Source of the DNA: a virus
Reading direction: 5' to 3' (one strand)
DNA: 64,000 nt
IMG/VR virus record: IMGVR_UViG_3300031578_000005
Coordinates: 32,001 to 96,000 of that record
Shown here: positions 1 to 64,000 of the stretch, piece after piece
Layout: each line of letters opens with the position of its first letter
Position numbering within the stretch: the first letter of the stretch is position 1
Translations under genes and position numbers: made by a program
The notes under the pieces: generated by a model
What the model saw: only the letters and a program-made list of their open reading frames with translations
The model's database searches: none
What the model was told of the DNA's origin: nothing

Positions 1-162
1 TTCAGTAATATTTTTGTTGATTTTAAAGACGATGAAAAGAACATTGAAAAAATGGAAGCAATAAAAAACAAATATGGTTCATTTTTTATGTTTTTTAATA
101 ATAGTGATGAAGGTATAGATTTCTGGAAGAACAATCCAATTACGATAGTACCAAAGGTTTAA
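1..162 (+). CDS. partial hypothetical protein (5' truncated by window)
   Basis: frame 1 open from base 1 to TAA at 160-162. Confidence 0.5.
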   Translation, partial: FSNIFVDFKDDEKNIEKMEAIKNKYGSFFMFFNNSDEGIDFWKNNPITIVPKV

Positions 163-235
163 TTAACCATAACGTAAATAATATGGCAAGTTTGCCAACC
201 AAATAAGTAGAAACTTTAATAAAATATACAAAATT

Positions 236-469
236 ATGATTACATGTAAAGAAAGAAAAAAGAGAAGCAAATTTGCTATATTTAGTGTTAGCAACAGGTT
301 TGTTATTAAGGACTTGAATGAAGAGCAGTGGTATGTTCGCACGTATAAAGGACATAAACCACCGAACTTTGTTAGTTGCACTGGATATGCTAAAAAATAC
401 AAATTTAGATTAATTGCACAAATACGTGCGTGGTTACTTGGCAACTGTGTTGTTCAAACTTGTTGCTAA
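236..469 (+). CDS. hypothetical protein
   Basis: 77 aa ORF; no recognisable motif. Confidence 0.4.
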   Translation: MITCKERKKRSKFAIFSVSNRFVIKDLNEEQWYVRTYKGHKPPNFVSCTGYAKKYKFRLIAQIRAWLLGNCVVQTCC

Positions 470-566
470 CTACTCAATATAAACAACTGTCGTAACAGTC
501 TATAAATCAATGATTATGAAACAATCTTTGACGGACTTACTTATAAAGTATGTCAAAGATTAAGTA

Positions 567-2654
567 TTATTTAGTTCTTAATCCATCAAATAGCCATGAA
601 TTCGAAATATATGGATTTAATGGTGATGCACTTGATGGTGAAATTATCGGTCGGTTTTTTATTTCTTTTTTACTTCCAATTTCGGATATGTCATTATTTG
701 TTATAATTGCATTAAGCATTTTTTCTGTAATTCCTTTGCTTTGTTTAAATCTTGCCATATCGAAATTAATTACGAATAACCCCAATGATAACCCCATAAT
801 GGAATCATCATGAAATGAACGCTTATGATCTGCAACACGATTACCAGCAATTGTTACAAAGGTCTTTAATTCGTTTAGCAATCTGAATGACCTTATTATA
901 ATATCCTCTAGGTGGATTGCTCTTTGCATTTCAAGTAAAATTGATGCACGGTTATTGCCGATAAAAAATCCCGGAATTAAATCAACATTAACAATATTAC
1001 CATCAGACATAATTTTTTGACCTCTTTTTACATATCCTTGTAATCTGTCTCTACTTGGTTTATGTGTTACTTCGGCATAATGCAGATTCTCATATCCAAA
1101 TTCAAGCAATTTTTCAACAGTCTGAATACCATAACCCCCGGTGATATCAACAACACAATAAGCATCATTATATCTTTTTCCATATTGATATGCAATTTCG
1201 GCAAGCATTTGTGGTGTGACTTTACCATAATATTCTGCAACTTGCTCGACTTTATGTCGTTTTATTTTCACTTTTTTTGCTTTTTCATTTTTAATAACGA
1301 CCTTTTCTTCAATCGTTTCAACGGTTTTTAGAATATTAATTGTTGAATTATCTTCGCCATGTCCGGGTGATGCATCGATTGCCATGATATATGTTTCGCC
1401 AGCTAACACATCTTCCCAAACCCACATGTTTTTGTCAAGATATTCTTGTCTTATTGGTGGTTTAATTTCATTTTCCTCAATACGTTTTAAATATTCTTCG
1501 GCAATAAAATTATCACCAGACCCAAGAAATGAGCAAACAATTTCCTGTGCAATACGTTTCATATCACCATTTGCATTTTGGATTTGTATTTCAAACCAAG
1601 GCGAACTTGCCTCCCAACCATCATTAGCTAATTGAATTCTTTTCTCAGCAGACCAATTTTCATCAGGTAATCTTATTTCATTATTTTTATTTTTATTTTT
1701 TAACCAAACCAAGTTTTTATTATATCTAGGATCATTATACCACCACAATTCGACTGCTTTGAATGTATTTTTTGGATTACCATTTTCATCCAATTCTCTT
1801 GCACCCATAAATGTTTTATAAAAAACCGGGTCCAATCCATTTGGCGTTGACACCATAATTGCTGAACCACCGGTTTGCAGTGTTGGAAATGCAGCCGTCC
1901 AGAATTTATCACCCTTTTCCGTCCAAGCAGTTTCGTCCCAAAATAATAATGTTGGGGTTGTACCACGCAAACCACCCTTAGCTGAAAATGCTCCCAATGC
2001 GGAGCCATTATCATATCGTTTTAGTTTTTGTGTATCTTTAAAATTTTGTTCAGATTCTTTACCAGTTTTGGGACGTAGCCATGTAGGACAGTTATTAATG
2101 AATTCAACAACATCATTCATTAATTCATCACGTGCAGTATCTAATCTATCAGCAACAATCGCAACAGTACGATTAGAATTAAACATCACATACCAAGCAA
2201 TATATGCACAAGTTGTTGTACTTACCCCTGCTTGCCTGTATTTATTAGCAATAAGAAATCTATTCTGGGGATTATGATAATTATTGATTAAATCTTTTTG
2301 TGATTCGAATAATTTAAATGGAACAATTAGACCTGCATTTCCTTGTGTTTGGTCAAAAATTGTTAAGTACGTTTCAATAAAATATATTGGATTTGCTGCA
2401 CAACGAATTATTTCATTTTCTTGCTCAATATATGTTAATTTACTTGCTTGCTTAACAACACCTGATTTGGTAACAATAATCGGTTCGACTTTAGCAGATT
2501 TTTTTCTAAGTTCAGCATATAGCTTTCTCGCAGATTCTTTTTCACGTTCCCTTAATATATCAATTGGAACAACTGGTGCATGTTCAGGAACTAATGATTC
2601 TAATTTTTCAATTTTTTCTCTTTCCTTTTCTTCGTCACTTAAATATCTTCTCAT
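567..2654 (-). CDS. terL: terminase large subunit (T4 gp17-like)
   Basis: Walker A KYRQAGVST, Walker B LFWDETAW, STPNG motif, RNase H-like nuclease IDAS...DNS...HDD; ACTATTTATGC upstream. Confidence 0.93.
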   Translation of the reverse strand: MRRYLSDEEKEREKIEKLESLVPEHAPVVPIDILREREKESARKLYAELRKKSAKVEPIIVTKSGVVKQASKLTYIEQENEIIRCAANPIYFIETYLTIFDQTQGNAGLIVPFKLFESQKDLINNYHNPQNRFLIANKYRQAGVSTTTCAYIAWYVMFNSNRTVAIVADRLDTARDELMNDVVEFINNCPTWLRPKTGKESEQNFKDTQKLKRYDNGSALGAFSAKGGLRGTTPTLLFWDETAWTEKGDKFWTAAFPTLQTGGSAIMVSTPNGLDPVFYKTFMGARELDENGNPKNTFKAVELWWYNDPRYNKNLVWLKNKNKNNEIRLPDENWSAEKRIQLANDGWEASSPWFEIQIQNANGDMKRIAQEIVCSFLGSGDNFIAEEYLKRIEENEIKPPIRQEYLDKNMWVWEDVLAGETYIMAIDASPGHGEDNSTINILKTVETIEEKVVIKNEKAKKVKIKRHKVEQVAEYYGKVTPQMLAEIAYQYGKRYNDAYCVVDITGGYGIQTVEKLLEFGYENLHYAEVTHKPSRDRLQGYVKRGQKIMSDGNIVNVDLIPGFFIGNNRASILLEMQRAIHLEDIIIRSFRLLNELKTFVTIAGNRVADHKRSFHDDSIMGLSLGLFVINFDMARFKQSKGITEKMLNAIITNNDISEIGSKKEIKNRPIISPSSASPLNPYISNSWLFDGLRTK

Positions 2655-2744
2655 TAAATAGATATGTATTTAAGCATAAATAGTTGGGTTTGGAAAAATC
2701 TTGCTTAATTAAAATTTAAACAGTACATTTACAAAAAAATTGTT

Positions 2745-3053
2745 ATGATAGGAAAATACAAAGTCATCACACTATGCGGTAGTACAAAATTCAAAGAACA
2801 ATTTCTAGTTGAACAAAAACGTTTAACACTTGAAGGAAATATAGTAATAAGCGTTGGGTTATTTGGACACAGTGGTGATGACGAAGTTTGGACCGAAAAT
2901 ACTAAAGAAATGCTTGATGAGATGCATAAAAGAAAAATTGATTTGGCTGATGAAATTTTTGTAATAAACGTTGATGGCTATATTGGCTCATCAACAAAAG
3001 GTGAAATTGAGTATGCCGAACATACGAATAAAATTGTGAGATATTTGTGTTAA
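2745..3053 (+). CDS. small Rossmann-like conserved protein (ITLCGSTKF family)
   Basis: ITLCGSTKF...HKRKIDLADEIFVIN..GYIGSST..EIEYA pattern. Confidence 0.7.
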   Translation: MIGKYKVITLCGSTKFKEQFLVEQKRLTLEGNIVISVGLFGHSGDDEVWTENTKEMLDEMHKRKIDLADEIFVINVDGYIGSSTKGEIEYAEHTNKIVRYLC

Positions 3054-3169
3054 AAAAGACTGAATTTAACTGGGTCAGTGATGAATCAAGCACGCTCAGG
3101 CAATTATACGGTAATGTTTATAAAATCTAATACAGGATTTAAATACAAGCCCGTTCGAACAAAAGGTTC

Positions 3170-3661
3170 TTAAAACTTTATTGACGCAGCCTCAATAAAT
3201 TTATTATTTTTTAATATTATCTTCTTTGTGCTTAAAATATCTTTAATTTTTCCCAATGTCATGCCATAATGAAACACTAACAATGGTGAGTCATCATCAT
3301 CATTATGTTCGAACATCTTATCATAATCACTAACACCATTTGCATTGATTCCATCAGAATTCTCATCCTCATACGCCAAAGCGTGAATTGTATAATATCC
3401 ATGCATATATGGTCTATCAACAGCCTCATGCAAACAGAATAAATTAAATGATCGTGTTTTTAACTCAATAATTGCATTAATATAATCTTCATCGGGAGGC
3501 AAGGCATTATCACAAGCAGGAGATAAATCCCAACACCAGTTATCCATATCAATATTTGTTGGATCAAGTGAAAATATGAATTCATATAGTCCATCACCAA
3601 CAGTATTGTAACCGATTTTCTTTACAAAAATTAGTTTTAATTTATTGTCATCATATTCCAT
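3170..3661 (-). CDS. conserved phage hypothetical protein
   Basis: 163 aa ORF with AGTATTTATG late motif upstream. Confidence 0.75.
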   Translation of the reverse strand: MEYDDNKLKLIFVKKIGYNTVGDGLYEFIFSLDPTNIDMDNWCWDLSPACDNALPPDEDYINAIIELKTRSFNLFCLHEAVDRPYMHGYYTIHALAYEDENSDGINANGVSDYDKMFEHNDDDDSPLLVFHYGMTLGKIKDILSTKKIILKNNKFIEAASIKF

Positions 3662-3692
3662 ATTAACGTTTACGCATAAATACTATACTTAA

Positions 3693-4109
3693 TTAATTTT
3701 TATTTCCTTGGATTCCAGATATTTTGTATATCTCACCTAAAGTAATTGTTAATGAAAAGTCATATAATTTTATTTGGCGATTTAATTTTCTTTTTAAAAG
3801 ATACGTAATTATTTTGAATATAATTGAAACCAATAAAAACACCAGTGATAATAATTTATATTTAAATAAAATTGCACTTAATAAAATCGTTAATATCGAA
3901 AAATAATTTAGGCTATTCCTCCAACTTAAAATTACATTTAAAAAATCATCATAATAAAAAATAATCATTCTTTTAAATTTGAACCAATCACAATTAATGT
4001 TGTTATTTTCATCATCCTGTACAATCGAAAACATCTCCAATTCTTTTTTCTTTGAGCCACCAATATAAGTTCTCATGAACTTATAATTAGAAAATGTTCG
4101 ATTAATCAT
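3693..4109 (-). CDS. hypothetical membrane protein
   Basis: two hydrophobic segments; TGTAAC-N16-CGTA promoter at 4128-4156 (minus). Confidence 0.65.
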   Translation of the reverse strand: MINRTFSNYKFMRTYIGGSKKKELEMFSIVQDDENNNINCDWFKFKRMIIFYYDDFLNVILSWRNSLNYFSILTILLSAILFKYKLLSLVFLLVSIIFKIITYLLKRKLNRQIKLYDFSLTITLGEIYKISGIQGNKN

Positions 4110-4155
4110 ATTAAATAGTTTTAAGTTAATACGTTAATATCTATGTTAATGTTAC

Positions 4156-4185
4156 AAAAAAAACTCGAAATATTTCGAGTTTTTT
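4156..4185. terminator. bidirectional intrinsic terminator
   Basis: AAAAAACTCGAAA-TA-TTTCGAGTTTTTT hairpin. Confidence 0.8.
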
Positions 4186-4187
4186 AT

Positions 4188-4526
4188 CTAAAATCCACCA
4201 AAACTATTCATTCCTCCTGTGCCTTTGCCACGCATTGGACTTACAATTGCCTTATTTTGAACTTCGGGTGATGCGTATTGTAATCTTCCGTCCTTACCAA
4301 TTCTTAATGTGCCACCATTATTTTCAACATATAATTTAACCAAGTCATATTTACTTTCAATGGGTGTACTACTTGCAGCTTTTTTGATTGCCCCCCAATT
4401 ATTGAGAATTTCCCTAAATGCTTTGTTAAATAACTCCTCAATACCTTTAGCGTCATCGGGTCTTAAACTTTTAAATTTTTCTGCAACACTTAACCCAAAA
4501 ATTTCGTTCAGTTCACTTTTTTTTTT
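4188..4526 (-). CDS. C-terminal extension of the 806 aa protein in the -1 frame (no own start codon)
   Basis: open frame KKKSELNEIFGLSVAEKF...GGMNSFGGF* starting at A10 run 4517-4526; terminator right after its stop. Confidence 0.6.
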   Translation of the reverse strand, partial: KKKSELNEIFGLSVAEKFKSLRPDDAKGIEELFNKAFREILNNWGAIKKAASSTPIESKYDLVKLYVENNGGTLRIGKDGRLQYASPEVQNKAIVSPMRGKGTGGMNSFGGF

Positions 4527-6928
4527 AATGTTACTCCCTCAAATAACTTATATTGATTGTCAATCATTGCATCTAATTTTTTTAATGCATCAGACTTTTT
4601 GCTTTCAGTTAATATTGGTTTTCTCAACCCCGCATGTTCTTCAAGTCTATTGTGAATGTATTTTCTAACCTTAAGTTCACTTTCAGTCATTTGTTTCTTA
4701 TTATTTTCAACACCTTCTTTTTTCATGTTTTTCCACATAGCAGCTGCGGCCACTTTTTCACCAGCTTCTTTACTGCCATATTCTTTTTCAGCTTTTTTTG
4801 CTACCTTTTCAAACCCCTTGCCCTTTTTTCCAATATCTTCACCAGCCTTAGCCTTTTTTACCACTTCGCTTTTCTTCTCTTTTGATAAACCAGCAGATGG
4901 TTTTTCTTCATTAACAACTTTAGCACCTTTCATGATGGGGACTTTATTTCCACCCTTCGTTTCATTCACCAAAGCATTTAATGTTTCACGTAATTTCTGA
5001 ACCACTTCATTTACTGAAATATTAACGGTCTTACTTTGACCATCAACATTTATGTCAATTCCAGTTGTTGGTGCACCATCAGGTTTAACAACACCTCCAC
5101 CCAATGATTGTGCTTCTGGAGCAAAATCGAATTCATTATTATCTTCAGTATCTGTTTCCTCGGTATTATCAATATCCAAATCTTCACCTTCGGGTTCTTC
5201 TTCTTCTTTAATTGCTTTTACCGGGACGTTTGTGCTGAGTTTTTTTCCAGTTTTTTCAGGAATCTTAATTTCTTCAAGCTGTTCCATATTGGGTTGAGTT
5301 TCAATATTTGCGGGATCAACGCCTTCGGCTTTATATTTGGACAAATCAACACCTCCACCCGTTTTTCTAAGCTGATTTGACATAGTTTGTAATAAACTCC
5401 CAACATTTATTGGTTCTTGTCCTGCTTTAGCTGCACCAGCATTTGCAGCGGCAATTTGATTAACTAAATTACCTGCCATTGCTTGAATTTTATCTAGAGA
5501 TGCGTTTCTTTTTTTAATGCCGCTTTTAATATCTTGTGTTTGACTACCAGCTTGATATGCTTGTTTACCTCTTTCAACGGCATTACCAACACCTGTACTA
5601 ACATTCTTAGCAGCATTACCAACAGCATTACCAATACCCGTACCAGCTTTCTTAATGCTACCAAGAGCTGCTTTTCCCAAACCCGCTAATCCACCACCCC
5701 AAGCTTCATCAATTTTTGCATGAATATCCTCTTCGGTTGATTCATCCATTGAGTTAACTTCGGGTTCTAATTCGTTAGCATAATCGTCATGGCCATATTC
5801 ATTTTTTAGGATATCTAATACTTGTGGCATGAGTTTAATAAATAATGCAACAGTCTTATGATCCCCATCATTTTCACCTTCGCCATATGCATTAGCATAC
5901 CCACTAACCAAATTACCCATTTCTTCTTCACCACATTCCATTAAAGATTCTTTAGAATAACCTCTAGATTCAGCATATTTTGCAAAGCCACCGCATTCAG
6001 AGCATTGCCCCTCTGCCATTTCTTCATTACCTGCGGTATCTTCAACATTTTGTCCTAAACCTTCAATGTCTTCATCAGGAACTACTTTAGTAATTTTATC
6101 AGCCATTGCTTTTCTATCTTCAACTTCAACATCAGGAAATTTATCCTTGAATGCTGATAAAAATGTATTCACATATGACTTAACTTGAGAATCGGTTAAT
6201 TCTGTTTTTCTTAATTTATTGGTTAATTTTCCCAATGACTTTTCAATTTCTTCTGTCGTAATATCTTTATTTTCTTCACCCTCTGGATTAGGCATCTCTT
6301 CTTCGCCATCATCAGATGGTAATTCATCAGTAGGCATCTCTTCTTCGCCATCATCAGATGGTAATTCATCAGTAGGCATTTCTTCCCCACCCTCTGGACT
6401 AGGCATTTCTTCGCCACCATCAGATGGTAATTCATCAGTAGGCATTTCTTCCCCACCCTCTGGCGATGGTTGATTTACAGGCATTTCAGCAGCACTGGTT
6501 GCAGCGTCCAAATCACCTAATTTATTTTCGGCATTTTCGATTTCTTTACCCGCAACGTCTTCATTTAATCTTTTTTTACTACCAGTTTTACTTGGCTTAT
6601 TTACGATTGCCTCATTTATTGAGTGAAACATCATATTTCGTTGTTTATCTGCTTCAGCTAATGACTTATACTGAAAATTCGTTATATTTGCTAATCCACC
6701 AACATATGCAAAGTCTGAAATATTTGGGTCTTGTTTTAAACCAGCTATTTTAACATAATAATTATGATTTTCTTTAATGATACCATAGGCAACACCATTT
6801 GCTGCTCTTTTATAATCAATTAAAGTACCATTTGTACGATTTTGAGATTCTTTCGTTATTTTTTTATTGACTTCAGCTAACGTTCTCATTCTTTCGTAAT
6901 GTGCTTCTTCTGATATATGTCTTTTCAT
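4508..6928 (-). CDS. large acidic protein, probable head/scaffold-like virion protein
   Basis: E/D-rich, many (L/I/V)xE motifs, EEMPTDELPSD repeats; late motif at ~6971. Confidence 0.7.
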   Translation of the reverse strand: MKRHISEEAHYERMRTLAEVNKKITKESQNRTNGTLIDYKRAANGVAYGIIKENHNYYVKIAGLKQDPNISDFAYVGGLANITNFQYKSLAEADKQRNMMFHSINEAIVNKPSKTGSKKRLNEDVAGKEIENAENKLGDLDAATSAAEMPVNQPSPEGGEEMPTDELPSDGGEEMPSPEGGEEMPTDELPSDDGEEEMPTDELPSDDGEEEMPNPEGEENKDITTEEIEKSLGKLTNKLRKTELTDSQVKSYVNTFLSAFKDKFPDVEVEDRKAMADKITKVVPDEDIEGLGQNVEDTAGNEEMAEGQCSECGGFAKYAESRGYSKESLMECGEEEMGNLVSGYANAYGEGENDGDHKTVALFIKLMPQVLDILKNEYGHDDYANELEPEVNSMDESTEEDIHAKIDEAWGGGLAGLGKAALGSIKKAGTGIGNAVGNAAKNVSTGVGNAVERGKQAYQAGSQTQDIKSGIKKRNASLDKIQAMAGNLVNQIAAANAGAAKAGQEPINVGSLLQTMSNQLRKTGGGVDLSKYKAEGVDPANIETQPNMEQLEEIKIPEKTGKKLSTNVPVKAIKEEEEPEGEDLDIDNTEETDTEDNNEFDFAPEAQSLGGGVVKPDGAPTTGIDINVDGQSKTVNISVNEVVQKLRETLNALVNETKGGNKVPIMKGAKVVNEEKPSAGLSKEKKSEVVKKAKAGEDIGKKGKGFEKVAKKAEKEYGSKEAGEKVAAAAMWKNMKKEGVENNKKQMTESELKVRKYIHNRLEEHAGLRKPILTESKKSDALKKLDAMIDNQYKLFEGVTLKKKVN
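6278..6465 (-). repeat. coding tandem repeats (EEMPTDELPSD / EEMPSPEGG)
   Basis: three near-identical CATCAGATGGTAATTCATCAGTAGGCAT units. Confidence 0.85.
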
Positions 6929-7006
6929 TTGAATATTTTTTATTTGCTAATTATTTACGTTATATTTTTTTATAAATACTTATGTAACAACAAAAGGGTT
7001 GATACA

Positions 7007-7255
7007 TTAAATTATTTCTTGTTTTTCATTAATGATTTTATTTTTAATTAACATTTCATTAATTTCAGTTGTTATTAAATTTTTTCTAAAATAATCATTA
7101 ATAACTGATTGATTTACATTTTTTAATGAAACATTTTCATTTAAATTTTTGACATTTTTATGCAATGCCTCTAATATGTCATAATAAATTCTTTCTAATT
7201 TTTTATTATTAACATATTCAATTAATTGTTCTTTTTTCACTATAAATCTTTTCAT
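7007..7255 (-). CDS. hypothetical protein
   Basis: 82 aa ORF in late minus-strand operon. Confidence 0.65.
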   Translation of the reverse strand: MKRFIVKKEQLIEYVNNKKLERIYYDILEALHKNVKNLNENVSLKNVNQSVINDYFRKNLITTEINEMLIKNKIINEKQEII

Positions 7256-7258
7256 AAA

Positions 7259-8071
7259 CTAAATAGCAAATTCATCTAAACTTAATTCCTTCGTCAAATA
7301 ATTATTTTTCATTTGCATTAATTTCTCAAGATATCCTGAATTTCTTAAAATTTTAAATACTAAATTTTCAATTGAATATTCACCACCATTATCTAATCCA
7401 GATTGTCGATATTTTTTAATTTTATTTTTCAATGCCTCATATTTTTCAATGAAATCCTTTTTATTTTTATTATTAGTTAAATCATCAATAGCATTCATGA
7501 GATCAGCAGTTTTTAATTGTACTGCACTTGTATTAATATTTATTATTTTTTTGGTTGGCTTAATTACCCAATCATTTTTAATTAAAGAATATGTACCAGA
7601 TGAATGATGTAACTCATTAATGTCTTGAAAATACATTTCTACCTCATGTCCTTTTACTTGGATGGGCAAATTATTAGCCCATAATTGTTTTTTTAATTTT
7701 AAAAAATCACCAACAAATTCCGTATTTATTGAAATTTGACTAAAATCTGTAATAATGTGAACATCCAAATCAGAGTTTTCATTATAATTATAATTAGCCA
7801 AGCTTCCTGTCAAAATAATATCGTTAAATTTAAGCATTTCAACATCACAAAATTCTATAAATCTTTTTGCATTCATTAATAATATTTTTCGGATTTCTGG
7901 TTTTAATTTCATATTATTATCCCATATAAATGGACTTAGCTCATCGTGTATTTGAATAGACGATGTATTAACGTCATCAGGCTCAACGACTTCTTTTAAA
8001 ACATCCGAGATATTATTTTTTGCCCAAAATCTACTTGACCATGAACGTGGTTTTTTATTGTCTTCAATCAT
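7259..8071 (-). CDS. nucleotidyltransferase-fold protein (pol beta superfamily)
   Basis: ILTGSLANYNY..NSDLDVH (GS...DxD) motif. Confidence 0.75.
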   Translation of the reverse strand: MIEDNKKPRSWSSRFWAKNNISDVLKEVVEPDDVNTSSIQIHDELSPFIWDNNMKLKPEIRKILLMNAKRFIEFCDVEMLKFNDIILTGSLANYNYNENSDLDVHIITDFSQISINTEFVGDFLKLKKQLWANNLPIQVKGHEVEMYFQDINELHHSSGTYSLIKNDWVIKPTKKIININTSAVQLKTADLMNAIDDLTNNKNKKDFIEKYEALKNKIKKYRQSGLDNGGEYSIENLVFKILRNSGYLEKLMQMKNNYLTKELSLDEFAI

Positions 8072-8075
8072 AACA

Positions 8076-8507
8076 TTATTTACCTACTTTAGCTATATCA
8101 ACAACAGGTATTTTAGGTTTTGATTCATTTGTTGTTACATCTTTTTTTGATTTATCAACATTATCCTTATCATCTTCGTTTTCTGAATCATCTTCATCTG
8201 TTTTCTTTTCGAAATTCCATTTTTTTCTCTCACTAATTTCGACCTCAGTGCTTTCACCAGAGTCTTCACTTGGAATTTCCTCAGATTCTTCACCATGTAT
8301 CATAGAATATAATTCGTCAACCTTATTTTTTAGTTCTTCGTATTTTTCTTCAACTGATTGTTCTTCAGCAGGTGACTCATCACCAGTTTCAACAGGTAAA
8401 TTCTCTGTGTTATTTAGTTCTTCAAAATCTTCGTTTAATTTAGGTTTAAATGTTTTATCCAACCTGCCCATAACTTCAAAAAGTCTTACTCTACTGTCTT
8501 TTTTCAT
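8076..8507 (-). CDS. acidic hypothetical protein
   Basis: 143 aa; late motif at ~8522. Confidence 0.7.
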   Translation of the reverse strand: MKKDSRVRLFEVMGRLDKTFKPKLNEDFEELNNTENLPVETGDESPAEEQSVEEKYEELKNKVDELYSMIHGEESEEIPSEDSGESTEVEISERKKWNFEKKTDEDDSENEDDKDNVDKSKKDVTTNESKPKIPVVDIAKVGK

Positions 8508-8642
8508 ATTTTTTGTTTTTATATAAATACATATTATTTTAAATCGTACATTTTTAATTTTTGTACAATTTCATCATTATTTAATAAATACTTAGTTATA
8601 TTCAAATGGATTTAGTATTTATAATTAAAATCTTAGTGTAAA

Positions 8643-10643
8643 ATGAATTTAGACTGTTTAAATAACATAATAACAACCAACCTAGCTGTTCAAATAGATA
8701 TTAGTAAATTAAAATCATGGAATTTGAATGCTGATTTAACCACGTTTAGCATAACAAAATGGAATGATGCTGTTTCTGATAACATCAACTTAATTGATTT
8801 TGGATTAACTGCTTTTGATAATGGTAGAACAAATATTATGTGGAGCGGAATCACACTAACACCACAAGATAATTTATTTTCAATGTATCGTGTTGGCTAT
8901 AATGACGTATATAACCCAATAAACACTGAAACTAGTGGAATTACGGCAATTACACAATACTTGCCAATTAGTGCAATTACAACAAGTACGGCAGGAAATT
9001 ATTTTGATTTAAATGGTGGATATTTGCAAGGATTTTTTAAATTAAATGGGTATAACTATGAATTATTACCATCAAGGTATAATGACGGAATTACAATTGA
9101 AACATTGTTATATCTATACCCAAATTCTAGTGGGATTTTTTATATGATGGGAGCACGTGCTGAAGATAAATATAATCCATATTTTAGTGGGGAAATTATT
9201 ACCGGTAATACTACAATTGGTGTTGTGAGTAGTTCTGATAATTATTTGGATGCAATAATTTCATCTGAGATTTTAAAAGAAAGCTTTTCAACACCAGAAA
9301 ATAACACCAATACAATATATACAGAAACCGATCCAATTAATAACATAAAAAATAATGTAATTGCCTTTGAAATAACTACTGAAGGTAATCTTAGTTATAA
9401 ATATGTCGATGATAATGGCGTTATTGTTAATAATTCATCACTAAATATCATTACAGCAACAGGATTTACGTTAATATCAATAGTATTTACGCCTTATAGT
9501 AAAATAACTGATATTGATTTATTATATTGTACTAAACAAAGAAGAGGTGATTTAGTTTTTTATGTCAACGGTCGCACAATCTGGGCAGTAAAAGATTTTC
9601 CAGAGTTTTATTTTAAATCATTTACAAATAATAATGAAAAACAATTAGGTGTTCCATATTCAATTAGCTGGGGTGGTGGCAGCTTTGGACTACAAAATTC
9701 TTGGCACTATGATTATCAAACATATATTATATATAGTGGACAAAACAGTAATTATATTAATTCAAAATTTTTCGTAACGAACAATCCGTTACCAAATATA
9801 TGCCGAATAACATCAACTGGCGATACGTATCTATCGGGATTATCATTAAGTGCTAATTCAACAACATTTATTAAAACAGATACTTGTAACCCAACAGTTC
9901 AAATTCCTGTTACAGTAATGTGTATTAATTATACTGGTAGTACAGGGAACACATATTTTGTCAGATTTAACCAACCAATATCAGTTATCTCTAATAGGGA
10001 TTATACCGTTAATTTATCGGTATATAATAACAATTTTTTTATGGCTAATACTGATAATAAGTTATCAATCTTAGCTTATAGTAATACTGTTGATATTAAC
10101 GTTATTGACGATACTGAATATATGTACCCATTACCATATAATATAAATAATATTGATAGCGAACTACATAAATTTAATGATGCTCAGGAATATGAATATA
10201 TTTTAAATGGCGTAATGTATTATGGGGTATCTGGACTTGAGGTAACACAACAAAATTCGCTAATTCAAAATAGCGATACAATAATGGCAAATAATGATAC
10301 GTGGTTGCCAATGACAAGTATTTTTAGAAGTACTGAGAATAGCGGTCAAAATAATATATATTTGGGATTATTAATTGAAACTGATGGAATTTTTAATACT
10401 GGTGGAACCCTATATGTTAAAGACTTTACATATACAGCTGCGGATATTTTAGTTCAGGATGAAAGAAAAGATAATTTATTAATTGAACAAAATTTTAATA
10501 CAAGTTTTATTGGTGGTATTCAAAAACTTAGAATATATGATATGGCATTAACATCACCAGAGATATTGCATAACGCATTATTTGAGGCAAATTTAAACTC
10601 AGATGTTATTGTAAACAAAGGTGGAAGAATAATACATAGATAA
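8643..10643 (+). CDS. putative structural protein with LamG/concanavalin-like segments
   Basis: FYVNG...GGGS and FIGGIQKLRIYDMALTSPEI motifs; T/S/N-rich; late motif at 8615. Confidence 0.65.
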   Translation: MNLDCLNNIITTNLAVQIDISKLKSWNLNADLTTFSITKWNDAVSDNINLIDFGLTAFDNGRTNIMWSGITLTPQDNLFSMYRVGYNDVYNPINTETSGITAITQYLPISAITTSTAGNYFDLNGGYLQGFFKLNGYNYELLPSRYNDGITIETLLYLYPNSSGIFYMMGARAEDKYNPYFSGEIITGNTTIGVVSSSDNYLDAIISSEILKESFSTPENNTNTIYTETDPINNIKNNVIAFEITTEGNLSYKYVDDNGVIVNNSSLNIITATGFTLISIVFTPYSKITDIDLLYCTKQRRGDLVFYVNGRTIWAVKDFPEFYFKSFTNNNEKQLGVPYSISWGGGSFGLQNSWHYDYQTYIIYSGQNSNYINSKFFVTNNPLPNICRITSTGDTYLSGLSLSANSTTFIKTDTCNPTVQIPVTVMCINYTGSTGNTYFVRFNQPISVISNRDYTVNLSVYNNNFFMANTDNKLSILAYSNTVDINVIDDTEYMYPLPYNINNIDSELHKFNDAQEYEYILNGVMYYGVSGLEVTQQNSLIQNSDTIMANNDTWLPMTSIFRSTENSGQNNIYLGLLIETDGIFNTGGTLYVKDFTYTAADILVQDERKDNLLIEQNFNTSFIGGIQKLRIYDMALTSPEILHNALFEANLNSDVIVNKGGRIIHR

Positions 10644-10753
10644 CTTATGACAGAAGATCAATATTATGATTATTATGAAGATTATGATAATCTATTTCGT
10701 GAGATATTAGAGTTAATGATAAATAAATTCGATTAACAAAAATCAATCCTAAT

Positions 10754-11209
10754 ATGTATCAAAAGGCACTTAATGAATTTACCAGATATGGTGGTTTAAT
10801 GAATTATCCGACAAAATATGTCGAACAATGGAAGGATATTATTATTAACAATTTTATGTATCTGGATGTTATTACAATGTTTTTGGGCCATACTAGTTAT
10901 TTCGATGTTGATACTTTTAACGATGTCGTATTATACGATGATGGGAATGAAGATAATTATGTTCATGATTGGAACGATGCAATGGAATATATTGAAAAAA
11001 TGGGATATGATGATTTTTTAGATAACATCTTACCGCATTTCTCAAATGGTCAGGATTTAATTAGTGATTATGGTCTGGAACCACTAAGAAAAATAGTTGA
11101 AGAATTATATGGTGAAACCGATCCTAATAAAATATTGGTTTTAATTAATAGAGCATTAGATATTTCACATCAGAGATCGAATTTATCAGAATTATTTATT
11201 GAGGGTTAA
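10754..11209 (+). pseudogene. 5' part of a phage gene interrupted by an IS607-family element
   Basis: ends ...LFIEG at the IS junction; continues in frame at 15926; probable extra break near 10735 (upstream MTEDQYY... ORF from 10647). Confidence 0.75.
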
Positions 11210-11301
11210 TCAACTGCTACGATAATATTACACAAAATTATACAATATTTAATAAAAATTAACAAAATTTTTCGTATTTTTACAAAAAATATACTATTTA
11301 T

Positions 11302-11517
11302 ATGAAAAGAAGAAATAAAATTATGGAAAATTTGAAGAACCAATCGTTGAAAGTTGTTCGTGTTGACAAACATGAATTTGAACTTGATAACGGGGATGTA
11401 TATCCGATACCTTTCGAATTGGATGTTGATGAAGATATTTCCGTTGAAGAATTTCAGAAGATTCTGGACTCTTCAAAAGAACTGATGCTAAAGATACTTG
11501 AACAGTCAAATGAATAA
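11302..11517 (+). CDS. small hypothetical protein inside the IS
   Basis: 71 aa ORF overlapping tnpA start. Confidence 0.6.
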   Translation: MKRRNKIMENLKNQSLKVVRVDKHEFELDNGDVYPIPFELDVDEDISVEEFQKILDSSKELMLKILEQSNE

Positions 11518-12166
11518 GTTATTATCCATACAACAAGTATCTCTGACTCTTGGTGTCACCAAGAAAACATTAAGGATATGGGATAACGAAGGTAAACTCA
11601 TATCTGTTAAAACCGTTGGTGGACACCGTAAATACCGTGAGGAAGACATTAACAACTACATGGGTGAACACAGTGTCGAAGTTGTTATAACTGGTGTCGC
11701 CACATATAGTCGTGTCAGTTCACATGAACAGAAAACCAAAGGAGATTTGGACAGACAGTCTCAGAGGATTTCTGAATACTGTGCGAAGAAAAAATATAGT
11801 GTTGAACATATTATTAAAGATGTCGGGTCTGGACTTTCGGACACCCGTGTTGGTTTTGTTAAACTCGTGGATTTGGTTATTAAGAAAAAAATTAGTAAAA
11901 TTGTAATCGAAAACAAAGACCGTCTTACCAGATTTCAATTCAACCTGATTAAGACATTCTTTAACAGTTATGATGTTGAGCTGGAATGTGTGGACAATAA
12001 CAACATATCCAATGAGGAAGAATTCGTGAACGACATCATGATGCTCATGGCTTCGTTCTCTGGAAAACTTTACGGGAAGCGTAGCGTTAAGCGTAAAAAA
12101 GAATTGAAAGAAGAAAAATTGAAGTTACAACAATTAAAAGAGAAAAATGAACAACCAGTGGTTTGA
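11498..12166 (+). CDS. tnpA: IS607-family transposase (MerR HTH + serine recombinase)
   Basis: TLRIWDNEGK...GGHRKY HTH; YSRVSS, DVGSGL, KDRLTRF, ASFSGKLYG motifs. Confidence 0.93.
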   Translation: MNSQMNKLLSIQQVSLTLGVTKKTLRIWDNEGKLISVKTVGGHRKYREEDINNYMGEHSVEVVITGVATYSRVSSHEQKTKGDLDRQSQRISEYCAKKKYSVEHIIKDVGSGLSDTRVGFVKLVDLVIKKKISKIVIENKDRLTRFQFNLIKTFFNSYDVELECVDNNNISNEEEFVNDIMMLMASFSGKLYGKRSVKRKKELKEEKLKLQQLKEKNEQPVV

Positions 12167-14783
12167 AAGTAGAAATCTGAGAGTATTAACATACCAAGAT
12201 ACCGCAATTACTAAAGTACAGGAAAGTCTTGAACAGCGTGAGATAACTGTTCTCGCTGCCTGTCCGTCAGCAGGAAAAACTCTTATGACAATTTATATGA
12301 TGGAAGAATGGCTTCGTCAGAATCCCAATAGTAAAATAATGGTACTGGCTCACGGTACAACAATTCTCCGTACACAGTTTCATGATGTTCTCAAAGAGAC
12401 TAAACCAAATTTCACATACAACCTTGTTGAGAAATTCACTCAGTATGATGTTACCGCAGATGTCAATATTTGTTTACCTCAGACTCTTGCAGGAAATGTC
12501 TTGGATAAGATTGACTTTCTCATAGTCGATGAAGCGCACCAATTTTACTTCGCTGAGAAGATGATGAAAGACATCATCAAACAGACCAAGCCGAAGAAAC
12601 AATTGCTTCTCACGGGTACACCATCACCATTCATCAGAAAAGGTTTTAAAATCATTCCTGTTACGCTCAACACGATATTTGATGAAGGTATGATTTCAGA
12701 CCTTTATGTTGAGATAGCAACATCATCGTACACCTTTGACCCGATGACTGACTTCAATCAAGATGATGAACTAAAACTTGGCGTTTATATAAAGGATTCT
12801 GAGACAAAGAAAACACTTGATGACCTTGTAAGTAAGATTGTTGAAAGGCTCAAAAGTATTAGAGGTAATGATTATCAGAACTTGCTTCCCGAATGGTTAC
12901 CCACATTAAAAAGACTACAAAAGACGATGATTGCTTGTAGGAGTCAACAACAGGCAATGCAAGTTAAACATTACTTTGACAAGATGGGTGTTAAATCAGC
13001 ATTAAGCATATCAGACATTGATTATAACAGCAGTGAGATTGAAGTCTTCAAACAAGATGTTGATTGTCTTATTCTTATTGTAGTGGGTCGTGGTATACTT
13101 GGCTTTAATTATCCAGAACTTGTGAATGTTGTTGATATGACCACAAGTCAGAATGTTGATAGGATATATCAGTTGCTCTGTCGTGTTATCCGTAAACATC
13201 CCGAAGGTCAGAAGAAACTATTTTTCAAGGTTGCTCCGAATATTCATAGTGATTACTACAAATACATAATGACCGCAGTATTATCATTGTCAGATGAATC
13301 ATTTTTTACCAAGTTCAACGGGAAGAATTTCTCAGAAATGATTATTCCTATCATCAAAACAAAGAGAGAACATCACGAACCAAATAATGGTGGTGGTAAT
13401 GGTAAACCAAGACCGAAAACATTAAAACCAATTGACTTTGAGGGTTTACCAGTTTTCGAATTTTTCAAAGACCTTTATCATAAGAAGGATGCGTTGCTTC
13501 ATGTTTATGCATACACAACGGTAAGGGATGTACGAGCAGAATTTATGAATTTTAAACCAAGCGGTTATTGGACTTTTGAAAAATGTATGGAAAGTGCATC
13601 ACACTATATTAGTAGTGGAGATTGGTTTAAAAATGATTCGGGTGCATATACTGCTGCCATCGAAAAGAAATGGTTTGAAGCATGTACGAAACATATGTTA
13701 AATGTTAGAAAACCAAATGGTTTTTGGACAAAAGAAAAATGTATAGAAAGTGCATTAAAATATAAAACTAAAAACGAATGGAGAATACATAATAATAAAG
13801 CATTAAATGCTGCATTATTAAATAATTGGTACGATGAATGTACCAAACATATGGTGGATATGCATAATTCATGGACGAAAGAAAAGTGTATTGAGAGTGC
13901 GAAAAAACATAATAATAAAACCGCTTGGTTTAAAAATGACGGGAACGCCTACTCTGCTGCGAAAAATAATGGATGGTTCGAAGAATGCGTTACTCACATG
14001 GAAAAATTAACAGGATTTTGGACATTTGAAGCATGCAAAACAAGTGCTTTAAAATATAATACCGTTAAAGAATGGTTAAAAAATGAAAGTGGAGCATATC
14101 ATAAAGCCAGAAATAATAATTGGTTGGAAGAATGTTGTAGTCATATGTCACGATTAAACAGAAAACCATATACTAAAGAAGAATGTATTGAAAATGCGAA
14201 AAAATATACGAAATTATTCGATTGGAGAAAAGAGAATTGTAATTTATATGCTGCTGTATTAACCAACGGATGGCTGGAAGAATGCACATCACATATGACA
14301 AGATTGGTAAAAAAGCGTTGGACACTTGACACATGTAAAGTAAGTGCTCTCAAATATAATACAAGAAGAGAATGGTTTGATGGCGAAATGTCTGCATATA
14401 ACGCTGCTCGTATAAATAAATGGTTGGATGAATGTTGTCCACATATGACAAGAGAATCGTTTCCAAAAAATTACTGGACGAAAGATAAATGTTTAAAAAT
14501 TGTATTAAATTATCGAACATCCAAAGAATGGAAAATCGGTGATAATAAATCCTATACCGCAGCACAAAGATATGGATGGCTTAATGAATGCACTAATCAC
14601 ATGAAAAATAATTTAAATAACAGCAATATGGAAAACGAAAAATTTGAACAAAGAAACTATGTTAAACCTGCTTGGCAGCCAACTGAAAAGGAAATGGCAC
14701 AGGAGAAACAAATCATTACAAACGAACCAACACCCGAACCTGCTCCAGTAACAACAGAAGGTGATAATACAAACAACGAGTAA
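12147..14783 (+). CDS. SF2 DEAH-box helicase with C-terminal ~50 aa Trp/Cys repeats
   Basis: PSAGKT, VDEAH, LTGTP, YQLLCRVIR; about eight WTKEKC..SAKKY...W...C..HM repeats. Confidence 0.85.
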   Translation: MNNQWFESRNLRVLTYQDTAITKVQESLEQREITVLAACPSAGKTLMTIYMMEEWLRQNPNSKIMVLAHGTTILRTQFHDVLKETKPNFTYNLVEKFTQYDVTADVNICLPQTLAGNVLDKIDFLIVDEAHQFYFAEKMMKDIIKQTKPKKQLLLTGTPSPFIRKGFKIIPVTLNTIFDEGMISDLYVEIATSSYTFDPMTDFNQDDELKLGVYIKDSETKKTLDDLVSKIVERLKSIRGNDYQNLLPEWLPTLKRLQKTMIACRSQQQAMQVKHYFDKMGVKSALSISDIDYNSSEIEVFKQDVDCLILIVVGRGILGFNYPELVNVVDMTTSQNVDRIYQLLCRVIRKHPEGQKKLFFKVAPNIHSDYYKYIMTAVLSLSDESFFTKFNGKNFSEMIIPIIKTKREHHEPNNGGGNGKPRPKTLKPIDFEGLPVFEFFKDLYHKKDALLHVYAYTTVRDVRAEFMNFKPSGYWTFEKCMESASHYISSGDWFKNDSGAYTAAIEKKWFEACTKHMLNVRKPNGFWTKEKCIESALKYKTKNEWRIHNNKALNAALLNNWYDECTKHMVDMHNSWTKEKCIESAKKHNNKTAWFKNDGNAYSAAKNNGWFEECVTHMEKLTGFWTFEACKTSALKYNTVKEWLKNESGAYHKARNNNWLEECCSHMSRLNRKPYTKEECIENAKKYTKLFDWRKENCNLYAAVLTNGWLEECTSHMTRLVKKRWTLDTCKVSALKYNTRREWFDGEMSAYNAARINKWLDECCPHMTRESFPKNYWTKDKCLKIVLNYRTSKEWKIGDNKSYTAAQRYGWLNECTNHMKNNLNNSNMENEKFEQRNYVKPAWQPTEKEMAQEKQIITNEPTPEPAPVTTEGDNTNNE

Positions 14784-14785
14784 CA

Positions 14786-15922
14786 ATGAAACTAATCAGG
14801 TCAACTAAATGTAGTCTGAAGTTCGCTACTGCGAAGAAAAAGAATGATTTACTAACTATCTTGAGTGAATACTCAAAGGTGGTTAATATCTTCATTGACT
14901 ATTTCTGGTTGAATTCTGATAAAGCAACAAAAGGAGAACTTCTTAAACCCGTTGTGGATTTACCACAAGACTCATGGTTGTCGGCTCGACTGAGAAAAGT
15001 TGCAGCAAGAGAAGCAATCGACATGATTAATGCCAGTAAGCAACGATGGAAAGAGAAAGCCGTTAAGCCATTACACAAAGGTCAGAGGATGTATGTTAGT
15101 TGTACCATTGCTGACCTTGTATCAACCAAAAACAATGGTTATAAAACCGAAGACAGCAGACTTTTTGATGCTTGGTTACACATAGCCAGTGTTGGTAATA
15201 AGATGATAATGGACTTGCCGATAAAATACCATAAGCACTTCAACAAATACAATAACATTGGTAGGAGACTGAATTCATATATCATTACCAAGAACTATGT
15301 GCAATTCAGTTTCGAGATAATTACCGAGACAAAGAAGGAAGGTAAACATTGTATCGGTATTGATACAGGTATAAACGCATTGGCAAGTCTTAATAATGGT
15401 AATCAGTATGGTAAGGACATCAAAGGTTGTATCGAGAGAGTTAAAAGATGCAAGCAGAAGTCCAATGGTTATTATGTAGCCAAGAGAGCATTGAAACAAA
15501 GGATTGATGAAACAGCAAAGGAAATATTAGTTAAAGAAACCCCAGATTTAATTGTTGTAGAGCAACTAAAGAAAATGGGATTTAAAAGTAAAGCCAAACG
15601 CTTGTTGGCTAAAAATATCAGGCGTTCTATCGGAACTTGGAATTGGAAGTATTGGTTGAAAAGGTTAGAAGCACAATGCGAGATTAACCGTGTTAGTTTT
15701 CGCAGTGTAGCACCTTATTACACCAGTACAACCTGTCCAATATGTGGTCATTCCGATAGGGGAAATCGACTCGGAGAAGTGTTCTTGTGTCTCAGTTGTG
15801 GTCACGGAGACAATGCAGATATAAATGCGGGTAAGAACATTTTGAATCGATTTCTCACGGGACAATACGGTGCTCGTTACAAGGAAATAAAGGATGTGCA
15901 AGTTTGTGCAGATTTATTTTAA
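14786..15922 (+). CDS. tnpB: TnpB RNA-guided nuclease
   Basis: RuvC GIDTG, VVEQL, NADINA; Zn finger CPICG...CLSCG. Confidence 0.92.
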   Translation: MKLIRSTKCSLKFATAKKKNDLLTILSEYSKVVNIFIDYFWLNSDKATKGELLKPVVDLPQDSWLSARLRKVAAREAIDMINASKQRWKEKAVKPLHKGQRMYVSCTIADLVSTKNNGYKTEDSRLFDAWLHIASVGNKMIMDLPIKYHKHFNKYNNIGRRLNSYIITKNYVQFSFEIITETKKEGKHCIGIDTGINALASLNNGNQYGKDIKGCIERVKRCKQKSNGYYVAKRALKQRIDETAKEILVKETPDLIVVEQLKKMGFKSKAKRLLAKNIRRSIGTWNWKYWLKRLEAQCEINRVSFRSVAPYYTSTTCPICGHSDRGNRLGEVFLCLSCGHGDNADINAGKNILNRFLTGQYGARYKEIKDVQVCADLF

Positions 15923-15925
15923 CGG

Positions 15926-16019
15926 TGGTGAAAGTTCATTAAATAGAATTTCAGGCATGAATGAAAATGTCATAAGAATAATCAATGAGGAAATATTAAA
16001 ATTTATTTATTATGAGTAA
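15926..16019 (+). pseudogene. 3' part of the interrupted gene (GESSLNRISGMNENVIRIINEEILKFIYYE*)
   Basis: in frame with the 10754 ORF after removing the IS. Confidence 0.75.
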
Positions 16020-16215
16020 ACTAACCGAAATATATGATGGGTGGAAAAATTTAACGTTTCCAAATCCAAACATCGAAAAACTCGCAAAAACAAGAATTGG
16101 GATTTGTGTCGATTGTGACAAATTAACAAGGAATAATACTTGTAAACTTTGTGGATGTTATATGCCAGCCAAAGTTCGCTCAAAACAAAGTAAATGTAAT
16201 TTAAATAAGTGGTGA
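16012..16215 (+). CDS. small Cys-rich Zn-binding protein
   Basis: CxxC...CxxCGC...C...KW pattern. Confidence 0.75.
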   Translation: MSKLTEIYDGWKNLTFPNPNIEKLAKTRIGICVDCDKLTRNNTCKLCGCYMPAKVRSKQSKCNLNKW

Positions 16216-16312
16216 TAGCTTATTAAGTTGAATAATAAGTACCTCTCGTTTCTTATCAATTATTTTACAAATTTTTTTTAATAATTCTTTTTTATTGTTC
16301 ATTATTAATTTG

Positions 16313-16927
16313 TTAGCAATATGGAATATTCTGAATATTATCTTTCATTTCAGGTGTTCTAATATCTAGATTGGTATGATTACTAATATAATCAGCGATA
16401 TACTCTCTAATAAAGAGTACTTTTATCTTATTTGGCGCAATCCTGAATGCTTTAAAATCAATTTCATCACCGTTTGTCGTATTTAGTGTAACATTAATAT
16501 CACCCCAATCAAAACTATTAAACCATTCATCATTTGTTTGTTGTGTATAGCTATCAGTACTGATATTATCTGATTCTTCTTTACCAATACTAATGTTATC
16601 ACTGTAAAAATCTAAATCAAACACAATTGGTTCCTTTTCTTGATCATATGAATATTCTATATTTAAAAAATATCTAATCGTTAATGTTGAAGTATCTTCA
16701 GGGGAATTCTCCCAATCGCCACCAATTGTGGATTCGGTTACATCGATTTTTATTTTATTTTGTTTATTTAATAATGAATCACATATGAATTGTTTCTGGA
16801 AATCTTCATTATTTAGTATATCAACAGATTCTTTTTCTTTCTGATACTTATCGTTATTTAAAAAATCAAAATCAGAAATTTCTTCATTAATAATCCTTAT
16901 AAAGTCCTTTTTTTGCATTGTACTCAA
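16313..16927 (-). CDS. hypothetical protein with IINEE leader (probable virion protein)
   Basis: 204 aa; late motif at ~16932. Confidence 0.7.
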   Translation of the reverse strand: MSTMQKKDFIRIINEEISDFDFLNNDKYQKEKESVDILNNEDFQKQFICDSLLNKQNKIKIDVTESTIGGDWENSPEDTSTLTIRYFLNIEYSYDQEKEPIVFDLDFYSDNISIGKEESDNISTDSYTQQTNDEWFNSFDWGDINVTLNTTNGDEIDFKAFRIAPNKIKVLFIREYIADYISNHTNLDIRTPEMKDNIQNIPYC

Positions 16928-17264
16928 TTTTAAATAAATACTGTTTATCTAATATAAATTTATGTTTTTTAATAAATTTTTTGTGATAATATTAATGCAT
17001 AGAGTATTTATTGGTATAGAATCATCGCTTAATATTGACATTAAGCTAAGTCTGAAAAAAGTCAGGAATGATTTTAAAAATTTATCGCCCGACAGTGGTT
17101 ATGTAAATTTTTAATACTTGACAAAAATGCATCAATACCAATGGTGCATTTTTTATGTGCAATTGGTATTTATATTAAAAATTAATTAATGTCCAAAAAC
17201 AATAAAAATAGATTATTGGAAATAATGAAGCTAGTTAATCCTTCATTTATTACCGAAGATTTTA

Positions 17265-17468
17265 ATGACAAGCCATTACCAACGAGCTGTGAAAAATTCA
17301 TCAGCAGTACAATACTCAAATTCACGTATAGATACTCCAGTTGAGTTCGAAGACGCATTTAAAGTATGGTTTAGCTCAACGGGTTTTCATCCAGAAAAAA
17401 GTAATTTAACCATATCACAAGCACAGGTATTTGTAAAAAAAGTCATGCAAGAATTGGGATATAAATAA
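17265..17468 (+). CDS. hypothetical protein
   Basis: 67 aa ORF. Confidence 0.45.
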   Translation: MTSHYQRAVKNSSAVQYSNSRIDTPVEFEDAFKVWFSSTGFHPEKSNLTISQAQVFVKKVMQELGYK

Positions 17469-17483
17469 TTATTTTAAAAATTA

Positions 17484-17527
17484 TTTGCAGTTATTGTAAC
17501 ATTTACTATCTTTGCTACGTATTTATA
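17484..17527 (+). promoter_or_regulatory. composite promoter of tRNA cluster 1
   Basis: TTTG-N19-TATCTTTG nested with TGTAAC-N17-CGTA and GTATTTATA. Confidence 0.75.
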
Positions 17528-17745
17528 AAAAGGAGTATAAATTCCATCCATTGTTTTTACGTGAATGGAATGTAAGCGGCAAATGCTAATCCTGATTGAG
17601 AATATACTAAAGTAAGGAATAATCATATTGTCGGGTTCAGGGATTGAATCCTACATTAAGCAAAAACGGGATGAGGCGTTGCCATTAGGTGAGTCTATGA
17701 CCCCCGAAGCCCAACCCGTCAGTTTTGCTGTGGGTGGTAGTTCAC
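17527..17745 (+). mobile_element. IS200/IS605-derived MITE (omega-RNA-like right end)
   Basis: ends GAAGCCCAACCC...GGGTGGTAGTTCAC; left part resembles 45357-45440. Confidence 0.7.
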
Positions 17746-17797
17746 AAAATGCAAGCCTATTATTTAGGCAGTTAATTAAATTGAAGAATTAGAAATT

Positions 17798-17872
17798 ATG
17801 AAAAATTTTACACATACTCAGCCCCAACCGCAACAACATCCACAAGAAGTTGAATGGGGAAAATATGTTTAA
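17798..17872 (+). CDS. leader peptide 1 MKNFTHTQPQPQQHPQEVEWGKYV
   Basis: 10 of codons 6-16 are Pro/Gln/His; GAATGGGG pairs with terminator 5' arm. Confidence 0.85.
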   Translation: MKNFTHTQPQPQQHPQEVEWGKYV

Positions 17873-17901
17873 AAATTTTAAGAATATTTTAAAATGAACA
17901 T

Positions 17902-17931
17902 AGACCCCATTCGAAAGAGTGGGGTTTTTTT
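17902..17931 (+). terminator. attenuator terminator 1
   Basis: ACCCCATTC-GAAA-GAGTGGGGT followed by T-run. Confidence 0.85.
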
Positions 17932-17984
17932 GTAACAAAAAATTTGATATTACGTATAGTTGTTCTTTGAAATATAATTTAAAA

Positions 17985-18058
17985 CTGGGAGTGGGAAAAT
18001 TGGTTAATCCGCTTGCCTTGGACGCAAGAGACTGCTGAATCGTACTCAGCCTCCCAGA
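17985..18058 (+). tRNA. tRNA-Pro(TGG)
   Basis: cloverleaf; CTTGC-ctTGGac-GCAAG; atypical T loop. Confidence 0.8.
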
Positions 18059-18067
18059 CAATTTTAT

Positions 18068-18156
18068 CGAGTAGTAGCTCTGTAGCTGGTAGCAGTCCCG
18101 TCTTGGAAACGGGTGGAATATAAAATCCCTCGCAGGTTCGAACCCTGCCTATTCGA
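18068..18156 (+). tRNA. tRNA-Pro(TGG), long variable region
   Basis: CCCGT-ctTGGaa-ACGGG; GGTTCGAACCC. Confidence 0.8.
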
Positions 18157-18214
18157 CTGGTAGTCAAAGAGTTATATTGATTTCTACTTTGACTGTAAAA
18201 AAATCCATATATAT

Positions 18215-18289
18215 GGTGGTATTAGTGTAGTGGTTAGCACGATACTCTGTGAAAGTATTAGCACCAGTTCAAATCTGGTATATCACCCC
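18215..18289 (+). tRNA. tRNA-His(GTG)
   Basis: ATACT-ctGTGaa-AGTAT; GTTCAAATC. Confidence 0.85.
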
Positions 18290-18295
18290 AAATAT

Positions 18296-18369
18296 TACTC
18301 TCTGGTGTAATTGGTTAACATTTTGGAATTTGACTCCAAAGATTGTAGGTTCAAGTCCTACGAGAGTAA
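18296..18369 (+). tRNA. tRNA-Gln(TTG)
   Basis: TTGGA-atTTGac-TCCAA; GGTTCAAGTCC. Confidence 0.85.
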
Positions 18370-18375
18370 CAATAT

Positions 18376-18458
18376 TGTCCTCTGGCAGAATGGCTATTGC
18401 ATCGCCCTTTGAAGGCGACACCCGAAACGGTTTACAGGTTCGAATCCTGTGAGGACTA
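18376..18458 (+). tRNA. tRNA-Gln(TTG) with long variable arm
   Basis: TCGCC-ctTTGaa-GGCGA; CCG-AAA-CGG variable stem. Confidence 0.75.
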
Positions 18459-18466
18459 CACTATAT

Positions 18467-18537
18467 TACCAAATGGTGTAATGGTAACACCCAATCCTCT
18501 GAAGGTTGTGTTCTTGGTTCGAATCCAAGTTTGGTTA
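18467..18537 (+). tRNA. tRNA-Gln(CTG)
   Basis: CAATC-ctCTGaa-GGTTG; GGTTCGAATCC. Confidence 0.85.
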
Positions 18538-18628
18538 CTAAGATAGTTGAATCAATTATTATGAATGCATAAGAATTATTAATGGGCTTAGAACTTGGAA
18601 TTAAATATTAATTCATTATATTTGCAAA

Positions 18629-18856
18629 ATGGAAGCAGAAGAATTAATAAAAAAAATAAAGAAGTTTGTCGAAGAACTTGATAATAACTTCGAATCAATA
18701 CTTATTCCAACTAAGTATGATCCTAATGATATACAGTATGATGTTTCTTTTATTATGATGGAGAAAGTCGAAGATGATAGAAGTACGCCAAGATTCATTG
18801 TAAATGTAACTGATTTAAATAAAGATGATAATGTCAAAACTAAGAGTGGGAAATAA
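18629..18856 (+). CDS. hypothetical protein
   Basis: 75 aa; TATATTTG promoter element just upstream. Confidence 0.6.
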   Translation: MEAEELIKKIKKFVEELDNNFESILIPTKYDPNDIQYDVSFIMMEKVEDDRSTPRFIVNVTDLNKDDNVKTKSGK

Positions 18857-18980
18857 AGAAAACGCTAAAATAAATGGTGAATGGGGCGACCATGTAAGAA
18901 AATGGGGCAAATTTTTCACAGCTAAATTACGTAGAAATATTGATAAACAAATAATTAAAAAAGAGTACGATGAATTATAA
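18831..18980 (+). CDS. small basic hypothetical protein (MSKLRVGNKE...)
   Basis: 49 aa ORF overlapping both neighbours; not in the ORF track. Confidence 0.5.
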   Translation: MSKLRVGNKENAKINGEWGDHVRKWGKFFTAKLRRNIDKQIIKKEYDEL

Positions 18981-19377
18981 TTTATTCTTAGATGATATAA
19001 GAGTTCCTAGAAATGTATACTCATATATACATAATCCCATATACGCTATGGATGAGTGGATAATTGTTCGAAACTATGATGATTTTGTAAAATACATTGA
19101 AAAAAATGGTATGCCCGAAAAAATTTCTTTTGATCATGATTTATCAGCAGAACATTATGACCCGGACTTATATGGTAGTGAAACATATGATGAAGTATAT
19201 GATCAATTTGAAGAAAAAACCGGATATGATTGTGCTAAATGGCTCATTAATTACTGTATTGAAAATAAATTAGATTTGCCCAATGAAATCCTAATTCACT
19301 CGATGAATATTACCGGTGGGTTGAACATCAAATCATTATTTGATACTTACAATAAATCATTAAAAGTAAATTCGTGA
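18970..19377 (+). CDS. cyclic-phosphate-processing receiver-like domain protein
   Basis: LFLDDIR...VRNYDDF...ISFDHDL...TGYD...IHSMN pattern. Confidence 0.7.
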   Translation: MNYNLFLDDIRVPRNVYSYIHNPIYAMDEWIIVRNYDDFVKYIEKNGMPEKISFDHDLSAEHYDPDLYGSETYDEVYDQFEEKTGYDCAKWLINYCIENKLDLPNEILIHSMNITGGLNIKSLFDTYNKSLKVNS

Positions 19378-19488
19378 TTTGCAAATTGCAAATTATTATG
19401 TGTTGAGATTATAAGTACTAAAATTTATTACTAGAACATATTAATAATCAACAACATATAAATTAAACTAAAAATAATTTAAAAAAAG

Positions 19489-19530
19489 TTTGCAGATATT
19501 GTAACATTTACTAACTTTGTTGCGTATTTA
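19489..19530 (+). promoter_or_regulatory. composite promoter of tRNA cluster 2
   Basis: TTTG-N19-TAACTTTG + TGTAAC-N17-CGTA + GTATTTA. Confidence 0.78.
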
Positions 19531-19576
19531 GATAAAACGAATTAAGAATTTTTGAATAATTAAATAAATAATACAA

Positions 19577-19666
19577 ATGAAAAATTTACTCGACATATTG
19601 ATGGTAGTCTTAGCAGTTGACCTATTATGGGCAGATGCAGAGGATAAACTATGTTTAGTCGGGTAA
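19577..19666 (+). CDS. leader peptide 2 MKNLLDILMVVLAVDLLWADAEDKLCLVG
   Basis: 23 of 26 codons after MKN are L/V/D/A/E/W/G/M; GTCGGGT pairs with terminator 5' arm. Confidence 0.85.
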   Translation: MKNLLDILMVVLAVDLLWADAEDKLCLVG

Positions 19667-19693
19667 TGAAAAATTACACTCCTTTCTTAATTG

Positions 19694-19727
19694 AAAAACC
19701 CGACAACTAAAAATGGTCGGGTTTTTT
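19694..19727 (+). terminator. attenuator terminator 2
   Basis: AAAAACCCGAC...GTCGGGTTTTTT. Confidence 0.85.
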
Positions 19728-19807
19728 GTTTTTATAGAAAGGATGTTCTTTGACATGTTGGAAATTTAAAAATAATTGGAGTGGGTTTGTAATCCACTCC
19801 TAAATAA

Positions 19808-19879
19808 CGACTGCGTAGTATAATGGCTAGTATTTCTCACTGTCTATGAGAGGGCGGGGTTCGAATCCCACGTAGTCGG
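19808..19879 (+). tRNA. tRNA-Asp(GTC)
   Basis: TCTCA-ctGTCta-TGAGA; GGTTCGAATCC. Confidence 0.85.
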
Positions 19880-19882
19880 CAT

Positions 19883-19956
19883 GGTGCGTTTGGCAAGTTG
19901 GTTAAGCCGTAAGACCTTCAATTTTACATTCATGGGTTCGAGTCCCATACGCACTA
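19883..19956 (+). tRNA. tRNA-Glu(TTC)
   Basis: TAAGA-ccTTCaa-TTTTA; GGTTCGAGTCC. Confidence 0.8.
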
Positions 19957-19962
19957 CGATAT

Positions 19963-20034
19963 GTTCGGTTCGAATAATGGTCAGTTCACAAAATTTTCAA
20001 TTTTGTTATAGCGGTTCAAATCCGCTACCGAGTA
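19963..20034 (+). tRNA. tRNA-Glu(TTC)
   Basis: CAAAA-ttTTCaa-TTTTG; GGTTCAAATCC. Confidence 0.8.
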
Positions 20035-20173
20035 CATTTAAAAACATACGGTTTAGGACCGTTATGGTTTCGACCATAGAAGAGTGACGATGTTCGCTAC
20101 TACGTCACTCTTTAATTTAAAAATCTTGACAATACCGCTATTATTTAATACATTTGCAATAAATCTTGAAATC

Positions 20174-20665
20174 ATGGCATTGGATGTTAATAGTGAAAAG
20201 GGTAAAGAAAGCGTTCGTCAAGAAGCTGAAATGTTAAAAGGTGTTGAAAAATGCTGGAATTATAATGTCGTTGTGACAAATAAAAATAAAGAGGCAATTT
20301 GTGATGGTTTTTTAGTAAAAAAAAGAGAAGTTGTTGCAATATTTGAAAGTAAATGTAGGGACCTATCATATAATGAATTGGAAAATTATGGTTCATGGCT
20401 TATTACATATGATAAAATAAAAACCTGTAAATATTTATCTGAATTATTGAAAGTACCATTTATTGGTTTCTTGTATCTAATCAAAGACAATATCACACTT
20501 TTTTGGAAAATCACTGATTCAGATGGAAAGTACTTATTTGAATTTAATCATAATAAAACATTAACGCAAGAAACAATTAATGGTGGCAAAATATACAGAG
20601 ATAATGCATATTTGCCATTTTCAGAAGCTAAATTTGTTCACAAAGAAGAAATTATGTTTCCATAA
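20174..20665 (+). CDS. PD-(D/E)XK-like nuclease-fold protein
   Basis: CDGFL...IFESKCR; likely start MALDVNS after TACATTTG promoter. Confidence 0.55.
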   Translation: MALDVNSEKGKESVRQEAEMLKGVEKCWNYNVVVTNKNKEAICDGFLVKKREVVAIFESKCRDLSYNELENYGSWLITYDKIKTCKYLSELLKVPFIGFLYLIKDNITLFWKITDSDGKYLFEFNHNKTLTQETINGGKIYRDNAYLPFSEAKFVHKEEIMFP

Positions 20666-20715
20666 TGAATGATATTACAAACACAATTAATTAATTTGTT
20701 TATAATATAGTACAT

Positions 20716-20786
20716 GGGGAATTGGCGTAAAGGTAGCGTATTTGGCTTACATCCAATTGGCAATAGTTCGATTCTATTATTCCCTA
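20716..20786 (+). tRNA. tRNA-Val(TAC)
   Basis: TTGG-ctTACat-CCAA; GTTCGATTC. Confidence 0.7.
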
Positions 20787-20942
20787 CTTCGTCTGGAAAA
20801 TCCAGAAATAAATTAGCAGTTATCGGCTTATTCATCGATAAACATTCGTTATCGGTTATTAAGACGATAAAGCTATCTGGAAAATTCAGATAATTTCACA
20901 AAATCATTGTTTTATTTAAAATAAACTCAGTATATTTATAAC

Positions 20943-21089
20943 TTGTCAGTATAAGACATTAAAACCTCGTTAGGGACTAACGAGTACACGAGTGGAGTAA
21001 AAGTAAGACTTCTAGCTTTTCGGAGCAGTAAGCAAATTGCCGTGAAACTCGAAGCTCAATCCATCACGAAGTGTGGATGGGTAGTTCAC
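20943..21089 (+). mobile_element. omega-RNA-like IS200/IS605 right-end element (copy B)
   Basis: near-identical to 45960-46109; ends GGGTAGTTCAC. Confidence 0.7.
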
Positions 21090-21175
21090 ATAGGTATCGT
21101 CTAAAGGTAAGACGCTTCCCGTCCGAGGGAAGAGATGGGAACTGCAGATAAGGTTCAATTCCTCCTGCCTATGCA
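21088..21175 (+). tRNA. degenerate tRNA, probably Gly(TCC)
   Basis: CATAGG/CCTATG acceptor; irregular anticodon loop containing TCC. Confidence 0.45.
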
Positions 21176-21178
21176 AAT

Positions 21179-21262
21179 GCTCTTATGGTGCAACTGGAGT
21201 GAGACACAGCAGTCTTAGAAACTGTTTCTTAAATGGTGTGGGTTCGAGTCCCACTAAGAGCA
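21179..21262 (+). tRNA. tRNA-Leu(TAG)
   Basis: GCAGT-ctTAGaa-ACTGT; GGTTCGAGTCC. Confidence 0.85.
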
Positions 21263-21975
21263 CAATTTACTTCTAACTTATTATTGATTACATTAATAAC
21301 AATATTTAAATATTTTATTGAGGTTTGTTCTTTGAAATACTTTTGTTGGGAGACATCGATTATACATAATTCAATTCCTTGTTCTAAACAGGCTTGAAAC
21401 TTACGTTGGTCATTATTTTGGATTTGACCTAATTTATCTTCACCAAATATTGGTTCGTAATGGAAAATACCATTAAGTTCAAATGCTAATTTAAGTGAGG
21501 GAATGTAAATATCTAATTCTGAATTGATGGTTGTTTTATTATTGAATAATATTTCTAAATTTCGGTATTGTTTGGTTAATTCAGTTTCAAGATATTGCTC
21601 AAGTTTCGACCTACGATTACCATTTGTTTTGTGTTTATTATTATATGTGGCAGCACATGAACGTGAACAAAAGTGATTGGTAGATTTTTTTTTATCTGAT
21701 AATTGAATCGTAATATTGTTGCCACAATTAGTACATTGAATTATTTCTTTTTTACCTTGTGACGATTGATAACAATTTAATGAACAATATTTACCACTAA
21801 ATTTAGCACTTTTACATGGGATTTGTTTTATTTTACGTTTTGTTAAATAAAAAATATTTGCACAGCCATAACATTTGCATGGTAATTTATCTAATGATTT
21901 TGATGTTAAAAACTCTTGTTCTGTATATAATTTAATCATATAATGATGTTTATAATAAATACTTATAATATTCAT
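21229..21975 (-). CDS. Zn-finger + PD-(D/E)XK/Vsr-like free-standing endonuclease
   Basis: CxxC...YCSxxC, FCSRSC; ELDIYIP..AFELNGIFHY...DQRK. Confidence 0.75.
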   Translation of the reverse strand: MNIISIYYKHHYMIKLYTEQEFLTSKSLDKLPCKCYGCANIFYLTKRKIKQIPCKSAKFSGKYCSLNCYQSSQGKKEIIQCTNCGNNITIQLSDKKKSTNHFCSRSCAATYNNKHKTNGNRRSKLEQYLETELTKQYRNLEILFNNKTTINSELDIYIPSLKLAFELNGIFHYEPIFGEDKLGQIQNNDQRKFQACLEQGIELCIIDVSQQKYFKEQTSIKYLNIVINVINNKLEVNCALSGTRTHTI

Positions 21976-22088
21976 TTTCTGTACGTATCATCAGTACAAA
22001 ATTTATCGAAATAAAAAACTGCTTATTCTGGGGGATGATAGTAAGTTCCAGACACTAAGGTAGGGGTGATAGTCTACATAGGCGTAAT

Positions 22089-22162
22089 GGGGTCGTAGCT
22101 CAATTGGCGAGAGCACCGCACTTGCAATGCGGAGGTTAGGGAATCGTGCTCCCTCGACTCCA
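22089..22162 (+). tRNA. tRNA-Ala(TGC)
   Basis: GGGG start with G3:U70; CCGCA-ctTGCaa-TGCGG. Confidence 0.85.
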
Positions 22163-22216
22163 CAAATGACTGTAAATCAACAATTTACAGTCATTATTTA
22201 AAGTAATCATTTACAT

Positions 22217-22303
22217 GGCTCAGTGGTGGAAATGGCAAGACACGCAGGACTTAAAATCCTGTCCACCGAAAGGTGGGTGTGGGTTCGACTCCCATCTGAG
22301 CTA
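22217..22303 (+). tRNA. tRNA-Leu(TAA)
   Basis: CAGGA-ctTAAaa-TCCTG; long variable arm. Confidence 0.9.
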
Positions 22304-22392
22304 CAATTACCGGATATTGCCAGATAAAATTTTAGTTTATTGATTATCAAATATTTAATAAATTATATTTTACCAGATATTGCCGGATACAT

Positions 22393-22466
22393 GGCTCTAT
22401 AACCCAAATGGTAGAGGTGGTGTCTTCAAACGGCATTTGTTTTCAGTTCGAATCTGAATAGAGCTA
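22393..22466 (+). tRNA. tRNA-Leu(CAA), short variable loop
   Basis: GTGTC-ttCAAac-GGCAT; GTTCGAATC. Confidence 0.7.
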
Positions 22467-22494
22467 CAACAGTATTTATAATAAAACTAAGGTT

Positions 22495-22980
22495 ATGAAT
22501 TATAAATTATTTTCTTACTTAATGATGATACTGGTGTTTGTATCATATGTTGTATTCATCTGGTCAAGATATGGCATACAAAAATCAATATCTGCCAGTT
22601 ATTATGTATTGCCTGAAAAAATCAATGTGTTATTCACATTATTTTGTTGGGGATTTGCATTTCCTGCGATAATTGTTGCACAAACGCCATTAATGTTTTT
22701 GGCAGGTTCTGCAATTGTTTTTGTTGGTGCTGCCGCAAGATTTAAAGAAAAACTAACAAAATCTGTTCATATGATAAGTGCTACAATTGGTGTTATTTTA
22801 AGTCAGGCATCAATATTTTTTGATTATCACCTGTGGCATCTTAATGCAATATTTGTATTATCGTCATTAATTATATTAGGTGTGCTATATTTTAAACACA
22901 TCGATAAATATATATGGTGGATTGAAATTTTTGCATTTTCAACAATATGTATTGCATTAGGTATTAATTCAATATTTTAA
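22495..22980 (+). CDS. multi-pass membrane protein
   Basis: several hydrophobic helices, SISASYY motif; late motif at 22471. Confidence 0.75.
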   Translation: MNYKLFSYLMMILVFVSYVVFIWSRYGIQKSISASYYVLPEKINVLFTLFCWGFAFPAIIVAQTPLMFLAGSAIVFVGAAARFKEKLTKSVHMISATIGVILSQASIFFDYHLWHLNAIFVLSSLIILGVLYFKHIDKYIWWIEIFAFSTICIALGINSIF

Positions 22981-22985
22981 AATAC

Positions 22986-23056
22986 ACGTCTTTGTTGTAA
23001 TGGTAGCATAAATCTCTCCAAAAGATTTAGTACTTGTTCGAATCGAGTAAGACGTG
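22986..23056 (+). tRNA. tRNA-Trp(CCA)
   Basis: AATCT-ctCCAaa-AGATT. Confidence 0.8.
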
Positions 23057-23118
23057 CAAAATAAAGTTTATTGAAACAATTACTTTTGCTGTTCGAGATT
23101 GTTTTTATGTTAAAATAA

Positions 23119-23475
23119 ATGATTATGAATAGCAAAACAGATAATTTTTCAGATATTGAAATAATTAAAATACTTTCAGAGTGTAAATCATTTAGAGAGG
23201 TTTTAATTAAAATCGGTTATAGTAGTAATGGAAGCGGTGGTTATAGTCTACTCAAACAACAATTAAAAAAACGTGGCATTCAAATACCTAAATATCATTA
23301 TTATGGTGATGGAAAAAAACGTAGCTTATATACATTAGATGAAATTTTAGTTGAGAATTCAACATATACTGCAAGAGGTCGATTAAAAAAACGTTTGGTT
23401 AAAGAAGGTATGTTAGAATATAAATGTGTTTCTGATAACACAATACGTAAATGGCTTAAATTATATGAAAAATAA
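23119..23475 (+). pseudogene. HNH-type endonuclease with apparent internal deletion
   Basis: LDEILVENSTY...LKKRLVKEG..EYKC joins directly to VSDNTIRKW; no HNH core. Confidence 0.55.
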
Positions 23476-23489
23476 ATGTGCTAATACAT

Positions 23490-23562
23490 GCGTCTATCGT
23501 TCAACGGTAAGACAACTGCTTCCAAACCAGTTAATGAGGGTTCGATTCGTTCCCGGTGTGCT
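23490..23562 (+). tRNA. degenerate tRNA (Gly TCC or Trp CCA)
   Basis: D arm and GGTTCGATTC present; anticodon register ambiguous; poor 3' pairing. Confidence 0.4.
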
Positions 23563-23689
23563 AAATCGAATTTAAATTTTAGTGGAATAATTTCAGCTTT
23601 GATTTTCATTTGTAACAAAACCAATTTTTTTTCGTATATATTACCAATAATATTTGTTAATTAACACAAAATGATTTAAATTTGCTATT

Positions 23690-24406
23690 ATGTATATAAT
23701 CTCAAAAAAGAAAGATTTTTATGATGGTGTTGTCTCGACAATGGGTATTGATAAGTCTATTGTTTTTAATCGAGATGATGTTGAAATTGGAGAAAATGAA
23801 TATCCAAAATTATTTAGCCACTCCAAAGGTTATTGGAATTCATTAATGAATGATACCATTAATAATTTACATCACCACAATATAAAAAAAGAGCATAAAG
23901 GCGATTATCAAGCATATAACTATTTTGTTATTGGATTTTGTGGAAAACTTTATTTGGGTATGAAGTTATATACAAAAAGTCAGAACATCTTTGATGGTTT
24001 AACAACAAAAATAATTTATGATATTGACTTAATTACTGAAATTATTGAAAACACCGGCTATCGAAGCAATTTAATTGATGAAATTAATTATGTTCGTAAT
24101 TATAATGCATTAGACATTTTTAGAAAATTTAATACACCTGTATTTGTATATGATAATGACTATAACCGAATCTCGATCAATGATAGAAATGAGCATAAGT
24201 TCATTATTAACGCCAATATATACGAATATGAATTTTATAAAATCTTTGATAGTTTTCATGCATTCCAAGAAATTCAAATGTTTATTAGCGGTGTATTGGG
24301 TAGTGGTGAAAAGGAAATAATCAAAATTACAGATAAAGATAAAATCGCTCAACATGGCTTTGACTATAAATATAGTTTTAGAAAAGATAAAGAAAATAAA
24401 AAATAA
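23690..24406 (+). CDS. conserved phage hypothetical protein
   Basis: 238 aa; KKDFYD N-terminus and HGFD..SFRK C-terminus. Confidence 0.75.
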   Translation: MYIISKKKDFYDGVVSTMGIDKSIVFNRDDVEIGENEYPKLFSHSKGYWNSLMNDTINNLHHHNIKKEHKGDYQAYNYFVIGFCGKLYLGMKLYTKSQNIFDGLTTKIIYDIDLITEIIENTGYRSNLIDEINYVRNYNALDIFRKFNTPVFVYDNDYNRISINDRNEHKFIINANIYEYEFYKIFDSFHAFQEIQMFISGVLGSGEKEIIKITDKDKIAQHGFDYKYSFRKDKENKK

Positions 24407-24413
24407 GTTCTTT

Positions 24414-24776
24414 GGGGGTGACCGGATTTGACAGCATGTTAGACTGGTAATGTAAGCAGGTAGTAGTTGAATCAGGCTACTTTAAAAAGGTTCAAAGTTA
24501 TAAACGCAAACAATTCCGAGGACATTATGTCCATTCCGACTTCACACTTAATTGTGGGAAGAAGTGCATTTGCAGAGAAAACTGAACTCGCATTTGCTGC
24601 ATAGGAAATAACTAATACAGTTAAGAACTCCTGAGTTGAAAGGATAAATTTAATACAGTTTCATGTTTGAACTGGTAGAATCAATCAATACTTTGTCGGT
24701 TTAGAGAAATCGAATAAACCTGTAGAAAACGTATTAATCACATGTGTGGACGTGGGTTCGAATCCCACTACCTCCA
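24414..24776 (+). ncRNA. ssrA: tmRNA
   Basis: GGGGGTGACCGGATTTGAC 5' end, tRNA-like 3' end GGTTCGAATCCCACTACCTCCA; tag ORF 24506-24604 ending AFAA*. Confidence 0.92.
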
Positions 24777-24796
24777 CTTAAGTAATTATAAATAAG

Positions 24797-25231
24797 ATGA
24801 TTATGAGTACAGCAAGAAGTAGATTTATTGAAGCGATTGATGTTTGGATTAAGTCTGACGACGGAGAAGCCTACCTTAAAGACGAACGAATTCGACATGA
24901 AATTCAAATTGGAAGATATAAACGTTTTGATGACTGGTTGAAATGCAATGACTTTGATCTGCTAATATATCGACTAATTTTAAAGCATGACATAAGCTAT
25001 CGTGAAAAATATTATCATAATGGATTCGAACCCGGACCAAATAATTTATTACAATTCATTTTTGACTATATCGACAATAAATTCGAACCAATTGCCGTAG
25101 CTGAACTTGATTGCGAATTTTCAAATAATATCTGGTTATTTAAAGGATATTATTTTCAATGTATTTATGGTCAAGGAGCAATATTTAAAATATATAATAA
25201 AGCAGATATGCGAGAAATAATATCAATATAG
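24797..25231 (+). CDS. hypothetical protein
   Basis: 144 aa ORF. Confidence 0.7.
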   Translation: MIMSTARSRFIEAIDVWIKSDDGEAYLKDERIRHEIQIGRYKRFDDWLKCNDFDLLIYRLILKHDISYREKYYHNGFEPGPNNLLQFIFDYIDNKFEPIAVAELDCEFSNNIWLFKGYYFQCIYGQGAIFKIYNKADMREIISI

Positions 25232-25383
25232 ATGAAAAAAATCAAGCAACAAAAAAACGATGACTGTAATTGTGGTAAGTCAGTTAAAATAACAGAAAGA
25301 AAAAAATTAATATATAAGAACAATAAGAAATGAAAGAAAATTTTAAAGTCTTGTAATGCAACTCAAATGTTGCTACAAGAATA

Positions 25384-25713
25384 ATGAAAGTAAAAAAAAT
25401 TGTAGATTCAACAACAAATCGTTATGTATTCAATCGTGCGTATAAAGAATATTTAGAACGCAAAGGTAAAATTCGTTGCTCTTATTGCCAATTTCATAAA
25501 AATGAAAATGATAATAGAAAATGGTATGGTGGAATAAAACATAATGAATTTTATGATGATATGTTGACATGTTATGGTGGTGTTAAAGAAACTCATACTA
25601 GATATCCTAATTGGAAATTAATTTCTAAAAATAAGAAACAGTGGATGAATAAAGGAATTAAAATCACTGAAAAATATGATTTAAAACGTATTTATATTGA
25701 AATAAAATTTTGA
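25384..25713 (+). CDS. hypothetical protein with CxxC-H motif
   Basis: 109 aa ORF. Confidence 0.65.
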   Translation: MKVKKIVDSTTNRYVFNRAYKEYLERKGKIRCSYCQFHKNENDNRKWYGGIKHNEFYDDMLTCYGGVKETHTRYPNWKLISKNKKQWMNKGIKITEKYDLKRIYIEIKF

Positions 25714-25723
25714 GGTAATCACA

Positions 25724-25798
25724 TGGCGACATCGTTCAATGATAGGACAGCTCTCTCATAAGGAGTTGATACGAGTTCAATTCTCGTTATCCCAACCA
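25724..25798 (+). tRNA. tRNA with CAT anticodon (Met or Ile2)
   Basis: CTC(T)-ctCATaa-GGAG; ends ACCA; imperfect acceptor stem. Confidence 0.65.
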
Positions 25799-25845
25799 TT
25801 GGTCATTTTTGTACTAAGATAGTATTTATATTTAAAAGTACATTT

Positions 25846-26499
25846 ATGGCAAGAAAGGAAAAAACATATCATTTTATTTACAAAACGACCAATCTATTGA
25901 ATGACAAATATTATTATGGAATGCATTCCACTTATGATTTGAATGATGGATATTTAGGTAGTGGTAAAAGGTTGAGATATTCAATAAATAAACACGGAAA
26001 AGAAAATCATGTTAGAGAAATTATTGAATTTTTACCAAATTATAATGAATTGATTAAAAGAGAAGAAGAAATTGTAAATTTAAATGAAATTGCAAAAGAA
26101 AATTGTTTAAATTTAAGAGTTGGAGGTTCTGGTGGTTTGAATGGATTATCTAAGGAATCGTTAATGAAGATTAGAATTGCATCGTCTAATTATATGAAAA
26201 GTTTGTGGAAAAATGGTGGTGAAGAATATCGAAATAAATTCAGTAAAATTAACACAATAAATCTAACAAATGCACATAAAAACAATAAAATAAAATATGA
26301 TAATTTTAAAAACAGAAAACATCGAAATGAAACGATTGAATTAATGAAAAAAAAGAAAATTGGTTTTGGACGTGGAAGCGATAATTCTCAATATAATACC
26401 TGTTGGGTTACAAGAAACGGAATAAATAAAAAAATAAAAAAAGAGAAACTGTCCGAATTCATTAAATTGGGATGGATTAATGGAAGAAAATTTAAATAA
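25846..26499 (+). CDS. GIY-YIG (Seg-like) homing endonuclease with NUMOD3
   Basis: FIYKTTNLLNDKYYYG.HST...YLGSG. Confidence 0.85.
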   Translation: MARKEKTYHFIYKTTNLLNDKYYYGMHSTYDLNDGYLGSGKRLRYSINKHGKENHVREIIEFLPNYNELIKREEEIVNLNEIAKENCLNLRVGGSGGLNGLSKESLMKIRIASSNYMKSLWKNGGEEYRNKFSKINTINLTNAHKNNKIKYDNFKNRKHRNETIELMKKKKIGFGRGSDNSQYNTCWVTRNGINKKIKKEKLSEFIKLGWINGRKFK

Positions 26500-26522
26500 T
26501 CCTAAGTTGGCTCTGGTTTAAT

Positions 26523-26960
26523 TTAAAATTTAACAATACAATTTTTATTTTTAAAATCAAAACTTAGACCATTAATATATAATGAACTGCCCTTTTGAAG
26601 ATTTGCGTCATTATCGATAATAAATTTCCATTCGAAGTCATTGATATTTTTTGGTGTTTCTTGTTTTTGTTCATCATTTTGTTTATCAAATAATTTTAAT
26701 AAAAACGTGCCTTCGACGCTTTCAACATCAACAATAAAATTTTCAACCCCCATGTCATTTAACCAGAAAGAAATTCCCCAATTAACAACAATATCACTTT
26801 CAGTAACTTCACTATCAAATTCATTTGTGAATGCACTGTAATTGTAAAAAGATGAATTAGTTAGCCTTTCTTTAAAATGAAATCTATCATCATTCATTAT
26901 ATATGATTCATTGAGAAATTTCTGTATTTCCTCAAAAATTATAGTTTCACTTAACTTCAT
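26523..26960 (-). CDS. hypothetical protein with IIFEE..LNE leader
   Basis: 145 aa; late motif at ~26978. Confidence 0.7.
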   Translation of the reverse strand: MKLSETIIFEEIQKFLNESYIMNDDRFHFKERLTNSSFYNYSAFTNEFDSEVTESDIVVNWGISFWLNDMGVENFIVDVESVEGTFLLKLFDKQNDEQKQETPKNINDFEWKFIIDNDANLQKGSSLYINGLSFDFKNKNCIVKF

Positions 26961-27065
26961 AACAAATATATTTTAAATATAAATACTATTAATTCAATTA
27001 AAATTAATATATTTGTTTTCTGTAACAAATATAAAAACTTTACGTATATAATTTAAACATTAAAA

Positions 27066-28163
27066 ATGAAATTACTTGAAAAAATTAATTGGGAAGTCCT
27101 AGATACATATATTGAAAATGGATTGATTATGTCCAATAAGCATCCTGAATACGATATTTGGATTTTAAATTACACACCAAAAACACAATCAAAAAAGTTA
27201 TGGGATGTATATACTATATCATGTCGTGGATTAATTATCGATGTTGATGGTAATATTTTAGCCCGACCTTTTCAAAAATTTAAAAACTTTGAGGAACATG
27301 ATTCTTCAGAAATTGATATGTCATTACCTTTTGAAATATTTGAAAAGCGTGATGGATCATTAATTATATTATTTTACTACGAACTCAGAATGGAATGGAT
27401 TGTTGCATCAAGAGGTTCATTTGCTTCAGAACAATCAATTGAAGCTAAAAAAATATTAGAGTCAAAAGAAAATGCTTTTAAATTCTTAGACATAAAAAAT
27501 ACGTATTTATATGAAGTTCATTATGGCGAAAATAGAATTGTGGTAGATTATGGTGACTTAAGAGACGTGGTGTTATTAACTGTTATTAATTCAAAAACCG
27601 GCTATGAATTATCTTATGATGCAATGAATGAACAATATTCAAATTATTTTGCAATTGTCAAAAGGTTTGATATAAATATTAATTCACTGGATGATTTAAA
27701 AAAACTTGAAGAAGAAAATAAAGAAGGTTTTGTTGTTAAATTTTCGAACAATTTTAGAGTTAAAGTAAAATTTAGTGAATACATTAGATTGCATGGAATA
27801 TTAACAAATGTTTCAAACATAATTGTCTGGGAACATTTGAAGAATAACTATGATTTCGACACATTATTAGACAGAGTTCCTGACGAATTTTATTCATGGC
27901 TTAACAAAACCATTGATAAATTAAAAGGTAATTTCAATGAAATTGAAAGATTATCATTAAAAGAATTTATTAGAATTTACTATATTAATGAGATATCTAC
28001 TCGCAGAGAATTTGCAATGGAAGCAAAGAAGTGTAAATATCGATCGATCTTATTTAAATTGTATGATAAAAATCAATACGATGAAATTATCTGGAAAATG
28101 ATTAGACCAGTTTATAGTAAGCCGTTTTCTCGTCATTTTGAAAATAGTTTGGAAATTAATTAG
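27066..28163 (+). CDS. RNA ligase (T4 Rnl1-like)
   Basis: CRGL, RPFQKF, EKRDGS (KxDG), EGFVV, RVKVK motifs. Confidence 0.88.
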   Translation: MKLLEKINWEVLDTYIENGLIMSNKHPEYDIWILNYTPKTQSKKLWDVYTISCRGLIIDVDGNILARPFQKFKNFEEHDSSEIDMSLPFEIFEKRDGSLIILFYYELRMEWIVASRGSFASEQSIEAKKILESKENAFKFLDIKNTYLYEVHYGENRIVVDYGDLRDVVLLTVINSKTGYELSYDAMNEQYSNYFAIVKRFDININSLDDLKKLEEENKEGFVVKFSNNFRVKVKFSEYIRLHGILTNVSNIIVWEHLKNNYDFDTLLDRVPDEFYSWLNKTIDKLKGNFNEIERLSLKEFIRIYYINEISTRREFAMEAKKCKYRSILFKLYDKNQYDEIIWKMIRPVYSKPFSRHFENSLEIN

Positions 28164-28204
28164 TCCATTATACATTGTCATAGTATTTATATTAAAATAA
28201 TATT

Positions 28205-28999
28205 ATGGCATATGTATATAAACATCTCAGAAAAGATAATAATGATGTATTCTATATTGGCATTGGATTATCTAAAAATTTTAAACGAGCATATTCTAAA
28301 TGTAATAGAAATAACTATTGGAAAAATATTGTGAATAAAGTAGATTATATTATTGAAATTATTCATACAAATATTACATGGGAAGAAGCATGTAATATTG
28401 AAATAAAATTAATAAAAGAATATGGTCGAAAAGATTTGAATGAGGGTGAATTGGTTAATATGACTAACGGTGGAGATGGTATTGTTGGGTTAATTCAGAC
28501 TGATGAACATAGAAGAAAAAATAGTGAAGCAAATAAAGGAAGACCTAAAAGTACCAAACATATTGAAAAATTCAAAAATAGAATTCAGTCTGATGAAACC
28601 AAACGAAAAATTAGTTTAAAGAATAAAGGAAGAATTTGTACTGATGAAACCAAACGAAAAATTAGTGATAAATTAAAAAATAAGATGATTGGTGATAAAA
28701 ATCCGTTCTTTGGTAAAGAACATACTAATAAAGCTAAAGAACAAATAAGTAATTCCTTGAAAGGACGCAAATTGTCCGAAACAACAAAAAATAAAATATC
28801 TGAATCAAATAAAGGAAAAACTCGCATAATTTCCGAAAAATCAAAAATTAAAATGAGTATTTCTGCAAAACATAGAAACATTAGACCACCATCAAGAAAA
28901 GGAACGTGTTGGGTAACAAAAAATGGTGTAACTAAATCAATTAAAATTAATGATTTAGATTTTTACATTTTTGATGGTTGGGTAAGAGGACGTAAGTAA
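28205..28999 (+). CDS. GIY-YIG-like homing endonuclease with NUMOD3 repeats
   Basis: YVYKH...FYIGIG...LVNMTNGGDG; repeated ETKRKIS. Confidence 0.85.
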   Translation: MAYVYKHLRKDNNDVFYIGIGLSKNFKRAYSKCNRNNYWKNIVNKVDYIIEIIHTNITWEEACNIEIKLIKEYGRKDLNEGELVNMTNGGDGIVGLIQTDEHRRKNSEANKGRPKSTKHIEKFKNRIQSDETKRKISLKNKGRICTDETKRKISDKLKNKMIGDKNPFFGKEHTNKAKEQISNSLKGRKLSETTKNKISESNKGKTRIISEKSKIKMSISAKHRNIRPPSRKGTCWVTKNGVTKSIKINDLDFYIFDGWVRGRK

Positions 29000-29083
29000 T
29001 TATATAATTTTCTTTACTATTTATTAGTATGGATATTATTAAAATAATAAAAGAAGAAATTGAAACACTGATGTAGTATTGGT

Positions 29084-29176
29084 TATAACGGTTGGGTGTA
29101 TGAGAAGGTTTGCTTAGATGAACTTTCAAATTATCCACAACTGCTGATAGCAAACTTTCTTATACACCTTGTTATA
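29084..29176 (+). repeat. attC-like imperfect palindrome 1
   Basis: TATAAC...GTGTATGAGAAGGTTTGCT / AGCAAACTTTCTTATACAC...GTTATA. Confidence 0.6.
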
Positions 29177-29292
29177 CACAGTACGGTTTAATTAGGTAGA
29201 AACTAAATTGAAAACGAAATAAAAACTTTTTAAAAATGTGTGATGGAAAATTTAATTCTGAATATTTATATATAAAATAAAAACGAAATACT

Positions 29293-29685
29293 ATGAGTAA
29301 AGAAATTAGACAAATGATTGATAAAGTTAAGAACTTTAAGCAATTTGTGAATGAACAAAGAGTTCCATATAACGAATTACAAAATATGGTTAAAGATTTC
29401 TTGAATAAAGAAATTCAATTTACAATGGATGATATTCAAAAATATGTTGTTGGTAACATTGAAAGTATTGATTATCACACAAATGGTAGAGGGTTTGAAG
29501 TTAGTGTTGGTAATTATAAAAGTGGTGACGGTGTTAAAGATGGTAGGGGGTCATTATCAATATTTCCAGATGAAAATAAAATTATCTTTTCACATAATGA
29601 TTTTAAACCACACCCAGTTAGTGGTTTGAATGAATTTACGAATAATTTTTTTCAATTTATTAGTAAAATAGATTTCAAAAAATAG
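29293..29685 (+). CDS. cassette-like ORF with MSKEIRQMIDKVKNF leader
   Basis: 130 aa; lies between attC-like sites. Confidence 0.75.
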   Translation: MSKEIRQMIDKVKNFKQFVNEQRVPYNELQNMVKDFLNKEIQFTMDDIQKYVVGNIESIDYHTNGRGFEVSVGNYKSGDGVKDGRGSLSIFPDENKIIFSHNDFKPHPVSGLNEFTNNFFQFISKIDFKK

Positions 29686-29776
29686 TGAATATTTTTTGAA
29701 TGTAAAAATGTGTGGTGGAAATCTTTAAAAAGTTTTTTACATAGAACTTAATTTGAAACACTAATATAGTATTGTG

Positions 29777-29865
29777 TATAACGTTGAGTGTATGAAACGT
29801 AGCATGCACAACACTTAATATAAACCACTAACCTTGATTGGCTATGTTTTATACACGTTGTTATA
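29777..29865 (+). repeat. attC-like imperfect palindrome 2
   Basis: TATAAC...GTGTATGAAACGTAGC / GCTATGTTTTATACAC...GTTATA. Confidence 0.6.
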
Positions 29866-29976
29866 ACCAGTACGGTAAAATTACCACAAATGTTAGATTG
29901 AAACACCGAACAAAAACTTTTAAAAATGTGTGACGGTAATATAATTACACTACTATTTATATTAAAATATTATTAT

Positions 29977-30299
29977 ATGGAAAATGAAATGAGAAAACTG
30001 ATTGACCAAGTTAAGAATTTTGGTAAATCATTAAACGAAAATGTTGGTAATACAACATACGCAATATATTTAGGAACTGATATTATTTATAATCATTTAT
30101 CTAATGAAAGATTAAAATCAGTACTCTATTCATTGGTGAAGATTTAGGTGAAGATTTAGGTGATTACATTATTGTTCAAAACGGAACAAACCACACCAAA
30201 CCAGCAGATGAATTAGGATGGGATTTGTCAAACGTAAAACCTTTTGATAACATTAATTCACTACGTACCAAAATAGATAATATTGCCAACAGAATTTAA
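29977..30299 (+). pseudogene. second cassette ORF (MENEMRKLIDQVKNF), frameshifted
   Basis: stop at 30147 within GGTGAAGATTTA duplication; another frame runs on to TAA ~30299. Confidence 0.55.
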
Positions 30300-30503
30300 T
30301 TTTTTATTGTGGATTGGAGATTTTTAAAAGTTTTTGTAACAAAATGCTAATTAGAACGTATAATGTAGTATTGGTTATAACTATTATATATAAAACATAA
30401 CACTTAACTAATTGATTGTAAACATTAAAAACAAGTCAACTTTAGGAAAGTATAAAAAATTTTTTAAAGTTAAACGTAGTATTTAAAAATAATTTAAAAT
30501 TTT

Positions 30504-30545
30504 TGTAACATTTATTAGTTTATTACGTATTTATGATTAACTTTG
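30504..30545 (+). promoter_or_regulatory. composite promoter of tRNA cluster 3
   Basis: TGTAAC-N16-CGTATTTAT followed by TAACTTTG. Confidence 0.7.
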
Positions 30546-30565
30546 TAGAATTAAAATTTGAAATA

Positions 30566-30667
30566 ATGAAAAAAGGTAACACATATTATAAAAAGTATTA
30601 TTATAAACATTATGTTTGTAAGACTGGCAATACTGTGTTGTTATCTGAAAAGGAAACTGATAATTAA
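30566..30667 (+). CDS. leader peptide 3 MKKGNTYYKKYYYKHYVCKTGNTVLLSEKETDN
   Basis: 9 of codons 7-16 are Lys/Tyr; TAAGACTGG pairs with CCGGTCTTA. Confidence 0.85.
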   Translation: MKKGNTYYKKYYYKHYVCKTGNTVLLSEKETDN

Positions 30668-30684
30668 AGATAAACGATACTAAC

Positions 30685-30723
30685 AAAAAACCCGGTCTTA
30701 ATTTAATAAGACCGGGTTTTTTT
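30685..30723 (+). terminator. attenuator terminator 3
   Basis: AAAAAACCCGGTCTTA...TAAGACCGGGTTTTTTT. Confidence 0.88.
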
Positions 30724-30743
30724 ATGCTTATTTTCATTGTAAT

Positions 30744-30824
30744 TGGGTGGTAGGTAAGTGGTTAAAACGGATTGACTGTAAATCAATTGCTTCGGCTTCG
30801 GGGGTTCGAATCCCTCCCGCCCAA
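30744..30824 (+). tRNA. tRNA-Tyr(GTA)
   Basis: ATTGA-ctGTAaa-TCAAT; variable arm; GGTTCGAATCC. Confidence 0.88.
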
Positions 30825-30831
30825 CAATAAT

Positions 30832-30915
30832 GCATCCATGCCAGAGAGGTTATGGACTGGACTTTTAATCCAGACTCCGAACGGAGTAACGTAGATTCGA
30901 GTTCTACTGGATGCA
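30832..30915 (+). tRNA. tRNA-Lys(TTT) with long variable arm
   Basis: CTGGA-ctTTTaa-TCCAG; ACTCCG/CGGAGT extra stem. Confidence 0.7.
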
Positions 30916-30968
30916 CAGTGGGGACTGTTTATAATTTTCATAGTACATGAAAGCGTAGAAAATTAAAT

Positions 30969-31042
30969 GACTCCATAGCTCAATTGGTAGATGTAACTGG
31001 CCTTTAACCAGTGGGTTCTGGGTTCGAGTCCCAGTGGGGTCA
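30969..31042 (+). tRNA. tRNA-Lys(TTT)
   Basis: ACTGG-ccTTTaa-CCAGT; GGTTCGAGTCC. Confidence 0.85.
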
Positions 31043-31126
31043 CTAACTAAACTTTAATGAACTGAAGTTTTGTCAACCACCAATCATGATTAGGTTCATA
31101 GGCGGGGAAGATTTATAAGTTCAAAC

Positions 31127-31194
31127 GCCAACGATTCAGGGTATGGACGGCTCTGTAAAAGCCCAGCCTGAAGGTTCGAGTCCTTCCGGTGGCA
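31127..31194 (+). tRNA. non-canonical tRNA-Tyr(GTA) lacking a normal D arm
   Basis: GGCT-ctGTAaa-AGCC; GAAGG-TTCGAGT-CCTTC. Confidence 0.6.
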
Positions 31195-31325
31195 CAATGT
31201 TTAATTAAGTAGCTATCAATTTATTATGATAACTACTTAATTAAAATATTTAAATTACTTGCATTTTTATTTAAGATTAATTATCTTTGTTGAAAATAAC
31301 TTTATTTTAATGCTTATGTATAAAA

Positions 31326-32039
31326 ATGGCAAATAATAAAAAGAAAGTAACTACTGTAGTTACTACAACAACAGAAATCATTAATAATCCCATCAATGAA
31401 AAAACTCAAATAATCTGTATTCTTGATAGAAGTGGTTCTATGTCAAGTATTATGTCAGACAGTATTGGTGGATTTAATACTTTTCTTAAACAGCAAAAGG
31501 AATTAAAAGACGAAGCAACATTAACAATTGCATTATTTGATGACAAATATGAAATGCTTTATGATGATGTTGACATTAAAAAAGTTGATGAACTCACCAA
31601 TAAGATTTGGTATCCTCGTGGAACTACTGCATTATATGATGCAATTGGAAAGACAATTAATACCGTTAAAGCAAATCATTTAAAATCTGGCAACGAAAAA
31701 CCCACCAAAGTACTGGTATGTATTGTAACTGATGGACATGAAAATGCCAGTAGCGAATATGGACATGACATGATTAAAAAACTCATTAAAGATTGTGAAG
31801 ATGATGATTGGAATTTTATTTATTTTGGCGCAAACCAAGATGCATTTGCAGTAGGAAATTCACTTAATATTAGTGGAAATAATACATACACTTATACATC
31901 TACCAGTACTGGTGTTCAAGATATGTCATTTATATTAAGCAATACTGTAACTAGCTATCGTTCAATGAATACTAGTGATAGTAATTTTAAATATTCCTCC
32001 AAACATTTGATTGATTCAAAAAATAATGAAGATAATTAA
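31326..32039 (+). CDS. vWA domain protein
   Basis: ILDRSGSM MIDAS, TALYDAIG, VTDGHENAS. Confidence 0.88.
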   Translation: MANNKKKVTTVVTTTTEIINNPINEKTQIICILDRSGSMSSIMSDSIGGFNTFLKQQKELKDEATLTIALFDDKYEMLYDDVDIKKVDELTNKIWYPRGTTALYDAIGKTINTVKANHLKSGNEKPTKVLVCIVTDGHENASSEYGHDMIKKLIKDCEDDDWNFIYFGANQDAFAVGNSLNISGNNTYTYTSTSTGVQDMSFILSNTVTSYRSMNTSDSNFKYSSKHLIDSKNNEDN

Positions 32040-32050
32040 AATATTTCTTT

Positions 32051-33133
32051 TTGAAAAAATTAACGATTAAAGAAATGCAAGAAATTGCAAAAAAAAGGAA
32101 TGGAAAATGTTTAAGTAATGAATATATTAATATTGACACAAAATTAAGATGGAAATGCGATAAGGGACATGAATGGGAAACTATACCATATTTAATAAAA
32201 AAAGGATGTTGGTGTCCAGAATGTGCTAATAGAAAAAAACATACAATTGAAAAAATGCAAGAAATTGCAAAAAAACGAGATGGAGAATGCATAAGCAATG
32301 AATACATTAATCTGAATCTAAAATTAGAATGGAAATGTAATAAGGGTCATAAATGGAAAGCATCACCAATTAAAATAATTAAGGGTACTTGGTGTCCAGT
32401 ATGTAGTAGAGAACCTACATACACCATTAACGACATGAAAAAAATAGCTATTAATAGAAATGGAAAATGTTTAAGTAATGAATATGTAAATTCATCATCG
32501 AAATTAGAATGGGAATGTGAACATGGGCATAAATGGAAAGCATCTCCAAATCAAATTAAATCAAATAAAACTTGGTGTCCAATATGTTTTAAGAATAAAA
32601 CTATGAAAACTATTGAAGACGCTCACAATCTTGCAAAATTAAGAGAAGGTGAATGCTTAAGCAATAAATATATTAATGTTTTTCATAATCTAAAATGGAA
32701 ATGTAATAAAGGGCATGAGTGGAAGGCTGCATTTCATAATGTTGAGTCAGGTAATTGGTGTCCTATATGCAGAGAGTCTCGTGGCGAAAATAAAATTGCA
32801 ACATTTTTAAGAAAAAATAATATTCAATTTGAAAGACAAAAAACATTTGAAGAATGTAAAAACATTAGAAAATTACCATTTGATTTTTATTTGCCGAAAT
32901 ATAATATTTTGATTGAATTCGATGGTGAACAGCATTTTAATCCCAATTGTTATCATAATAAAAAATATGAGTTTTCGAAAATTAAAAATAATGACAATAC
33001 TAAAACTAATTTTTGTACTAGGAATAATATAATTTTAATTAGAATAAAATATGATGAAAAAAATATAGATAATTTTTTGTCAGAAAAATTTATTACTAAT
33101 TTTATTGATGATGACGATAAAAATCAAAAATAA
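32051..33133 (+). CDS. Zn-ribbon repeat endonuclease (Vsr/DUF559-like C-terminus)
   Basis: four WKCxxGHxW...WCPxC repeats; PFDFYLP...IEFDGEQH. Confidence 0.8.
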   Translation: MKKLTIKEMQEIAKKRNGKCLSNEYINIDTKLRWKCDKGHEWETIPYLIKKGCWCPECANRKKHTIEKMQEIAKKRDGECISNEYINLNLKLEWKCNKGHKWKASPIKIIKGTWCPVCSREPTYTINDMKKIAINRNGKCLSNEYVNSSSKLEWECEHGHKWKASPNQIKSNKTWCPICFKNKTMKTIEDAHNLAKLREGECLSNKYINVFHNLKWKCNKGHEWKAAFHNVESGNWCPICRESRGENKIATFLRKNNIQFERQKTFEECKNIRKLPFDFYLPKYNILIEFDGEQHFNPNCYHNKKYEFSKIKNNDNTKTNFCTRNNIILIRIKYDEKNIDNFLSEKFITNFIDDDDKNQK

Positions 33134-33153
33134 CTACAACTTATTTTATAATT

Positions 33154-33182
33154 AAAGGGATGCCACATGACATCCCTTTTTT
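33154..33182 (+). terminator. intrinsic terminator
   Basis: AAAGGGATG...CATCCCTTTTTT. Confidence 0.75.
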
Positions 33183-33324
33183 GTTAATTCTTTATTAACT
33201 AAACAGTTAAAAAAAACGAAAAAATTATTTTAAAATTATATACAAAATTTCTTTAATGTCTTGTATTTATTGAAACTAATCAATAAGTTTGTAAAAATAA
33301 TTTTTATAAAAATTAATAAAAAAA

Positions 33325-35955
33325 ATGAATGAAAAAAATCAAAAAAGTTATTCTTTAAATGAAATAAGAAAAGCAACGTTAGAATATTTTAACGGAGATG
33401 ATTTAGCTACTGATGTATGGATAAAAAAATATTGTTTAAAGGATGATAAAAATTATTATGAATTAACTCCCGATGATATGCATCGAAGACTTGCCAAAGA
33501 AATTGCAAGAATAGAACAAAAATACAAAAATCCTCTTACCGAAGAAGAAATCTACGCAACACTTAGGAATTTTAAACGAATCGTACCACAAGGATCGCCA
33601 ATGTCAGGTATTGGAAATGATTTTCAGGTAGTTTCACTAGGAAATTGCTTTGTTATTGGCTATAAAGCCGATTCTTATGGTGCCATTATGAAAGTCGATG
33701 AAGAACAAGCACAATTAATGAAAAGAAGAGGTGGTGTTGGACATGATTTATCATATATTCGTCCAGCGGGCACCCCAGTAAAAAATAGCGCAATAACAAG
33801 CACAGGTATTGTTCCTTTTATGGAAAGATATTCAAATACGACAAAAGAAGTGGCACAGGATGGTCGTCGTGGTGCATTGATGTTGTCAATCTCAATAAAT
33901 CACCCGGATTCTGAAGCATTTATTGATGCAAAAATGACCCAAGGAAAAATTACTGGAGCAAATATTTCGGTAAAAATTCACGATGATTTTATGAGAGCAG
34001 TTTTAACCGAGCAAGATTATTATCAAACATTTCCAATTAATTATGATATTTCTAGTTATACTGACCGGTCAAATCATCAATATAATGTACTAGAAGAACA
34101 TGTATTTGGCGACGATATTGTTTATATAAAACGTATTGATGCCAAAAAACTCTGGAATAAAATTATACACAACGCTTGGAAATCGGCAGAACCGGGAATA
34201 TTATTTTGGGACACATTAACCACAGAATCAGTACCATCTTGCTATGGTGTTGAGTTTGAGGAAGTTAGCACAAATCCTTGTGGCGAGCTTCCATTAACAC
34301 CATATGATAGTTGTCGATTATTAGCAATAAATTTATTTGGATACGTTATAAATCCATTTACTCCCGAAGCCAGTTTTAATTGGGGTTTATTTAAAGCGGA
34401 TGCAGTAATTGCCCAACGTTATATGGATGATATAATTGATTTAGAACTGGAAAAAATTGATAAAATCTTAGAAAAAATCGAGAATGATTCAGAATCAAAT
34501 GAAATTAAAACCGTTGAGAAAAACTTGTGGTTAAAGTTTAAAGAAAAGGCCATTCAAGGTCGTCGTACCGGTCTAGGAATAACGGCAGAAGGTGATATGC
34601 TTGCTGCATTAGGACTTAGATATGGAACAGATGAGGCAACTAACTTCGCAGAAGAAGTACATTTGCAATTAAAATTATGCGCTTATCGATCATCAGTTAT
34701 ATTAGCCAAAGAACGTGGTGCATTTCCAATTTATAGTTCAACAAATGAATTAAATAATCCATTTATCAAAAGAATTGCTGAAGAAGATTTGGAACTATAT
34801 CAAAGCATGATTATTTATGGCCGTAGAAATATTGCTTTACTAACAATTGCTCCGACTGGAACTGTGAGCCTTATGACGCAAACAACTTCAGGAATTGAAT
34901 CGGTTTTCTTACCCGTTTATAAACGTAGACGTAAAATTAATTCACAAGAGAAAAATATTAAAATTGACTACGTTGATGATGAAGGTATTGCTTGGCAAGA
35001 ATATGCAGTATTTCATCATAAATTTGAAATGTGGCTAGAAATAAATGGATATGACGTTAATGTTGTTAAATCTATGACAGATGAGCAACTAAATGAGATT
35101 ATAAAAAAATCTCCATACTATAAAGCAGCATCAAATGATGTTGATTGGATTAAAAAGGTCGAAATGCAAGGCAAAATTCAAAAACATATTGATCATTCAA
35201 TTTCAGTTACAGTTAATTTACCTAAAGACGTTAGTGAAGAAATTGTCTCCAATGTTTATGAAACTGGATGGAAAAGTAAATGTAAAGGAATTACAGTTTA
35301 TCGTGATGGTAGCCGTTCAGGAATATTAATTTCAGATAATGATAAAAAAGAAAAAGAAAAAATGGATGCATTACATGATATTCATGCACCAAAACGTCCA
35401 AAAAGATTAAAAGCGGAAATTCATCGTTTTCAAAATAATTTGGAAAAATGGATTGCCGTTGTTGGGATTAAAGATGGAAGACCTTATGAAATATTTACTG
35501 GTGTAAATGCTAATGGATTAACTAATTTACCAACTAATATTAAAGAATGCGAAGTAGTAAAAAATATAATCGAGACCGATGATTTAAATGAAAAGGGCGA
35601 TAAAATTAAAATCAAAAGATATGATATTGAATATATTGATAGTGATGGTATAAAGCAAATTCATACTGGTTTAAATCATGCATTCAATCCTGAATTTTGG
35701 AATTACGCTAAATTAATATCTGGAATTTTGAGACATGGTATGCCTATAGTATATGCCTATGAATTGGTTGATTCACTTAATTTTAAAGAAGACTATATTA
35801 ATACATGGAAAAATGGTGTTGCACGTGTTATTAAAAAGTTCATTAAAGAAGGTGAAAAAACAAAAGGTAAATGCCCTGAGTGTGGTGGTGAAGATTTTGA
35901 ATTTAAAGAAGGGTGTTTATTATGTCAAAAATGCGGGTGGTCAAAATGTTCCTAA
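33325..35955 (+). CDS. nrdJ: class II (B12-dependent) ribonucleotide reductase
   Basis: TNPCGE, TIAPTGTVS, DHSISVTVN, KGITVYRDGSR; C-terminal CxxC..EGC..CxxCGWSKC. Confidence 0.93.
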   Translation: MNEKNQKSYSLNEIRKATLEYFNGDDLATDVWIKKYCLKDDKNYYELTPDDMHRRLAKEIARIEQKYKNPLTEEEIYATLRNFKRIVPQGSPMSGIGNDFQVVSLGNCFVIGYKADSYGAIMKVDEEQAQLMKRRGGVGHDLSYIRPAGTPVKNSAITSTGIVPFMERYSNTTKEVAQDGRRGALMLSISINHPDSEAFIDAKMTQGKITGANISVKIHDDFMRAVLTEQDYYQTFPINYDISSYTDRSNHQYNVLEEHVFGDDIVYIKRIDAKKLWNKIIHNAWKSAEPGILFWDTLTTESVPSCYGVEFEEVSTNPCGELPLTPYDSCRLLAINLFGYVINPFTPEASFNWGLFKADAVIAQRYMDDIIDLELEKIDKILEKIENDSESNEIKTVEKNLWLKFKEKAIQGRRTGLGITAEGDMLAALGLRYGTDEATNFAEEVHLQLKLCAYRSSVILAKERGAFPIYSSTNELNNPFIKRIAEEDLELYQSMIIYGRRNIALLTIAPTGTVSLMTQTTSGIESVFLPVYKRRRKINSQEKNIKIDYVDDEGIAWQEYAVFHHKFEMWLEINGYDVNVVKSMTDEQLNEIIKKSPYYKAASNDVDWIKKVEMQGKIQKHIDHSISVTVNLPKDVSEEIVSNVYETGWKSKCKGITVYRDGSRSGILISDNDKKEKEKMDALHDIHAPKRPKRLKAEIHRFQNNLEKWIAVVGIKDGRPYEIFTGVNANGLTNLPTNIKECEVVKNIIETDDLNEKGDKIKIKRYDIEYIDSDGIKQIHTGLNHAFNPEFWNYAKLISGILRHGMPIVYAYELVDSLNFKEDYINTWKNGVARVIKKFIKEGEKTKGKCPECGGEDFEFKEGCLLCQKCGWSKCS

Positions 35956-35975
35956 TTTAATTCACATTTAATATT

Positions 35976-36006
35976 AAAAACTCTTGGAGATGTCCGGGAG
36001 TTTTTT
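35976..36006 (+). terminator. intrinsic terminator after nrdJ
   Basis: AAAAACTCTTGGA...TCCGGGAGTTTTTT. Confidence 0.7.
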
Positions 36007-36046
36007 ATTTTTACCTGAAATTTTATTGTAAATTAAATACTGAAAT

Positions 36047-36139
36047 ATGAAAGACTGGTTTGAAAGTAAAGGTCTTAAGGTTTTGACATACCAAACAGAC
36101 ACAATCGAAAAAGTTAATGAAAGTTTAAAATATGGGTAA
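36047..36139 (+). pseudogene. N-terminal remnant of a paralog of the IS607 cargo helicase
   Basis: MKDWFESKGLKVLTYQTDTIEKVNESL vs MNNQWFESRNLRVLTYQDTAITKVQESL. Confidence 0.75.
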
Positions 36140-36183
36140 GTATAGAGTAAAGATAACAGTAGCAGTTGACCCAAAAACTCAAG

Positions 36184-37107
36184 TTAATTAATTAATCCAT
36201 TATTAAGTTCATTAACAATATTTTGTTTATAATTTATACGCATTAATTTAATATTGTTTTCAATACAAAACTTATTTTTAATTTCATCATGTTTTTGAAT
36301 TAATATTAAATTGTCCACGCCCCCCCAAATCTTTTTAGGTATGAAATGTTGACTACCATCAAATTCAATACATATGTTATATTCGGGTAAATAAAAATCG
36401 AAAGGTAATGATCTATTATCTTTACATTCATCGAATCTCATTTGTTCTACAAAATTAATATTTTTTTCATTTAAATATTTAATTATAGTTAATTCACCCT
36501 TAGATTTTCTACAATTAGGACAACCACTGTTATTATGAATAAAATTACGGTAGACTGGATTCCATGTAAAATTACAATGAATACACTTAACATTCAACCT
36601 AACCTTTGCTCCAGAATACGAGCCACCAATAAAACCATTAAATTTATATTTTTTTTCACTACATATTTTATTAATAACATTAATTGCCGATTCTTCTGAC
36701 CTCATTAAGGTATTACCACATACTGGACAACCACTATTTTTAATAACGAAATTATTATAGTTTGGTTGCCAAATATGTCCGTCTTTTAAACATTTAACAT
36801 TAAATTTAGATTTTGTATTAATTTTTTCATTATTGAAACCAATAAATTCAAAATTTTTATCTGAACAAATTTTAATAATATCTGATTTAATTACATCCTT
36901 TGTTTTCTTTATTGTATTAGAGCATTTGGGGCATCCTGTTTTTTTTGAAATAAATGAAACATATGTGGGTTGCCAGATATGTAAATCTTTATTACATTGT
37001 AACATTAATTTACTTTTATTATTTTTATAGGTATTATTAACAAAACCTAAAAATGTGTAATTCATTTCCTCACACCTATCATTTATTTTATTTATTATAT
37101 TATCCAT
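36184..37107 (-). CDS. Zn-ribbon repeat endonuclease (Vsr/DUF559-like C-terminus)
   Basis: three GCPxC repeats; PFDFYLP..IEFDGSQH. Confidence 0.8.
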   Translation of the reverse strand: MDNIINKINDRCEEMNYTFLGFVNNTYKNNKSKLMLQCNKDLHIWQPTYVSFISKKTGCPKCSNTIKKTKDVIKSDIIKICSDKNFEFIGFNNEKINTKSKFNVKCLKDGHIWQPNYNNFVIKNSGCPVCGNTLMRSEESAINVINKICSEKKYKFNGFIGGSYSGAKVRLNVKCIHCNFTWNPVYRNFIHNNSGCPNCRKSKGELTIIKYLNEKNINFVEQMRFDECKDNRSLPFDFYLPEYNICIEFDGSQHFIPKKIWGGVDNLILIQKHDEIKNKFCIENNIKLMRINYKQNIVNELNNGLIN

Positions 37108-37258
37108 TTTTTATTAATATTTTATTTTCAACATCCATTTTCATTAAATATTTAATTCTTGTTGATATTTTCATTTGCATTTCAGATGCTTTTTTAGAAA
37201 AACTATTTTTTAATTCATCATCAATTTTAATTAATATTGTTTTTGTTTGCCGATTCAT
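37100..37258 (-). CDS. small ribbon-helix-helix-like protein (MNRQTKTILIKIDDELK...)
   Basis: 52 aa ORF after late motif, overlapping the endonuclease start; not in the ORF track. Confidence 0.55.
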   Translation of the reverse strand: MNRQTKTILIKIDDELKNSFSKKASEMQMKISTRIKYLMKMDVENKILIKNG

Positions 37259-37354
37259 AATAATCATTTTTTATAAATACTAAAAATATTTTGAAAAGTA
37301 TATACTTTATAATAAATAAATATATATATTTGCTAATATATTAATTATAAATTT

Positions 37355-39619
37355 ATGCTAATGAAAAAACATGTAAAATTTGATGAGAATTTTAATCTCA
37401 TTGCTCAGGAAATTAACAGTAAGACAACTATTGAAGTAGTTAAGAGTGTGAACCACATCATCATTATTGATGTTAGTGGGTCGATGTCATGGGATTTACC
37501 TGAAATTAGAAAAAATCTAAAAAACAAAATTTCTAATTTAATTAAAGGTGAAGATGACACAATTTCAATTATTTGGTTTTCGGGTAGAAATGATGCTGGT
37601 ATTTTAAAAGAAGAGATTCATGTGAACTCACTTAAACAGCTTAACGACTTAAATGATGCGATTGATAAATATTTAAAACCAGTTGGTTTAACTGCATTTA
37701 CTAAACCATTAGAACTTGCTAATGATATTATTGAACGTATTAGTAAAAATAATCAAGATGGATTGTTTTCGTTAATTTTTATGACTGATGGTTATTCTAA
37801 TAACGACATTTCATGGAATAACGTTAGAAACGCAGTAAAAGAAATATCACCTAAACTATCATCATCATTAGTTGTAGAATATGGGCATTATTGCGATACA
37901 AGAAAACTCATTGAAATTAGTGAACTTTTAGGGGGGGAGAAAATTGATTGCACTGGGTTTGAGGAATATGACATAGTAATTGCTAAGGGATTCACAAAAA
38001 AATTAAGTGGTGGTAAAAAGGTTGTTGTTGAAATAACCGATAAGCATCTATTTGATTTTGCATTTTCAATTGATAATGATGGTAGTGTTTTGGTATATAA
38101 TATCACAGACAATAAGATTATGGTTGGTGATAATGTTAATGAAATACATTTTTTCAGTGATAATGCTATTGGTGATGAAAATAATCATCAACACACAGCT
38201 TTATATGCAGCAATTTACTTACTTTCCGAACGATTCATGTCTGATGAAGCTGAAAAGGTATTTTACTCATTAGGTGATAATCATTATTATAAAATGTTAT
38301 CCAATGCATTTGGAAAACAAAAGCTCAATGAATTTAAAACAGCAATTAAAGAATGTGTTGCTGATGTATCAAAAAGATTTCCAGATGGTATTGCTAAAAT
38401 TCAACCAGTTAGTGATAATGCTTATTGTTTAATGAATCTTATTGAAGATTTGGGTAATATCGACAATTGTTTATTTTATCCTAATCATCCTGATTTTACT
38501 TATAATCGAATTGGTAGGAAAAAAATTGCTGTTGGCTCAACACTAACGGATGCAGATAAACAAAGACTTAATGAAGCCAAAAATATTGATGAGGCTTCGA
38601 CCATACTTAAAGAACTCGAAGAAAAGAAAGTCGATATTAAATTCATTAACTCCAATCCAGATAGAGGTTATTCATTAACTGATTTGGTTTGGAACGATTC
38701 TCGTTCCAATCTAAGTGTTCGAATTTATATTGAAGGTGAAGCAATTTTACCAAAAAATAATTTCAATATTGAAAAGGTTGCTTCATTCAAATATAATACA
38801 TTTACTTTAATTAAAGATGGTATCGTAAATGTTGAAAAACTACCAGTAAATTATTCATTGGAATTAATTTCTTTATTAAAGGCAAATGGTGTTAAATATG
38901 AGATTTATACAGCAAAGGATAACTTTGACAATACCGTTGTTATTGATCTTTCAAGTCTGCCTATCATTAACAGAGGCATGGTAAAGTCAATTTCAGCAAA
39001 TGATTTGGCAAATAAGGAATGGAACTTAATTAAATTACAGGGGGATAAAAAGGTATATGATTATTACAAAAAATCGTTATTTCCTAAAACAAGTAAATCT
39101 TTTACTGAATTACTTGGTCAAGAAGCTGCTGATTGGTTAAAGGAAATAGGAATTACCGATTTTAATGGGTTTGCACCCAAAGTAACTTCCGCAGAAGCTA
39201 CTGATTTTTATATGTCAGTTAATCTCACAACAAAAATCAAGGGATTGTCGAGTCTACCAAAAGTAGAAGATGTTGTAGCTAAAATTAAGGACAAAAAGCC
39301 ATTAAAATTAAATGAATGGATTATGTCTGATGCAATCATTAAATATAATTCTCAATTGGAATCTGATATGTATAAATCACTTTCAGCAGAACAACAATTG
39401 GGCGTATTAAAAACATATTTGGAAACTAAATCTGCTATGCTTAATAAAAAACGAAGAAAAGTTTTGCAGGAGATTGCAGAAATTAAATTCGCTTTGATTC
39501 TCAGCAAACGAAATTTTATTGAATTTAAAACGTTTGATGAAAACACACTCAACATTAAATTAGATGATCAGGAGCTAACATTTACTTTCGAATTTAGTGA
39601 AAAAGAAGAAAAGATATAA
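37355..39619 (+). CDS. large vWA domain protein
   Basis: IIDVSGSM, FMTDG. Confidence 0.8.
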   Translation: MLMKKHVKFDENFNLIAQEINSKTTIEVVKSVNHIIIIDVSGSMSWDLPEIRKNLKNKISNLIKGEDDTISIIWFSGRNDAGILKEEIHVNSLKQLNDLNDAIDKYLKPVGLTAFTKPLELANDIIERISKNNQDGLFSLIFMTDGYSNNDISWNNVRNAVKEISPKLSSSLVVEYGHYCDTRKLIEISELLGGEKIDCTGFEEYDIVIAKGFTKKLSGGKKVVVEITDKHLFDFAFSIDNDGSVLVYNITDNKIMVGDNVNEIHFFSDNAIGDENNHQHTALYAAIYLLSERFMSDEAEKVFYSLGDNHYYKMLSNAFGKQKLNEFKTAIKECVADVSKRFPDGIAKIQPVSDNAYCLMNLIEDLGNIDNCLFYPNHPDFTYNRIGRKKIAVGSTLTDADKQRLNEAKNIDEASTILKELEEKKVDIKFINSNPDRGYSLTDLVWNDSRSNLSVRIYIEGEAILPKNNFNIEKVASFKYNTFTLIKDGIVNVEKLPVNYSLELISLLKANGVKYEIYTAKDNFDNTVVIDLSSLPIINRGMVKSISANDLANKEWNLIKLQGDKKVYDYYKKSLFPKTSKSFTELLGQEAADWLKEIGITDFNGFAPKVTSAEATDFYMSVNLTTKIKGLSSLPKVEDVVAKIKDKKPLKLNEWIMSDAIIKYNSQLESDMYKSLSAEQQLGVLKTYLETKSAMLNKKRRKVLQEIAEIKFALILSKRNFIEFKTFDENTLNIKLDDQELTFTFEFSEKEEKI

Positions 39620-39639
39620 TTTGCATTAACATTACAATT

Positions 39640-39673
39640 AAAATCCTCAAATATAATTATTTGAGGATTTTTT
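39640..39673. terminator. intrinsic terminator
   Basis: AAAATCCTCAAATA...TATTTGAGGATTTTT. Confidence 0.75.
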
Positions 39674-39945
39674 ATTTTAAGATGTGATGATGTTAGCTTA
39701 ACATATGTCATATATTATTCAAGTAATTAGATATAAACAAATATATATGATACATTTATTGTTGCAAACATTTACAGTTATAGTTATATTTAGCACAACC
39801 ATTAATATTTGTCTGGTTAATGGTTGTGCTATTAAACTTAATGCTAATTTAGTCTTCTATGAAGAAAAAGATTCAATAATATTTAATCGTAATATATTGA
39901 CAACCAGAGTAAATTAATTATTATTATAAAATAATTTAAAAAAAG

Positions 39946-39987
39946 TTTGCAGATATTGTAACATTTACTAACTTTGTTACGTATTTA
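39946..39987 (+). promoter_or_regulatory. composite promoter of tRNA cluster 4
   Basis: near-identical to 19489-19530. Confidence 0.78.
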
Positions 39988-40019
39988 GATGAAACGAATT
40001 AAGAAAATTGAATAATTTT

Positions 40020-40145
40020 ATGAAAACATTAACGATAAATATAAACATTTCTACATCGACATCAAGTCGCATTGGAGACTCTATATTCTGTTCAAATTTT
40101 AATGGCAGAATTGGAAACATTTTATCGGGTTTTAGTTTTTATTAA
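40020..40145 (+). CDS. leader peptide 4 MKTLTININISTSTSSRIGDSIFCSNFNGRIGNILSGFSFY
   Basis: 35 of 39 codons after MK are T/I/N/S/R/G/F/C; TCGGGTTTT pairs with AAAACCCGA. Confidence 0.85.
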   Translation: MKTLTININISTSTSSRIGDSIFCSNFNGRIGNILSGFSFY

Positions 40146-40168
40146 ATATAAAAGCACTAAATAAATTC

Positions 40169-40200
40169 AAAACCCGAATTCAAAAGATTCGGGTTTTTTT
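40169..40200 (+). terminator. attenuator terminator 4
   Basis: AAAACCCGAAT...ATTCGGGTTTTTTT. Confidence 0.88.
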
Positions 40201-40341
40201 GTGATTATAATTTAAATGTGAATTGAAAAATTCACAAAGTTCATTGACATACTGGTTTTTGGTAATCAAATAAAACTACCTGCTCGTGGTGATTACCGCA
40301 CAATTAATTAATATTAATTGACTAAATGTTTTATGTTATAT

Positions 40342-40430
40342 ATCGGAATGCTTGAGTGGTTTAAAAGCGTGGTCTGCAAAACCAATGGTAATCAATGAAT
40401 TACACGTGAGTTCGAATCTCATTTCCGATT
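40342..40430 (+). tRNA. tRNA-Cys(GCA), long variable arm
   Basis: TGGT-ctGCAaa-ACCA; U discriminator. Confidence 0.8.
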
Positions 40431-40475
40431 CAAAGTTAATTTAAGTTTAAACTATTTATGTAAAATGTTATTAAC

Positions 40476-41084
40476 ATGATACCAATATTATATACAAAAA
40501 GAATTAAATCATTAATTAAAGAGGAATTAAATAGGCTTATTGTTGAAGTTTTTGAAGGTGAATTGAATACAAATTATCAAGAACTATCACAAAAATATGA
40601 TACATATAATGTAATTACATATAGGTTTGAAACCAATTCAAAAACCTCATATGATTTGGAATTTATTTTTAATTATGTTTTAGGTAATGAAAAAATGTCT
40701 GATGGTTCAGAACTATATACACACATATTAAACATGAAACGTACTGATTACATGGAAAGTATTGATATTGGATTTACATTAAGTGATAGAATCAATAATT
40801 TTGGTTTAGATTCTATCGAAGCTAATGAATTTACAAAGAATTCAAATAAGAACGAACCAATCGAATTAATGGGTCGTATTAGCTATTTAATTAAAATGTT
40901 TATAAATTCTAATGAGAATATCAATATTTTTATTGTCGGTAAAAATACTGATAGGAGTAAATTAAAAATTTACAGAACAATATTTAAAAATATCTTTAGC
41001 AATAATTTCATCCTTTTAGAAGGTGAGCATCATGGCTATAATGATGGTGCTTTATATTTCATAAAGAAAACAATATTGACTTAA
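40476..41084 (+). CDS. hypothetical protein with LIKEE leader
   Basis: 202 aa; ACTATTTATG upstream. Confidence 0.7.
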   Translation: MIPILYTKRIKSLIKEELNRLIVEVFEGELNTNYQELSQKYDTYNVITYRFETNSKTSYDLEFIFNYVLGNEKMSDGSELYTHILNMKRTDYMESIDIGFTLSDRINNFGLDSIEANEFTKNSNKNEPIELMGRISYLIKMFINSNENINIFIVGKNTDRSKLKIYRTIFKNIFSNNFILLEGEHHGYNDGALYFIKKTILT

Positions 41085-41256
41085 AATATTAAAGTCTGTG
41101 TTTTGCATATATTGCTATAATATGTAGATTATTGCAAAACATAAACAGTTATTAATATGCTAGTGTTGCTTTAATGGTTTCATATTTAAATTTTATTATA
41201 AAAACTCGAAAATTTAATTTCGAATCATTATTTGTGCACAAAAATAAAAACTATTT

Positions 41257-41329
41257 GGACATATAGCTACAATGGTAGAGCGTCATCCTGTTAAGTTGAA
41301 AGGTCTTGGTTCGAATCCAAGTATGTCCT
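41257..41329 (+). tRNA. tRNA-Asn(GTT)
   Basis: ctGTTaa loop; GGTTCGAATCC. Confidence 0.82.
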
Positions 41330-41339
41330 CATTTTAATT

Positions 41340-41413
41340 ATCCGTGTATATCAATTGGTTAGATGAACACCCTGATAAGGTGTGGGTTGGTGGTTCAAGT
41401 CCACCCTCGGATA
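41340..41413 (+). tRNA. tRNA-Ile(GAT)
   Basis: ACACC-ctGATaa-GGTGT. Confidence 0.85.
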
Positions 41414-41428
41414 CAAAATAAAAATAAT

Positions 41429-41502
41429 GCAGGTAACGCATAAATGATGGTGCACCAGTTTACCAAACTGGAATAGAGTCGGTTTGATTCCGATTACCTG
41501 CT
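41429..41502 (+). tRNA. tRNA-Gly with ACC anticodon
   Basis: GCAGGTA/TACCTGC-T acceptor; CCAGT-ttACCaa-ACTGG. Confidence 0.7.
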
Positions 41503-41565
41503 CATTTACAATTAGTTGAAAATACATTTAGAATGTATTAAAATGAGTTTTGGCTCATTAACATT

Positions 41566-41670
41566 TTATCGTTGACGGAGTGGATTAACGTTGATACGAT
41601 ACTAAAGTCTGAGAGTGATAGTACGTTATCAATACTCAAGGACTCATGGGTTCGAATCCTGTACGATAAT
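41566..41670 (+). ncRNA. tRNA-like RNA with greatly extended anticodon arm
   Basis: acceptor TTATCGT/ACGATAA, D arm and GGTTCGAATCC T arm; long central stem. Confidence 0.55.
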
Positions 41671-41676
41671 TATTAC

Positions 41677-41769
41677 GGTAGAGTACTCAAATTGGTAAAG
41701 AGGTTTGTCCTGAAAACAAATAGGTCGTGTGATGAGCATGATGCGTGGGTTCGAACCCCACTTCTACCT
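41677..41769 (+). tRNA. tRNA-Ser(TGA)
   Basis: TTTGT-ccTGAaa-ACAAA; long variable arm. Confidence 0.85.
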
Positions 41770-42034
41770 CAAACAATTTAACCTGCAAGTTATTTTGTTT
41801 CTCATACAATACTATAAACAAGTTGTTATTGCAGTAATGAATTGATGTAAAGTATGTGTAAATTTTGGGTTGCATAAGAGGCTTTATTTTAATGTTCTGT
41901 GGATTGTTGTATTATACCCGTGGTTGGCAACTCGGAAAATAAGAAAACATTTGAGAGACATTATTATACTTGTAAAATGGTATTGAATAAGTGAGTAGGA
42001 GGCTCACCCCAAAATTTTTAATTTATTATTAAAT

Positions 42035-42109
42035 AGAGATGTAGCTGAGTAGGTTTAGCACCAGTTTGAAGGTCTGGGATTAACGTGGGTTCGATTCCCA
42101 CCGTCTCTA
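42035..42109 (+). tRNA. tRNA-Phe(GAA)
   Basis: CCAG(T)-ttGAAgg-(T)CTGG; GGTTCGATTCC. Confidence 0.7.
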
Positions 42110-42224
42110 CACAAGGTCTTATGAATGTTATTAATTAAACATATTATATTGTTACAATTATATATTACATTATTTTTATGAATTATTTAGTATTTATATT
42201 AAATTCGTCTATAAGACATGAATT

Positions 42225-43454
42225 ATGCAATTAGTTGAACAACATATTATCAATCGTAATCATATATTCTATAATGAATGTGATTCGTTATGTTTTAAAA
42301 CTAAAAATCTATATAATTCATGTTTATATGTCATACGTCAGGCATATATCAATGATAAGGTTAATTTATTATATGATTTACACTCATTAATGAAAGATAC
42401 TGAACAGTATAAAGAACTACCCGCTAAAGTGTCTTCCACAGTGTTGTTAATGATTCAAAAGAATTTCAAATCTTATTTCAAATCAAATGCAGAATTTTAT
42501 AAAAATTCATCTAAATTTAAAGATAGACCTAAATTACCCAATTATTTGGATAAAATAAATGGTAGATATTTTGCTTCATATACAAATCAAGCCATATCAA
42601 AAAAAGTGTTTAATAAATCACATAAAATATTATTATCTAAAACCAACATCGAGTTAACAACCAAAATAGTTGATTTTAATATCATCGATTGTGTTAGAAT
42701 TGTACCGAGATTAGACCACTATGTTATTGAAATAGTATATACCATTCCAGATAAACCTAAATTACCTAACAATAATAAATATTTATCTATTGATTTTGGT
42801 GTTAATAATTTAGCAACAATAACGTCAAATGTTAAAGATGTTAAACCTATTATTATTAATGGTAGACCATTAAAATCAATTAATCAATATTATAACAAAA
42901 AACTGGCACACTATAAATCTAAATTAGAATTGATTAATAAAAAGAAACATAGCAATAGGACAAGGAAATTGACTAACAAAAGAAAAAATAAAGTTGATTA
43001 TTATTTACATAAAGCAAGTAAGACAATTGTTAGTTTAACAAAAAACAATAATATTAACACCATAATAATAGGTAAGAACGATAATTGGAAACAAGGTATC
43101 AACATGACAAAGGCTAATAATCAAAACTTTGTTAATATACCACATAGTAGATTTATAGATATGATTATTTATAAATGCGAAATAGAAGGAATCAATGTTA
43201 TACTACAAGAAGAAAGTTACACAAGTAAAGCATCTTTTTTAAACTTAGATAATATACCTATTTATGGTGATAATCAAAAAAAGCATTTCAGTGGTTATCG
43301 TTATAACAGGGGTTTATATAAAATAAGAGGAAGAAAAGAATTTATTAATGCAGATGTGAATGGTAGTTATAACATATTAAGAAAAGCAATCCCAAAAGCA
43401 TTTGCTGATGGGATAGAGGGTATAGGAGTATATCCAATTAAACTTATGATTTAA
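42225..43454 (+). CDS. tnpB: solo TnpB (IS200/IS605, IS1341-like)
   Basis: SIDFGVNN, LHKAS, QEESYTSK, INADVNG; no Zn-finger Cys; no tnpA adjacent. Confidence 0.88.
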   Translation: MQLVEQHIINRNHIFYNECDSLCFKTKNLYNSCLYVIRQAYINDKVNLLYDLHSLMKDTEQYKELPAKVSSTVLLMIQKNFKSYFKSNAEFYKNSSKFKDRPKLPNYLDKINGRYFASYTNQAISKKVFNKSHKILLSKTNIELTTKIVDFNIIDCVRIVPRLDHYVIEIVYTIPDKPKLPNNNKYLSIDFGVNNLATITSNVKDVKPIIINGRPLKSINQYYNKKLAHYKSKLELINKKKHSNRTRKLTNKRKNKVDYYLHKASKTIVSLTKNNNINTIIIGKNDNWKQGINMTKANNQNFVNIPHSRFIDMIIYKCEIEGINVILQEESYTSKASFLNLDNIPIYGDNQKKHFSGYRYNRGLYKIRGRKEFINADVNGSYNILRKAIPKAFADGIEGIGVYPIKLMI

Positions 43455-43530
43455 TGAAAAAATAATATTTTATATTATTTTAAACTCTGAGGGAGTCCTT
43501 TAAAGATATAAATAACCTGTCCCTCTCCAT

Positions 43531-43603
43531 GCAGCATTGGTGTTTAACGATAGCATATGACTCTTCCAAAGTCGAGGTTTCGGTTTGAATCCGAAATGCT
43601 GCT
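43531..43603 (+). tRNA. tRNA-Gly(TCC)
   Basis: GACT-ctTCCaa-AGTC; GCAGCAT/ATGCTGC-T. Confidence 0.8.
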
Positions 43604-43616
43604 CTCTTATTGATAT

Positions 43617-43690
43617 TGTGGTGTAGCATGATTGGTTTATGCATCTGTCTTATACACAGGAGATTAAGGGTTCAAGTCCCTTCACCACAA
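43617..43690 (+). tRNA. tRNA-Ile(TAT)
   Basis: CTGT-ctTATac-ACAG; GGTTCAAGTCC. Confidence 0.75.
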
Positions 43691-43791
43691 CAAAAAGGTT
43701 GGAAATACGAAAATCAAAGCAGTAACTTTGAGAAGTAAATATTATACCTTCTATGAAAAATGAATTTTACTGATGAAATTTAGTAGTAGTT

Positions 43792-43863
43792 GTTTTATTA
43801 GCATAGCGGATAGTGCGTCTTGCGTTGAGCGAGAAGAGCTTGGTTCGAATCCAAGATAAGATC
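43792..43863 (+). tRNA. degenerate tRNA, anticodon uncertain (GTT or TTG)
   Basis: D and T arms present; irregular anticodon loop. Confidence 0.45.
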
Positions 43864-43928
43864 AAAATTCCTCAATGGAAAGTAGATTTGTTTGTTACGA
43901 TATTATAACTATCTTTACAAAAAAAATG

Positions 43929-44826
43929 ATTATGAAAAGAATTATGTTTTTAACATTTATTTTATTATCAACAATAGCATTTTCGGCAACATATTCTTCA
44001 ATCACCTCTGGTGATTGGAATATTGTTGGAACATGGAATAATAGCATACCAGTTGATGCAAATAATAACATTGTAACAATTAGCGCAGGACATACTGTAA
44101 CTGCAACTAATTTAATTTTTAATAACAGATTTACAATTAATATTGAATCTAGTGCTACATTAATAATTTATGCAAATCCTGTTGATGGAGATGCAATAAC
44201 AGTTAAAAATAATTTAACATTAAATATTGCTGATGGTGGATTAATAATTATTAGCGGTAATTTCAAAGTTAACTGTTGATGGAACATTAACAATTGATGG
44301 AGATTTATCTGCGGGAAATGGTTCGGTATTATTAGGAACTGGAAACGTTACTGTTACAGGAACTGTAACCGGGCCATCAGGATTTGTAACTGATTCACAA
44401 TTGCCTGTTGAATTATTATATTTTAACGCATATTATCAAGATGATGCTGTCGTAATTAATTGGGCAACAGCAAGTGAAACTAATAACGATTATTTTGCTA
44501 TTGAATATTCAGCTAATGCTCAAAATTGGTATTTTCTAACAAAAATAAATGGTGCTGGTAATTCTAAAATCAAAATTGATTATACCTATAAGTATAATGC
44601 CAATAATGATAATTATTACAGGCTTACACAGGTTGATTATAACGGCAAATCAGAAATCTTTACATCTGATATTGTGTATGTTAGCACGCATTATCTAAAC
44701 AAAAACATTAACTATGATATCTATGATATTAATGGTAGATATTTAGGAAATAAAGCAATTAAAAATTTACAGCATGGTATATTTTTAATTAAAAACGACA
44801 ATGAATTTAAGAAAATAATTCATTAA
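43929..44826 (+). pseudogene. Bacteroidota-type secreted protein (signal peptide, LPVEL module, T9SS CTD-like tail), frameshifted near 44265
   Basis: SGDWN..GTW; LPVELLYF..WATASETNNDYF..GAGNS; IYDINGR..GIFLIK. Confidence 0.7.
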
Positions 44827-44833
44827 TTGTAAT

Positions 44834-44918
44834 GCCGATGTCGCATAGTTGGTCAATTGCGCCACACTTGTAATGTGGAATCGTAAGAATGTCGTGGGTT
44901 CGAATCCTACCATCGGCT
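44834..44918 (+). tRNA. tRNA-Thr(TGT)
   Basis: CCACA-ctTGTaa-TGTGG; enlarged variable region. Confidence 0.85.
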
Positions 44919-44947
44919 CTCACTTTAACATAATAAATAACTGAAAT

Positions 44948-45349
44948 ATGAGTTTACAATCAAAAATTAGGACTGACATGGTAGCTGCCATGAAATCCAG
45001 AGATACTGAAACATTGTCATTATTAAGAGTTGCTGCTGGAGAATTTGGAAGGAAAATGAATAACGGCATTGAGCTTCCTGATAACCAAGTAATTGCAATT
45101 CTTAGAAAGATGTGTGAAAATGCTGTTGAAATGGGAAATTTTGGTGAAGTTGAGATTCTCAATAGATACATCCCCAAAATGCTTGATAAAGACCAAACAA
45201 AGGATATTATCGTAGATATTGTCAATAAGAATGGTTTTTCTGGAATTAAGGATTTGGGTAAGATCATGAGTGAATTAAAAAAGATATCTATGGCATCACA
45301 AGTTAATGGCAAATTAGCGAGTGATATTGCCAAACAAATTTTGCAATAG
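44948..45349 (+). CDS. GatB/YqeY domain protein
   Basis: IRTDMVAAMKSRD...LLR...E..ILNRYIPK..GKIMSELKK...NGK. Confidence 0.8.
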   Translation: MSLQSKIRTDMVAAMKSRDTETLSLLRVAAGEFGRKMNNGIELPDNQVIAILRKMCENAVEMGNFGEVEILNRYIPKMLDKDQTKDIIVDIVNKNGFSGIKDLGKIMSELKKISMASQVNGKLASDIAKQILQ

Positions 45350-45356
45350 TATTTAT

Positions 45357-45659
45357 AAACAGGAGAGTAAAACCAATTCATCGCTTTAGCGTGGATGGGA
45401 TGTAAGCGACAAACGTAAGTTTAACCCTGATTTACAGTATTTTACAGAAAAATTAAAAAACTTTAAAGTGAAAGCAACTTTTTGTATATTTATACGTATT
45501 TAATAATATATGCTAAAGTCATTTAAATATTAAGAACTTTGCGTTAAGAAATAATGTATCTGGGACGGATACTAAAACTCGGAACGAACTGCCTACATTA
45601 GTAGGAGTGTTGACTTCCGAAGTCCAACCCATCAGTTTTGCTGTGGGTGGGTAGTTCAC
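45357..45659 (+). mobile_element. internally deleted IS200/IS605 element (MITE)
   Basis: tnpB-like start MLKSFKY joined to a tnpB-like end; right end GGGTAGTTCAC. Confidence 0.72.
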
Positions 45660-45695
45660 AAGTAAATAACATTATTAATTATACAAACATGAAAA

Positions 45696-45929
45696 GTGAT
45701 GAGGGTCCTAAGCAGAGAAAAAACAGCAACATTGTTCTTATTTTTAGGAACATTTTTCAACCCTTTGGGTTACGATGCCCTTTTAAAATGGCTAATGGAT
45801 ACGACAGGGAGTTATTGGTTTTCAATTTCTATTTTTTACCTGTTATCTCTATCATGCTTTATCTCATACTTTGCCTTGGCTAAGATAAATCCATTTAAAT
45901 TAATAAAAATTAGAAAAAATAAGAAATAA
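45696..45929 (+). CDS. small membrane protein
   Basis: two hydrophobic helices, FFNPLGYDAL. Confidence 0.6.
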   Translation: MMRVLSREKTATLFLFLGTFFNPLGYDALLKWLMDTTGSYWFSISIFYLLSLSCFISYFALAKINPFKLIKIRKNKK

Positions 45930-45959
45930 TTAGTAATAGTTATTTCTTATTTTTGTAAT

Positions 45960-46109
45960 TTGTCAGTAATAAGACATTAAAACCTCGTTAGGGACTAACG
46001 AGTACACGAGTGGAGTAAAAGTAAGACTTCTAGCTCTTCAGAGCAGTAAGCAAATTGCTGTGAAACTCGAACCCCAATCCATCAGCTTTGCTGTAGGTGG
46101 GTGGTTCAC
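45960..46109 (+). mobile_element. omega-RNA-like right-end element (copy D)
   Basis: near-identical to 20943-21089. Confidence 0.7.
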
Positions 46110-46131
46110 AAAAATTGTTATATGAGAAAAC

Positions 46132-46205
46132 GTTCGGTTAGCATAATTGAATAATGCACGGCATTTCTAACGCTGCGACTACAGGTTTGAATCCTGTACC
46201 GAACA
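46132..46205 (+). tRNA. tRNA-Arg(TCT)
   Basis: ttTCTaa loop; GTTCGGT/ACCGAAC acceptor. Confidence 0.75.
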
Positions 46206-46333
46206 CAATAAAAAATATATGTGTAGATCAATTGGATTAGTGCCTCACGTTCCTAAAGTGAATATTATGAATTCGAATCTCATTAGTTAAAACATGAATA
46301 TACTATTAGCGAGTCCCGTCTCCGTCACTAAAT

Positions 46334-46405
46334 GTTCCCATAGTTTAATTGGAAAAATTTGGATTTCCTAAATCTAAGACTCAGGTTCAACTCCTGATGG
46401 GAGCA
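46334..46405 (+). tRNA. tRNA-Arg(CCT)
   Basis: TGGAT-ttCCTaa-ATCTA. Confidence 0.75.
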
Positions 46406-46436
46406 CAATAAATTTTAACAATTAAAACTTAAAAAG

Positions 46437-46712
46437 ATGAATATAATTAAAATTGAAAATGTAAAACAAATAACGGGGTTTCAAAATCGACTTGAGATCA
46501 AATCTGATTATAAGTATTCTTCAGAAAATTCGATAATGGCTATCTTAAGTGATGATGATATTAATAATGATAATTGCTTAGTTAAATTAAGAGGATATGT
46601 TATCAACATATTATTATTACCAAAAAGATATAAATATACTTTTAATGAAACTAAAACTGGTGAACTAATTGCAATACAATTAAGTAAAAATTGTGTTATT
46701 AGTTATTATTAA
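46437..46712 (+). CDS. hypothetical protein
   Basis: 91 aa ORF between tRNAs. Confidence 0.55.
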   Translation: MNIIKIENVKQITGFQNRLEIKSDYKYSSENSIMAILSDDDINNDNCLVKLRGYVINILLLPKRYKYTFNETKTGELIAIQLSKNCVISYY

Positions 46713-46715
46713 CAT

Positions 46716-46787
46716 GTCCCCATAGTTTAATTGAAAAAATGAAAGTCTTCGAAACTTAGGATATCGGTTTGACTCCGGTTGGGGATA
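46716..46787 (+). tRNA. tRNA-Arg(TCG)
   Basis: AAGT-ctTCGaa-ACTT. Confidence 0.72.
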
Positions 46788-46845
46788 CGAAATATAAACG
46801 TCTCTATGGTGTAATTGAATAGTACAATTTTACGAAAATAAATAT

Positions 46846-46921
46846 GTGCCTGTATCGCACTTCGCTACGAACGAAGAGAAGCGTAATTGGATACATGTGG
46901 GTTCGAGTCCCATCGGGCATT
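46846..46921 (+). tRNA. non-canonical tRNA-Arg(ACG) lacking a normal D arm
   Basis: CTTCG-ctACGaa-CGAAG; GGTTCGAGTCC; TGTATC pairs with GATACA in the variable region. Confidence 0.62.
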
Positions 46922-46993
46922 CAAAAATAATTAATGTTATTTTGTAACAATATCAGATTATTTTCGTAAAATTGTATAAATAAAAATTATATT

Positions 46994-47878
46994 ATGATAT
47001 CAAGAAGAGGTGGTTTAAAAGAACTGGCAATTTTCGATAATTTCGAAATTGATCGTAAGTTGCCAAAATATGCAAAAGATGATGCATCGGGTAAAAAAAG
47101 TAATAGCAATTTTATTAATTTTAATAATACCGGTGACTCAGAATCTGATGAAGGTGGTGTATGGCTGACAACGCAAACTACGAGTGGTAATGTTTCGATG
47201 AAACAACCATTTGGCGGTAACAGTTTTAGAAACAAATTAGTTAATTGGTTATTAAGAAAACCAAAAGTAATTGTGCCTGTTGCTAAAATTGGCGTAATTG
47301 AATTTTTCACCAATTTATCTAAATCATATACGGAATTAACACCAATTGCTGATATTGCTACACATTATAAAAATGCGTTGCTTCAAGCAAATAATATGGG
47401 ACAAACTGCATTGGTTGAAAAGCTCAAGAACCTTATTGATGTAGTGAGAGGTGAAGCACATTTAATTCAAATGAATTTAAGAAAATATGTTACAGAAAAA
47501 CAAGTAATTGATTTTTATGAACTTGTTGGTGAAGATAAGAATTTAAAACTGACATGGATTAAGAATTTTGGTAGAATTATTCCAGATGAGGTTTATGAGA
47601 TCAAAAAAAATGTTGATGAAAGAAATGTTTTTGATAATTACGTTATTCTTCACTATGATCCGGAAAATAATGGTGAAGCTTTAACTAAAGCAGAAATTGA
47701 AAAGAAAAAAGACCCGATATTATTTGGTGTAATAAAAAACAGTAAAAAACTTTATTATGTTGCTGACTGGAAAGATGATTATTGCGAATTAACATTAGAA
47801 GAAATGTTTACAAAACTAGGTGATAAGGTGTTGAAGATTAATAATAAAAACGTTAAAACATTTATTGATAAAGTATGA
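46994..47878 (+). CDS. conserved phage protein (KKKDPILFG...YYVADWKDDYC family)
   Basis: 294 aa; ECF-type promoter at 46943. Confidence 0.75.
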   Translation: MISRRGGLKELAIFDNFEIDRKLPKYAKDDASGKKSNSNFINFNNTGDSESDEGGVWLTTQTTSGNVSMKQPFGGNSFRNKLVNWLLRKPKVIVPVAKIGVIEFFTNLSKSYTELTPIADIATHYKNALLQANNMGQTALVEKLKNLIDVVRGEAHLIQMNLRKYVTEKQVIDFYELVGEDKNLKLTWIKNFGRIIPDEVYEIKKNVDERNVFDNYVILHYDPENNGEALTKAEIEKKKDPILFGVIKNSKKLYYVADWKDDYCELTLEEMFTKLGDKVLKINNKNVKTFIDKV

Positions 47879-48231
47879 ATACAACAGTAACTAAATTAGC
47901 AAATAATATTTCAAAGTTAACGACAGAAGAAATTGATGAATTAAATACCGTGCTTATAAATATGGGAATCGCATCAAATATTTATAAGTATTCAAATGGA
48001 ATTATTAATAATTCTCAATCAACGGCATATAATGTTTATCTCACAAGTGCTGGTGATAAAAAAATACTTATGGTCAAAACGCTTAAAGAATTATTTGGTA
48101 TTGGACTTAGAGAAGCTAAGGATATTATTGATAGTATACCTTGTCTTTTAGCTGAAGATGTTTCAATTGACATTGCTGAAGCATATAAAAATGATATCGA
48201 AAGTATTGGTGGTAAGATTGAAATAAAATAA
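47875..48231 (+). CDS. rplL: ribosomal protein bL12 (L7/L12) homolog
   Basis: VYLTSAGDKKI.MVKTLKELFGIGLREAKDIID..P...GGKIEIK matches the L12 CTD pattern. Confidence 0.8.
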   Translation: MNTTVTKLANNISKLTTEEIDELNTVLINMGIASNIYKYSNGIINNSQSTAYNVYLTSAGDKKILMVKTLKELFGIGLREAKDIIDSIPCLLAEDVSIDIAEAYKNDIESIGGKIEIK

Positions 48232-48237
48232 TATATA

Positions 48238-48582
48238 ATGAAAAAATATTTATTTGTTGGTGAAAAACGCTCAAATACTGCAATTCGAATGAATGTGACA
48301 TGGATAGATAAAAAATTAAGTGCAGGACATTTATCAAAAGCGGTTGAAAATATTGGGATTAATTGGGATGAATGTGCATTCAAAAACGTATTTGAAGACA
48401 ATATCGAGGATATTGCATCTTTTGATGGTATTATTATTGCAATGGGCAGAAAGGTTGAGAAAGAACTTAAAAAATATCAAATTAAACATGAATTTATATT
48501 TCATCCCGCAACGCGTGGCGAAGTTAGAAACATTGAAAAATATAAACAACATGTCAAAGATAGAATAGGGCATATCGTATGA
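48238..48582 (+). CDS. UDG-superfamily-like small protein
   Basis: LFVGE...IIAMGRK...FHPA motifs. Confidence 0.45.
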   Translation: MKKYLFVGEKRSNTAIRMNVTWIDKKLSAGHLSKAVENIGINWDECAFKNVFEDNIEDIASFDGIIIAMGRKVEKELKKYQIKHEFIFHPATRGEVRNIEKYKQHVKDRIGHIV

Positions 48583-48601
48583 CTATTTCACACTCTAATA
48601 T

Positions 48602-48692
48602 GGAAGATTGCCAGAGCTGGTTGATTGGGACACCCCGCTAAGGTGTTGTACAACTTAGACTTGTACCGTGGGTTCGAATCCCACATCTTCCT
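48602..48692 (+). tRNA. tRNA-Ser(GCT)
   Basis: ACACC-ccGCTaa-GGTGT; long variable arm. Confidence 0.85.
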
Positions 48693-48978
48693 CTTGGTTG
48701 TTTTTGTACTCTCATTGTTTTTATGGAAAAGCACAATTATGGAAATTATGCTGAATATTTTACTAAGCATTTTAGTATTTATTACCAAACAAAATGTATG
48801 TGGGAATATGATAGAGTCGTAATTAAATTCAAACAAAATGATGAATTACTTGAAAGAATTAATCATTTGGGTGCTAATGGGTGGGAAATTATAAGTTATA
48901 TTGAAAATACACCAAAAAAATTTAGTGATTCTTGGGAAAGTACTATACTTATAAAAAGAAAATTAAAATAAAACCAGT

Positions 48979-49389
48979 ATGAAACTATTAGATGAAATTA
49001 AAGACATAATAAACCAGTATAACTTAACTCCATTAATTTTACCCGATGGTTATAAAAATGTGTATCAATACATCAATGATAATCCCAAAGCATTGGATGA
49101 ATTTAAATCAGAAATTTCCGATTCAGAATTATATTTAAAATATAAAAAATATATTCCTAAAGGTTGGTATGGTTTTGATATTGGTCAACCAATAATATCG
49201 TCATGGTCAGTAATTATTGATAAGATATTAGAAATTTGTGTAATAAACGATAATGATTTTGAGATTCATCAAATCAAACTAAAATTTGGCGGAATTCGAT
49301 TTTATGTTCAAAGTAATGCAATTGAAGATATTTTCGAAATTGATGATTATATTGAAAATAATTTATATGATGAAGCATTAATTTATTAA
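48979..49389 (+). CDS. hypothetical protein (QIKLKFGGIRFY family)
   Basis: 136 aa ORF. Confidence 0.7.
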   Translation: MKLLDEIKDIINQYNLTPLILPDGYKNVYQYINDNPKALDEFKSEISDSELYLKYKKYIPKGWYGFDIGQPIISSWSVIIDKILEICVINDNDFEIHQIKLKFGGIRFYVQSNAIEDIFEIDDYIENNLYDEALIY

Positions 49390-49398
49390 CATATTACA

Positions 49399-50004
49399 AT
49401 GAATATTATATCCGAAATAATTAAAGAAGAATTTTCGAAATTATTTGAGAACGAAATCATTCCCCCAGACATCCCCAATACAATGAATTTTTGGCATGGT
49501 GGTAATCTTGACGATTACAATGATATTATCTCACAAAAGAATGGAAGATATGAATATGGTGCGGGATTATATGCCACAACACATTATGATACAGCAAAAA
49601 AATACTCAAAAGGTAGCAGAAAGTTGTATTTAATTACAATTGAAAACGGTGTCGATATCAACAAAGCCCAATTAAATATTGAAGATGTTAAAATTTTTAT
49701 TAATACGTATTTAATTGGTGGCATGAGAAAAATAATATGGAATAGATATCAACCATACATAAAAGATGATGTAATTAATGCTGGTATTTTTAATAATGTC
49801 ATTTTAAATGAAAAAGCAATCAAATCAACAAATACAAGATATTTACGAGAATTTTATGTCAATAATGGTATTGATTATGAGATAATTAATAATGCCTATG
49901 GTTGGGGGGAAAAAATGATGGTATTATATAATATGAAAAAAATTATTAATGTCATCACAATTAAACCAACAGATAAAATCACTAAATATGATTTGTTAAA
50001 ATAA
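49399..50004 (+). CDS. ADP-ribosyltransferase-fold-like protein with IIKEE leader
   Basis: FWHGG...YGAGLYAT...AKKY. Confidence 0.55.
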   Translation: MNIISEIIKEEFSKLFENEIIPPDIPNTMNFWHGGNLDDYNDIISQKNGRYEYGAGLYATTHYDTAKKYSKGSRKLYLITIENGVDINKAQLNIEDVKIFINTYLIGGMRKIIWNRYQPYIKDDVINAGIFNNVILNEKAIKSTNTRYLREFYVNNGIDYEIINNAYGWGEKMMVLYNMKKIINVITIKPTDKITKYDLLK

Positions 50005-50049
50005 ATTATTGATATATTGAAAAACTATTAATATAGTAAAAACACATTA

Positions 50050-50125
50050 CGAATTAGAGTGGTCTATCTCACCAGTCTCATAAGCTGGACTACCCATAAG
50101 GTAACCGTCCGGGATTCTGGCTAAA
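50050..50125 (+). pseudogene. degenerate tRNA with CAT anticodon
   Basis: CCAGT-ctCATaa-GCTGG; T arm not recognisable. Confidence 0.4.
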
Positions 50126-50192
50126 TCCAATTAACGACAAAAACGTTAATGCTATTGTTATTGCTATGTTTTTCATACTTAAATAACTTAAA

Positions 50193-50438
50193 TTAAATTA
50201 TTATTTCAGCTTCATCCTTAAATTGTAATTTGGATATGTCTGTAATAACGTTTCCCTTGCCATCAAGCGTAGCTACCTGAACATTTTTAATAGGAATATT
50301 GTCCACAACCGAAGCCGGAAATACCCAACTACTACTGACTAATTCAGGAATGGGTCTAAACACGTTTAGGATAGTCTTAAGTAAACCCCCTGAACGCTTT
50401 CCCAAATTACCTAATTTGCCAAATTGTATAAACTGCAT
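50193..50438 (-). CDS. hypothetical protein
   Basis: 81 aa, downstream of the 50771 ORF. Confidence 0.5.
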   Translation of the reverse strand: MQFIQFGKLGNLGKRSGGLLKTILNVFRPIPELVSSSWVFPASVVDNIPIKNVQVATLDGKGNVITDISKLQFKDEAEIII

Positions 50439-50447
50439 ATTTTTATT

Positions 50448-50771
50448 CTATAGCATTGGTATTATATTTAATGTCACTGATCCAATCACAGCAATTTGAT
50501 TACCGGCAGGTAAACTTAAATATGTTTCAACATCGCCAAGTAATCTAGCACCAGTATTTGTTGTAACTACGGGGTTACCACCAATTTTTATATAACAATC
50601 ATCAGTAGGTAATAATCTAATAATTTTGCTTGTAGTGTATCCCGAAAATTGTACGGAGGTACCAGTACTGGTTAAATTATATACATTATTTGTATCCCAA
50701 GAGCCTACTTGAAATTCCCTATTATTTCCATCATATGGAACATATGAATTAACTTCATTTTCTTTTAACAT
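50448..50771 (-). CDS. small beta-rich late protein
   Basis: 107 aa; late motif at ~50798. Confidence 0.65.
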   Translation of the reverse strand: MLKENEVNSYVPYDGNNREFQVGSWDTNNVYNLTSTGTSVQFSGYTTSKIIRLLPTDDCYIKIGGNPVVTTNTGARLLGDVETYLSLPAGNQIAVIGSVTLNIIPML

Positions 50772-50890
50772 TCTGTGTAAATTTTATATAATATCATATA
50801 TAAATACAAACTAAATATGATTTGTTAAAATAAATTATTGATATTATTGTAACATTGATAATTTATTTACGTATAACAAATAAAAATAAA

Positions 50891-51190
50891 ATGAGAAGTA
50901 CTGAACTAAAAGTTGAAATCACTGAATTATTCATGGCAAAAGCAGATTTTGACAGGCGATTTTACGGAACCGTAAAAAGGGAAATTGATGAAGATGGTAA
51001 TACAATTCTTTATGGTAAAATTTTAGTGAAAAATGATATCCATAATGGATATATATACGGCACAGCAGTGGATAATTATGAATTATCAAAAAACTTGGAT
51101 AAGCTAGTTAAGATGATTCTTGATGAAAATCTTCATGATAACAAAAGTGTTGTCATTAACGGAAAAATGTTTGAATATAATCTGAATTAA
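50891..51190 (+). CDS. hypothetical protein
   Basis: ATG at 50891 after TGTAAC-N16-CGTA promoter (50848). Confidence 0.65.
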   Translation: MRSTELKVEITELFMAKADFDRRFYGTVKREIDEDGNTILYGKILVKNDIHNGYIYGTAVDNYELSKNLDKLVKMILDENLHDNKSVVINGKMFEYNLN

Positions 51191-51215
51191 GAACAAATAG
51201 TAAACCATAGAAATT

Positions 51216-51425
51216 ATGAATAAATCGAAAACATTTAAAGTAGCACAAGGCAATGAAATTTTACCGTGTGTTATCAGCCATAATTCTGAAATAGTGGTAT
51301 GTGGTTGTGGTTGGAAAGGACATGAAACTGAGTTAAAAACAAAAAAAGTAACTATAATAGCAAACTGCCCCGAAGATATTGAAGTATGTCCCAAATGTGA
51401 AAGCGAATGGTTGACATTCTACTAA
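51216..51425 (+). CDS. small Zn-finger protein
   Basis: CGCGW...CPKC. Confidence 0.6.
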   Translation: MNKSKTFKVAQGNEILPCVISHNSEIVVCGCGWKGHETELKTKKVTIIANCPEDIEVCPKCESEWLTFY

Positions 51426-51649
51426 TTATGGTTGTTAACTGTACGCAGGTTTGATTAGTTGCATGAAAACGGCAAAAGATTAAATTGAAATACTGATGAT
51501 AAGTTGAGTTTAAAACTTTTTTAGAAGCAGGAAAAAGAAATTAACTAAGTCTATTGTTATAAATTAATTGAATTAATATTATTTTTCTTGCAATTAATTA
51601 AAATTAGTATTAGTTTTACGGAAAATAATTACAATACAATAAATAACAA

Positions 51650-51896
51650 TATGGGAGAAAATATCGAATTACAAGATGTAGAAGTAATTGAAAATTCACT
51701 AGATACCGTAGATACTGTGCCAGTAGAACTTTCAGAAGAAGAAAAACAATTGATTGAACGCAAACAACGTATTCAAGAAATAATCACAGCTAAAAATATT
51801 AGCAAACCCAAAAAGCATTATGGTGTTAAATATAAAAAAGAACGTCAGAAAAAAAATAAACAAACAAAAAAATCACGTAGAGCAAATCGTAAATAA
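51650..51896 (+). CDS. hypothetical protein with basic C-terminus
   Basis: MGENIEL... to TAA 51896. Confidence 0.6.
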
Positions 51897-52234
51897 TATG
51901 GGACAATCACCATACTCAGAAACCGATTTGAATAACTATGTATACGTAGTACCAAATAGTCATTTTTGGACTGATTTGAATCAATTAACCAATGCTTTAG
52001 AGATTGATCCGCCATCTAAAGAATATATATTAATTGGACTTGATAATACCATTAAAAACGGATATGATATTCAGTTAATTAATTCTGATATAAAACATGA
52101 TACACCAGTAGTTAAATCAGTTAATGATATTATTAATTACATTAATGATGATAAGACCTATAGCAATAATATTCTATTCTTAATGCTTAACTATATGATA
52201 CATTTTGGATATAATCTAGTTAAAACCACTGCAA

Positions 52235-52591
52235 ATGAATATTGATCTTAATAGTACGTATTGGGATAGACTAAAGGGTTATGTCACAAAACTACGGGTA
52301 GATGCCCGTTGGGTATTACGTGATAATATCACCAATAAATCATATGGATCATTAAGAATTGTTTCACATCCAGATTTGCCACCCGGACATTTACGTGCAT
52401 TTTTTACATATGTGGTGACAATAACCCCTAAGACTAGGGAGGAAAAGATTCAAACAATTGAAGATTATCAAATGGAAATTACTGAACTTGAAGTTTATTC
52501 AATTGAAGATAGCATTAACACTGAAAATAAAACATATGAAGCACCATATAAAGAACTTGAAGAAATGTTTGGTGTAAAAGTATTTGAATAA
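52235..52591 (+). CDS. hypothetical protein
   Basis: 118 aa in operon. Confidence 0.7.
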   Translation: MNIDLNSTYWDRLKGYVTKLRVDARWVLRDNITNKSYGSLRIVSHPDLPPGHLRAFFTYVVTITPKTREEKIQTIEDYQMEITELEVYSIEDSINTENKTYEAPYKELEEMFGVKVFE

Positions 52592-52602
52592 TAGCATACC
52601 AA

Positions 52603-53640
52603 ATGAAAAAGAAATATAAATTATTAATTATTGGTCACATGCGACATGGTAAAGATACTGTTGCGGGAATGATTGAAGAATTTACGGGAATGTCATTTAA
52701 AAGCTCATCAGAAATGGCAGCTGAGATTTTTATTTATGACAAACTAAAGGATGAATATGGATATTCAACATTTATTGAATGTTTTGAAGACCGCATGGCT
52801 CATCGTGCGGAATGGCATGATTTAATTTGTGAATATAATATGCCTGATAAAGCAAGGTTAGCAAAAGAAATATTGGAATATAATGACATGTATGTTGGAA
52901 TGCGGAGTCAAGATGAGATACAGAAGTGTATTGATGATAAAGTCTTCGATATGATTATTGGTGTTTATGATGAAAATAAACCATTAGAACCGAAAGATTC
53001 ATTTAACATCGATTTATTTTCATCAAGTGATATTATCATACCAACAGGTGATTTGAATTTGGTAAAATTAAAAGTAAAAAAAATCTGTGATCTTTTATTA
53101 AACCAAGACTCAGATAGACCCAAAAAATTTCTTAAATTTCCAAAAATTGGCTTAGACGTTGATGGTGTATTAGCTGATTTTACCGGTGCTTGGGCTAATT
53201 TATATTCAGATGTTAATGCCACACCAAGTTCATGGTATTTTGATAGGAAAATTGTTGAAAGATTTGAAGCAATGAGAGAAAATAATACTTTAGATGATTT
53301 TTATTTAAACATTGAGCCATTAATAGGGGAAAGCGAATTACCATTTGAACCACATTGTTACATCACCTCAAGACCCGTTTCGAAAGAAATTACTGAGGCA
53401 TGGTTAGATAAGCATAATTTTCCACGTAAACCCGTAATTAGTTTGGATATTAAAACCAGTAAAGTCGATGCTGCAAAAAAAGCTGGTGTTGAAATATTTA
53501 TTGATGATTCATTTGAAAATTTTGTTGATTTAAATAATAACAATATTTTCACCTATCTATTTACAGCACCTTGGAATATAAAATATGATGTTGGACATAT
53601 GAGGCTTAATTCATTAAAAGACATGTCATTATTAAAATAA
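52603..53640 (+). CDS. fusion: dNMP kinase-like P-loop + HAD 5'(3')-nucleotidase
   Basis: GHMRHGKDT; LDVDGVLADF, ITSR, FIDD. Confidence 0.8.
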   Translation: MKKKYKLLIIGHMRHGKDTVAGMIEEFTGMSFKSSSEMAAEIFIYDKLKDEYGYSTFIECFEDRMAHRAEWHDLICEYNMPDKARLAKEILEYNDMYVGMRSQDEIQKCIDDKVFDMIIGVYDENKPLEPKDSFNIDLFSSSDIIIPTGDLNLVKLKVKKICDLLLNQDSDRPKKFLKFPKIGLDVDGVLADFTGAWANLYSDVNATPSSWYFDRKIVERFEAMRENNTLDDFYLNIEPLIGESELPFEPHCYITSRPVSKEITEAWLDKHNFPRKPVISLDIKTSKVDAAKKAGVEIFIDDSFENFVDLNNNNIFTYLFTAPWNIKYDVGHMRLNSLKDMSLLK

Positions 53641-53731
53641 TAATAACGTAAAATTAGTTGAAATATTAAACTAAACGGTCATCTCATAGTATTTATGTTT
53701 GATTTAAAACATTAACATTAACTAAAAAAAT

Positions 53732-54199
53732 ATGAGTAATATTGTAGCTGATATCGTCGAGAGCGTTGAGATAAAACCAAATAAAACAAAGAGCATTTTA
53801 AAATGGATTATCAGTATTTCAGTCACACTGATTAGCTTAGCATTTGTTTTTGGCGAAATTAAAGCAAATTATTTAAATAAGTTAAATAATATTGAAATCA
53901 CAACCAAAAAGAATACTGAATCTGTAGTTGAATTAAAACATGAAATGAATATTAACGTTAATAAACTCAATAATAGAATTAATAAAGTTTATGATGATGG
54001 ATATGAGATTTTTGTTGATTTTCAAGAATACAATCAAAGACAACTTGAGTTATTTATTGATTACGGTGCAAGTAATAAAGAAATATTAAAAAAGGTATTA
54101 CAAATAAGTATTACAGAAAAAAATAAGGAAGTAAGAACTATCATGGAAAAAGCAAAAAACTATGATAAAGATACTCTCAATAATACAATAAAACATTAA
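53732..54199 (+). CDS. membrane-anchored coiled-coil protein
   Basis: single TM segment near the N-terminus. Confidence 0.65.
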   Translation: MSNIVADIVESVEIKPNKTKSILKWIISISVTLISLAFVFGEIKANYLNKLNNIEITTKKNTESVVELKHEMNINVNKLNNRINKVYDDGYEIFVDFQEYNQRQLELFIDYGASNKEILKKVLQISITEKNKEVRTIMEKAKNYDKDTLNNTIKH

Positions 54200-54201
54200 C
54201 G

Positions 54202-54516
54202 ATGAAAGTACTTGCAATGAATTATAATAAAAATGAATTTATTAAATTTCTCACGAAATTAAATTGTGATGACGCAATAATAAATAAGTTCATAGAACTA
54301 CCTGAATTGGTTAAGCGTAATGGCAATACGTATGAGATATACATAAACACAACATGGTATAATATTGATAGACCATACTATAATTTTGAACTAAATTACT
54401 ATTCAGAATATCTAAATGAGTTTTTATTTAATACAAAAATTTTAAATAAAGTCGAATTAAGCATTAATAACTTATTATATGAATTAACTAATGCTAAATT
54501 AATAACCAGAAAATAA
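54202..54516 (+). CDS. hypothetical protein
   Basis: 104 aa. Confidence 0.6.
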   Translation: MKVLAMNYNKNEFIKFLTKLNCDDAIINKFIELPELVKRNGNTYEIYINTTWYNIDRPYYNFELNYYSEYLNEFLFNTKILNKVELSINNLLYELTNAKLITRK

Positions 54517-55175
54517 TGAAAATTACAATCGCAATAATTTCAGATACACATAATAAGCACAAACAATTAAATTTACCTGATGCTGACGTTATTATTCATT
54601 GTGGTGACTTTACTTCTGTTGGTAAAGAACATGAGATTCGTAATTTTTTTAAATGGTATTCTAAGTTAGAACAATATAAACATAAAATAGTTATTGCCGG
54701 AAATCATGATTGGTTATTTGAAACCAATAGTTTATTAGCAAAAAGTTTGGTGCCCAAAAATGTGATTTATCTTGAAGATTCTGGTGTTGAAATCGAAGGA
54801 ATTAAATTCTATGGTACTCCTGTTCAAAGACCATTCAATAATTGGGCATTTAATCGTCCAGAAGAAAAACTTGAAAAACATTGGCAAGCAATTCCAGATA
54901 ATATCGATGTATTAATTACACACAGCCCACCATACTCAATTATGGATTTAAGCATATATAATGGAGATTGCTGTGGCTCACCGAGTTTATATAATGAGGT
55001 TGTAGAACGCATTAAACCATTAGTTCATTTAATGGGACATATCCATGATGGCTATGGCGTTAAGATTATTAATGGTGTTGTTTTTATCAATGCCTCAAAT
55101 CTTGATGAAAGTTATAATTGTGTAAATAAACCAATATTAATTGAATTGATTAATGGTAAAGTAAATATTCTTTAA
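54516..55175 (+). CDS. metallophosphoesterase
   Basis: SDTH, GDFT, GNHD, THSPP, GHIH. Confidence 0.9.
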   Translation: MKITIAIISDTHNKHKQLNLPDADVIIHCGDFTSVGKEHEIRNFFKWYSKLEQYKHKIVIAGNHDWLFETNSLLAKSLVPKNVIYLEDSGVEIEGIKFYGTPVQRPFNNWAFNRPEEKLEKHWQAIPDNIDVLITHSPPYSIMDLSIYNGDCCGSPSLYNEVVERIKPLVHLMGHIHDGYGVKIINGVVFINASNLDESYNCVNKPILIELINGKVNIL

Positions 55176-55185
55176 ATCATATAAT

Positions 55186-56037
55186 ATGAAAAACAAATTA
55201 CAACAACATATAAAACACATTAAAACGATGTTTTATACTCTCATTGGGTGCAAGTTGAAGAGGAAAGATAGTACTAACTATATTAGGCATTACGAATATC
55301 AATTAAGATATATTGAAGATGGTTTTCATAAACAACTATTTGATCAAATTATGACATATATTGTAGCTGGAAGATTTAAAGAGAAAACATTTCTAATGAC
55401 TGATTGTGTTGGAACACCACCAAATGGTGAACATATGTTTTGTAATAAGTTGATTAGATTAAAAAGCACCGTAAATGAAACATACTCAACGATAACCGGA
55501 TATGATACATTTCAAGTTGCAATTAATTTGTTTGATAGAAAATGTTTTGAAAATGATATAATATTTGATGTTGAGAATGAAAATCATATTAATGAAATAT
55601 TGGAAATATATGGATTACTAAAAAATAATTCAGATTACAATAAGGGGGTTGACATTGAAAAAGATTTTCTTCATAGTGGGTTATTTTTTATTGAAAAGGG
55701 TAAAATTTGTTATTATATCATTAAAAAGGATGATAATGATAAAATGTTTATACGTGATAAAAAATATGTCGAAAACAATAGTGTATTTAATGATTATTTA
55801 TTTTTATCATTCGATATTACAGATGCAAAATATGACAATACCAATGAGATAATCGAATATTGTAAAAACTCAATAAGAAAACATTATAAACTAAAAGAAG
55901 ATACGAAACATCTTGATTTAAAAGATAGGTTTTCGTTTATAATATTCGATGATGATAATAAAATAAAGAACTTACCTTATTTAAATAACATTGATTTTGT
56001 ATTATCTGAAATTGGTTGTAAATATGAAGATATTTAA
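55186..56037 (+). CDS. hypothetical protein
   Basis: 283 aa, followed by an attC-like site. Confidence 0.65.
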   Translation: MKNKLQQHIKHIKTMFYTLIGCKLKRKDSTNYIRHYEYQLRYIEDGFHKQLFDQIMTYIVAGRFKEKTFLMTDCVGTPPNGEHMFCNKLIRLKSTVNETYSTITGYDTFQVAINLFDRKCFENDIIFDVENENHINEILEIYGLLKNNSDYNKGVDIEKDFLHSGLFFIEKGKICYYIIKKDDNDKMFIRDKKYVENNSVFNDYLFLSFDITDAKYDNTNEIIEYCKNSIRKHYKLKEDTKHLDLKDRFSFIIFDDDNKIKNLPYLNNIDFVLSEIGCKYEDI

Positions 56038-56054
56038 GGATAATAACAACCAGC

Positions 56055-56185
56055 ACCCAACACCGTGTATAGTGCATTTGGTGGGTATAGGTTATTTGTA
56101 ATACATCACATTTAATTAACATTATAATGACTTGATAATTAGGTGCAATAAAAACCAAACGCCACCATACACGTCAACGTTGTAA
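56055..56185 (+). repeat. attC-like imperfect palindrome 3
   Basis: ACCCAAC..CGTGTAT...ATACACG..GTTGTAA. Confidence 0.5.
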
Positions 56186-56246
56186 TTTATTTAAATCACA
56201 ATATAAATGATAAACATTTTATGAATAAAAATAATTAAAAATTAAT

Positions 56247-57281
56247 ATGAAAGATTTGAAACCAAAATTCGATTTTAATGATATATCATTAGTACCTGCG
56301 ATATTATCCAATATCATTTCAAGAAATGAGATAAATATTTTTGACATTAACAATAAATTACCAATATTTGTGTCACCAATGGATACAGTCGTTGATGATG
56401 GTAATTATAAAACATTCATTGATTTAGGCATGTATGTTTGTATGCCAAGAAATTATAGCGAATCAAATAAAAAATATGAAGATGAATGCTTCATTTCTTA
56501 TGGTCTTGATGATATTGAATCAATCATAAATAACGGCGAAGAACTACCAAAAAGGGTATTAATCGATGTTGCTAATGCACATTCAATCAGGGTATATGAA
56601 GTATCAAAAAAGATTAAAGAAAATTATAATATTGAATTAATGGTTGGTAATATTGCCAATCCAGAAACATATATTAAATATGCAAAAATTGGTGTCGATT
56701 ATATTCGCTGTGGAATTGGTGCGGGGCAAAGCTGCACAACTTCAGCAAATAGCTCCATACATTATCCAATTGCTTCATTAATACATGAAATATCAAAAAT
56801 AAAAAAAGAATTAAAATTTAAAAACGCACCAAAGATTATTGCTGATGGTGGATTTAAAAACTATGATGATGTAATTAAGGCAATTGGAATTGGTGCTGAT
56901 GGCGTGATGTTGGGCAGTATTATAAATAAATCTATTGAGTCTTGTGGTGATAATTTTATAGTAAAAAATAATGAATATATTAAGATTGATAATGACGATG
57001 CAATAAAATTATATGGAGAAGGAATAACAATTTTTAAAAGATTTAGAGGCATGAGTACAAAAGAAGTCCAAATAAAATGGGGGAAAAAAGAGTTGCGCAC
57101 ATCCGAAGGAATTGTTAAATTTAACAAAGTCGAATATTCGATATCGGGATGGATTGATAATTTTAAGGATTATTTAAAATCATGCATGTCATATCAAAAT
57201 AAACTAAATATTTCTGAATTTATTGGTAATTCTGATTTTATCTTTATAACAAAAAATGCATATGACAGATTCAATAAATAA
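56247..57281 (+). CDS. GMP reductase / IMP dehydrogenase family protein
   Basis: SPMDTV, IDVANAH, GIGAGQSCTT, IIADGG, FRGMST, SEG. Confidence 0.85.
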   Translation: MKDLKPKFDFNDISLVPAILSNIISRNEINIFDINNKLPIFVSPMDTVVDDGNYKTFIDLGMYVCMPRNYSESNKKYEDECFISYGLDDIESIINNGEELPKRVLIDVANAHSIRVYEVSKKIKENYNIELMVGNIANPETYIKYAKIGVDYIRCGIGAGQSCTTSANSSIHYPIASLIHEISKIKKELKFKNAPKIIADGGFKNYDDVIKAIGIGADGVMLGSIINKSIESCGDNFIVKNNEYIKIDNDDAIKLYGEGITIFKRFRGMSTKEVQIKWGKKELRTSEGIVKFNKVEYSISGWIDNFKDYLKSCMSYQNKLNISEFIGNSDFIFITKNAYDRFNK

Positions 57282-57681
57282 AACAGATAATCTAGCAGAA
57301 ATCATCAGTAGTTTATCTACCAATGAGATTAATAACTTATATGGTAAATATTCAGATGTTCTGGAACTCTATGTAATTAGAAATCGTGAACAGTTGCCAT
57401 ATCTAGCATATGCAATTGATACGGCATATAATTATATCAAAGAAAATCATGGCGATTTAGATAAGGACTGGAAAACAATGACAGTTCTGGTAATAACGAA
57501 ACTATTAATTGATGGTAATATTAATAGCGTAAATGATGTGACAAAATTAATTGATGATTTCATCAAGTACCATAATCAAAATTATGAAAAATATGTTAAT
57601 GACTTGATTATTTTTGATGATATTGATAATTATTTAAGATTCACACATAAATTCACGGGGAAAAACATCAATAATAAATAG
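57256..57681 (+). CDS. hypothetical protein
   Basis: 141 aa. Confidence 0.6.
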   Translation: MHMTDSINKTDNLAEIISSLSTNEINNLYGKYSDVLELYVIRNREQLPYLAYAIDTAYNYIKENHGDLDKDWKTMTVLVITKLLIDGNINSVNDVTKLIDDFIKYHNQNYEKYVNDLIIFDDIDNYLRFTHKFTGKNINNK

Positions 57682-57688
57682 AGTATTT

Positions 57689-57919
57689 ATGAACAAAGAC
57701 GACATTATGGAAAGATCAATTAAATACCGGAGATTTGAAGAATTCTTAAATACTGCTTCAAATACATCAGATGAATCATCATTACAAATTTTTCTTGATA
57801 AATTAGTTACTGAGGGTTGGAACATTATTTATTATAACGAAGAAAAAACCGACCCGAATCATAAGGACGAATTACATGTTGTTATTTTAGCAAACAAACG
57901 ACAAAATAGCATTATATGA
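57689..57919 (+). CDS. hypothetical protein
   Basis: 76 aa. Confidence 0.6.
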   Translation: MNKDDIMERSIKYRRFEEFLNTASNTSDESSLQIFLDKLVTEGWNIIYYNEEKTDPNHKDELHVVILANKRQNSII

Positions 57920-58086
57920 GCAAAGATTCTGGATATTTAGTTGAAACTAAAACAGGCAAAAATGGTAGAACATACCATCGTGAGAACTTAATCGATAAAA
58001 AAATAATTGTCCACGTTATTGATGATAACAACCTGAAAATATTATGCGATCCCCAAACAATAAAAATTACTGGATATATTGATTAA
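57916..58086 (+). CDS. small hypothetical protein (MSKDSGYLVETKTGK...)
   Basis: 56 aa, ATGA overlap with upstream gene; not in the ORF track. Confidence 0.6.
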   Translation: MSKDSGYLVETKTGKNGRTYHRENLIDKKIIVHVIDDNNLKILCDPQTIKITGYID

Positions 58087-58091
58087 AAGCT

Positions 58092-58505
58092 ATGATTATG
58101 GAAAATATTAAATTAATACCAAAACACACTTATCTATTTAAAATTAGATCATCAAATAATTTAAGTGCCGGAACAATACTTGCAATTACAAATACTGCAT
58201 GCTATATCAAATGGAATAATGGTAGTAATAATACATATATATGGTATGAGAAGGAATATGTTGATATATACATGAGCATTATTGAAGACATTACAGAATT
58301 TGATGATGTTGTTAATACCAAACGGGTATTGAATGATGTTGTTAATACCAAACGGGTATTGAATGATGCCGTAACACCAATAAAATATATTCCATGCAGG
58401 AAATGTAACGGTACTGGTAAAATCCTTGATGACGGATCAAGTACTGGTGATAGTGTTTGCAATATCTGTTGGGGAGCAAAGATCACCGTTATTGGTGGAG
58501 ATTAA
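58092..58505 (+). CDS. protein with DnaJ-like CxxCxGxG Zn finger
   Basis: CRKCNGTG...CNICWG; 30 bp tandem duplication. Confidence 0.65.
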   Translation: MIMENIKLIPKHTYLFKIRSSNNLSAGTILAITNTACYIKWNNGSNNTYIWYEKEYVDIYMSIIEDITEFDDVVNTKRVLNDVVNTKRVLNDAVTPIKYIPCRKCNGTGKILDDGSSTGDSVCNICWGAKITVIGGD

Positions 58506-58809
58506 TTGTGATTTCAAATATACGTTGATCAATATAATGGTTTGACTCGACTATTTTAACATCGAATTTATTGTCGATATCGAAAAACATCAAACCAATG
58601 TCATCAGGTAAATTATCTGGATATTTTACGGCAATTTCAAAATAAATTTGATGGGCATTAACATAATTTATTTGAACGATAAAATCAAAATTTTCCTTCA
58701 ATAATTCTAAGCCGGATAATAACTTCGAGTTTAATTTAATAAGTTCTGCATTTACTTTTAATGCTTTAGCCGAATTTATTATTGTGATGTTCTCATAAAT
58801 GTCATACAT
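58489..58809 (-). CDS. hypothetical protein
   Basis: 106 aa. Confidence 0.55.
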   Translation of the reverse strand: MYDIYENITIINSAKALKVNAELIKLNSKLLSGLELLKENFDFIVQINYVNAHQIYFEIAVKYPDNLPDDIGLMFFDIDNKFDVKIVESNHYIDQRIFEITINLHQ

Positions 58810-58910
58810 AAGTCTGTAATTTTACAGAAGTAAATTTAATCAAAATTACTTTAAAATGCAATAGTATTTATAAATAAATAAATAGATTTTATCACGTTAA
58901 TTATAAACAC

Positions 58911-59816
58911 ATGAATAATTATTATCAGATATTAATTATGAATAGTGGCAACATCATTCATAATGCTTTTGCGACATCACATAAAGACTTAATCAATAAG
59001 TATTTGGCCAATTCAGATGTTCAAAATAAAACATATTTTAAAGCAACATTTACACCCAGAGAAAATTCCAGACTAGATGATGTAGATAATTACCAATTGA
59101 TTATAAATGAAAATTATGTTCCCGAATGGTTTCATGGTGAATTGGCAGAAAATATCGTCATTGACTTAAAAATAATAATCACTTCAATGATAATCAGAAG
59201 CTATAAACGGCTATTATTAAATGAGGGTGCAATACTAATTGGTAATGCAATAATTGATGACGTTAAGAATTCAATTGTTTTTGGAATGTATGATAACGCC
59301 AAAATAAAAACACTGGATGATACTTCAAGAATTATATTAATGACAGGTAGTGCTGGTGTAGATGTTATGACTGATGTTACAATTATTGATGAAATGCGTG
59401 AAGGTGCAAGCGTCAGGCAAATGCTGGGCTATAGTAAGATATTATCAATGTTCGAACAAACACGTGTTAATTCAATTAATGACTACGCCAGAATTGGTAT
59501 ATTAAAAGGAAGTTCAAAAATAAATGAAATGCATGATGATTCAAAAGCCGATAGACTTAAACACATCTCATCAATAACTGAAATGCATGGTCACGCAGTT
59601 ATTGAGGAAATGTGGGATTGGTCAGTTGTTGAGAAAATGTTCGATCAATCAAAAATTAATTACATGGACGAAGATACTAAGGTCTTGGAAATGTATGGTG
59701 AATCAACCATTAATGAAATGCATGGAAATGCTGTTGTTGAGAGATTATGCGAAAATTCATTGGTGAGAAAATTATATAATGCCGCACAAATACTAAGAAA
59801 TGAACTTGAAGGATAA
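58911..59816 (+). CDS. beta-helix-like repeat protein
   Basis: 11-residue EMHGxAxI-type repeats. Confidence 0.7.
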   Translation: MNNYYQILIMNSGNIIHNAFATSHKDLINKYLANSDVQNKTYFKATFTPRENSRLDDVDNYQLIINENYVPEWFHGELAENIVIDLKIIITSMIIRSYKRLLLNEGAILIGNAIIDDVKNSIVFGMYDNAKIKTLDDTSRIILMTGSAGVDVMTDVTIIDEMREGASVRQMLGYSKILSMFEQTRVNSINDYARIGILKGSSKINEMHDDSKADRLKHISSITEMHGHAVIEEMWDWSVVEKMFDQSKINYMDEDTKVLEMYGESTINEMHGNAVVERLCENSLVRKLYNAAQILRNELEG

Positions 59817-60150
59817 TATGTTGAAAAAATTAGTAATTATAATGTTGATGTTAATCAGTATGAACGCATCTGCTAAACATTATCGGATATATAATTATAA
59901 TGGCAGTAAATGTGAGATGATTAGTTATAATGACAATCTCGAATTAGATGGTACCTGCAAAACATGGAATAATAACGTCTTAATCAGCATCAGTCACTAT
60001 AAAAACGGCATCAAAACCCGGACGTGGAAAGTCTATTATCGCAATGGCGGTTTAGAATATAAAATTAAATACAGAAATGGTGTAAAGACTGGCACGTGGA
60101 AACATTATGACGAACATGGTGTTGTTATTGAAGAAAAACAATATCAGTAA
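59800..60150 (+). CDS. MORN-variant repeat protein with signal peptide
   Basis: YKNG.K..TWK.YY.NG repeats. Confidence 0.7.
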   Translation: MNLKDNMLKKLVIIMLMLISMNASAKHYRIYNYNGSKCEMISYNDNLELDGTCKTWNNNVLISISHYKNGIKTRTWKVYYRNGGLEYKIKYRNGVKTGTWKHYDEHGVVIEEKQYQ

Positions 60151-60228
60151 TTGCTATAAACATAACGTAATTTTAAGCTATGGAGAAAAACACAGACAGT
60201 ACATATAAATGCATCTGTTAAAACTCCA

Positions 60229-60422
60229 AAAAATTTCCAGAATTTTTTGATGGCCAGAATTTTTGCTAATTACTTATAGCATAAGGATTTTCGGAATTTT
60301 TGAAAATTTTTTCTGGGAAAATTTTTGCAGTCTTTATGTGAGGCTACAAGTGTAGCACCCCGGCCCCCTCAGAGGGGGGGTCTAACGGGGGGGTGTAAGG
60401 GGGGGATACGTAGGGGGTGGGG
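60229..60422. other. non-coding boundary element: AAAATTT(T)CC/GG repeats followed by five G-tracts
   Basis: G7 at 60374, 60387, 60399; G5 at 60413; G4 at 60419. Confidence 0.6.
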
Positions 60423-60522
60423 TGTATATATGTTAAAACCATATAAGACTTAAATAAACCCAGCAAATTCGAAAGATAATATAAAAGTAATACATCACAC
60501 CCATTTAGGATAGGAATTAAAA

Positions 60523-60548
60523 AACAGGGCTAAAACTGGCCCTGTTTT
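60523..60548 (-). terminator. intrinsic terminator
   Basis: AAAACAGGGC...GCCCTGTTTT. Confidence 0.7.
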
Positions 60549-60568
60549 GGTTGGTGTTTTAGTGGATG

Positions 60569-61135
60569 TTATTTAACACGTTCGAGGGTTTCACCATTGA
60601 TTTTAATTTCGTCGAGGTTTCCAACGAGGAAATCCCTGAATTTATCTGATCGAAGATCGAGGTGTTTTTTTATTGCTGATTTGGCAAGCGTTTTGTCTGA
60701 ACTTTTTACGGTTTTATATTGGCCTTTTACCAGAACTTTTTTACTAATGCTTTGACCGAAAATATGAACCTGCATAGTATCTTTATGCAAACGTATTGCA
60801 GGGGTTAAATTAATATAAGCATCAATTTGTCCCTTGCTTTGGTTGCTATGATCTTCAATATCAGCTGATAGGTTTTTTTCTGCTGATGCAAGCAATTCCT
60901 GTAGTGCTTGTTTGCAAATATCCACGGCAATACCAGAACTGGCAGAAATATTTAACAAGTCATTGTCATTGCAGGCTTTCAATCGTTGCAGATCGGTTTC
61001 TTTTGCATTTTTAACGCTGATGTTAACATTTACAACATAGTTTGCGATCTCCATCGTTGATTTGCTTTCATAACCATTAATGGCAATGAATGAACTACCT
61101 TTTAAGTTTTGAAATTTGTCGAAAAATGCTTTCAT
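60569..61135 (-). CDS. hypothetical protein
   Basis: 188 aa; ECF-type promoter at 61166-61191 (minus). Confidence 0.75.
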   Translation of the reverse strand: MKAFFDKFQNLKGSSFIAINGYESKSTMEIANYVVNVNISVKNAKETDLQRLKACNDNDLLNISASSGIAVDICKQALQELLASAEKNLSADIEDHSNQSKGQIDAYINLTPAIRLHKDTMQVHIFGQSISKKVLVKGQYKTVKSSDKTLAKSAIKKHLDLRSDKFRDFLVGNLDEIKINGETLERVK

Positions 61136-61417
61136 AATATCGATGTTTTGGTTTATATGTACTAATACGGTTTTTACTGGAAAAGGTTACAAAATAACTA
61201 GTTTTTTTCTGATAAAACCAGATTATTTTTATCTTTGCCCGATATTTACTGCCATTATATATATATTGAAATTATCTGCACTCATAACTATTTGATTTAC
61301 AGCGATGTTACAAATTAATTAAAAATAATCTAATAAAAATGCAACCTTTTTTGTAACATATCGTACACAGGGATATAAAACAAAACAAACACAGTACTAA
61401 CAATAAATTTTGACAAG

Positions 61418-62110
61418 ATGAAAGCAAATGTAAATAACAAAAAAAATCAGAGTAGGTACAACAAGTCTGAAATTTTGAAACGGGCATGGAAAATTTTCAA
61501 GTCAGAAAACAATGATAAGAACTTTGGTGATTGCTTGCGTGAAAGTTGGAGTATTGCCAAAAATGGTAATAACGTATCTACTTTTGAGGAGATATATAAA
61601 AAGTATAATAAACAACTATACTATTTTATACTGGCAATGATAAAAAACGAAGACAGTGCCAAAGAAATTCTGCAAGATGTTTTCATGAGGTTAGACCGGC
61701 ATTTTGAGGAGTATGATGTATATAAGGCAAAAATTTCGACATGGTTACATACAATAGCGAAGAATCTTGTAATTGACTATATAAGAAAAGAAAAACAAAC
61801 CCGTAACACCGTTAATGTGAGTGATTACGTAGATAGTGAAGGCAACGAATTTTTTATTGTTCCTGATAGCAGTAAAAGTTCGGGTTTAGTTGAGAATAAA
61901 GAGATCAGCGTAAAAATCGAATTAGCATTTGCAAATTTAAGTCCTAAACTCAAAAAAATCGCTGAATTGTATTTTATTGAGGAAAAACAATATCTGGAAA
62001 TTTCAGATATTTTAAATATGCCAATGGGATCGGTAAAAGGTTATATTAATCGCATACGCTTGCAATTACAAACTGAATTAAAACAAGTCTACCAAACCAT
62101 TGATCAATAG
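61418..62110 (+). CDS. ECF-type RNA polymerase sigma factor with N-terminal extension
   Basis: region 2 AKEILQDVF...STWLHTIAKNLVIDYIRK; region 4 YLEISDILNMPMGSVKGYINR. Confidence 0.9.
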   Translation: MKANVNNKKNQSRYNKSEILKRAWKIFKSENNDKNFGDCLRESWSIAKNGNNVSTFEEIYKKYNKQLYYFILAMIKNEDSAKEILQDVFMRLDRHFEEYDVYKAKISTWLHTIAKNLVIDYIRKEKQTRNTVNVSDYVDSEGNEFFIVPDSSKSSGLVENKEISVKIELAFANLSPKLKKIAELYFIEEKQYLEISDILNMPMGSVKGYINRIRLQLQTELKQVYQTIDQ

Positions 62111-62246
62111 GACAATGTTCAGAACTGGTCGCAAATTGCAACCAGTTCATTTAATAAATACGGTTGTTATAAATGTAACTATTTTTAAATAAAAACGTAT
62201 AAGTACATATACAATGTTCAGAGTATAAACCTAAAATTATAAAGCA

Positions 62247-62573
62247 ATGACAATTAATTTAATAACACAATATGAATATGATTTATTAAAATCTATTCAA
62301 AAGGATTATCCAATACTTACATTCCAAAATAATGGGTATGAATATATCAATAAAAATATGTTTTCTGAAATGGATAAAATTGCATTTGATAATATACATA
62401 ACATATTAGCAAAGGCCATTGTTGGGTTTGTTAGGTTTGATAATTTTAAGTTGTCAAAGAAGGGTGAAATTAGAATACGTTTTCAATATTATTGGGATGA
62501 AAGATTTGCCGGTGTTGGTTATCTTGACTTAATTACTCTTTTAAATGGGTTTGAAGAAAATGAGTTGTGTTAA
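62247..62573 (+). CDS. hypothetical early protein
   Basis: 108 aa after repeat. Confidence 0.7.
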   Translation: MTINLITQYEYDLLKSIQKDYPILTFQNNGYEYINKNMFSEMDKIAFDNIHNILAKAIVGFVRFDNFKLSKKGEIRIRFQYYWDERFAGVGYLDLITLLNGFEENELC

Positions 62574-62633
62574 TTGTAACCTTTTCAGGTCAATTTACGT
62601 ATAAGTATATATAACCAATTAAATCATAAAGCA

Positions 62634-62891
62634 ATGGCAACAACTAAAGCAAAACCAGCAGTAAGAAACTTATCAGTAATTTGTAGTGAGATTCGTAAAG
62701 ATTGGGGATCAAAAATGTATTTTGGTGCCGTACCTTATTTTCAGGCAATGCAATGTTTGAATAGTGTCAATGACAATTACGGCATGGACAGCGGTAAAAG
62801 TATTGTGCTGTATTTTTTAAGCAATGCCGGAATGTGGCGGGGTGATGTAGCCAAAAGAATTAAATTGGAATTGAAAGCATTGTGTAAATAG
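62634..62891 (+). CDS. conserved small phage protein
   Basis: AVPYFQAM..DNYGMDSG..IVLYFLSNA..WRG. Confidence 0.75.
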   Translation: MATTKAKPAVRNLSVICSEIRKDWGSKMYFGAVPYFQAMQCLNSVNDNYGMDSGKSIVLYFLSNAGMWRGDVAKRIKLELKALCK

Positions 62892-62902
62892 CTTTATTCC
62901 TA

Positions 62903-62938
62903 AAAAAAAACCCTTATGTTATTGTAAGGGTTTTTTTG
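62903..62938 (+). terminator. intrinsic terminator
   Basis: AAAACCCTTA...TAAGGGTTTTTTT. Confidence 0.75.
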
Positions 62939-63013
62939 TTTTAATCCGTAACCTTTTCAAGTCAATGTACGTATAGATATTATGACAATATACTAACATA
63001 AAAACGCAAAGCA

Positions 63014-63274
63014 ATGGATATTAATCTTGACCTAATAACAACGAAAAACTATCCCAATTCTACAATATTAGGAATTAACGAAACATTTTACCCAAATGAG
63101 GGCTGGGTTAATAAAGGTAATAGTATCGTTCTTAATCAACCAATTGATGTGTTAAAAACAATTATTAAATTAAGAATTGCCAACGGTGCAACAAATTTCA
63201 ATTTTATTGTTAAGGATGAGTTTGATCAGATTCGTTATCCCGATTATTCGGCAAAGGAATTAATTGTTGCGTAA
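63014..63274 (+). CDS. hypothetical early protein
   Basis: 86 aa after repeat. Confidence 0.7.
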   Translation: MDINLDLITTKNYPNSTILGINETFYPNEGWVNKGNSIVLNQPIDVLKTIIKLRIANGATNFNFIVKDEFDQIRYPDYSAKELIVA

Positions 63275-63334
63275 TCCGTAACCTTTTCAGGTCAATGTAC
63301 GTATATGTACATATAAACCAAAAACATTAAAGCA

Positions 63335-63628
63335 ATGACAACTACTAATAATATCAGAACGTTTTACTTTAATACAGGTGTTAATCCCGCTAATGTACAT
63401 AACCCCGAATTTCCTTATGAATATCATAAGAGGGTTGGCAATGTTATCCGTAACGGTGTTTTACAGATACCATTCGATTGTGAGAATGTACCTGAAAATG
63501 CCACATTCAAATTTTTGACCAGTAATCCCGAATTGGATGAAGCAAAAAACCCTGAAATTATTGTACGTAAAGTTTTAAATTCGTCTATGGCTAGTGAATA
63601 TGCTTACTTTATTGTGCCATCACTGTAA
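63335..63628 (+). CDS. hypothetical early protein
   Basis: 97 aa; stop TAA lies inside the next TGTAAC. Confidence 0.7.
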   Translation: MTTTNNIRTFYFNTGVNPANVHNPEFPYEYHKRVGNVIRNGVLQIPFDCENVPENATFKFLTSNPELDEAKNPEIIVRKVLNSSMASEYAYFIVPSL

Positions 63629-63682
63629 CCTTTTCTGGTCAATGTACGTATAGATATCATAAACCAATTAAAACATCAGGCA

Positions 63683-64000
63683 ATGACAACAATTAGAAAA
63701 ACGTCAGAAAAAGCAACATATTTAGAGGGTAATTTTTATTTACGTGATGAGAAAATTAATTGGGCACACCCAATTAATTTTCCAACAATTTTCGTTGCAT
63801 ATGGAGCAGCAATAAAAAGTGGTAATTGGCAGAAATGTACAAGTATTAATACACCTCAATACGTTATTGATAATTATTTTAACAAACAATCAAGAGTATT
63901 AAGTGGTTTGTGGAAATATTGTTTTGAACTTGAAAAAATAACATGGAAACAAGTAAATGAAAATAAAGACCAAGTACTACAACTCATTAATTTGGCAAAC
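63683..64000 (+). CDS. partial hypothetical early protein (MTTIRKTSEK...)
   Basis: open to window end after repeat. Confidence 0.65.
   Translation, partial: MTTIRKTSEKATYLEGNFYLRDEKINWAHPINFPTIFVAYGAAIKSGNWQKCTSINTPQYVIDNYFNKQSRVLSGLWKYCFELEKITWKQVNENKDQVLQLINLAN

Follow-up and report, generated by a model that had tools for sequence, protein, structure and literature searches.

The locus considered here is an interrupted gene of a very large soil phage and raises a twofold question: whether the 4.7 kb that separates the two parts of this gene is one mobile element with definable ends, and, if so, how an 878 aa helicase between its transposase and nuclease genes is to be understood. The window, i.e., the whole stretch of 64,000 nucleotides that was analysed (positions 32,001 to 96,000 of IMG/VR record IMGVR_UViG_3300031578_000005), belongs to a 128.5 kb record that is 39% complete and holds one copy of the element; the host is a jumbo phage, marked by a T4-type terminase, a ribonucleotide reductase, 31 tRNAs, and a tmRNA. 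The original prediction was of an IS607-family element with exact ends, a GG-type junction, and no target duplication, all of which are borne out by protein profiles, a natural empty site, and the ends of relatives; on sequence grounds, 11206-15925 is confirmed as a discrete IS607-family transposon carrying orf71, a serine TnpA, an 878 aa SF2 helicase, and TnpB. The features are listed below, with the four reading frames of the element as in the ORF list of the window.

10754-11209, plus strand: 5' part of the interrupted phage gene, 151 aa, ending in SELFIEG, with its TAA supplied by the first bases of the element
11204-11206, no strand: left junction GGT, the GG core as in published IS607 elements plus a T common to the right junction
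11206-11301, plus strand: non-coding left end; alignments show a conserved core (TTAATCAACTGCTAC) and TTAACA-like words that recur, and A/T-rich DNA leads up to orf71
11302-11517, plus strand: orf71, a small acidic protein, with a 20 nt overlap with the tnpA start
11498-12166, plus strand: tnpA, an IS607-type serine transposase with an N-terminal MerR-like HTH and a C-terminal resolvase catalytic domain
12147-14783, plus strand: cargo gene for an SF2 DEAH helicase/translocase, 878 aa, with a core at residues ~1-405, repeats at ~475-816, and a tail at 824-878
14786-15922, plus strand: tnpB, a homologue of RNA-guided nucleases, 378 aa
15743-15925, plus strand: predicted omegaRNA scaffold, a covarying structure at 15743-15881 followed by a conserved 3' tail ending in AACGG
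15924-15926, no strand: right junction GGT, where C at 15923 makes CGG, differing from the left GGG at -3
15926-15945, plus strand: predicted guide segment of the omegaRNA, TGGTGAAAGTTCATTAAATA, of an assumed length of ~16-20 nt
15926-16019, plus strand: displaced 3' part of the interrupted gene, GESSLNRISGMNENVIRIINEEILKFIYYE and then a stop
36048-36139, plus strand: 30-codon remnant of a stand-alone gene of the cargo's helicase family, between ribonucleotide reductase and VWA genes, at the spot where three related contigs (L005, L006, and L010) have the full gene

The boundaries can be read from the gene that the element interrupts, which has no family in Pfam or PHROG. As had been predicted for removal of 11206-15925, joining 10754-11205 to 15926-16019 by script yields a single 181 aa frame with one terminal stop, and this frame matches the uninterrupted 221 aa ORF of L003, a related viral contig, at 130 of 178 columns, without a gap across the junction and with 17 of 27 columns identical past it; the 5' part has 75% identity to the intact gene. 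The proposed search for empty-site alleles is thus answered by L003, in which the target gene is uninterrupted (...SELFIEGGEASLDRISG...), the empty-site DNA reads tttatagagGGTGGTgaggc, and the synteny is that of the window, with the same 666/675 aa gene upstream and the same DUF6171 gene downstream. As the original prediction expected, this homologue of the flanking gene contains FIEGG, and L003 has no helicase at the locus in the absence of the IS. Comparison with the empty site reveals no duplicated bases at the insertion, and the element has no terminal inverted repeats. Its G+C content is ~0.33-0.39, vs. ~0.27 in the flanks, and a scan for promoters and terminators did no better than shuffles (20 promoter-like sites vs. 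23.6 expected from shuffles).

The left junction reads ...ttattgagGG/ttaatcaactgc, with GG at 11204-11205, and the right junction ...ttttaacGG/tggtgaaag, with GG at 15924-15925; a G at 11203, just before the left junction, completes a GGG target/TAM-like motif, and the tnpB stop (TAA, 15920-15922) lies 3 nt from the element end at 15925, as had been noted. A crossover at GG had also been claimed, and GG does stand at both junctions; however, the string that they share is GGT, so the sequence places the cut only within 3 nt and makes a GG crossover look the same as a GT crossover, GG being consistent. In contigs of two soil runs (X1, the likely source, and X2) the left junction is spanned with 0 differences, as expected of the occupied allele, and no convincing case of an empty-site or circle junction was found in the assembled contigs of four runs. 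Joints such as 11206 to 16148 in these assemblies are anchored by no more than 25-26 letters on their shorter side and are probably due to relatives; a contig in X3 and X5 that joins 12118 to 14785 is a helicase-less relative.

The search for other copies with the same cargo returned three contigs (L004, L008, and L009) that contain the same four-gene element with the same ends, in unrelated flanks in all cases. Similarity to these copies begins at window positions 11200-11203 and ends at 15926 in L004 and L008; the blastn match to L009 stops at 15886, its right end having been placed by motif and alignment. A further contig (L007) is a tnpA-deleted derivative of the element. More broadly, among the relatives, 31 of 32 distinct right ends read AACGG/T and the remaining one (L021) has CGA, the C at -3 being present in 32/32, and 21 of the 21 left ends that could be aligned read GGG/T (three further left ends could not be aligned); at flank position -4 these 21 left ends have A in 8, G in 11, T in 2, and C in 0. 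A target motif that is absent from the element's own right end, the pattern of a TAM, would be given by GGG at the left and CGG at the right. The palindromic look of the predicted circle junction is not general among the relatives as their ends read. At every right end the GG is followed by T, for which the published GG rule does not account. Among isolated phages, no DNA relative was found beyond ~100-150 nt of the repeat region, the helicase had no match, and all TnpB matches were <60% identical (24-33% among the matches listed).

The assignment of the two mobility genes follows from their domains and order. TnpA has the IS607 domain order in Pfam (MerR_1 at 10-52 and Resolvase at 68-205), scores 179.4 bits against a cut-off of 110 with the NCBIfam model of IS607 family transposases (NF033518), matches phrog_6620 in PHROG, and bears the motif YSRVSS at residues 70-75; its downstream partner tnpB is on the same strand and inside the same two ends. 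The small gene before it, orf71, was one of two passenger genes in the original prediction, of which the helicase stands as such; orf71, however, accompanies tnpA, upstream of it, in nearly all relatives and therefore belongs to the core of this IS lineage rather than to its cargo. Nine columns are invariant in an alignment of 22 orf71 sequences, and an AF2 model (pLDDT 87.7) has a helix-3 strands-helix arrangement; no family was found in Pfam, PHROG, or NCBIfam, no PDB fold match at E<=0.001, and no HTH by profile or fold. A complex prediction of orf71 with TnpA scored 0.20 vs. a mark of 0.32, which speaks neither for nor against an interaction.

TnpB passes the Pfam model Cas12f1-like_TNB (56.4 bits vs. 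26.3), falls slightly below the cut-off of 100 with the NCBIfam model guided_TnpB (95.8 bits), and has a weak score for IS607_TnpB (22.5 bits against 350); PDB sequence matches to TnpB, Cas12f, and CasPhi cover only residues ~240-375. It contains the motifs GIDTG (191), VVEQL (257), and NADINAG (343), which by their pattern we take to hold the candidate RuvC catalytic residues, as well as zinc-ribbon cysteines at 317 and 335 in two CxxC pairs. The final ~180 nt of tnpB, within the coding sequence, are occupied by a covarying RNA structure, in agreement with the claim that the omegaRNA scaffold must overlap the 3' end of the gene: in an alignment of 30 relatives (A1), the RNAalifold consensus has 45 pairs, which are formed in 95.8% of cells vs. 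39-46% in slid controls, and 18 pairs have compensatory changes vs. 4-8 in controls, a value matched by 0 of 500 shuffles. The scaffold region has no Rfam family, and conservation at the right end stops exactly after AACGG(T). This covariation supports an omegaRNA, whose guide would be the flank TGGTGAAAGTTC...; the putative guide segment was placed from the scaffold boundary and published IS607 TnpB systems, and the earlier claim that a guide beginning there is aimed at the empty allele accords with the ends, the scaffold boundary, and the published IS607 mechanism.

The 878 aa cargo protein has the two RecA-like lobes, Walker A, DEAH, and motifs III and VI of an SF2 helicase (PSAGKT at 40, VDEAH at 127, TGTPS at 156, and QLLCRVIR at 342), followed in its C-terminal part by about seven helical repeats of ~50 aa and a disordered tail. 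In Pfam it scores 58.8 bits vs. 22.5 for ResIII, 33.2 vs. 26 for DEAD, and only 18 vs. 23.5 for Helicase_C; its PHROG matches are phrog_16 (DNA helicase) and, for the repeats, phrog_20046. No PDB sequence match was found, while a Foldseek search with the AF2 model (pLDDT 81, mostly 82-95 over residues 1-400) suggests likeness to Snf2-like proteins, RadD, and type ISP restriction enzymes (E ~3e-12). Altogether, 485 homologues of the helicase were found.

Although its gene is tightly packed, overlapping tnpA by 20 nt and stopping 2 nt short of tnpB, the helicase is probably an optional passenger, since among the other contigs having both tnpA and tnpB only 3 of 22 contain it. In the rest, the interval either is a spacer of 16-60 nt or houses other cargo: unrelated small ORFs, YopX, an M24 peptidase, a second, nested IS607, or a helicase-plus-methylase block of 5.4 kb. 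In a tree of TnpB sequences, that of the window falls with L011/L012, both without the helicase (support 96/96), and the four helicase carriers are scattered inside one clade of 15 rows. The closest TnpBs (97% identical; L011-L013) belong to elements without a helicase, which makes a required helicase-TnpB partnership unlikely. Two contigs (L024 and L065) hold internal-deletion remnants of the helicase, but the spacers of different relatives are mostly unrelated in DNA, so simple loss from the helicase form does not account for every short form.

In L005, L006, and L010, the contigs in which its synteny was checked (five others yielded no VWA gene), a member of the helicase family is found as a stand-alone gene next to that for ribonucleotide reductase, and the passenger is best explained, as far as such comparisons reach, by derivation from this accessory helicase family of related jumbo phages. 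Its distribution is uneven: one genome (G006) has a helicase-less relative of the element together with a stand-alone helicase, two complete genomes with this IS lineage (G007 and G009) are devoid of the family, and the sole second helicase match in the contig of L009 (G003) belongs to a decayed copy of the IS rather than to a stand-alone gene. No other helicase copy was found in the 128.5 kb record.

The explanation that we favour, with a probability of roughly 85%, is that the locus holds an IS607 copy of a soil/peat giant-phage lineage that is moved by TnpA and kept by TnpB and its omegaRNA, the helicase being cargo. Movement would begin with excision of the element as a circle by the serine recombinase TnpA, followed by insertion at GGG/T sites, with strand exchange at the GG (or GT) common to both junctions and no duplication left behind; the insertion studied here would then have fallen 31 codons from the end of the phage gene. 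TnpB would be loaded with an omegaRNA comprising a scaffold from the final ~180 nt of tnpB, ending ...AACGG, and a guide taken from the adjoining flank. Such a complex would be expected to cut any allele in which GGG directly precedes that flank, be it on the phage's own DNA once the element has left or on that of a co-infecting phage lacking it, and repair from the occupied copy could restore or spread the element, i.e., homing; the element's own right end may be spared because it reads CGG, not GGG. Within this scheme, orf71 would be a conserved accessory gene of the lineage, and the helicase, in the variable slot between tnpA and tnpB, would be dispensable both for transposition and for TnpB.

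Other readings of the locus were weighed against this one. That a resident helicase merely lies between an independent tnpA and an independent tnpB is scarcely credible, for although its family does occur as a resident gene elsewhere, L003 lacks all four genes at once and the same block recurs with the same two ends in unrelated flanks. Better placed, though still unlikely, is a fixed relic that is inherited with the phage and no longer mobile despite intact-looking ends and genes: the element is present in a single copy, the occupied allele is identical in contigs of two samples, and elements of the serine-recombinase/TnpB type are described in the text of a 2023 survey as less mobile than IS605 (PMC10691335). 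All four ORFs are nevertheless open, catalytic motifs are present, the ends agree with the family consensus, and close relatives (93-98% protein identity) occupy different sites in other phages, which indicates recent movement of the lineage. Quite improbable, in turn, is a helicase that works as a partner of the transposon rather than as mere cargo, whether by unwinding or resecting DNA at the TnpB cut, and so favouring copying of the element into a co-infecting phage, or by helping TnpA on phage DNA; its repeat array would tether it to DNA. The operon-like packing, with the helicase gene starting within the end of tnpA and ending 2 nt ahead of tnpB, speaks for such a role, as do its retention in L004, L008, and L009, the resemblance of the core to dsDNA translocases and repair helicases (RadD and Snf2-like enzymes), the occurrence of the C-terminal repeats in the GIY-YIG protein of L005, and, as a lead only, their resemblance to those of homing-endonuclease-like phage GIY-YIG/DUF723/NUMOD proteins. 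Set against these points are the 97% identical TnpBs in helicase-less elements, the unrelated genes that occupy the slot in other relatives, the stand-alone existence of the family in phages, its absence from G007 and G009, and the much greater divergence of the helicase between elements, with whole-protein identities of 71-73% in L004 and L008 (vs. 93-98% for tnpA/tnpB) and 54% in L009 (vs. 76-87%).

The remaining alternatives concern what the element means to its phage. An "addiction," in which the element holds the only working helicase, the stand-alone copy having been destroyed, so that its loss could not be afforded, appears doubtful. The 30-codon remnant does lie at the exact place of the full gene in related phages, a second helicase is missing from the 128.5 kb record, and G006, with its helicase-less relative of the element, retains the stand-alone gene; yet the record is 39% complete and another copy may exist elsewhere, the second match in G003 is a decayed IS copy and not a stand-alone gene, and the two complete genomes (G007 and G009) that carry the IS lineage without any such helicase imply that the gene is not generally essential. 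Similarly doubtful is the proposal that this IS607 lineage is an RNA-guided gene drive operating between co-infecting jumbo phages and has become indispensable in the present one. On that proposal, cleavage of the empty allele by TnpB would be followed by repair that copies in the whole element with its slot contents, while tnpA and tnpB would serve as the drive and as homology arms for swaps of cassettes (helicase, peptidase, YopX, a methylase block, even another IS); the drive might be indispensable here because it carries the sole intact helicase copy, the stand-alone gene having decayed to 30 codons.

Under the favoured reading of a TnpA-moved, TnpB-kept element with helicase cargo, the locus offers a clean natural test case. 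Its ends are exact, its empty site is known from nature, and ~30 diverged relatives delimit it on either side; with an omegaRNA backed by covariation, a TAM predicted as RGGG, and a TnpB that is compact at 378 aa, all of it can be put to the test in E. coli. It also indicates that IS607-type elements of large phages are not restricted to tnpA and tnpB, and that the interval between these genes turns over by gain, replacement, and internal deletion. Through such turnover, accessory genes could be carried from one phage genome to another by RNA-guided selfish elements, a concrete route for their transfer.

Among known systems, the closest are IS607 of Helicobacter pylori, CboIStron, and their relatives, which likewise pair an N-terminal-HTH serine transposase with a downstream tnpB on the same strand, have no inverted repeats and no target duplication, and share GG at both junctions, a CGG right end, and an omegaRNA that overlaps the 3' end of tnpB (predicted here). 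For the Clostridium botulinum (Cbo) element, a TGGG target that is also the TAM, strict GG, a scaffold ending in UCGG, and experimentally demonstrated discrimination between self and non-self at -3 are described in the preprint text (bioRxiv 10.1101/2023.11.20.567912); the target here is RGGG vs. TGGG in Cbo, both being G-rich. Unlike these elements, the present one has an extra conserved small gene (orf71) before tnpA, a variable tnpA-tnpB cargo slot that here holds the 878 aa helicase, a residence in jumbo-phage genomes, and a T after GG at every right end; an Rfam scan detected no group I intron. Helicase cargo in serine-recombinase/TnpB elements is noted in the text of the 2023 survey (Altae-Tran et al., PMC10691335), and its 'Ser-3' TnpB branch is described as combining an extra small gene and helicase cargo in a serine-TnpA/TnpB element, so the architecture is unusual rather than unheard of. 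The likeness to Ser-3 is one to a description in the text, orf71 being without an HTH by profile or fold, and the survey's passages on such elements give no boundaries, empty sites, or cargo turnover.

A second parallel is found in the free-standing homing endonucleases Seg and Mob of T-even phages, which are likewise selfish nuclease genes of large phages and which, through cutting and repair, can carry themselves and adjacent DNA into co-infecting relatives, as the element described here may do by homing. Such spread is summarised in a text whose table also lists 'non-restorative homing' of transposons into co-infected phages (PMC13565253). Unlike Seg and Mob, however, the nuclease would be RNA-guided, with its target set by the presence or absence of the transposon, and a separate recombinase would provide true transposition. 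The cargo, for its part, shares the two-lobed RecA-like core and motifs I, II (DEAH), III, and VI with RadD, Snf2-like ATPases, and type ISP enzymes, at identities of 11-17% and with no specific family match, and differs from them in its array of ~50 aa helical repeats (phrog_20046). Beside these systems, the locus is a clear and well-resolved case of a known kind of element, whose middle is a slot for varying passenger genes, and not a new kind of system.

An IS607-family element is confirmed at positions 11206-15925 of the window. Its ORF map contains the same four ORFs as the original prediction, all on the + strand and tightly packed, with 20 nt overlaps or 2 nt gaps:

11302-11517, + strand, orf71
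11498-12166, + strand, tnpA, 222 aa ORF
12147-14783, + strand, helicase, 878 aa ORF
14786-15922, + strand, tnpB, 378 aa ORF

The first bases of the insert supply the TAA that ends the upstream gene (10754-11209) right after ...SELFIEG, an open frame, GESSLNRISG...YE*, runs to 16019 downstream of ...TTTTAACGG at 15925, and the element interior is richer in G+C (0.33-0.39) than the flanks (about 0.27). Because GGT is common to both junctions, the crossover is pinned only to within 3 nt; a GG crossover, as published for IS607, would fit.

Used as an IMG/VR query, the truncated flanking protein recovered one relative (L003, a viral contig; 75% identical) whose target gene is intact (221 aa, ...SDLSELFIEGGEASLDRISGTNESVRRIV...), with the empty-site DNA tttatagagGGTGGTgaggc and with synteny as in the window (a 666/675 aa gene upstream, a DUF6171 gene downstream). 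When the two window flanks are joined at their coordinates, a frame of 181 aa results that stays collinear with L003 through the junction (130/178 columns identical; 17/27 behind the junction). The original prediction had named two observations that would speak against it, namely relatives with the helicase at this locus and no IS, or flanking-gene homologues lacking FIEGG; neither was made, and the L003 gene runs uninterrupted. A search with the helicase as query returned 7 loci, and the order orf71-tnpA-helicase-tnpB is kept in three related contigs (L004, L008, and L009) in which DNA similarity to the window starts at 11200-11203. Its right limit is 15926 for L004 and L008; for L009 the blastn match ends at 15886, and the AACGG end was located by motif and alignment. 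The flanks of these copies are unrelated; the empty site in L003 and the recurrence of the block show that the 4.72 kb form one mobile unit. Among the isolated phages searched, no close relative of the element was found. Three short-form elements (L011 and L013 versus L012) are 96-97% identical and share a right flank; the left flank of L012 differs from that of the other two, suggesting a rearrangement or deletion beside its left end.

The TnpA domain order is that of IS607 (Pfam: MerR-type HTH at 10-52, resolvase domain at 68-205), and the protein passes the NCBIfam IS607 transposase model (179.4 bits, cut-off 110). TnpB passes the Pfam TNB domain, scores slightly under the cut-off of NCBIfam guided_TnpB (95.8 bits against 100), matches solved TnpB, Cas12f, and CasPhi chains through its C-terminal third, and carries the words GIDTG, VVEQL, and NADINAG as well as two CxxC pairs. 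The original prediction had counted two passenger genes; the position of orf71 upstream of and overlapping tnpA in nearly all relatives, at identities down to 46%, instead marks it as a core gene of the IS lineage. Its alignment has nine invariant columns, and in its confidently predicted fold (pLDDT 87.7) three strands lie between a first helix and a second, long one; family and fold searches gave no match for it.

Within the tnpB 3' end, the last 220 nt were aligned across 30 relatives (TnpB identity 62-97%), yielding a consensus fold of 45 pairs in which 95.8% of cells are paired, versus 39-46% in controls whose partners were shifted by 1-3 columns. Both-side changes occur in 18 pairs (4-8 in the shifted controls), and none of 500 shuffles attained the observed values; column pair 80-137, for example, is AU in 14 relatives, GC in 13, and GU in 3, and column pair 158-174 is GC in 18, AU in 11, and UA in 1. 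Since this covariation joins distant codons within a coding region, it points to an RNA constraint. The structure spans 15743-15881 in the window and is followed by a conserved tail up to 15925, in agreement with the guide originally proposed, which would read TGGTGAAAGTTC...; an Rfam search for the predicted omegaRNA gave no match.

The interval between tnpA and tnpB was surveyed in 22 other contigs in which both genes were seen.

Content of the tnpA-tnpB interval in relatives of the element
Helicase: 3 contigs
Spacer of 16-60 nt: 4 contigs
Unrelated small ORFs (326-857 nt): most contigs
YopX: L018
M24 peptidase: L025
Whole second IS607 (tnpA and tnpB, another lineage) plus YopX: L015
5.4 kb block (a ResIII protein plus two genes of methylase-like type): L070, whose locus includes only part of tnpB

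The slot of L004 and L008 holds an extra 147 aa ORF besides the helicase, and that of L009 holds 164 aa and 60 aa ORFs ahead of tnpB. In the TnpB tree, the window pairs with the helicase-less L011/L012 (support 96/96), and the four loci with the helicase lie dispersed through a clade of 15 rows (support 100/99). The helicase has also diverged beyond its neighbors: relative to the window, L004 and L008 are 71-73% identical over the whole helicase and 93-98% over tnpA and tnpB, with corresponding values of 54% and 76-87% for L009; for L004 and L008, identity reaches 92% when only the N-terminal 460 residues are compared. Three further loci are decay products: L024 retains 17 residues of the helicase N-terminus, run directly into the final repeat; in L065 about 29 helicase residues continue into the last third of TnpB; and in L007 57 nt of the left end are joined directly to the helicase. 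Moreover, the helicase family is absent from two complete genomes carrying the IS lineage. Given the variable slot, the scattered carriers, the excess divergence, the decay products, the stand-alone family members described below, and the genomes lacking the family, the helicase is best read as cargo, and the interaction with TnpB that the original prediction had suggested testing is unlikely to be required.

In L015 and L070 the slot takes a whole IS and a methylase block, respectively. At 3341-5118 of L015 (contig shared with L058), one IS is nested within another: this second IS607-type pair is complete, with a serine recombinase of 201 aa (35% identity to the window TnpA) and a 391 aa TnpB with HTH_OrfB_IS605, followed by YopX and small zinc-ribbon-like ORFs. 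In L070, positions 6613-12014 encode a 760 aa ResIII/DEAD protein, an Eco57I-type methylase-like protein, and an N6-methylase-like protein, which together look like a restriction-modification or defense-like block.

The helicase core is SF2 DEAH by Pfam (ResIII and DEAD) and sequence motifs, and its AF2 model (pLDDT 81) is closest to Snf2-like ATPases, RadD, and type ISP restriction enzymes (E about 3e-12, 11-17% identity). C-terminal to the core lie about seven helical repeats of ~50 aa (phrog_20046; W-T-x-E-x-C ... A-Y-x-A-A ... W-x-x-E-C-x-x-H-M), and, as a lead, this region has Atlas neighbors among phage proteins that carry GIY-YIG, DUF723, or NUMOD1 domains. A plausible reading of the protein is a helicase or translocase whose repeat array would bind DNA and tether it there. 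The family has 485 homologues, many on 300-500 kb contigs. A stand-alone form of 822 aa occurs in L005, L006, and L010, is 71% identical to the window helicase over the N-terminal 460 residues, and is flanked by the ribonucleotide reductase gene on one side and by a GIY-YIG-plus-repeat gene and the VWA gene on the other. DNA encoding the disordered tail (window 14609-14740) is 84% identical to L005 8470-8600, beyond the stand-alone stop codon, versus only about 70% for the core; L009 and L024 have a separate Lys/Glu/Pro-rich ORF of 50-60 aa at the tail's place, ahead of tnpB.

The window itself retains a trace of the stand-alone gene, directly behind its ribonucleotide reductase gene and in the same place as the full gene in L005:

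36048-36139, stand-alone helicase remnant, 30 codons: MKDWFESKGLKVLTYQTDTIEKVNESLKYG, the family's first 28 residues, then a stop

After it, at 36159-36169, the left-end core 11-mer TCAACTGCTAC recurs exactly on the reverse strand, with GGG before it on that strand; a reverse ORF (36184-37107) with CapR/DUF4379 treble-clef domains follows. Only two exact copies of the 11-mer exist in the window, and allowing a single mismatch raises the count to 4 (0.52 expected). The arrangement is compatible with, but no proof of, a present dependence of the phage on the helicase copy in the transposon.

The source record (IMG/VR, 128.5 kb, rated 39% complete) carries a T4-type large terminase, ribonucleotide reductase, RNA ligase, a NUMOD3 protein, 31 tRNAs, and a tmRNA, and contigs with relatives of the element measure 300-420 kb (two rated complete, one with terminal repeats). 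The setting is that of a jumbo phage, for which TnpB, not Fanzor, is the correct name. The tRNA array (17985-48693, + strand; tmRNA gene at 24414-24777) includes long tRNAs of 84-94 nt (e.g., Pro 18068-18157, Cys 40342-40431, and Ser 41677-41770) and, between tRNA-Phe and tRNA-Gly, a second, unrelated TnpB without tnpA (42225-43454, +; 409 aa, OrfB_IS605 plus TNB, guided_TnpB 165.9 bits). Two ORFs are homing-endonuclease-like, one of 217 aa (25846-26499) whose start reads like GIY-YIG proteins and one of 264 aa (28205-28999) with a NUMOD3 motif. The ribonucleotide reductase large subunit of L005 (2166-5933) has 1255 aa versus 876 aa in the window, and its extra middle part looks like a putative intein.

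With corrections on host, orf71, novelty, and helicase role, the original interpretation is supported. The architecture is unusual, as first proposed, but an extra small gene plus helicase cargo had already been noticed in a serine-TnpA/TnpB element, in the Ser-3 branch of TnpB, in the survey by Altae-Tran et al. (PMC10691335), and homing of a transposon into co-infecting phages is a theoretical mode in a 2026 review (PMC13565253). In the literature searched, no title or abstract was seen to report precise boundaries, empty sites, or turnover of cargo in phage elements of this type; what is new here is an unusually well-resolved case of a known element type, whose activity, omegaRNA, TAM, and homing are inferred. 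Searches with TnpB (45 loci) and TnpA (23 loci) gave 32 distinct right ends, alignable as far as AACGG and completely divergent beyond (AACGG|T in 31, AACGA|T in one; C at -3 in 32/32), and 24 left-end regions, of which all 21 alignable ones read GGG|T and then a core like TAATCAACTGCT or ATAAGAACAGTT, preceded by A (8), G (11), or T (2), never C. In a published Clostridium botulinum IS607 element, TGGG is both the TnpA target, with GG strictly required, and the TnpB TAM, the omegaRNA scaffold ends ...UCGG, and self is discriminated from non-self at position -3 (right-end TCGG versus TGGG) (bioRxiv 10.1101/2023.11.20.567912). The ends of the present lineage follow the same pattern, with GGG at the left end and CGG at the right, and by analogy a TAM may be proposed for it.

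What the first reader, a model, noticed from the sequence alone, without database searches (positions are those of the whole stretch)
17484..48692. Four codon-sensing leader-peptide attenuators, each matched to the tRNA cluster it controls
Seen: four tRNA clusters each start with promoter -> 24-41 aa ORF -> intrinsic terminator, and the leader carries a segment complementary to the terminator 5' arm. Leader composition mirrors the downstream anticodons: L1 P/Q/H, L2 L/V/D/A/E/W/G/M, L3 K/Y, L4 T/I/N/S/R/G/F/C. Together they cover all 20 amino acids with almost no overlap (Gly in two; Met rests on one codon and an ambiguous CAT tRNA). Established: this is the layout of trp/his/ilv ribosome-mediated attenuators, normally found on amino-acid biosynthesis or synthetase operons. 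Inference: the phage senses ribosome stalling on particular codons (starvation or host anticodon nucleases) and transcribes only the matching replacement tRNAs. I do not know of this being described for tRNA genes, but I could not search the literature.
Basis: partly seen in the sequence, partly recalled or inferred. Interest (0 to 1): 0.97.

Follow-up and report, generated by a model that had tools for sequence, protein, structure and literature searches.

The report
Leader-peptide attenuators gating phage tRNA clusters
A large soil phage puts a tiny translated "test" gene and a switchable transcription stop in front of each of its four tRNA gene blocks, each test gene written in the codons that its own block's tRNAs read, so it probably makes a block of tRNAs only when ribosomes read those codons slowly.

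Summary
Four units of promoter, 24-41 aa ORF and intrinsic terminator precede four tRNA blocks that together cover all 20 amino acids. Leader composition matches the downstream tRNAs: 79 of 123 residues; 0 of 200,000 random sets reached 79. Among 1,068 small ORFs of the contig the leaders rank 5th, 5th, 1st and 1st for their own set. Each leader has the trp-type layout of three alternative helices (1:2, 2:3, 3:4). The same four leader classes occur in five complete 321-363 kb phages and many fragments (72 distinct leader sequences). They show compensatory changes in the antiterminator. They also co-vary with tRNA content. Where the Thr/Arg/Ile tRNAs are split from the Asn/Phe/Ser/Gly/Cys/Leu tRNAs, the leader is split the same way. 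Where the CUN-reading Leu tRNAs moved, the CUN codons moved with them. Best reading (about 0.8): ribosome-mediated attenuators that gauge decoding capacity and gate tRNA transcription. Nothing is shown experimentally, and no RNA data were available. Caveats are a promoter-like site after the L1 terminator, and internal terminators and genes within the long blocks. Seven literature searches found no description. This scan has noted the same thing before on other phage DNA, in unchecked AI notes.

The parts
17484..17514 (+). L1 promoter-like site, TTTG-N19-TATCTTTG (Bacteroidota -33/-7 type), overlapping a GTAACA...CGTAT motif
   Evidence: The same -33/-7 pattern lies 27-45 nt before the class 1 leader ATG in 10 of 11 distinct sequences. 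Here it lies 284 nt upstream.
17525..17797 (+). 273-nt structured insert between the L1 promoter and the L1 ORF. It is absent from relatives and is a repeat-like element.
   Evidence: blastn finds partial copies at window 45355-45413, 45611-45661 and 46068-46113. Conserved hairpin. No Rfam family.
17798..17872 (+). Leader ORF L1 (24 aa). 10 of 23 residues after Met are Pro, Gln or His.
   Evidence: Conserved in 11 distinct sequences.
17852..17859 (+). L1 region 2, GAATGGGG. It pairs either with region 1 (CCCCA, 17822-17826) or with the terminator 5' arm.
   Evidence: 97.7% of cells paired across 11 sequences, with one compensatory UA to CG change.
17903..17932 (+). L1 intrinsic terminator (stem 17903-17926, -16.1 kcal/mol) and T-run
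   Evidence: 99% of cells paired, 4 pairs with compensatory change.
17932..17960 (+). GTAACA-N14-ACGTATAGT promoter-like site between the L1 terminator and tRNA-Pro. A possible bypass of attenuator 1.
   Evidence: No room for such a site in 8 of 10 relatives, where the spacer is 9-30 nt.
17985..18538 (+). tRNA block 1: Pro(tgg) x2, His(gtg), Gln(ttg) x2, Gln(ctg)
19489..19519 (+). L2 promoter-like site, TTTG-N19-TAACTTTG
19577..19666 (+). Leader ORF L2 (29 aa). 21 of 28 residues are D/E/V/L/A/W, plus one internal Met. Region 1 is TTACTCGAC at 19586-19594. Region 2 is GTCGGGTAA at 19658-19666 and overlaps the stop codon.
19697..19729 (+). L2 intrinsic terminator and T-run
   Evidence: For the 2:3 helix, 79.4% of cells are paired and 10 cells have changes on both sides.
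19808..25794 (+). tRNA block 2: Asp, Glu x2, Val, tRNA-like 21090-21173, Leu(tag), Ala, Leu(taa), Leu(caa), Trp, tmRNA (24414-24779), Met(cat) 25725-25794. Protein genes lie between them.
   Evidence: Met(cat) follows Leu(taa)/Leu(caa) in the same block in relatives.
30505..30545 (+). L3 promoter-like region: GTAACA-N14-ACGTATTT followed by TAACTTTG
   Evidence: A further GTAACA-N14-ACGTATAAT site lies at 30336-30364.
30566..30667 (+). Leader ORF L3 (33 aa). 13 of 32 residues are Lys or Tyr, with the run YYKKYYYKHY. Region 2 is TAAGACTGG at 30619-30627.
30689..30724 (+). L3 intrinsic terminator (-18.7 kcal/mol) and T-run, 25 nt before tRNA-Tyr
30744..31043 (+). tRNA block 3: Tyr(gta), Lys(ttt) x2
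39946..39976 (+). L4 promoter-like site, TTTG-N19-TAACTTTG. It lies downstream of the separate terminator of the preceding gene (39640-39671).
40020..40145 (+). Leader ORF L4 (41 aa). 35 of 40 residues are C/N/I/S/F/G/T/R. Region 1 is CGATAAA at 40033-40039, which pairs with 40121-40127. Region 2 is ATCGGGTTTT at 40124-40133.
40169..40201 (+). L4 intrinsic terminator and T-run
40342..48693 (+). tRNA block 4: Cys, Asn, Ile(gat), Gly(acc)-like 41429-41502, Ser(tga), Phe, Gly(tcc), Ile(tat), doubtful Gln(ttg), Thr, Arg(tct), Arg(cct), Arg(tcg), Ser(gct). Interrupted by genes (TnpB-like 42225-43454) and an internal terminator at 45918-45951.

Best explanation
These are four ribosome-mediated (leader-peptide) transcription attenuators of the trp/his/thr/ilv kind, placed in front of tRNA genes rather than biosynthetic genes.

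Proposed mechanism:
- Transcription starts at a host-type promoter, and a ribosome translates the short leader.
- If the codons of the leader are read quickly, the ribosome reaches the end of the ORF. There it covers region 2 or separates it from region 3. The terminator hairpin (3:4) forms and transcription stops before the tRNAs.
- If the ribosome lingers on the regulatory codons because the matching aminoacyl-tRNAs are scarce, region 1 is held by the ribosome. Region 2 is then free to pair with the terminator's 5' arm (2:3), the terminator cannot form, and RNA polymerase reads into the tRNA block.

Each leader is written in the codons decoded by the tRNAs behind it. Each unit is therefore a negative-feedback gauge of decoding capacity for one part of the genetic code: the block is made when needed and shut off when the tRNAs are sufficient.

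Shown by computation: the anatomy, the statistics, the conservation, the covariation of the helices, and the co-variation of leader codons with tRNA content.

Inferred: translation of the leaders, the response of read-through, and the physiological trigger.
For: (1) Anatomy in the window. Promoter-like site, ORF, terminator and tRNAs occur four times.

(2) Codon and amino-acid match. P = 1.8e-6, 2.6e-6, 3.4e-4 and 2e-8. 0 of 200,000 random sets reach the observed 79 of 123. The true pairing is the best of 24. Ranks are 5, 5, 1 and 1 of 1,068 small ORFs. Under strict wobble, own-block tRNAs decode 9/23, 17/28, 13/32 and 30/40 leader codons.

(3) Alternative helices. The MFE of the full leader RNA shows 1:2 plus 3:4. 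RNA ending at the terminator loop shows 2:3 for L1, L3 and L4, while L2 keeps 1:2. With a 30-nt ribosome mask on the regulatory codons, 2:3 forms. With the mask at the last codons or the stop, 2:3 is lost or weakened: 0, 3, 0 and 5 arm nucleotides paired.

(4) Conservation.
- 30 of 81 loci held after the RNR-anchored scan carry tRNAs.
- After all fetches, the pipeline found 89 terminator-plus-ORF-plus-tRNA instances, of which 88 fall into six leader classes.
- These give 72 distinct sequences: 11, 14, 24, 19, 2 and 2.
- Five complete genomes of 321-363 kb carry all four classes.
- An independent pattern scan of IMG/VR for the Lys/Tyr run gave 21 hits. 20 are an in-frame small ORF plus terminator plus Lys or Tyr tRNA, and the 21st is cut by the locus end.

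(5) Structure covariation.
- Complementarity of leader to terminator arm is better than in shuffled leaders, with mean z of -4.3, -3.2, -3.7, -2.5, -2.4 and -4.2.
- In 55 of 72 sequences at most 5 of 200 shuffles reach the observed energy.
- Class 1: in L091 the leader codon changes TGG to CGG (Trp to Arg), and both terminator arms change to match.
- Class 2: 10 cells have changes on both sides, and the covariation score is 0.203 against 0.121 in shuffles, reached by 0 of 500.

(6) Co-variation of leader with tRNA content.
- In L045 and L081 the fourth block is split. A Thr/Arg/Ile-rich leader precedes Thr, Arg and Ile tRNAs. An Asn/Phe/Ser/Gly/Cys/Leu-rich leader precedes exactly those tRNAs.
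- In that lineage the CUN-reading Leu tRNAs sit in the latter block, whose leader has CTA, CTG and CTT. The class 2 leader of the same genome (L100) uses only TTA and TTG (4 of 4), and its block keeps only Leu(taa) and Leu(caa).
- Six other class 2 leaders each have 2-4 CTN codons and a CUN-reading Leu tRNA in the block.

(7) Signs of translation. The two indels inside the class 1 ORF are 6 and 3 nt, while the gaps after the stop are not multiples of three. There is synonymous variation at conserved residues, and pN/pS is 0.36-0.74.

(8) No room for a separate promoter. In 47 of 72 distinct instances the first tRNA starts 48 nt or less after the terminator stem.

(9) The upstream gene has its own terminator before the leader promoter: window 39640-39671, and likewise in L002, L066 and L071.
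Against: - There are no expression data of any kind. No RNA run was listed.
- In the window a GTAACA-N14-ACGTATAGT promoter-like site lies between the L1 terminator and tRNA-Pro. It could drive block 1 independently of the attenuator.
- L1's promoter is 284 nt from the ORF because of a repeat-like insert.
- Blocks 2 and 4 are 6 and 8.4 kb long, with protein genes, a TnpB-like insertion and a strong internal terminator at 45918-45951. Control of the distal tRNAs (Arg, Ser(gct), Met, tmRNA) by the leader is unproven.
- 44 of 123 leader residues do not match. Part of this is explained by the helices they encode. Lys at position 2 is nearly universal.
- In class 4 only 10 of 19 sequences show leader-to-arm complementarity clearly above shuffles.
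- By thermodynamics alone, L1, L3 and L4 form the antiterminator when no ribosome is present. Termination would then depend on efficient translation, unlike the textbook superattenuation.
- In L3 and most class 3 leaders, region 2 lies 24-47 nt before the stop. A ribosome at the stop would not cover it.
- pN/pS of 0.6-0.74 in classes 2-4 is only a moderate constraint.
- The relatives share ancestry, so the counts of sequences are not independent events.
Confidence: 0.8

Rival explanations
1. The attenuators work as described, but the signal is amino-acid starvation (uncharged tRNA), as in trp and his. It is not tRNA shortage or tRNA cleavage, and the tRNA blocks are simply part of a starvation regulon.
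For: The architecture is the one that senses charged tRNA in enterobacterial operons. A stalled ribosome cannot tell a missing tRNA from an uncharged one.
Against: Making more tRNA does not relieve amino-acid starvation, so the feedback would be useless. The match reaches isoacceptor level: Leu CTN against TTR codons follow the Leu tRNAs with matching anticodons. Amino-acid sensing does not require that. A T4 Rnl1-like RNA ligase sits in the same region, which points to tRNA damage as a concern of this phage.
Confidence: 0.1
2. The small ORFs encode conserved micro-proteins with their own terminators. The tRNAs are transcribed from other promoters, and the likeness in composition has another cause.
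For: The peptides are conserved in sequence. A promoter-like site follows the L1 terminator in the window. Conserved boxes lie just before the first tRNA.
Against: No other cause is known for six leader classes to mirror the tRNAs behind them, and to change with them. In 47 of 72 instances there are 48 nt or fewer between the terminator and the first tRNA. The 3' part of each ORF co-varies with the terminator arm, as an RNA helix would. Residues change between relatives while the composition is kept.
Confidence: 0.04
3. An RNA-only switch. The codon-like runs of the leader bind the anticodons of tRNAs directly, or bind a protein, in the manner of a T-box, and the ORF is incidental.
For: Terminator and antiterminator alternatives also define T-boxes. 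Codons are by nature complementary to anticodons.
Against: No T-box or other Rfam cis-regulatory family is found. The ATG and the open frame are kept in 72 of 72 distinct sequences in DNA of 29% G+C. Indels inside the ORF are multiples of three. Up to eight amino acids are represented by many in-frame codons, with synonymous variation. A single specifier would not need this.
Confidence: 0.04
4. The units act mainly as a timer of infection rather than a codon-specific gauge. Early on, host translation is efficient and the tRNA blocks stay off. Once the phage or a host defence slows translation in general, all four open together.
For: By thermodynamics three of the four leaders read through when no ribosome is present. 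The leader promoters are of host type, while most of the contig carries another repeated motif.
Against: A general timer would not need four leaders with disjoint compositions, nor the codon-level tracking of tRNA content.
Confidence: 0.1

Closest known systems
Enterobacterial leader-peptide attenuators of amino-acid operons (trpL, hisL, pheL, leuL; the multivalent thrL and ilvL/ivbL). Family names are recalled.
   Same: Promoter, then a short ORF rich in regulatory codons, then three alternative helices (1:2, 2:3, 3:4), then an intrinsic terminator before the regulated genes. Multivalent leaders sense several amino acids at once. All of these features were found here.
   Different: - The regulated genes are tRNAs, so the product sensed (decoding capacity) is the product made.
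- Up to eight amino acids are covered per leader, and four leaders divide all 20.
- The system is phage-borne.
- The promoter is of the Bacteroidota type and there is no Shine-Dalgarno sequence.
- There is no sequence similarity to the Rfam leader families.
The pheM leader of the E. coli pheST operon (phenylalanyl-tRNA synthetase). Recalled.
   Same: Leader-peptide attenuation applied to a component of the translation apparatus rather than to a biosynthetic enzyme.
   Different: The target there is a synthetase gene, with a single amino acid, in a cellular genome. Here the targets are tRNA genes themselves.
T-box riboswitches
   Same: Transcription attenuation by a terminator/antiterminator choice that reports on the state of a specific tRNA.
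   Different: A T-box binds the tRNA directly, without translation, senses one tRNA, and controls synthetase or amino-acid genes. No T-box is detected here, and the conserved in-frame ORFs argue for a ribosome as the sensor.
Earlier notes of this scan on other phage genomes (e1-5368892, e1-6097466, e1-5806396, e1-6146070, e1-5968842, e1-5890974, e1-5996116). These are AI notes and are unchecked.
   Same: They describe the same arrangement: two to four tRNA blocks, each headed by a codon-matched leader ORF and a terminator.
   Different: They concern other DNA, which I did not examine. They name no paper.

Membership tests
Leader-peptide (ribosome-mediated) transcription attenuators | Promoter directly upstream of a short leader ORF | tested here: met
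   TTTG-N19-TAnnTTTG sites lie at 17484, 19489 and 39946. A TAnnTTTG lies within 110 nt of the leader ATG in 67 of 72 distinct sequences. This is a consensus match only. For L1 the site is 284 nt upstream.
Leader-peptide (ribosome-mediated) transcription attenuators | Short ORF with start and stop codons, kept open in relatives | tested here: met
   ORFs of 24-41 aa in the window. 72 distinct homologous ORFs. In-frame indels. Translation itself was not tested.
Leader-peptide (ribosome-mediated) transcription attenuators | Leader enriched in codons for the amino acid(s) tied to the regulated genes | tested here: met
   Codon-level tracking of Leu isoacceptors.
Leader-peptide (ribosome-mediated) transcription attenuators | Intrinsic terminator between the leader ORF and the regulated genes | tested here: met
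   Hairpins of -11 to -18.7 kcal/mol followed by T-runs. Compensatory changes in the stem.
Leader-peptide (ribosome-mediated) transcription attenuators | Antiterminator (2:3) that excludes the terminator | tested here: met
   It is weak in 9 of 19 class 4 sequences.
Leader-peptide (ribosome-mediated) transcription attenuators | Anti-antiterminator (1:2) that involves the regulatory codons | tested here: inconclusive
   The MFE folds show 1:2 for L1, L2 and L4, and a larger enclosing hairpin for L3. In RNA ending at the terminator loop, only L2 keeps 1:2. Covariation of 1:2 was not tested.
Leader-peptide (ribosome-mediated) transcription attenuators | A ribosome at the end of the ORF masks region 2 | tested here: inconclusive
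   Region 2 lies 19-10 nt before the stop in class 1 and overlaps the stop in class 2. It lies 24-47 nt before the stop in class 3. In the mask model 2:3 falls to 0, 3, 0 and 5 paired nucleotides.
Leader-peptide (ribosome-mediated) transcription attenuators | Regulated genes encode amino-acid biosynthesis enzymes or synthetases (the classical targets) | tested here: not met
   tRNA genes follow the terminators. For this reason I file it as a new variant and not as a member of the known operon families.
Leader-peptide (ribosome-mediated) transcription attenuators | Read-through rises when the cognate charged tRNA is scarce and depends on leader translation | not testable with these tools
   No RNA run was listed. 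This needs reporters, Term-seq or a reconstituted system.
Rfam leader families (Trp, His, Thr, Leu leaders; names recalled) | Match to the covariance model at the gathering score | tested here: not met
   Only tRNA and tmRNA are found in the 64-kb window. Nothing else has E of 1 or less that is credible in 17400-24900.
T-box riboswitch | Specifier loop plus T-box sequence, detectable by the Rfam model | tested here: not met
   No hit.

The most novel reading that the evidence does not exclude
A virus carries a modular, closed-loop monitor of the cell's decoding capacity. The genetic code is divided into four (in some lineages five) independently gated tRNA regulons. Each is read out by a ribosome on a test peptide. 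The phage can thus detect which tRNA families the host lacks or has destroyed, for example by anticodon nucleases aimed at Lys or Tyr tRNAs, and can replace only those. The partition of the code among blocks would itself be an adaptation to the defences met.
Probability: 0.4. Interest if true: 0.95.

Novelty: new variant of a known kind. Interest (0 to 1): 0.9.

Why it matters
How phages control their often large tRNA sets is essentially unknown. tRNA genes in general are thought to be governed by promoter strength and growth-rate control, not by sensing of the codons they read.

If these units work as read here, they would be:
- the first case of leader-peptide attenuation acting on tRNA genes;
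- a direct feedback between decoding speed and tRNA synthesis;
- a natural set of codon-family-specific sensors.

They would also give a testable handle on the arms race between tRNA-cleaving host defences and phage tRNAs. A reconstituted transcription-translation system lacking single tRNAs could settle the mechanism without a cultured host.

The units are small (about 200 nt). They could serve as reporters of tRNA availability.

Tried and rejected
- Megablast of 17400-42000 against the phage collection found no match.
- An exact scan of IMG/VR for the leader-promoter motif gave one hit. It lay inside a gene with no tRNA nearby and was judged chance.
I then used protein anchors and degenerate DNA patterns instead.
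- The 878-aa helicase-like protein as anchor gave 7 loci. Four had no tRNAs. Three were the already known RNR region, matched through a paralogue. This was of no use for L1 or L2.
- My first script for the leaders used start coordinates one base off and failed. It was corrected in the next call.
I folded them with ViennaRNA in a script instead.
- Rfam found no known cis-regulatory family in the leaders, in the 273-nt insert or in its repeats.
- Sequencing runs: no RNA holder was listed. Two soil-metagenome DNA runs hold the stretch.
- The genome-contig scan for the Lys/Tyr run gave two contigs labelled as MAGs (Paceibacterota; Clostridia). One has the same length as phage record G003. They look like binned phage contigs and say nothing about the host.
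- The raw own-versus-other counts are not normalised for block size. I use them only per row.
- In one search the G009 class 4 leader was missed. In L065 a minus-strand gene lies before tRNA-Cys, so its block 4 tRNAs were wrongly added to block 3.
- In L045 ARAGORN missed the Tyr and Lys tRNAs after the class 3 leader. I read them by eye.
- In alignment A3, four rows (L075, L089, L096, L100) have region 2 at another position and count as unpaired.
- Alignment A4 omitted 2 of the 19 distinct class 4 sequences (L014, L016). It was too gappy for pair counts and was not used.
- I first read GTAACA-N14/15-(A)CGTAT(AAT) as the phage's own promoter. Another note of this scan reads the copies beyond the window as cassette hairpins, so I now call it only 'promoter-like'.
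- Supplementary files of papers were not opened. They may hold tRNA-region annotations of huge phages that I could not see.

Full report
**What is in the window**

The window is part of a single 128.5-kb contig of 29% G+C. It is phage DNA. It encodes a terminase large subunit, a helicase-like protein, homing endonucleases, a B12-type ribonucleotide reductase (RNR), a T4 Rnl1-like RNA ligase and two TnpB/transposase-like genes. The RNR is 65-73% identical to that of IMG/VR contigs of up to 675 kb. Five of these relatives are complete genomes of 321-363 kb. The contig is therefore most likely a fragment of a huge phage.

ARAGORN finds 31 tRNAs and a tmRNA between 17985 and 48693, all on the + strand. 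Rfam adds four weaker tRNA-like hits, one of them a Met(CAT) at 25725-25794.

Four short ORFs (L1 24 aa, L2 29 aa, L3 33 aa, L4 41 aa) each lie between a promoter-like site and a strong hairpin followed by a T-run. The tRNAs follow on the far side of each hairpin.

| Leader | Residues in own set | tRNAs that follow |
|---|---|---|
| L1 | 10 of 23 Pro/Gln/His | Pro, Pro, His, Gln x3 |
| L2 | 21 of 28 Asp/Glu/Val/Leu/Ala/Trp | those tRNAs |
| L3 | 13 of 32 Lys/Tyr | Tyr, Lys, Lys |
| L4 | 35 of 40 Cys/Asn/Ile/Ser/Phe/Gly/Thr/Arg | those tRNAs |

- Against the amino-acid make-up of the contig's long ORFs, the binomial probabilities are 1.8e-6, 2.6e-6, 3.4e-4 and 2e-8.
- None of 200,000 random peptide sets reached the observed 79 of 123 matches (largest 53).
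- The true leader-to-block pairing is the best of the 24 possible, 79 against 60 for the next best.
- To guard against a reader picking favourable ORFs, I ranked all 1,068 ATG-started ORFs of 20-45 aa on both strands of the contig for enrichment in each block's set. The leaders rank 5th, 5th, 1st and 1st. The four ORFs ahead of L2 are nested starts of one repeat ORF.

**The RNA switch**

In each leader a segment near the 3' end of the ORF (region 2) is complementary to the 5' arm of the terminator:

| Leader | Region 2 | Terminator 5' arm |
|---|---|---|
| L1 | GAATGGGG | CCCCATTC |
| L2 | GTCGGGT | ACCCGAC |
| L3 | TAAGACTGG | CCGGTCTTA, with one G-U pair |
| L4 | ATCGGGTTTT | AAAACCCGAAT |

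Minimum-free-energy folds of the whole leader RNAs show region 2 held by an upstream segment that lies in the regulatory codons (1:2), together with the terminator (3:4). RNA that ends at the terminator loop shows 2:3 for L1, L3 and L4, while L2 keeps 1:2.

I also made a crude model in which 30 nt around the A site are kept unpaired. A ribosome on the regulatory codons then leaves 2:3 formed. A ribosome on the last codons or the stop removes or weakens it: 0, 3, 0 and 5 arm nucleotides remain paired. This is the layout of the trp and his attenuators.

Two points differ from the textbook:
- By thermodynamics alone L1, L3 and L4 read through when no ribosome is present.
- In L3 region 2 lies 37-47 nt before the stop, so a terminating ribosome would separate regions 2 and 3 rather than cover region 2.

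**Relatives**

Of the 81 loci held after the RNR-anchored scan, 30 carry tRNAs. I then fetched the upstream stretches of 13 records. A fixed pipeline looked for a hairpin of -9 kcal/mol or stronger with a T-run, an ATG ORF of 18-60 aa ending within 70 nt before it, and a tRNA within 400 nt after it. It found 89 instances. Of these, 88 fall into six leader classes. One is a false terminator inside a gene of the window. There are 72 distinct sequences: 11, 14, 24, 19, 2 and 2.

- All five complete genomes have the same four units in the same order.
- An independent scan of IMG/VR for a back-translated Lys/Tyr run gave 21 hits. Twenty are an in-frame small ORF followed by a terminator and a Lys or Tyr tRNA. 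The 21st is cut by the end of the fetched DNA.
- In 47 of the 72 distinct instances the first tRNA begins 48 nt or less after the terminator stem. That leaves no room for a separate promoter.
- In several loci, and at 39640-39671 in the window, the preceding gene has its own terminator before the leader promoter. The leader's hairpin is therefore not simply the end of the upstream operon.

**Covariation of the helices**

Without any alignment, the best duplex between each terminator's 5' arm and its own leader is stronger than with shuffled leaders. Mean z is -4.3, -3.2, -3.7, -2.5, -2.4 and -4.2 for the six classes. In 55 of 72 sequences at most 5 of 200 shuffles reach the observed energy. 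Class 4 is the weakest, with 10 of 19.

The arms differ between lineages, and the leader follows:
- Class 2: ACCCGACTA with TAGTCGGGT, and ACCCGACTGT with ACAGTCGGGT.
- Class 3: AACCCTGATCTT with AAGATCAG.
- Class 4: AACCCGTATC with GATACGGGTT.

In the class 1 alignment the 2:3 helix is paired in 97.7% of cells. L091 changes TGG to CGG in the leader (Trp to Arg in the peptide), and both terminator arms change to match. The terminator itself has four pairs with compensatory change.

In class 2 the 2:3 helix has 10 cells changed on both sides. Its covariation score is 0.203 against 0.121 in shuffles, reached by 0 of 500. Four rows are misplaced in that alignment and count as unpaired.

**Co-variation of leader and tRNA content**

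This is the most telling result. In two divergent relatives (L045 with L100, and L081) the fourth block is split.
- A leader rich in Thr, Arg and Ile (for example MKNLIKITRITRKRRTTSSNGFIV) precedes Thr, Arg and Ile tRNAs.
- A second leader rich in Asn, Phe, Ser, Gly, Cys and Leu precedes Asn, Phe, Ile(tat), Ser, Gly, Leu(tag), Leu(aag) and Cys tRNAs.

In that lineage the CUN-reading Leu tRNAs have thus left block 2.
- The block 2 leader of the same genome uses only TTA and TTG for Leu (4 of 4), and its block keeps only Leu(taa) and Leu(caa).
- The new leader carries CTA, CTG and CTT.
- Six other class 2 leaders each have 2-4 CTN codons, and each block has a CUN-reading Leu tRNA.

Met(CAT) lies in block 2 in the relatives, and class 2 leaders carry internal ATG codons.

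**Signs of translation**

- The ATG and the open frame are kept in all 72 distinct sequences, in DNA where stop codons are frequent.
- The two indels inside the class 1 ORF are 6 and 3 nt long, while gaps after the stop are not multiples of three.
- Conserved residues use two to five different codons, and summed pN/pS is 0.36, 0.60, 0.67 and 0.74.
- In classes 2 and 4 many replacements stay within the block's own amino-acid set. Composition is kept more than position. I did not quantify this.

**Promoters**

The element shared by the leader promoters of all relatives is TTTG-N19-TAnnTTTG. A TAnnTTTG lies within 110 nt of the ATG in 67 of 72 sequences. From my own knowledge this is the consensus of the primary sigma factor of Bacteroidota. 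The leaders also lack a Shine-Dalgarno sequence. In the window this pattern occurs only nine times (4.3 expected), and three of the nine are L1, L2 and L4.

A different motif, GTAACA-N14/15-(A)CGTAT(AAT), occurs 29 times in its strict form, 28 of them on the + strand. It is mostly found beyond the window. It overlaps the promoters of L1-L4. One copy sits between the L1 terminator and tRNA-Pro (17932-17960). That copy could let block 1 escape attenuation at some stage. Another note of this scan reads the copies beyond the window as recombination hairpins. I leave its role open.

**What it most likely is**

These are four ribosome-mediated attenuators that gauge how fast the codons of one part of the genetic code are read. 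Each opens the matching tRNA block when reading is slow. Extra tRNA cannot cure amino-acid starvation, and the match reaches the level of isoacceptors. The sensible signal is therefore tRNA supply: host tRNAs that are scarce for the phage's AT-rich codons, degraded during infection, or cut by anticodon nucleases. The Rnl1-like RNA ligase at 27066-28163 fits a phage that has to deal with broken tRNAs. All of this is inference.

Against the reading as a whole:
- There are no expression data.
- Block 1 has the bypass site.
- Blocks 2 and 4 are long, hold genes, and have an internal terminator at 45918-45951.
- The class 4 antiterminator is weak in half of the sequences.
- The relatives share ancestry.

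**Comparison with what is known**

The mechanism is that of the enterobacterial leader-peptide attenuators, including the multivalent thr and ilv leaders. The closest target is the pheST leader. These names are recalled, not tested. The leaders here are not members of the Rfam leader families or of the T-box family. The classical target class is not met, since tRNA genes follow.

Seven full-text searches found no paper that describes leader-peptide attenuation of tRNA genes. From these I saw only the listings and the starts of abstracts.
- 'Clades of huge phages' (PMC7162821) has no occurrence of 'attenuat', 'leader' or 'terminator' in its main text (a word search only). Its supplements were not seen.
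- 'Evasion of antiviral bacterial immunity by phage tRNAs' (PMC11555353) gives the defence context. I saw only its listing and the start of its abstract.

This scan has recorded the same arrangement on at least seven other phage genomes, and an analogue in an archaeon. A withheld report covers this same stretch. Those are unchecked AI notes and name no paper.

**Verdict**

I class it as a new variant of a known kind of regulation, with confidence of about 0.8 in the mechanism and interest of 0.9.

Noticed in passing
window 17525-17797; also 45355-45413, 45611-45661, 46068-46113: A 273-nt G+C-richer insert separates the L1 promoter from the L1 ORF and is absent from relatives. Parts of it recur before a 76-aa ORF and before tRNA-Arg(tct). 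The shared 3' part is a conserved hairpin followed by TTCACAA. No Rfam family matches. It looks like a small mobile or processing element.
   Followed up: partly
whole contig; window 17932-17960, 27022-27047, 30336-30364, 50849-50874 and many sites beyond 62000: The motif GTAACA-N14/15-(A)CGTAT(AAT) occurs 29 times in its strict form, 28 of them on the + strand. It is dense in the last 35 kb of the contig. It could be a promoter or, as another note of this scan reads it, part of cassette hairpins.
   Followed up: partly
window 18068-18157, 18376-18459, 30832-30916, 40342-40431, 44834-44919; L045:8819-9100: Several tRNAs are 84-90 nt long although they are not Leu, Ser or Tyr (Pro, Gln, Lys, Cys, Thr). 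In L045 a Lys tRNA with an insertion in the D region and a Tyr tRNA were missed by ARAGORN. This suggests unusual tRNA architecture in this phage clade.
   Followed up: no
window 21090-21173, 41429-41502, 43792-43863, 46846-46921; contig 113888-113962: There are several odd tRNA-like genes. One has a long variable arm and a non-standard anticodon loop. One is a Gly with anticodon ACC. A 'Gln(ttg)' has G at position 33. One Rfam hit is marginal at 30 bits. A Phe has anticodon AAA.
   Followed up: partly
window 24414-24779: A phage-borne tmRNA (Rfam 111.8 bits) lies inside tRNA block 2.
   Followed up: no
window 27066-28163, 28205-28999, 36184-37107 (-), 42225-43454, 14786-15922: A T4 Rnl1-like RNA ligase lies next to the tRNA blocks. 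There are also NUMOD3 and HNH homing endonucleases, a TnpB-like gene inserted within block 4, and a second transposase-like gene before block 1.
   Followed up: no
window 19742-19764 and the same place in 14 of 14 class 2 relatives; a shorter GTTCTTTACATAT before tRNA-Thr in class 4: A conserved box, GTTCTTTGACATGTTGGAAATTT, ends at or a few bases before the first tRNA of block 2. It is too close to the tRNA to be its promoter. It may be a 5'-leader processing signal.
   Followed up: partly
window 19687-19696 and alignment A3 columns 54-63: A conserved CTCCTTTCTT box lies between the L2 stop codon and the terminator in 10 of 14 class 2 leaders. As I recall it, this resembles the 3' end of 16S rRNA. 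It could pair with the GAGGA of the Glu-Asp codons.
   Followed up: no
L004, L022, L025, L054, L064, L067: 140-170 nt between the class 3 terminator and the first tRNA: These spacers hold arrays of a repeated word, ATGAAAAAC(A/G) or GCATAAAAACGCATA. They may be binding sites for a regulator.
   Followed up: no
window 45699-45929 with terminator 45918-45951; the same in L003, L014, L016, L062, L065, L068: A conserved 73-77 aa hydrophobic ORF (…REKTATLFLFLGTFFNPLGYDALLKWLMDTTGSYWFSISIFYL…) with its own terminator sits just before the Arg tRNAs inside block 4.
   Followed up: no
L123, L124 (GTDB contigs): Two contigs filed in MAGs labelled Paceibacterota and Clostridia carry the Lys/Tyr leader. 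One has exactly the length of phage record G003 (362,763 bases). They are probably phage contigs binned into bacterial MAGs.
   Followed up: no
L051:20447, L081:23174: tRNAs with anticodon CTA (called 'Pyl' by ARAGORN) occur at the end of block 4 in two relatives. This hints at TAG read-through or recoding in part of the clade.
   Followed up: no

What the first reader, a model, noticed from the sequence alone, without database searches (positions are those of the whole stretch)
17798..18537. Attenuator 1: Pro/Gln/His leader before tRNA-Pro x2, His, Gln x3
MKNFTHTQPQPQQHPQEVEWGKYV has 10 of 11 consecutive codons from CCN/CAR/CAT, including both CAA and CAG, matching the TTG and CTG tRNAs. GAATGGGG (17852-17859) can pair with CCCCATTC of the terminator or with upstream CCCCAAC, as in a classic 1:2/2:3/3:4 switch. 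Caveats: a MITE lies between promoter and leader, and a second TGTAAC-N16-CGTA promoter at 17931 could bypass the terminator.
Basis: partly seen in the sequence, partly recalled or inferred. Interest (0 to 1): 0.86.

Follow-up and report, generated by a model that had tools for sequence, protein, structure and literature searches.

The report
Leader-peptide attenuator for phage tRNA genes
A 24-codon reading frame packed with proline, glutamine and histidine codons, followed by a switchable transcription stop, sits in front of a phage's proline, histidine and glutamine tRNA genes and most likely turns them on when those tRNAs run short, a control not found described for tRNA genes.

Summary
All evidence is computational; no RNA data exist.

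- **Setting.** The window lies in a 128.5-kb, 29% GC phage genome carrying about 35 tRNA genes and a tmRNA.
- **The element.** ORF 17798-17872 (MKNFTHTQPQPQQHPQEVEWGKYV) holds the only Pro/Gln/His run of its kind in the genome. It is followed by terminator 17902-17933 and tRNA Pro, Pro, His, Gln, Gln, Gln.
- **The switch.** GAAUGGGG (17852-17859) can pair either with CCCCA inside the codon run or with the terminator's 5' arm.
- **Conservation.** A search anchored on the RNA elements alone found 35 viral contigs. All 35 have a short ORF with a Pro/Gln/His run. In 34, tRNA-Pro is among the first two downstream tRNAs; the last contig ends too soon.
- **Sister units.** Three more units in the window have the same build: 19577 before Asp/Glu/Val/Leu/Ala/Trp, 30566 before Tyr/Lys, and 40020 before Cys/Asn/Ile/Ser/Phe/Gly/Thr/Arg. 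Each leader is enriched only in the amino acids of its own downstream tRNAs. Each has its own terminator-matched antiterminator.
- **Replicate.** A complete 365-kb relative repeats all four units.
- **Caveats.** A second promoter (17931) may bypass the terminator. The inserted repeat upstream has no terminal inverted repeats, so it does not look like a MITE.

The parts
17495..17522 (+). Promoter motif P1 (TGTAAC-N17-CGTAT), the likely start of the leader transcript
   Evidence: 14 matches in the window against 0.14 expected. Near-identical promoter and 5'UTR cassettes precede leaders B (19500) and H (39957).
17525..17765 (+). Inserted repeated element between P1 and the leader. It is not part of the attenuator in relatives.
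   Evidence: pieces recur at 45361-45413, 45611-45661 and 46068-46113.: relatives have the promoter 54-67 nt from the ATG.: no terminal inverted repeats.: absent from the loci held for relatives.
17798..17872 (+). Leader ORF A, 24 codons plus stop: MKNFTHTQPQPQQHPQEVEWGKYV
   Evidence: Homologous ORFs occur in 30 of 41 pattern hits and in 35 of 35 RNA-anchored hits. The ATG is invariant in 23 aligned sequences.
17813..17845 (+). Regulatory codon run: 10 of 11 codons are Pro/Gln/His
   Evidence: unique in six frames of the genome.: variants in relatives permute or replace within P/Q/H, and indels are in frame.
17822..17828 (+). Region 1 (CCCCAAC). It pairs with region 2 when no ribosome is present.
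   Evidence: the minimum-energy fold pairs CCCCA with UGGGG.: 97.4% of cells are paired at the correct register (the +1 slide). There is no covariation.
17852..17859 (+). Region 2 (GAAUGGGG). It is the antiterminator strand and lies inside the last third of the ORF.
   Evidence: it is the best upstream partner of the terminator's 5' arm, -13.4 kcal/mol, shuffle p = 0.002.: 97.8% of cells paired in 23 sequences. It is kept in L003/L040 and L013 although the reading frame over it differs.
17875..17895 (+). Weak A/U-rich spacer hairpin between the stop codon and the terminator. Predicted only.
   Evidence: minimum-energy and centroid folds. Role unknown.
17902..17933 (+). Intrinsic terminator: region 3 (CCCCAUUC, 17905-17912), GAAA loop, region 4 (GAGUGGGG, 17917-17924), then a U-run
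   Evidence: -18.3 kcal/mol; 97.0% of cells paired in 23 sequences.
17931..17957 (+). Second promoter motif P2, downstream of the terminator. A possible attenuator-independent route.
   Evidence: present at the same place in 5 of 23 A-type loci.
17962..17974 (+). Conserved motif GTTCTTTGAAATA between the terminator or P2 and the first tRNA
   Evidence: also at 19745 and 40239, after the terminators of leaders B and H. Seen in relatives in alignments A1, A3 and A4 and in L185. Function not tested.
17985..18538 (+). Regulated genes: tRNA Pro(tgg), Pro(tgg), His(gtg), Gln(ttg), Gln(ttg), Gln(ctg)
19500..19730 (+). Sister attenuator B. Promoter 19500-19527; ORF 19577-19666 (MKNLLDILMVVLAVDLLWADAEDKLCLVG); region 2 at 19657-19665; terminator 19693-19730. 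It precedes tRNA Asp, Glu, Glu, Val, Leu, Ala, Leu, Leu, Trp.
30504..30725 (+). Sister attenuator G. Promoter 30504-30530; ORF 30566-30667 (MKKGNTYYKKYYYKHYVCKTGNTVLLSEKETDN); region 2 at 30618-30628; terminator 30685-30725. tRNA-Tyr starts at 30744, followed by Lys, Lys.
39957..40201 (+). Sister attenuator H. Promoter 39957-39984; ORF 40020-40145 (MKTLTININISTSTSSRIGDSIFCSNFNGRIGNILSGFSFY); region 2 at 40124-40131; terminator 40169-40201. It precedes tRNA Cys, Asn, Ile, Ser, Phe, Gly, Ile, Gln, Thr, Arg x3, Ser.

Best explanation
This is a translation-sensing transcription attenuator of the classical leader-peptide kind, but the genes it guards are tRNA genes of a phage.

**Proposed sequence of events**
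1. Transcription starts at P1 (17495-17522) and a ribosome begins the 24-codon leader.
2. If charged tRNA-Pro, tRNA-Gln and tRNA-His are plentiful, the ribosome runs to the stop codon (17870-17872). It then covers region 2 (17852-17859). Region 3 pairs with region 4, and RNA polymerase terminates at the U-run (17927-17933).
3. If any of the three is scarce, the ribosome stalls in the codon run. It covers region 1 and leaves region 2 free. Region 2 pairs with region 3, the terminator cannot form, and polymerase reads on into tRNA Pro-Pro-His-Gln-Gln-Gln.
4. With no ribosome at all, 1:2 and 3:4 form and transcription stops.

The outcome is negative feedback on the supply of exactly the tRNAs the operon makes. 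Three sister units (B, G, H) do the same for the rest of the tRNA array. Each leader lists the amino acids of its own operon.

**Shown:** the sequence elements, their complementarity, their conservation, and the match between leaders and operons.
**Inferred:** translation of the leader, stalling, and read-through.
For: **Uniqueness.** The Pro/Gln/His run is unique in six frames of the genome.

**Conservation of the unit**
- A search anchored only on region 2 and the terminator arms gave 35 viral stretches.
- All 35 have an ORF of at most 45 aa over region 2, with at least 6 P/Q/H in its best 9-residue window (9 in 18 loci, 8 in 13, 7 in 2, 6 in 2). There are 25 distinct peptides.
- In 34 of 35, tRNA-Pro is among the first two downstream tRNAs. 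The one miss ends 9 nt after the terminator.
- The ten variants that do not match PQPQQHPQ mostly replace or permute within P, Q and H. Their length differences are in frame.

**Region 2 is conserved as RNA.** GAAUGGGG is kept in L003/L040 and L013, where frameshifts change or end the reading frame over it.

**Ribosome-mask folding.** Leader A gives the antiterminator only with the A site at codons 5-13, and the terminator otherwise.

**Antiterminator partner test**
- In the window, all 4 leader terminators have a strong upstream partner for their 5' arm (p = 0.002, 0.000, 0.008, 0.012). The 5 gene-end terminators do not (p = 0.21-0.94).
- Across the window and relatives, all 50 leader-type rows have p <= 0.06. 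The 13 other short-ORF rows have p = 0.135-0.89. The 23 terminators after long ORFs have p = 0.07-0.975.
- Region 2 differs between and within leader types, each time matching its own terminator. Examples: GUGUCGGG with CCCGACAC, GAUACGGGUUC with GAACCCGUAUC, GAAUCGGG with CCCGAUUC, UAAGACUGG with CCGGUCUUA.

**Leader composition against operon tRNA sets**
- Diagonal: A 10/23 (p = 1.9e-6), B 21/28 (2.7e-6), G 13/32 (3.5e-4), H 35/40 (1.4e-7).
- All 12 off-diagonal cells have p >= 0.68.

**Independent replicate.** In a complete 365-kb relative, the same four leaders precede the same tRNA partition. Only those 4 of 12 terminator units have a 2:3 partner (p <= 0.04, the others >= 0.37). The matrix diagonal is 1.1e-6, 1.4e-5, 0.051 and 9.7e-8.

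**No room for a separate promoter.** In many relatives tRNA-Pro starts 7-30 nt after the terminator. In the window, tRNA-Tyr starts 24 nt after the G terminator by the same measure.

**No Shine-Dalgarno needed.** G is at most 14% at each of 22 upstream positions of 86 ORFs, so its absence before the leaders is normal for this phage.
Against: - No expression data exist; no RNA run holds the stretch.
- Within the A-type family the three helices are invariant, so there is no compensatory change. Within the B type there is only one covarying pair.
- In this genome P2 (17931-17957) could bypass the terminator. An inserted element of about 240 nt lengthens the 5' UTR to about 270 nt.
- For leaders B, G and H, the full-length minimum-energy fold is the terminator at every ribosome position. 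The switch there would have to be kinetic (truncated-RNA model).
- In the G type, region 2 ends 17-36 nt before the stop. Masking by the terminating ribosome therefore does not explain termination. A hairpin re-forming behind the ribosome has to be assumed.
- The G leader of the 365-kb relative is only marginally enriched over its whole length (8/28, p = 0.051).
- The extents of operons B and H were set as 'up to the next leader'. They contain inserted genes and other promoter motifs.
- The host is unknown, and so is its coupling of transcription to translation.
Confidence: 0.8

Rival explanations
1. The short ORFs are genes for small functional peptides, each with its own promoter and terminator. 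They merely sit next to tRNA clusters by conserved gene order, and the tRNAs are transcribed separately.
For: - Peptide features beyond the cognate residues are conserved, for example the MKN start, EWG, and LDIL...LLWA in type B.
- Type B looks hydrophobic.
- A second promoter follows the terminator in 5 of 23 A-type loci.
Against: - The conserved non-cognate residues coincide with regions 1 and 2 of the RNA. They are kept at the nucleotide level even where the frame changes.
- In most relatives the first tRNA starts 7-30 nt after the terminator.
- Four unrelated peptides each match the tRNA set downstream and no other set.
- Every leader terminator, and no control terminator at p <= 0.05, has an upstream competitor for its 5' arm.
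- There are no Pfam or PHROGs matches below E = 0.09.
Confidence: 0.07
2. The element is an RNA-only switch or small RNA, for example one that binds a tRNA or a protein directly. The reading frame is incidental.
For: - Regions 1-4 are conserved as RNA.
- The C/A-rich run could serve simply as an unstructured spacer.
- The fold z-score is -4.66.
Against: - The ATG is invariant. Length variation inside the run is in multiples of three. Replacements stay mostly within P, Q and H in the one frame.
- The four leader types differ in sequence but each encodes its own operon's amino acids.
- No Rfam family reaches its gathering score here. The best hit has E = 0.058 and 26.8 bits against a threshold of 44.2.
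Confidence: 0.06
3. It is a constitutive promoter-proximal terminator. It would insulate upstream transcription or set a fixed low read-through, with a chance codon bias.
For: - The terminator is strong (-18.3 kcal/mol).
- P2 lies right behind it in this genome.
Against: - The codon run is unique in the genome and conserved with its tRNAs in 34 of 35 loci.
- The antiterminator partner is specific to leader terminators.
Confidence: 0.03

Closest known systems
Classical leader-peptide transcription attenuators of amino-acid biosynthesis operons (trp, his, phe, thr, leu, ilv leaders of enterobacteria). Described from established knowledge, not from a call.
   Same: It has a short ORF with a run of regulatory codons and an intrinsic terminator before the regulated genes. 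It has mutually exclusive 1:2 / 2:3 / 3:4 pairings. The stop codon is placed so that the terminating ribosome covers region 2. All of these were tested here for unit A.
   Different: - The regulated genes are tRNA genes, not enzymes, so the sensed molecule is itself the product.
- It is phage-encoded.
- Leaders B and H list six to eight amino acids rather than one or two.
- There is no sequence similarity to the Rfam leader families.
pheST attenuator (pheM leader) of E. coli, which controls an aminoacyl-tRNA synthetase. Recalled, not from a call.
   Same: Leader-peptide attenuation is applied to a component of the translation apparatus that serves the same codons as those in the leader.
   Different: It regulates a protein-coding synthetase operon for a single amino acid, in a cellular genome.
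T-box riboswitches
   Same: The logic is the same: expression of a translation-supply gene rises when the cognate tRNA pool is inadequate, through a terminator/antiterminator choice.
   Different: A T-box binds uncharged tRNA directly and needs no translation. Here there is a translated-looking ORF, no T-box match in Rfam, and several amino acids per element.
Nus-factor (boxA) antitermination of rRNA operons and phage lambda nut sites. The resemblance is recalled from memory only.
   Same: A conserved short motif (17962-17974, 19745-19757, 40239-40251) sits just after the decision point and before long untranslated structured RNA genes. A processivity signal would be useful there.
   Different: The motif's identity as boxA was not tested. 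Two literature searches for the motif together with 'boxA' gave nothing usable.

Membership tests
Leader-peptide transcription attenuator (mechanistic class) | A short ORF with a start codon in the 5' leader of the transcript | tested here: met
   ORF 17798-17872. The ATG is invariant in 23 aligned relatives. Start contexts without a Shine-Dalgarno sequence are the rule in this phage.
Leader-peptide transcription attenuator (mechanistic class) | A cluster of codons cognate to the regulated function | tested here: met
   10 of 11 codons are P/Q/H, before Pro/His/Gln tRNA genes. In the matrix test the diagonal is p = 1.9e-6 to 3.5e-4 and the off-diagonal cells are >= 0.68. Replicated.
Leader-peptide transcription attenuator (mechanistic class) | An intrinsic terminator between the leader ORF and the regulated genes | tested here: met
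Leader-peptide transcription attenuator (mechanistic class) | An antiterminator that competes for the terminator's 5' arm | tested here: met
   (p = 0.002); all 50 leader rows have p <= 0.06, and no control is <= 0.05; 97.8% of cells paired.
Leader-peptide transcription attenuator (mechanistic class) | An anti-antiterminator (1:2) overlapping the regulatory codons, with ribosome position deciding the fold | tested here: met
   antiterminator only with the A site at codons 5-13; 97.4% paired at the correct register. This is model-based only. For G-type units the geometry differs.
Leader-peptide transcription attenuator (mechanistic class) | Read-through depends on leader translation and on cognate charged tRNA | not testable with these tools
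   No RNA run holds the stretch. This needs reporter, Term-seq or ribosome-profiling experiments.
Rfam leader families (His, Trp, Thr, Leu, Phe leaders and others) | A match to the family covariance model at its gathering score | tested here: not met
   only tRNA and tmRNA in 15000-50000; the best sub-threshold match is unrelated (E = 0.058).
T-box riboswitch | A match to the T-box model, with specifier loop and T-box sequence | tested here: not met
   No match.
MITE (for the 17525-17765 insert) | Terminal inverted repeats and multiple copies | tested here: not met
   Copies or pieces exist at three places. Only internal inverted repeats were found, none at the ends.

The most novel reading that the evidence does not exclude
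The phage's whole tRNA complement is run as four demand-sensing regulons. Each is gated by a 'list' leader peptide that spells out the amino acids of the tRNAs behind it: P/Q/H; D/E/V/L/A/W; Y/K; and C/N/I/S/F/G/T/R. The virus would then measure, codon class by codon class, whether decoding capacity in the infected cell is sufficient. It would transcribe only the tRNA sets that are short, for instance after host tRNA loss or cleavage. This design is shared by a wide group of large uncultured phages.
Probability: 0.6. Interest if true: 0.92.

Novelty: new variant of a known kind. Interest (0 to 1): 0.88.

Why it matters
- **A new target for a known mechanism.** Leader-peptide attenuation is textbook for amino-acid biosynthesis. 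Five full-text searches found no paper describing it in front of tRNA genes, in cells or in phages.
- **Feedback on decoding capacity.** If it works as inferred, a virus regulates tRNA supply directly. That bears on the long-standing question of why phages carry tRNA arrays and when they use them.
- **Multi-amino-acid leaders.** Leaders that list six to eight amino acids would be a new design principle.
- **Practical uses.** The leaders mark operon boundaries in uncultured phage genomes. They could also serve as compact sensors for chosen tRNA pools.
- **Directly testable.** The prediction can be checked with reporters and 3'-end mapping.

Tried and rejected
- **blastn against cultured and deposited phages** (17300-19400): only three short tRNA-level hits and no relatives.
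- **Relatives through the 202-aa protein between tRNA-Cys and tRNA-Asn:** none found. H-type relatives were found instead by DNA search in the records behind earlier loci.
- **A loose region 2/region 3 pattern:** It was replaced by a stricter two-gap pattern.
- **Covariation within families.** The A type has none, because its helices are invariant. My first 1:2 register for A was off by one column; the +1 slide is the right one. The B type has one covarying pair in 2:3 and three in 3:4.
- **Full-length thermodynamic folding with ribosome masks:** gives no switch for B, G and H.
- **Rfam:** no family at either threshold.
- **Pfam and PHROGs on the four leader peptides:** nothing below E = 0.09.
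- **Sequencing runs:** no RNA holder listed.
- **Genome contigs:** two hits, both on contigs filed under metagenome-assembled bacterial genomes. One has the same length (362,763 bases) as the viral contig behind L029. No sign of the element in ordinary cellular genomes was seen, but only the exact pattern was searched.
- **MITE reading of the insert:** no terminal inverted repeats, and no copy in relatives' loci.
- **boxA idea for the motif after the terminators:** two literature searches gave nothing usable. It stays a recollection.
- **Host:** the terminase is T4-type. The best hits, at 25-26% identity, include Flavobacterium, Microcystis and other phages, which is too weak to name a host.
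- The same analysis was then run from coordinates only.
- **Supplements** of papers were not consulted.
Full report
**Setting.** The window is bases 32001-96000 of a single 128,513-bp contig with 29.3% G+C, which genome-search runs a virus record.
- It encodes a T4-type large terminase, a ribonucleotide reductase, an RNA ligase and two TnpB-like proteins.
- The terminase's best database hits are about 26% identical and include Flavobacterium phages.
- ARAGORN finds 31 tRNA genes and a tmRNA in the window. Rfam adds three more tRNA-like genes; one of them is tRNA-Met.
- Start codons of 86 long ORFs have A-rich, G-poor upstream regions with no Shine-Dalgarno signal.

- ORF 17798-17872 reads MKNFTHTQPQPQQHPQEVEWGKYV. 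Codons 6-16 are ten Pro/Gln/His codons and one Thr.
- In all six frames of the genome, no other 11-residue window has more than 8 such residues. The only other place with 8 contains stops.
- A hairpin of 11 pairs with a T-run follows at 17902-17933.
- tRNA Pro, Pro, His, Gln, Gln, Gln follow at 17985-18538.
One copy is at 17495 and one at 17931.

**The switch in unit A.**
- The best partner of the terminator's 5' arm anywhere in the 100 nt upstream is UGAAUGGGGA at 17851-17860 (-13.4 kcal/mol, shuffle p = 0.002).
- Without a ribosome, the minimum-energy fold pairs CCCCA (17822-17826) with UGGGG and forms the terminator.
- With a 30-nt ribosome mask moved codon by codon, the fold switches to the 2:3 antiterminator only for A-site codons 5-13. 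It returns to the terminator from codon 14 to the stop.
- In RNA cut just after region 3, 2:3 forms for codons 1-14 and is lost beyond.
- The sensitive window therefore coincides with the Pro/Gln/His run. These are models, not measurements.

**Relatives of unit A.**
- A 365-kb viral contig with the same gene order has MKNLIHIHPQPQQHPQMLNGDNMA, its own terminator, an inserted HNH-type ORF and then Pro, Pro, Pro, His, Gln, Gln.
- A back-translated pattern for PQPQQHPQ hit 41 viral stretches. Of these, 30 carry the same kind of short ORF and 11 are unrelated ORFs.
- Of the 30, 29 are followed by tRNA-Pro 73-833 nt after the stop, with His and/or Gln tRNA genes after it in most. The last contig ends 75 nt after the stop.
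- That search presupposes the peptide, so I repeated it with an anchor made only of region 2 and the two terminator arms. This gave 35 stretches.
- All 35 have an ORF of at most 45 aa over region 2, with 6-9 P/Q/H in its best nine residues. There are 25 distinct peptides. In 34, tRNA-Pro is among the first two downstream tRNAs.
- The ten that do not match the first pattern read, for example, QPQHQPQ, HQPQQHPH, PQPQQHPP and QPQQHPQ. These are replacements and permutations within the set, with in-frame length changes.
- In L003/L040 and L013, frameshifts after the run change or end the frame over region 2. The letters GAATGGGG are kept all the same. The 'EWG' of the peptide is therefore an RNA constraint.
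- In the 23-sequence alignment, 2:3, 3:4 and 1:2 are 97.8%, 97.0% and 97.4% paired. They are invariant, so there is no covariation within this family.

**Three sister units in the window share the architecture but not the sequence.**
- **B:** promoter 19500, ORF 19577-19666, terminator 19693-19730.
- **G:** promoter 30504, ORF 30566-30667, terminator 30685-30725; tRNA-Tyr starts at 30744.
- **H:** promoter 39957, ORF 40020-40145, terminator 40169-40201.
- Each terminator's 5' arm has a strong partner inside the end of its own leader ORF (p = 0.000, 0.008, 0.012). Five gene-end terminators have none (p = 0.21-0.94).
- A rule-based survey covered the window and all loci then held. All 50 leader-type rows have p <= 0.06. 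The 13 other short ORFs with terminators have p = 0.135-0.89. The 23 terminators after long ORFs have p = 0.07-0.975.
- The partner changes with the terminator. Among H-type relatives it is GUGUCGGG/CCCGACAC, GAUACGGGUUC/GAACCCGUAUC and UUCGGG/CCCGAA. In the G type it is GAAUCGGG/CCCGAUUC in two relatives and UAAGACUGG/CCGGUCUUA in the window.
- This variation between and within families stands in for the covariation that family A lacks.
- In the B type, the 2:3, 3:4 and 1:2 helices are 85.8%, 85.5% and 94.8% paired, against 15-54% for slid controls.

**Each leader matches only its own tRNAs.** I took each operon as the tRNA genes up to the next leader and used the composition of 58 long ORFs as background.
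- Own-set counts: A 10/23 (p = 1.9e-6), B 21/28 (2.7e-6), G 13/32 (3.5e-4), H 35/40 (1.4e-7).
- All twelve mismatched combinations have p >= 0.68.
- Operon limits for B and H were set after seeing the data. They include inserted genes.

**The complete 365-kb relative is an independent replicate.**
- In 54 kb with 47 tRNA and tmRNA genes, the same four leaders precede Pro/His/Gln, Asp/Glu/Val/Leu/Ala/Trp, Tyr/Lys and Cys/Asn/Ile/Ser/Phe/Gly/Thr/Arg.
- Only those 4 of 12 terminator units have a 2:3 partner (p <= 0.04; the others >= 0.37).
- The matrix diagonal is 1.1e-6, 1.4e-5, 0.051 and 9.7e-8, with off-diagonal cells >= 0.30. The G leader is the weak one there.
- One anecdote: the one A-type locus whose operon begins with tRNA-Arg(acg) has a CGC codon next to the run. 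Arg does occur elsewhere in other leaders, so this is a single case.

**What speaks against the reading, or limits it.**
- There is no RNA evidence.
- In this genome the leader lies 276 nt from P1, because of an inserted repeat. Relatives have 31-78 nt in the 16 of 44 leader rows where the strict motif is found.
- P2 follows the terminator here and in 4 other of 23 A-type loci. Part of the tRNA transcription may therefore escape the attenuator.
- For B, G and H, the full-length fold is always the terminator. Only a kinetic model works for them.
- In the G type, the stop lies 17-36 nt beyond region 2.

**Comparison with what is known.**
- The build is that of the classical leader-peptide attenuators. 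Each structural defining feature was tested and met. The functional one cannot be tested here.
- It matches no Rfam leader or T-box model. The peptides match no Pfam or PHROGs family.
- Five full-text searches found no paper on leader-peptide attenuation of tRNA genes (listings and abstract starts only were seen). Subscription journals and supplements are outside that library.
- I therefore rate it a new variant of a known kind: a known mechanism, with a new class of regulated gene, new feedback logic, leaders that list several amino acids, and a viral setting.

**Verdict.** Confidence that this is a translation-sensing attenuator of the tRNA operon is 0.8. Interest is 0.88.

Noticed in passing
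window 17525-17765; 45350-45660; 46060-46113: A repeated, G+C-richer element of about 240-300 nt. One copy splits P1 from leader A. One copy, with an internal insertion, and one 3' piece lie just upstream of the tRNA-Arg cluster; the 3' piece ends 19 nt before tRNA-Arg at 46132. It has no terminal inverted repeats and no copy in relatives' loci. Its fold z-score is only -1.83.
   Followed up: partly
window 17962-17974, 19745-19757, 40239-40251; also L185:2413-2425 and many relatives: The conserved motif GTTCTTTGA(C/A)AT sits between the attenuator terminator and the first tRNA. From memory it resembles the boxA element of rRNA antitermination. If so, it would make polymerase processive through the untranslated tRNA array after the decision point. 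Not tested.
   Followed up: partly
window 19680-19687 with 19736-19743; L025, L030, L043, L174 in alignment A3: In B-type units a helix encloses the terminator. UCCUUUCU before it can pair with AGAAAGGA after the U-run. Three relatives use ACACAC/GUGUGU at the same place instead, which looks like covariation. It may be a processing stem that forms only after read-through.
   Followed up: no
window, 14 sites (e.g. 4129-, 23611, 27021, 30335, 50848, 62174): The promoter motif TGTAAC-N16/17-CGTAT is 100-fold over-represented. From memory its two blocks resemble promoters of ECF-type sigma factors. The three leader promoters A, B and H share a much longer, near-identical cassette.
   Followed up: partly
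L003:4689-5327; window 21229-21975 (-), 14786-15922, 42225-43454: Mobile genes are inserted inside the tRNA operons. An HNH-type ORF lies between the leader A terminator and tRNA-Pro in the 365-kb relative. A 248-aa minus-strand ORF (21229-21975, family not checked) and two TnpB-like ORFs lie in the window.
   Followed up: no
window 24414-24777; 18068-18157, 40342-40431, 41677-41770 and others: The phage encodes its own tmRNA. It also has several unusually long tRNA genes of 84-94 nt, including Pro, Gln, Cys and Thr, that would normally be about 75 nt. An insertion or long extra arm was not examined.
   Followed up: no
G001:C1:148036 (locus L188): The 365-kb relative carries a tRNA with a CUA anticodon, which ARAGORN labels 'Pyl'. 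This hints at amber-codon read-through or reassignment in that phage.
   Followed up: no
window 16962-17114 and relatives (e.g. L017:423-470, L021, L030): A small conserved ORF ending in ...SGYV(K/N)F, with its own terminator, lies just upstream of leader A in many relatives. Its terminator has no antiterminator partner (p = 0.135-0.69 in the eight such rows). It served as an internal negative control.
   Followed up: partly
L185:2285-2356 and 2440-2513: This is the one A-type locus where tRNA-Arg(acg) heads the Pro/His/Gln operon. Its leader has a CGC Arg codon directly before the run. It is a single case of possible co-evolution between leader and operon.
   Followed up: partly
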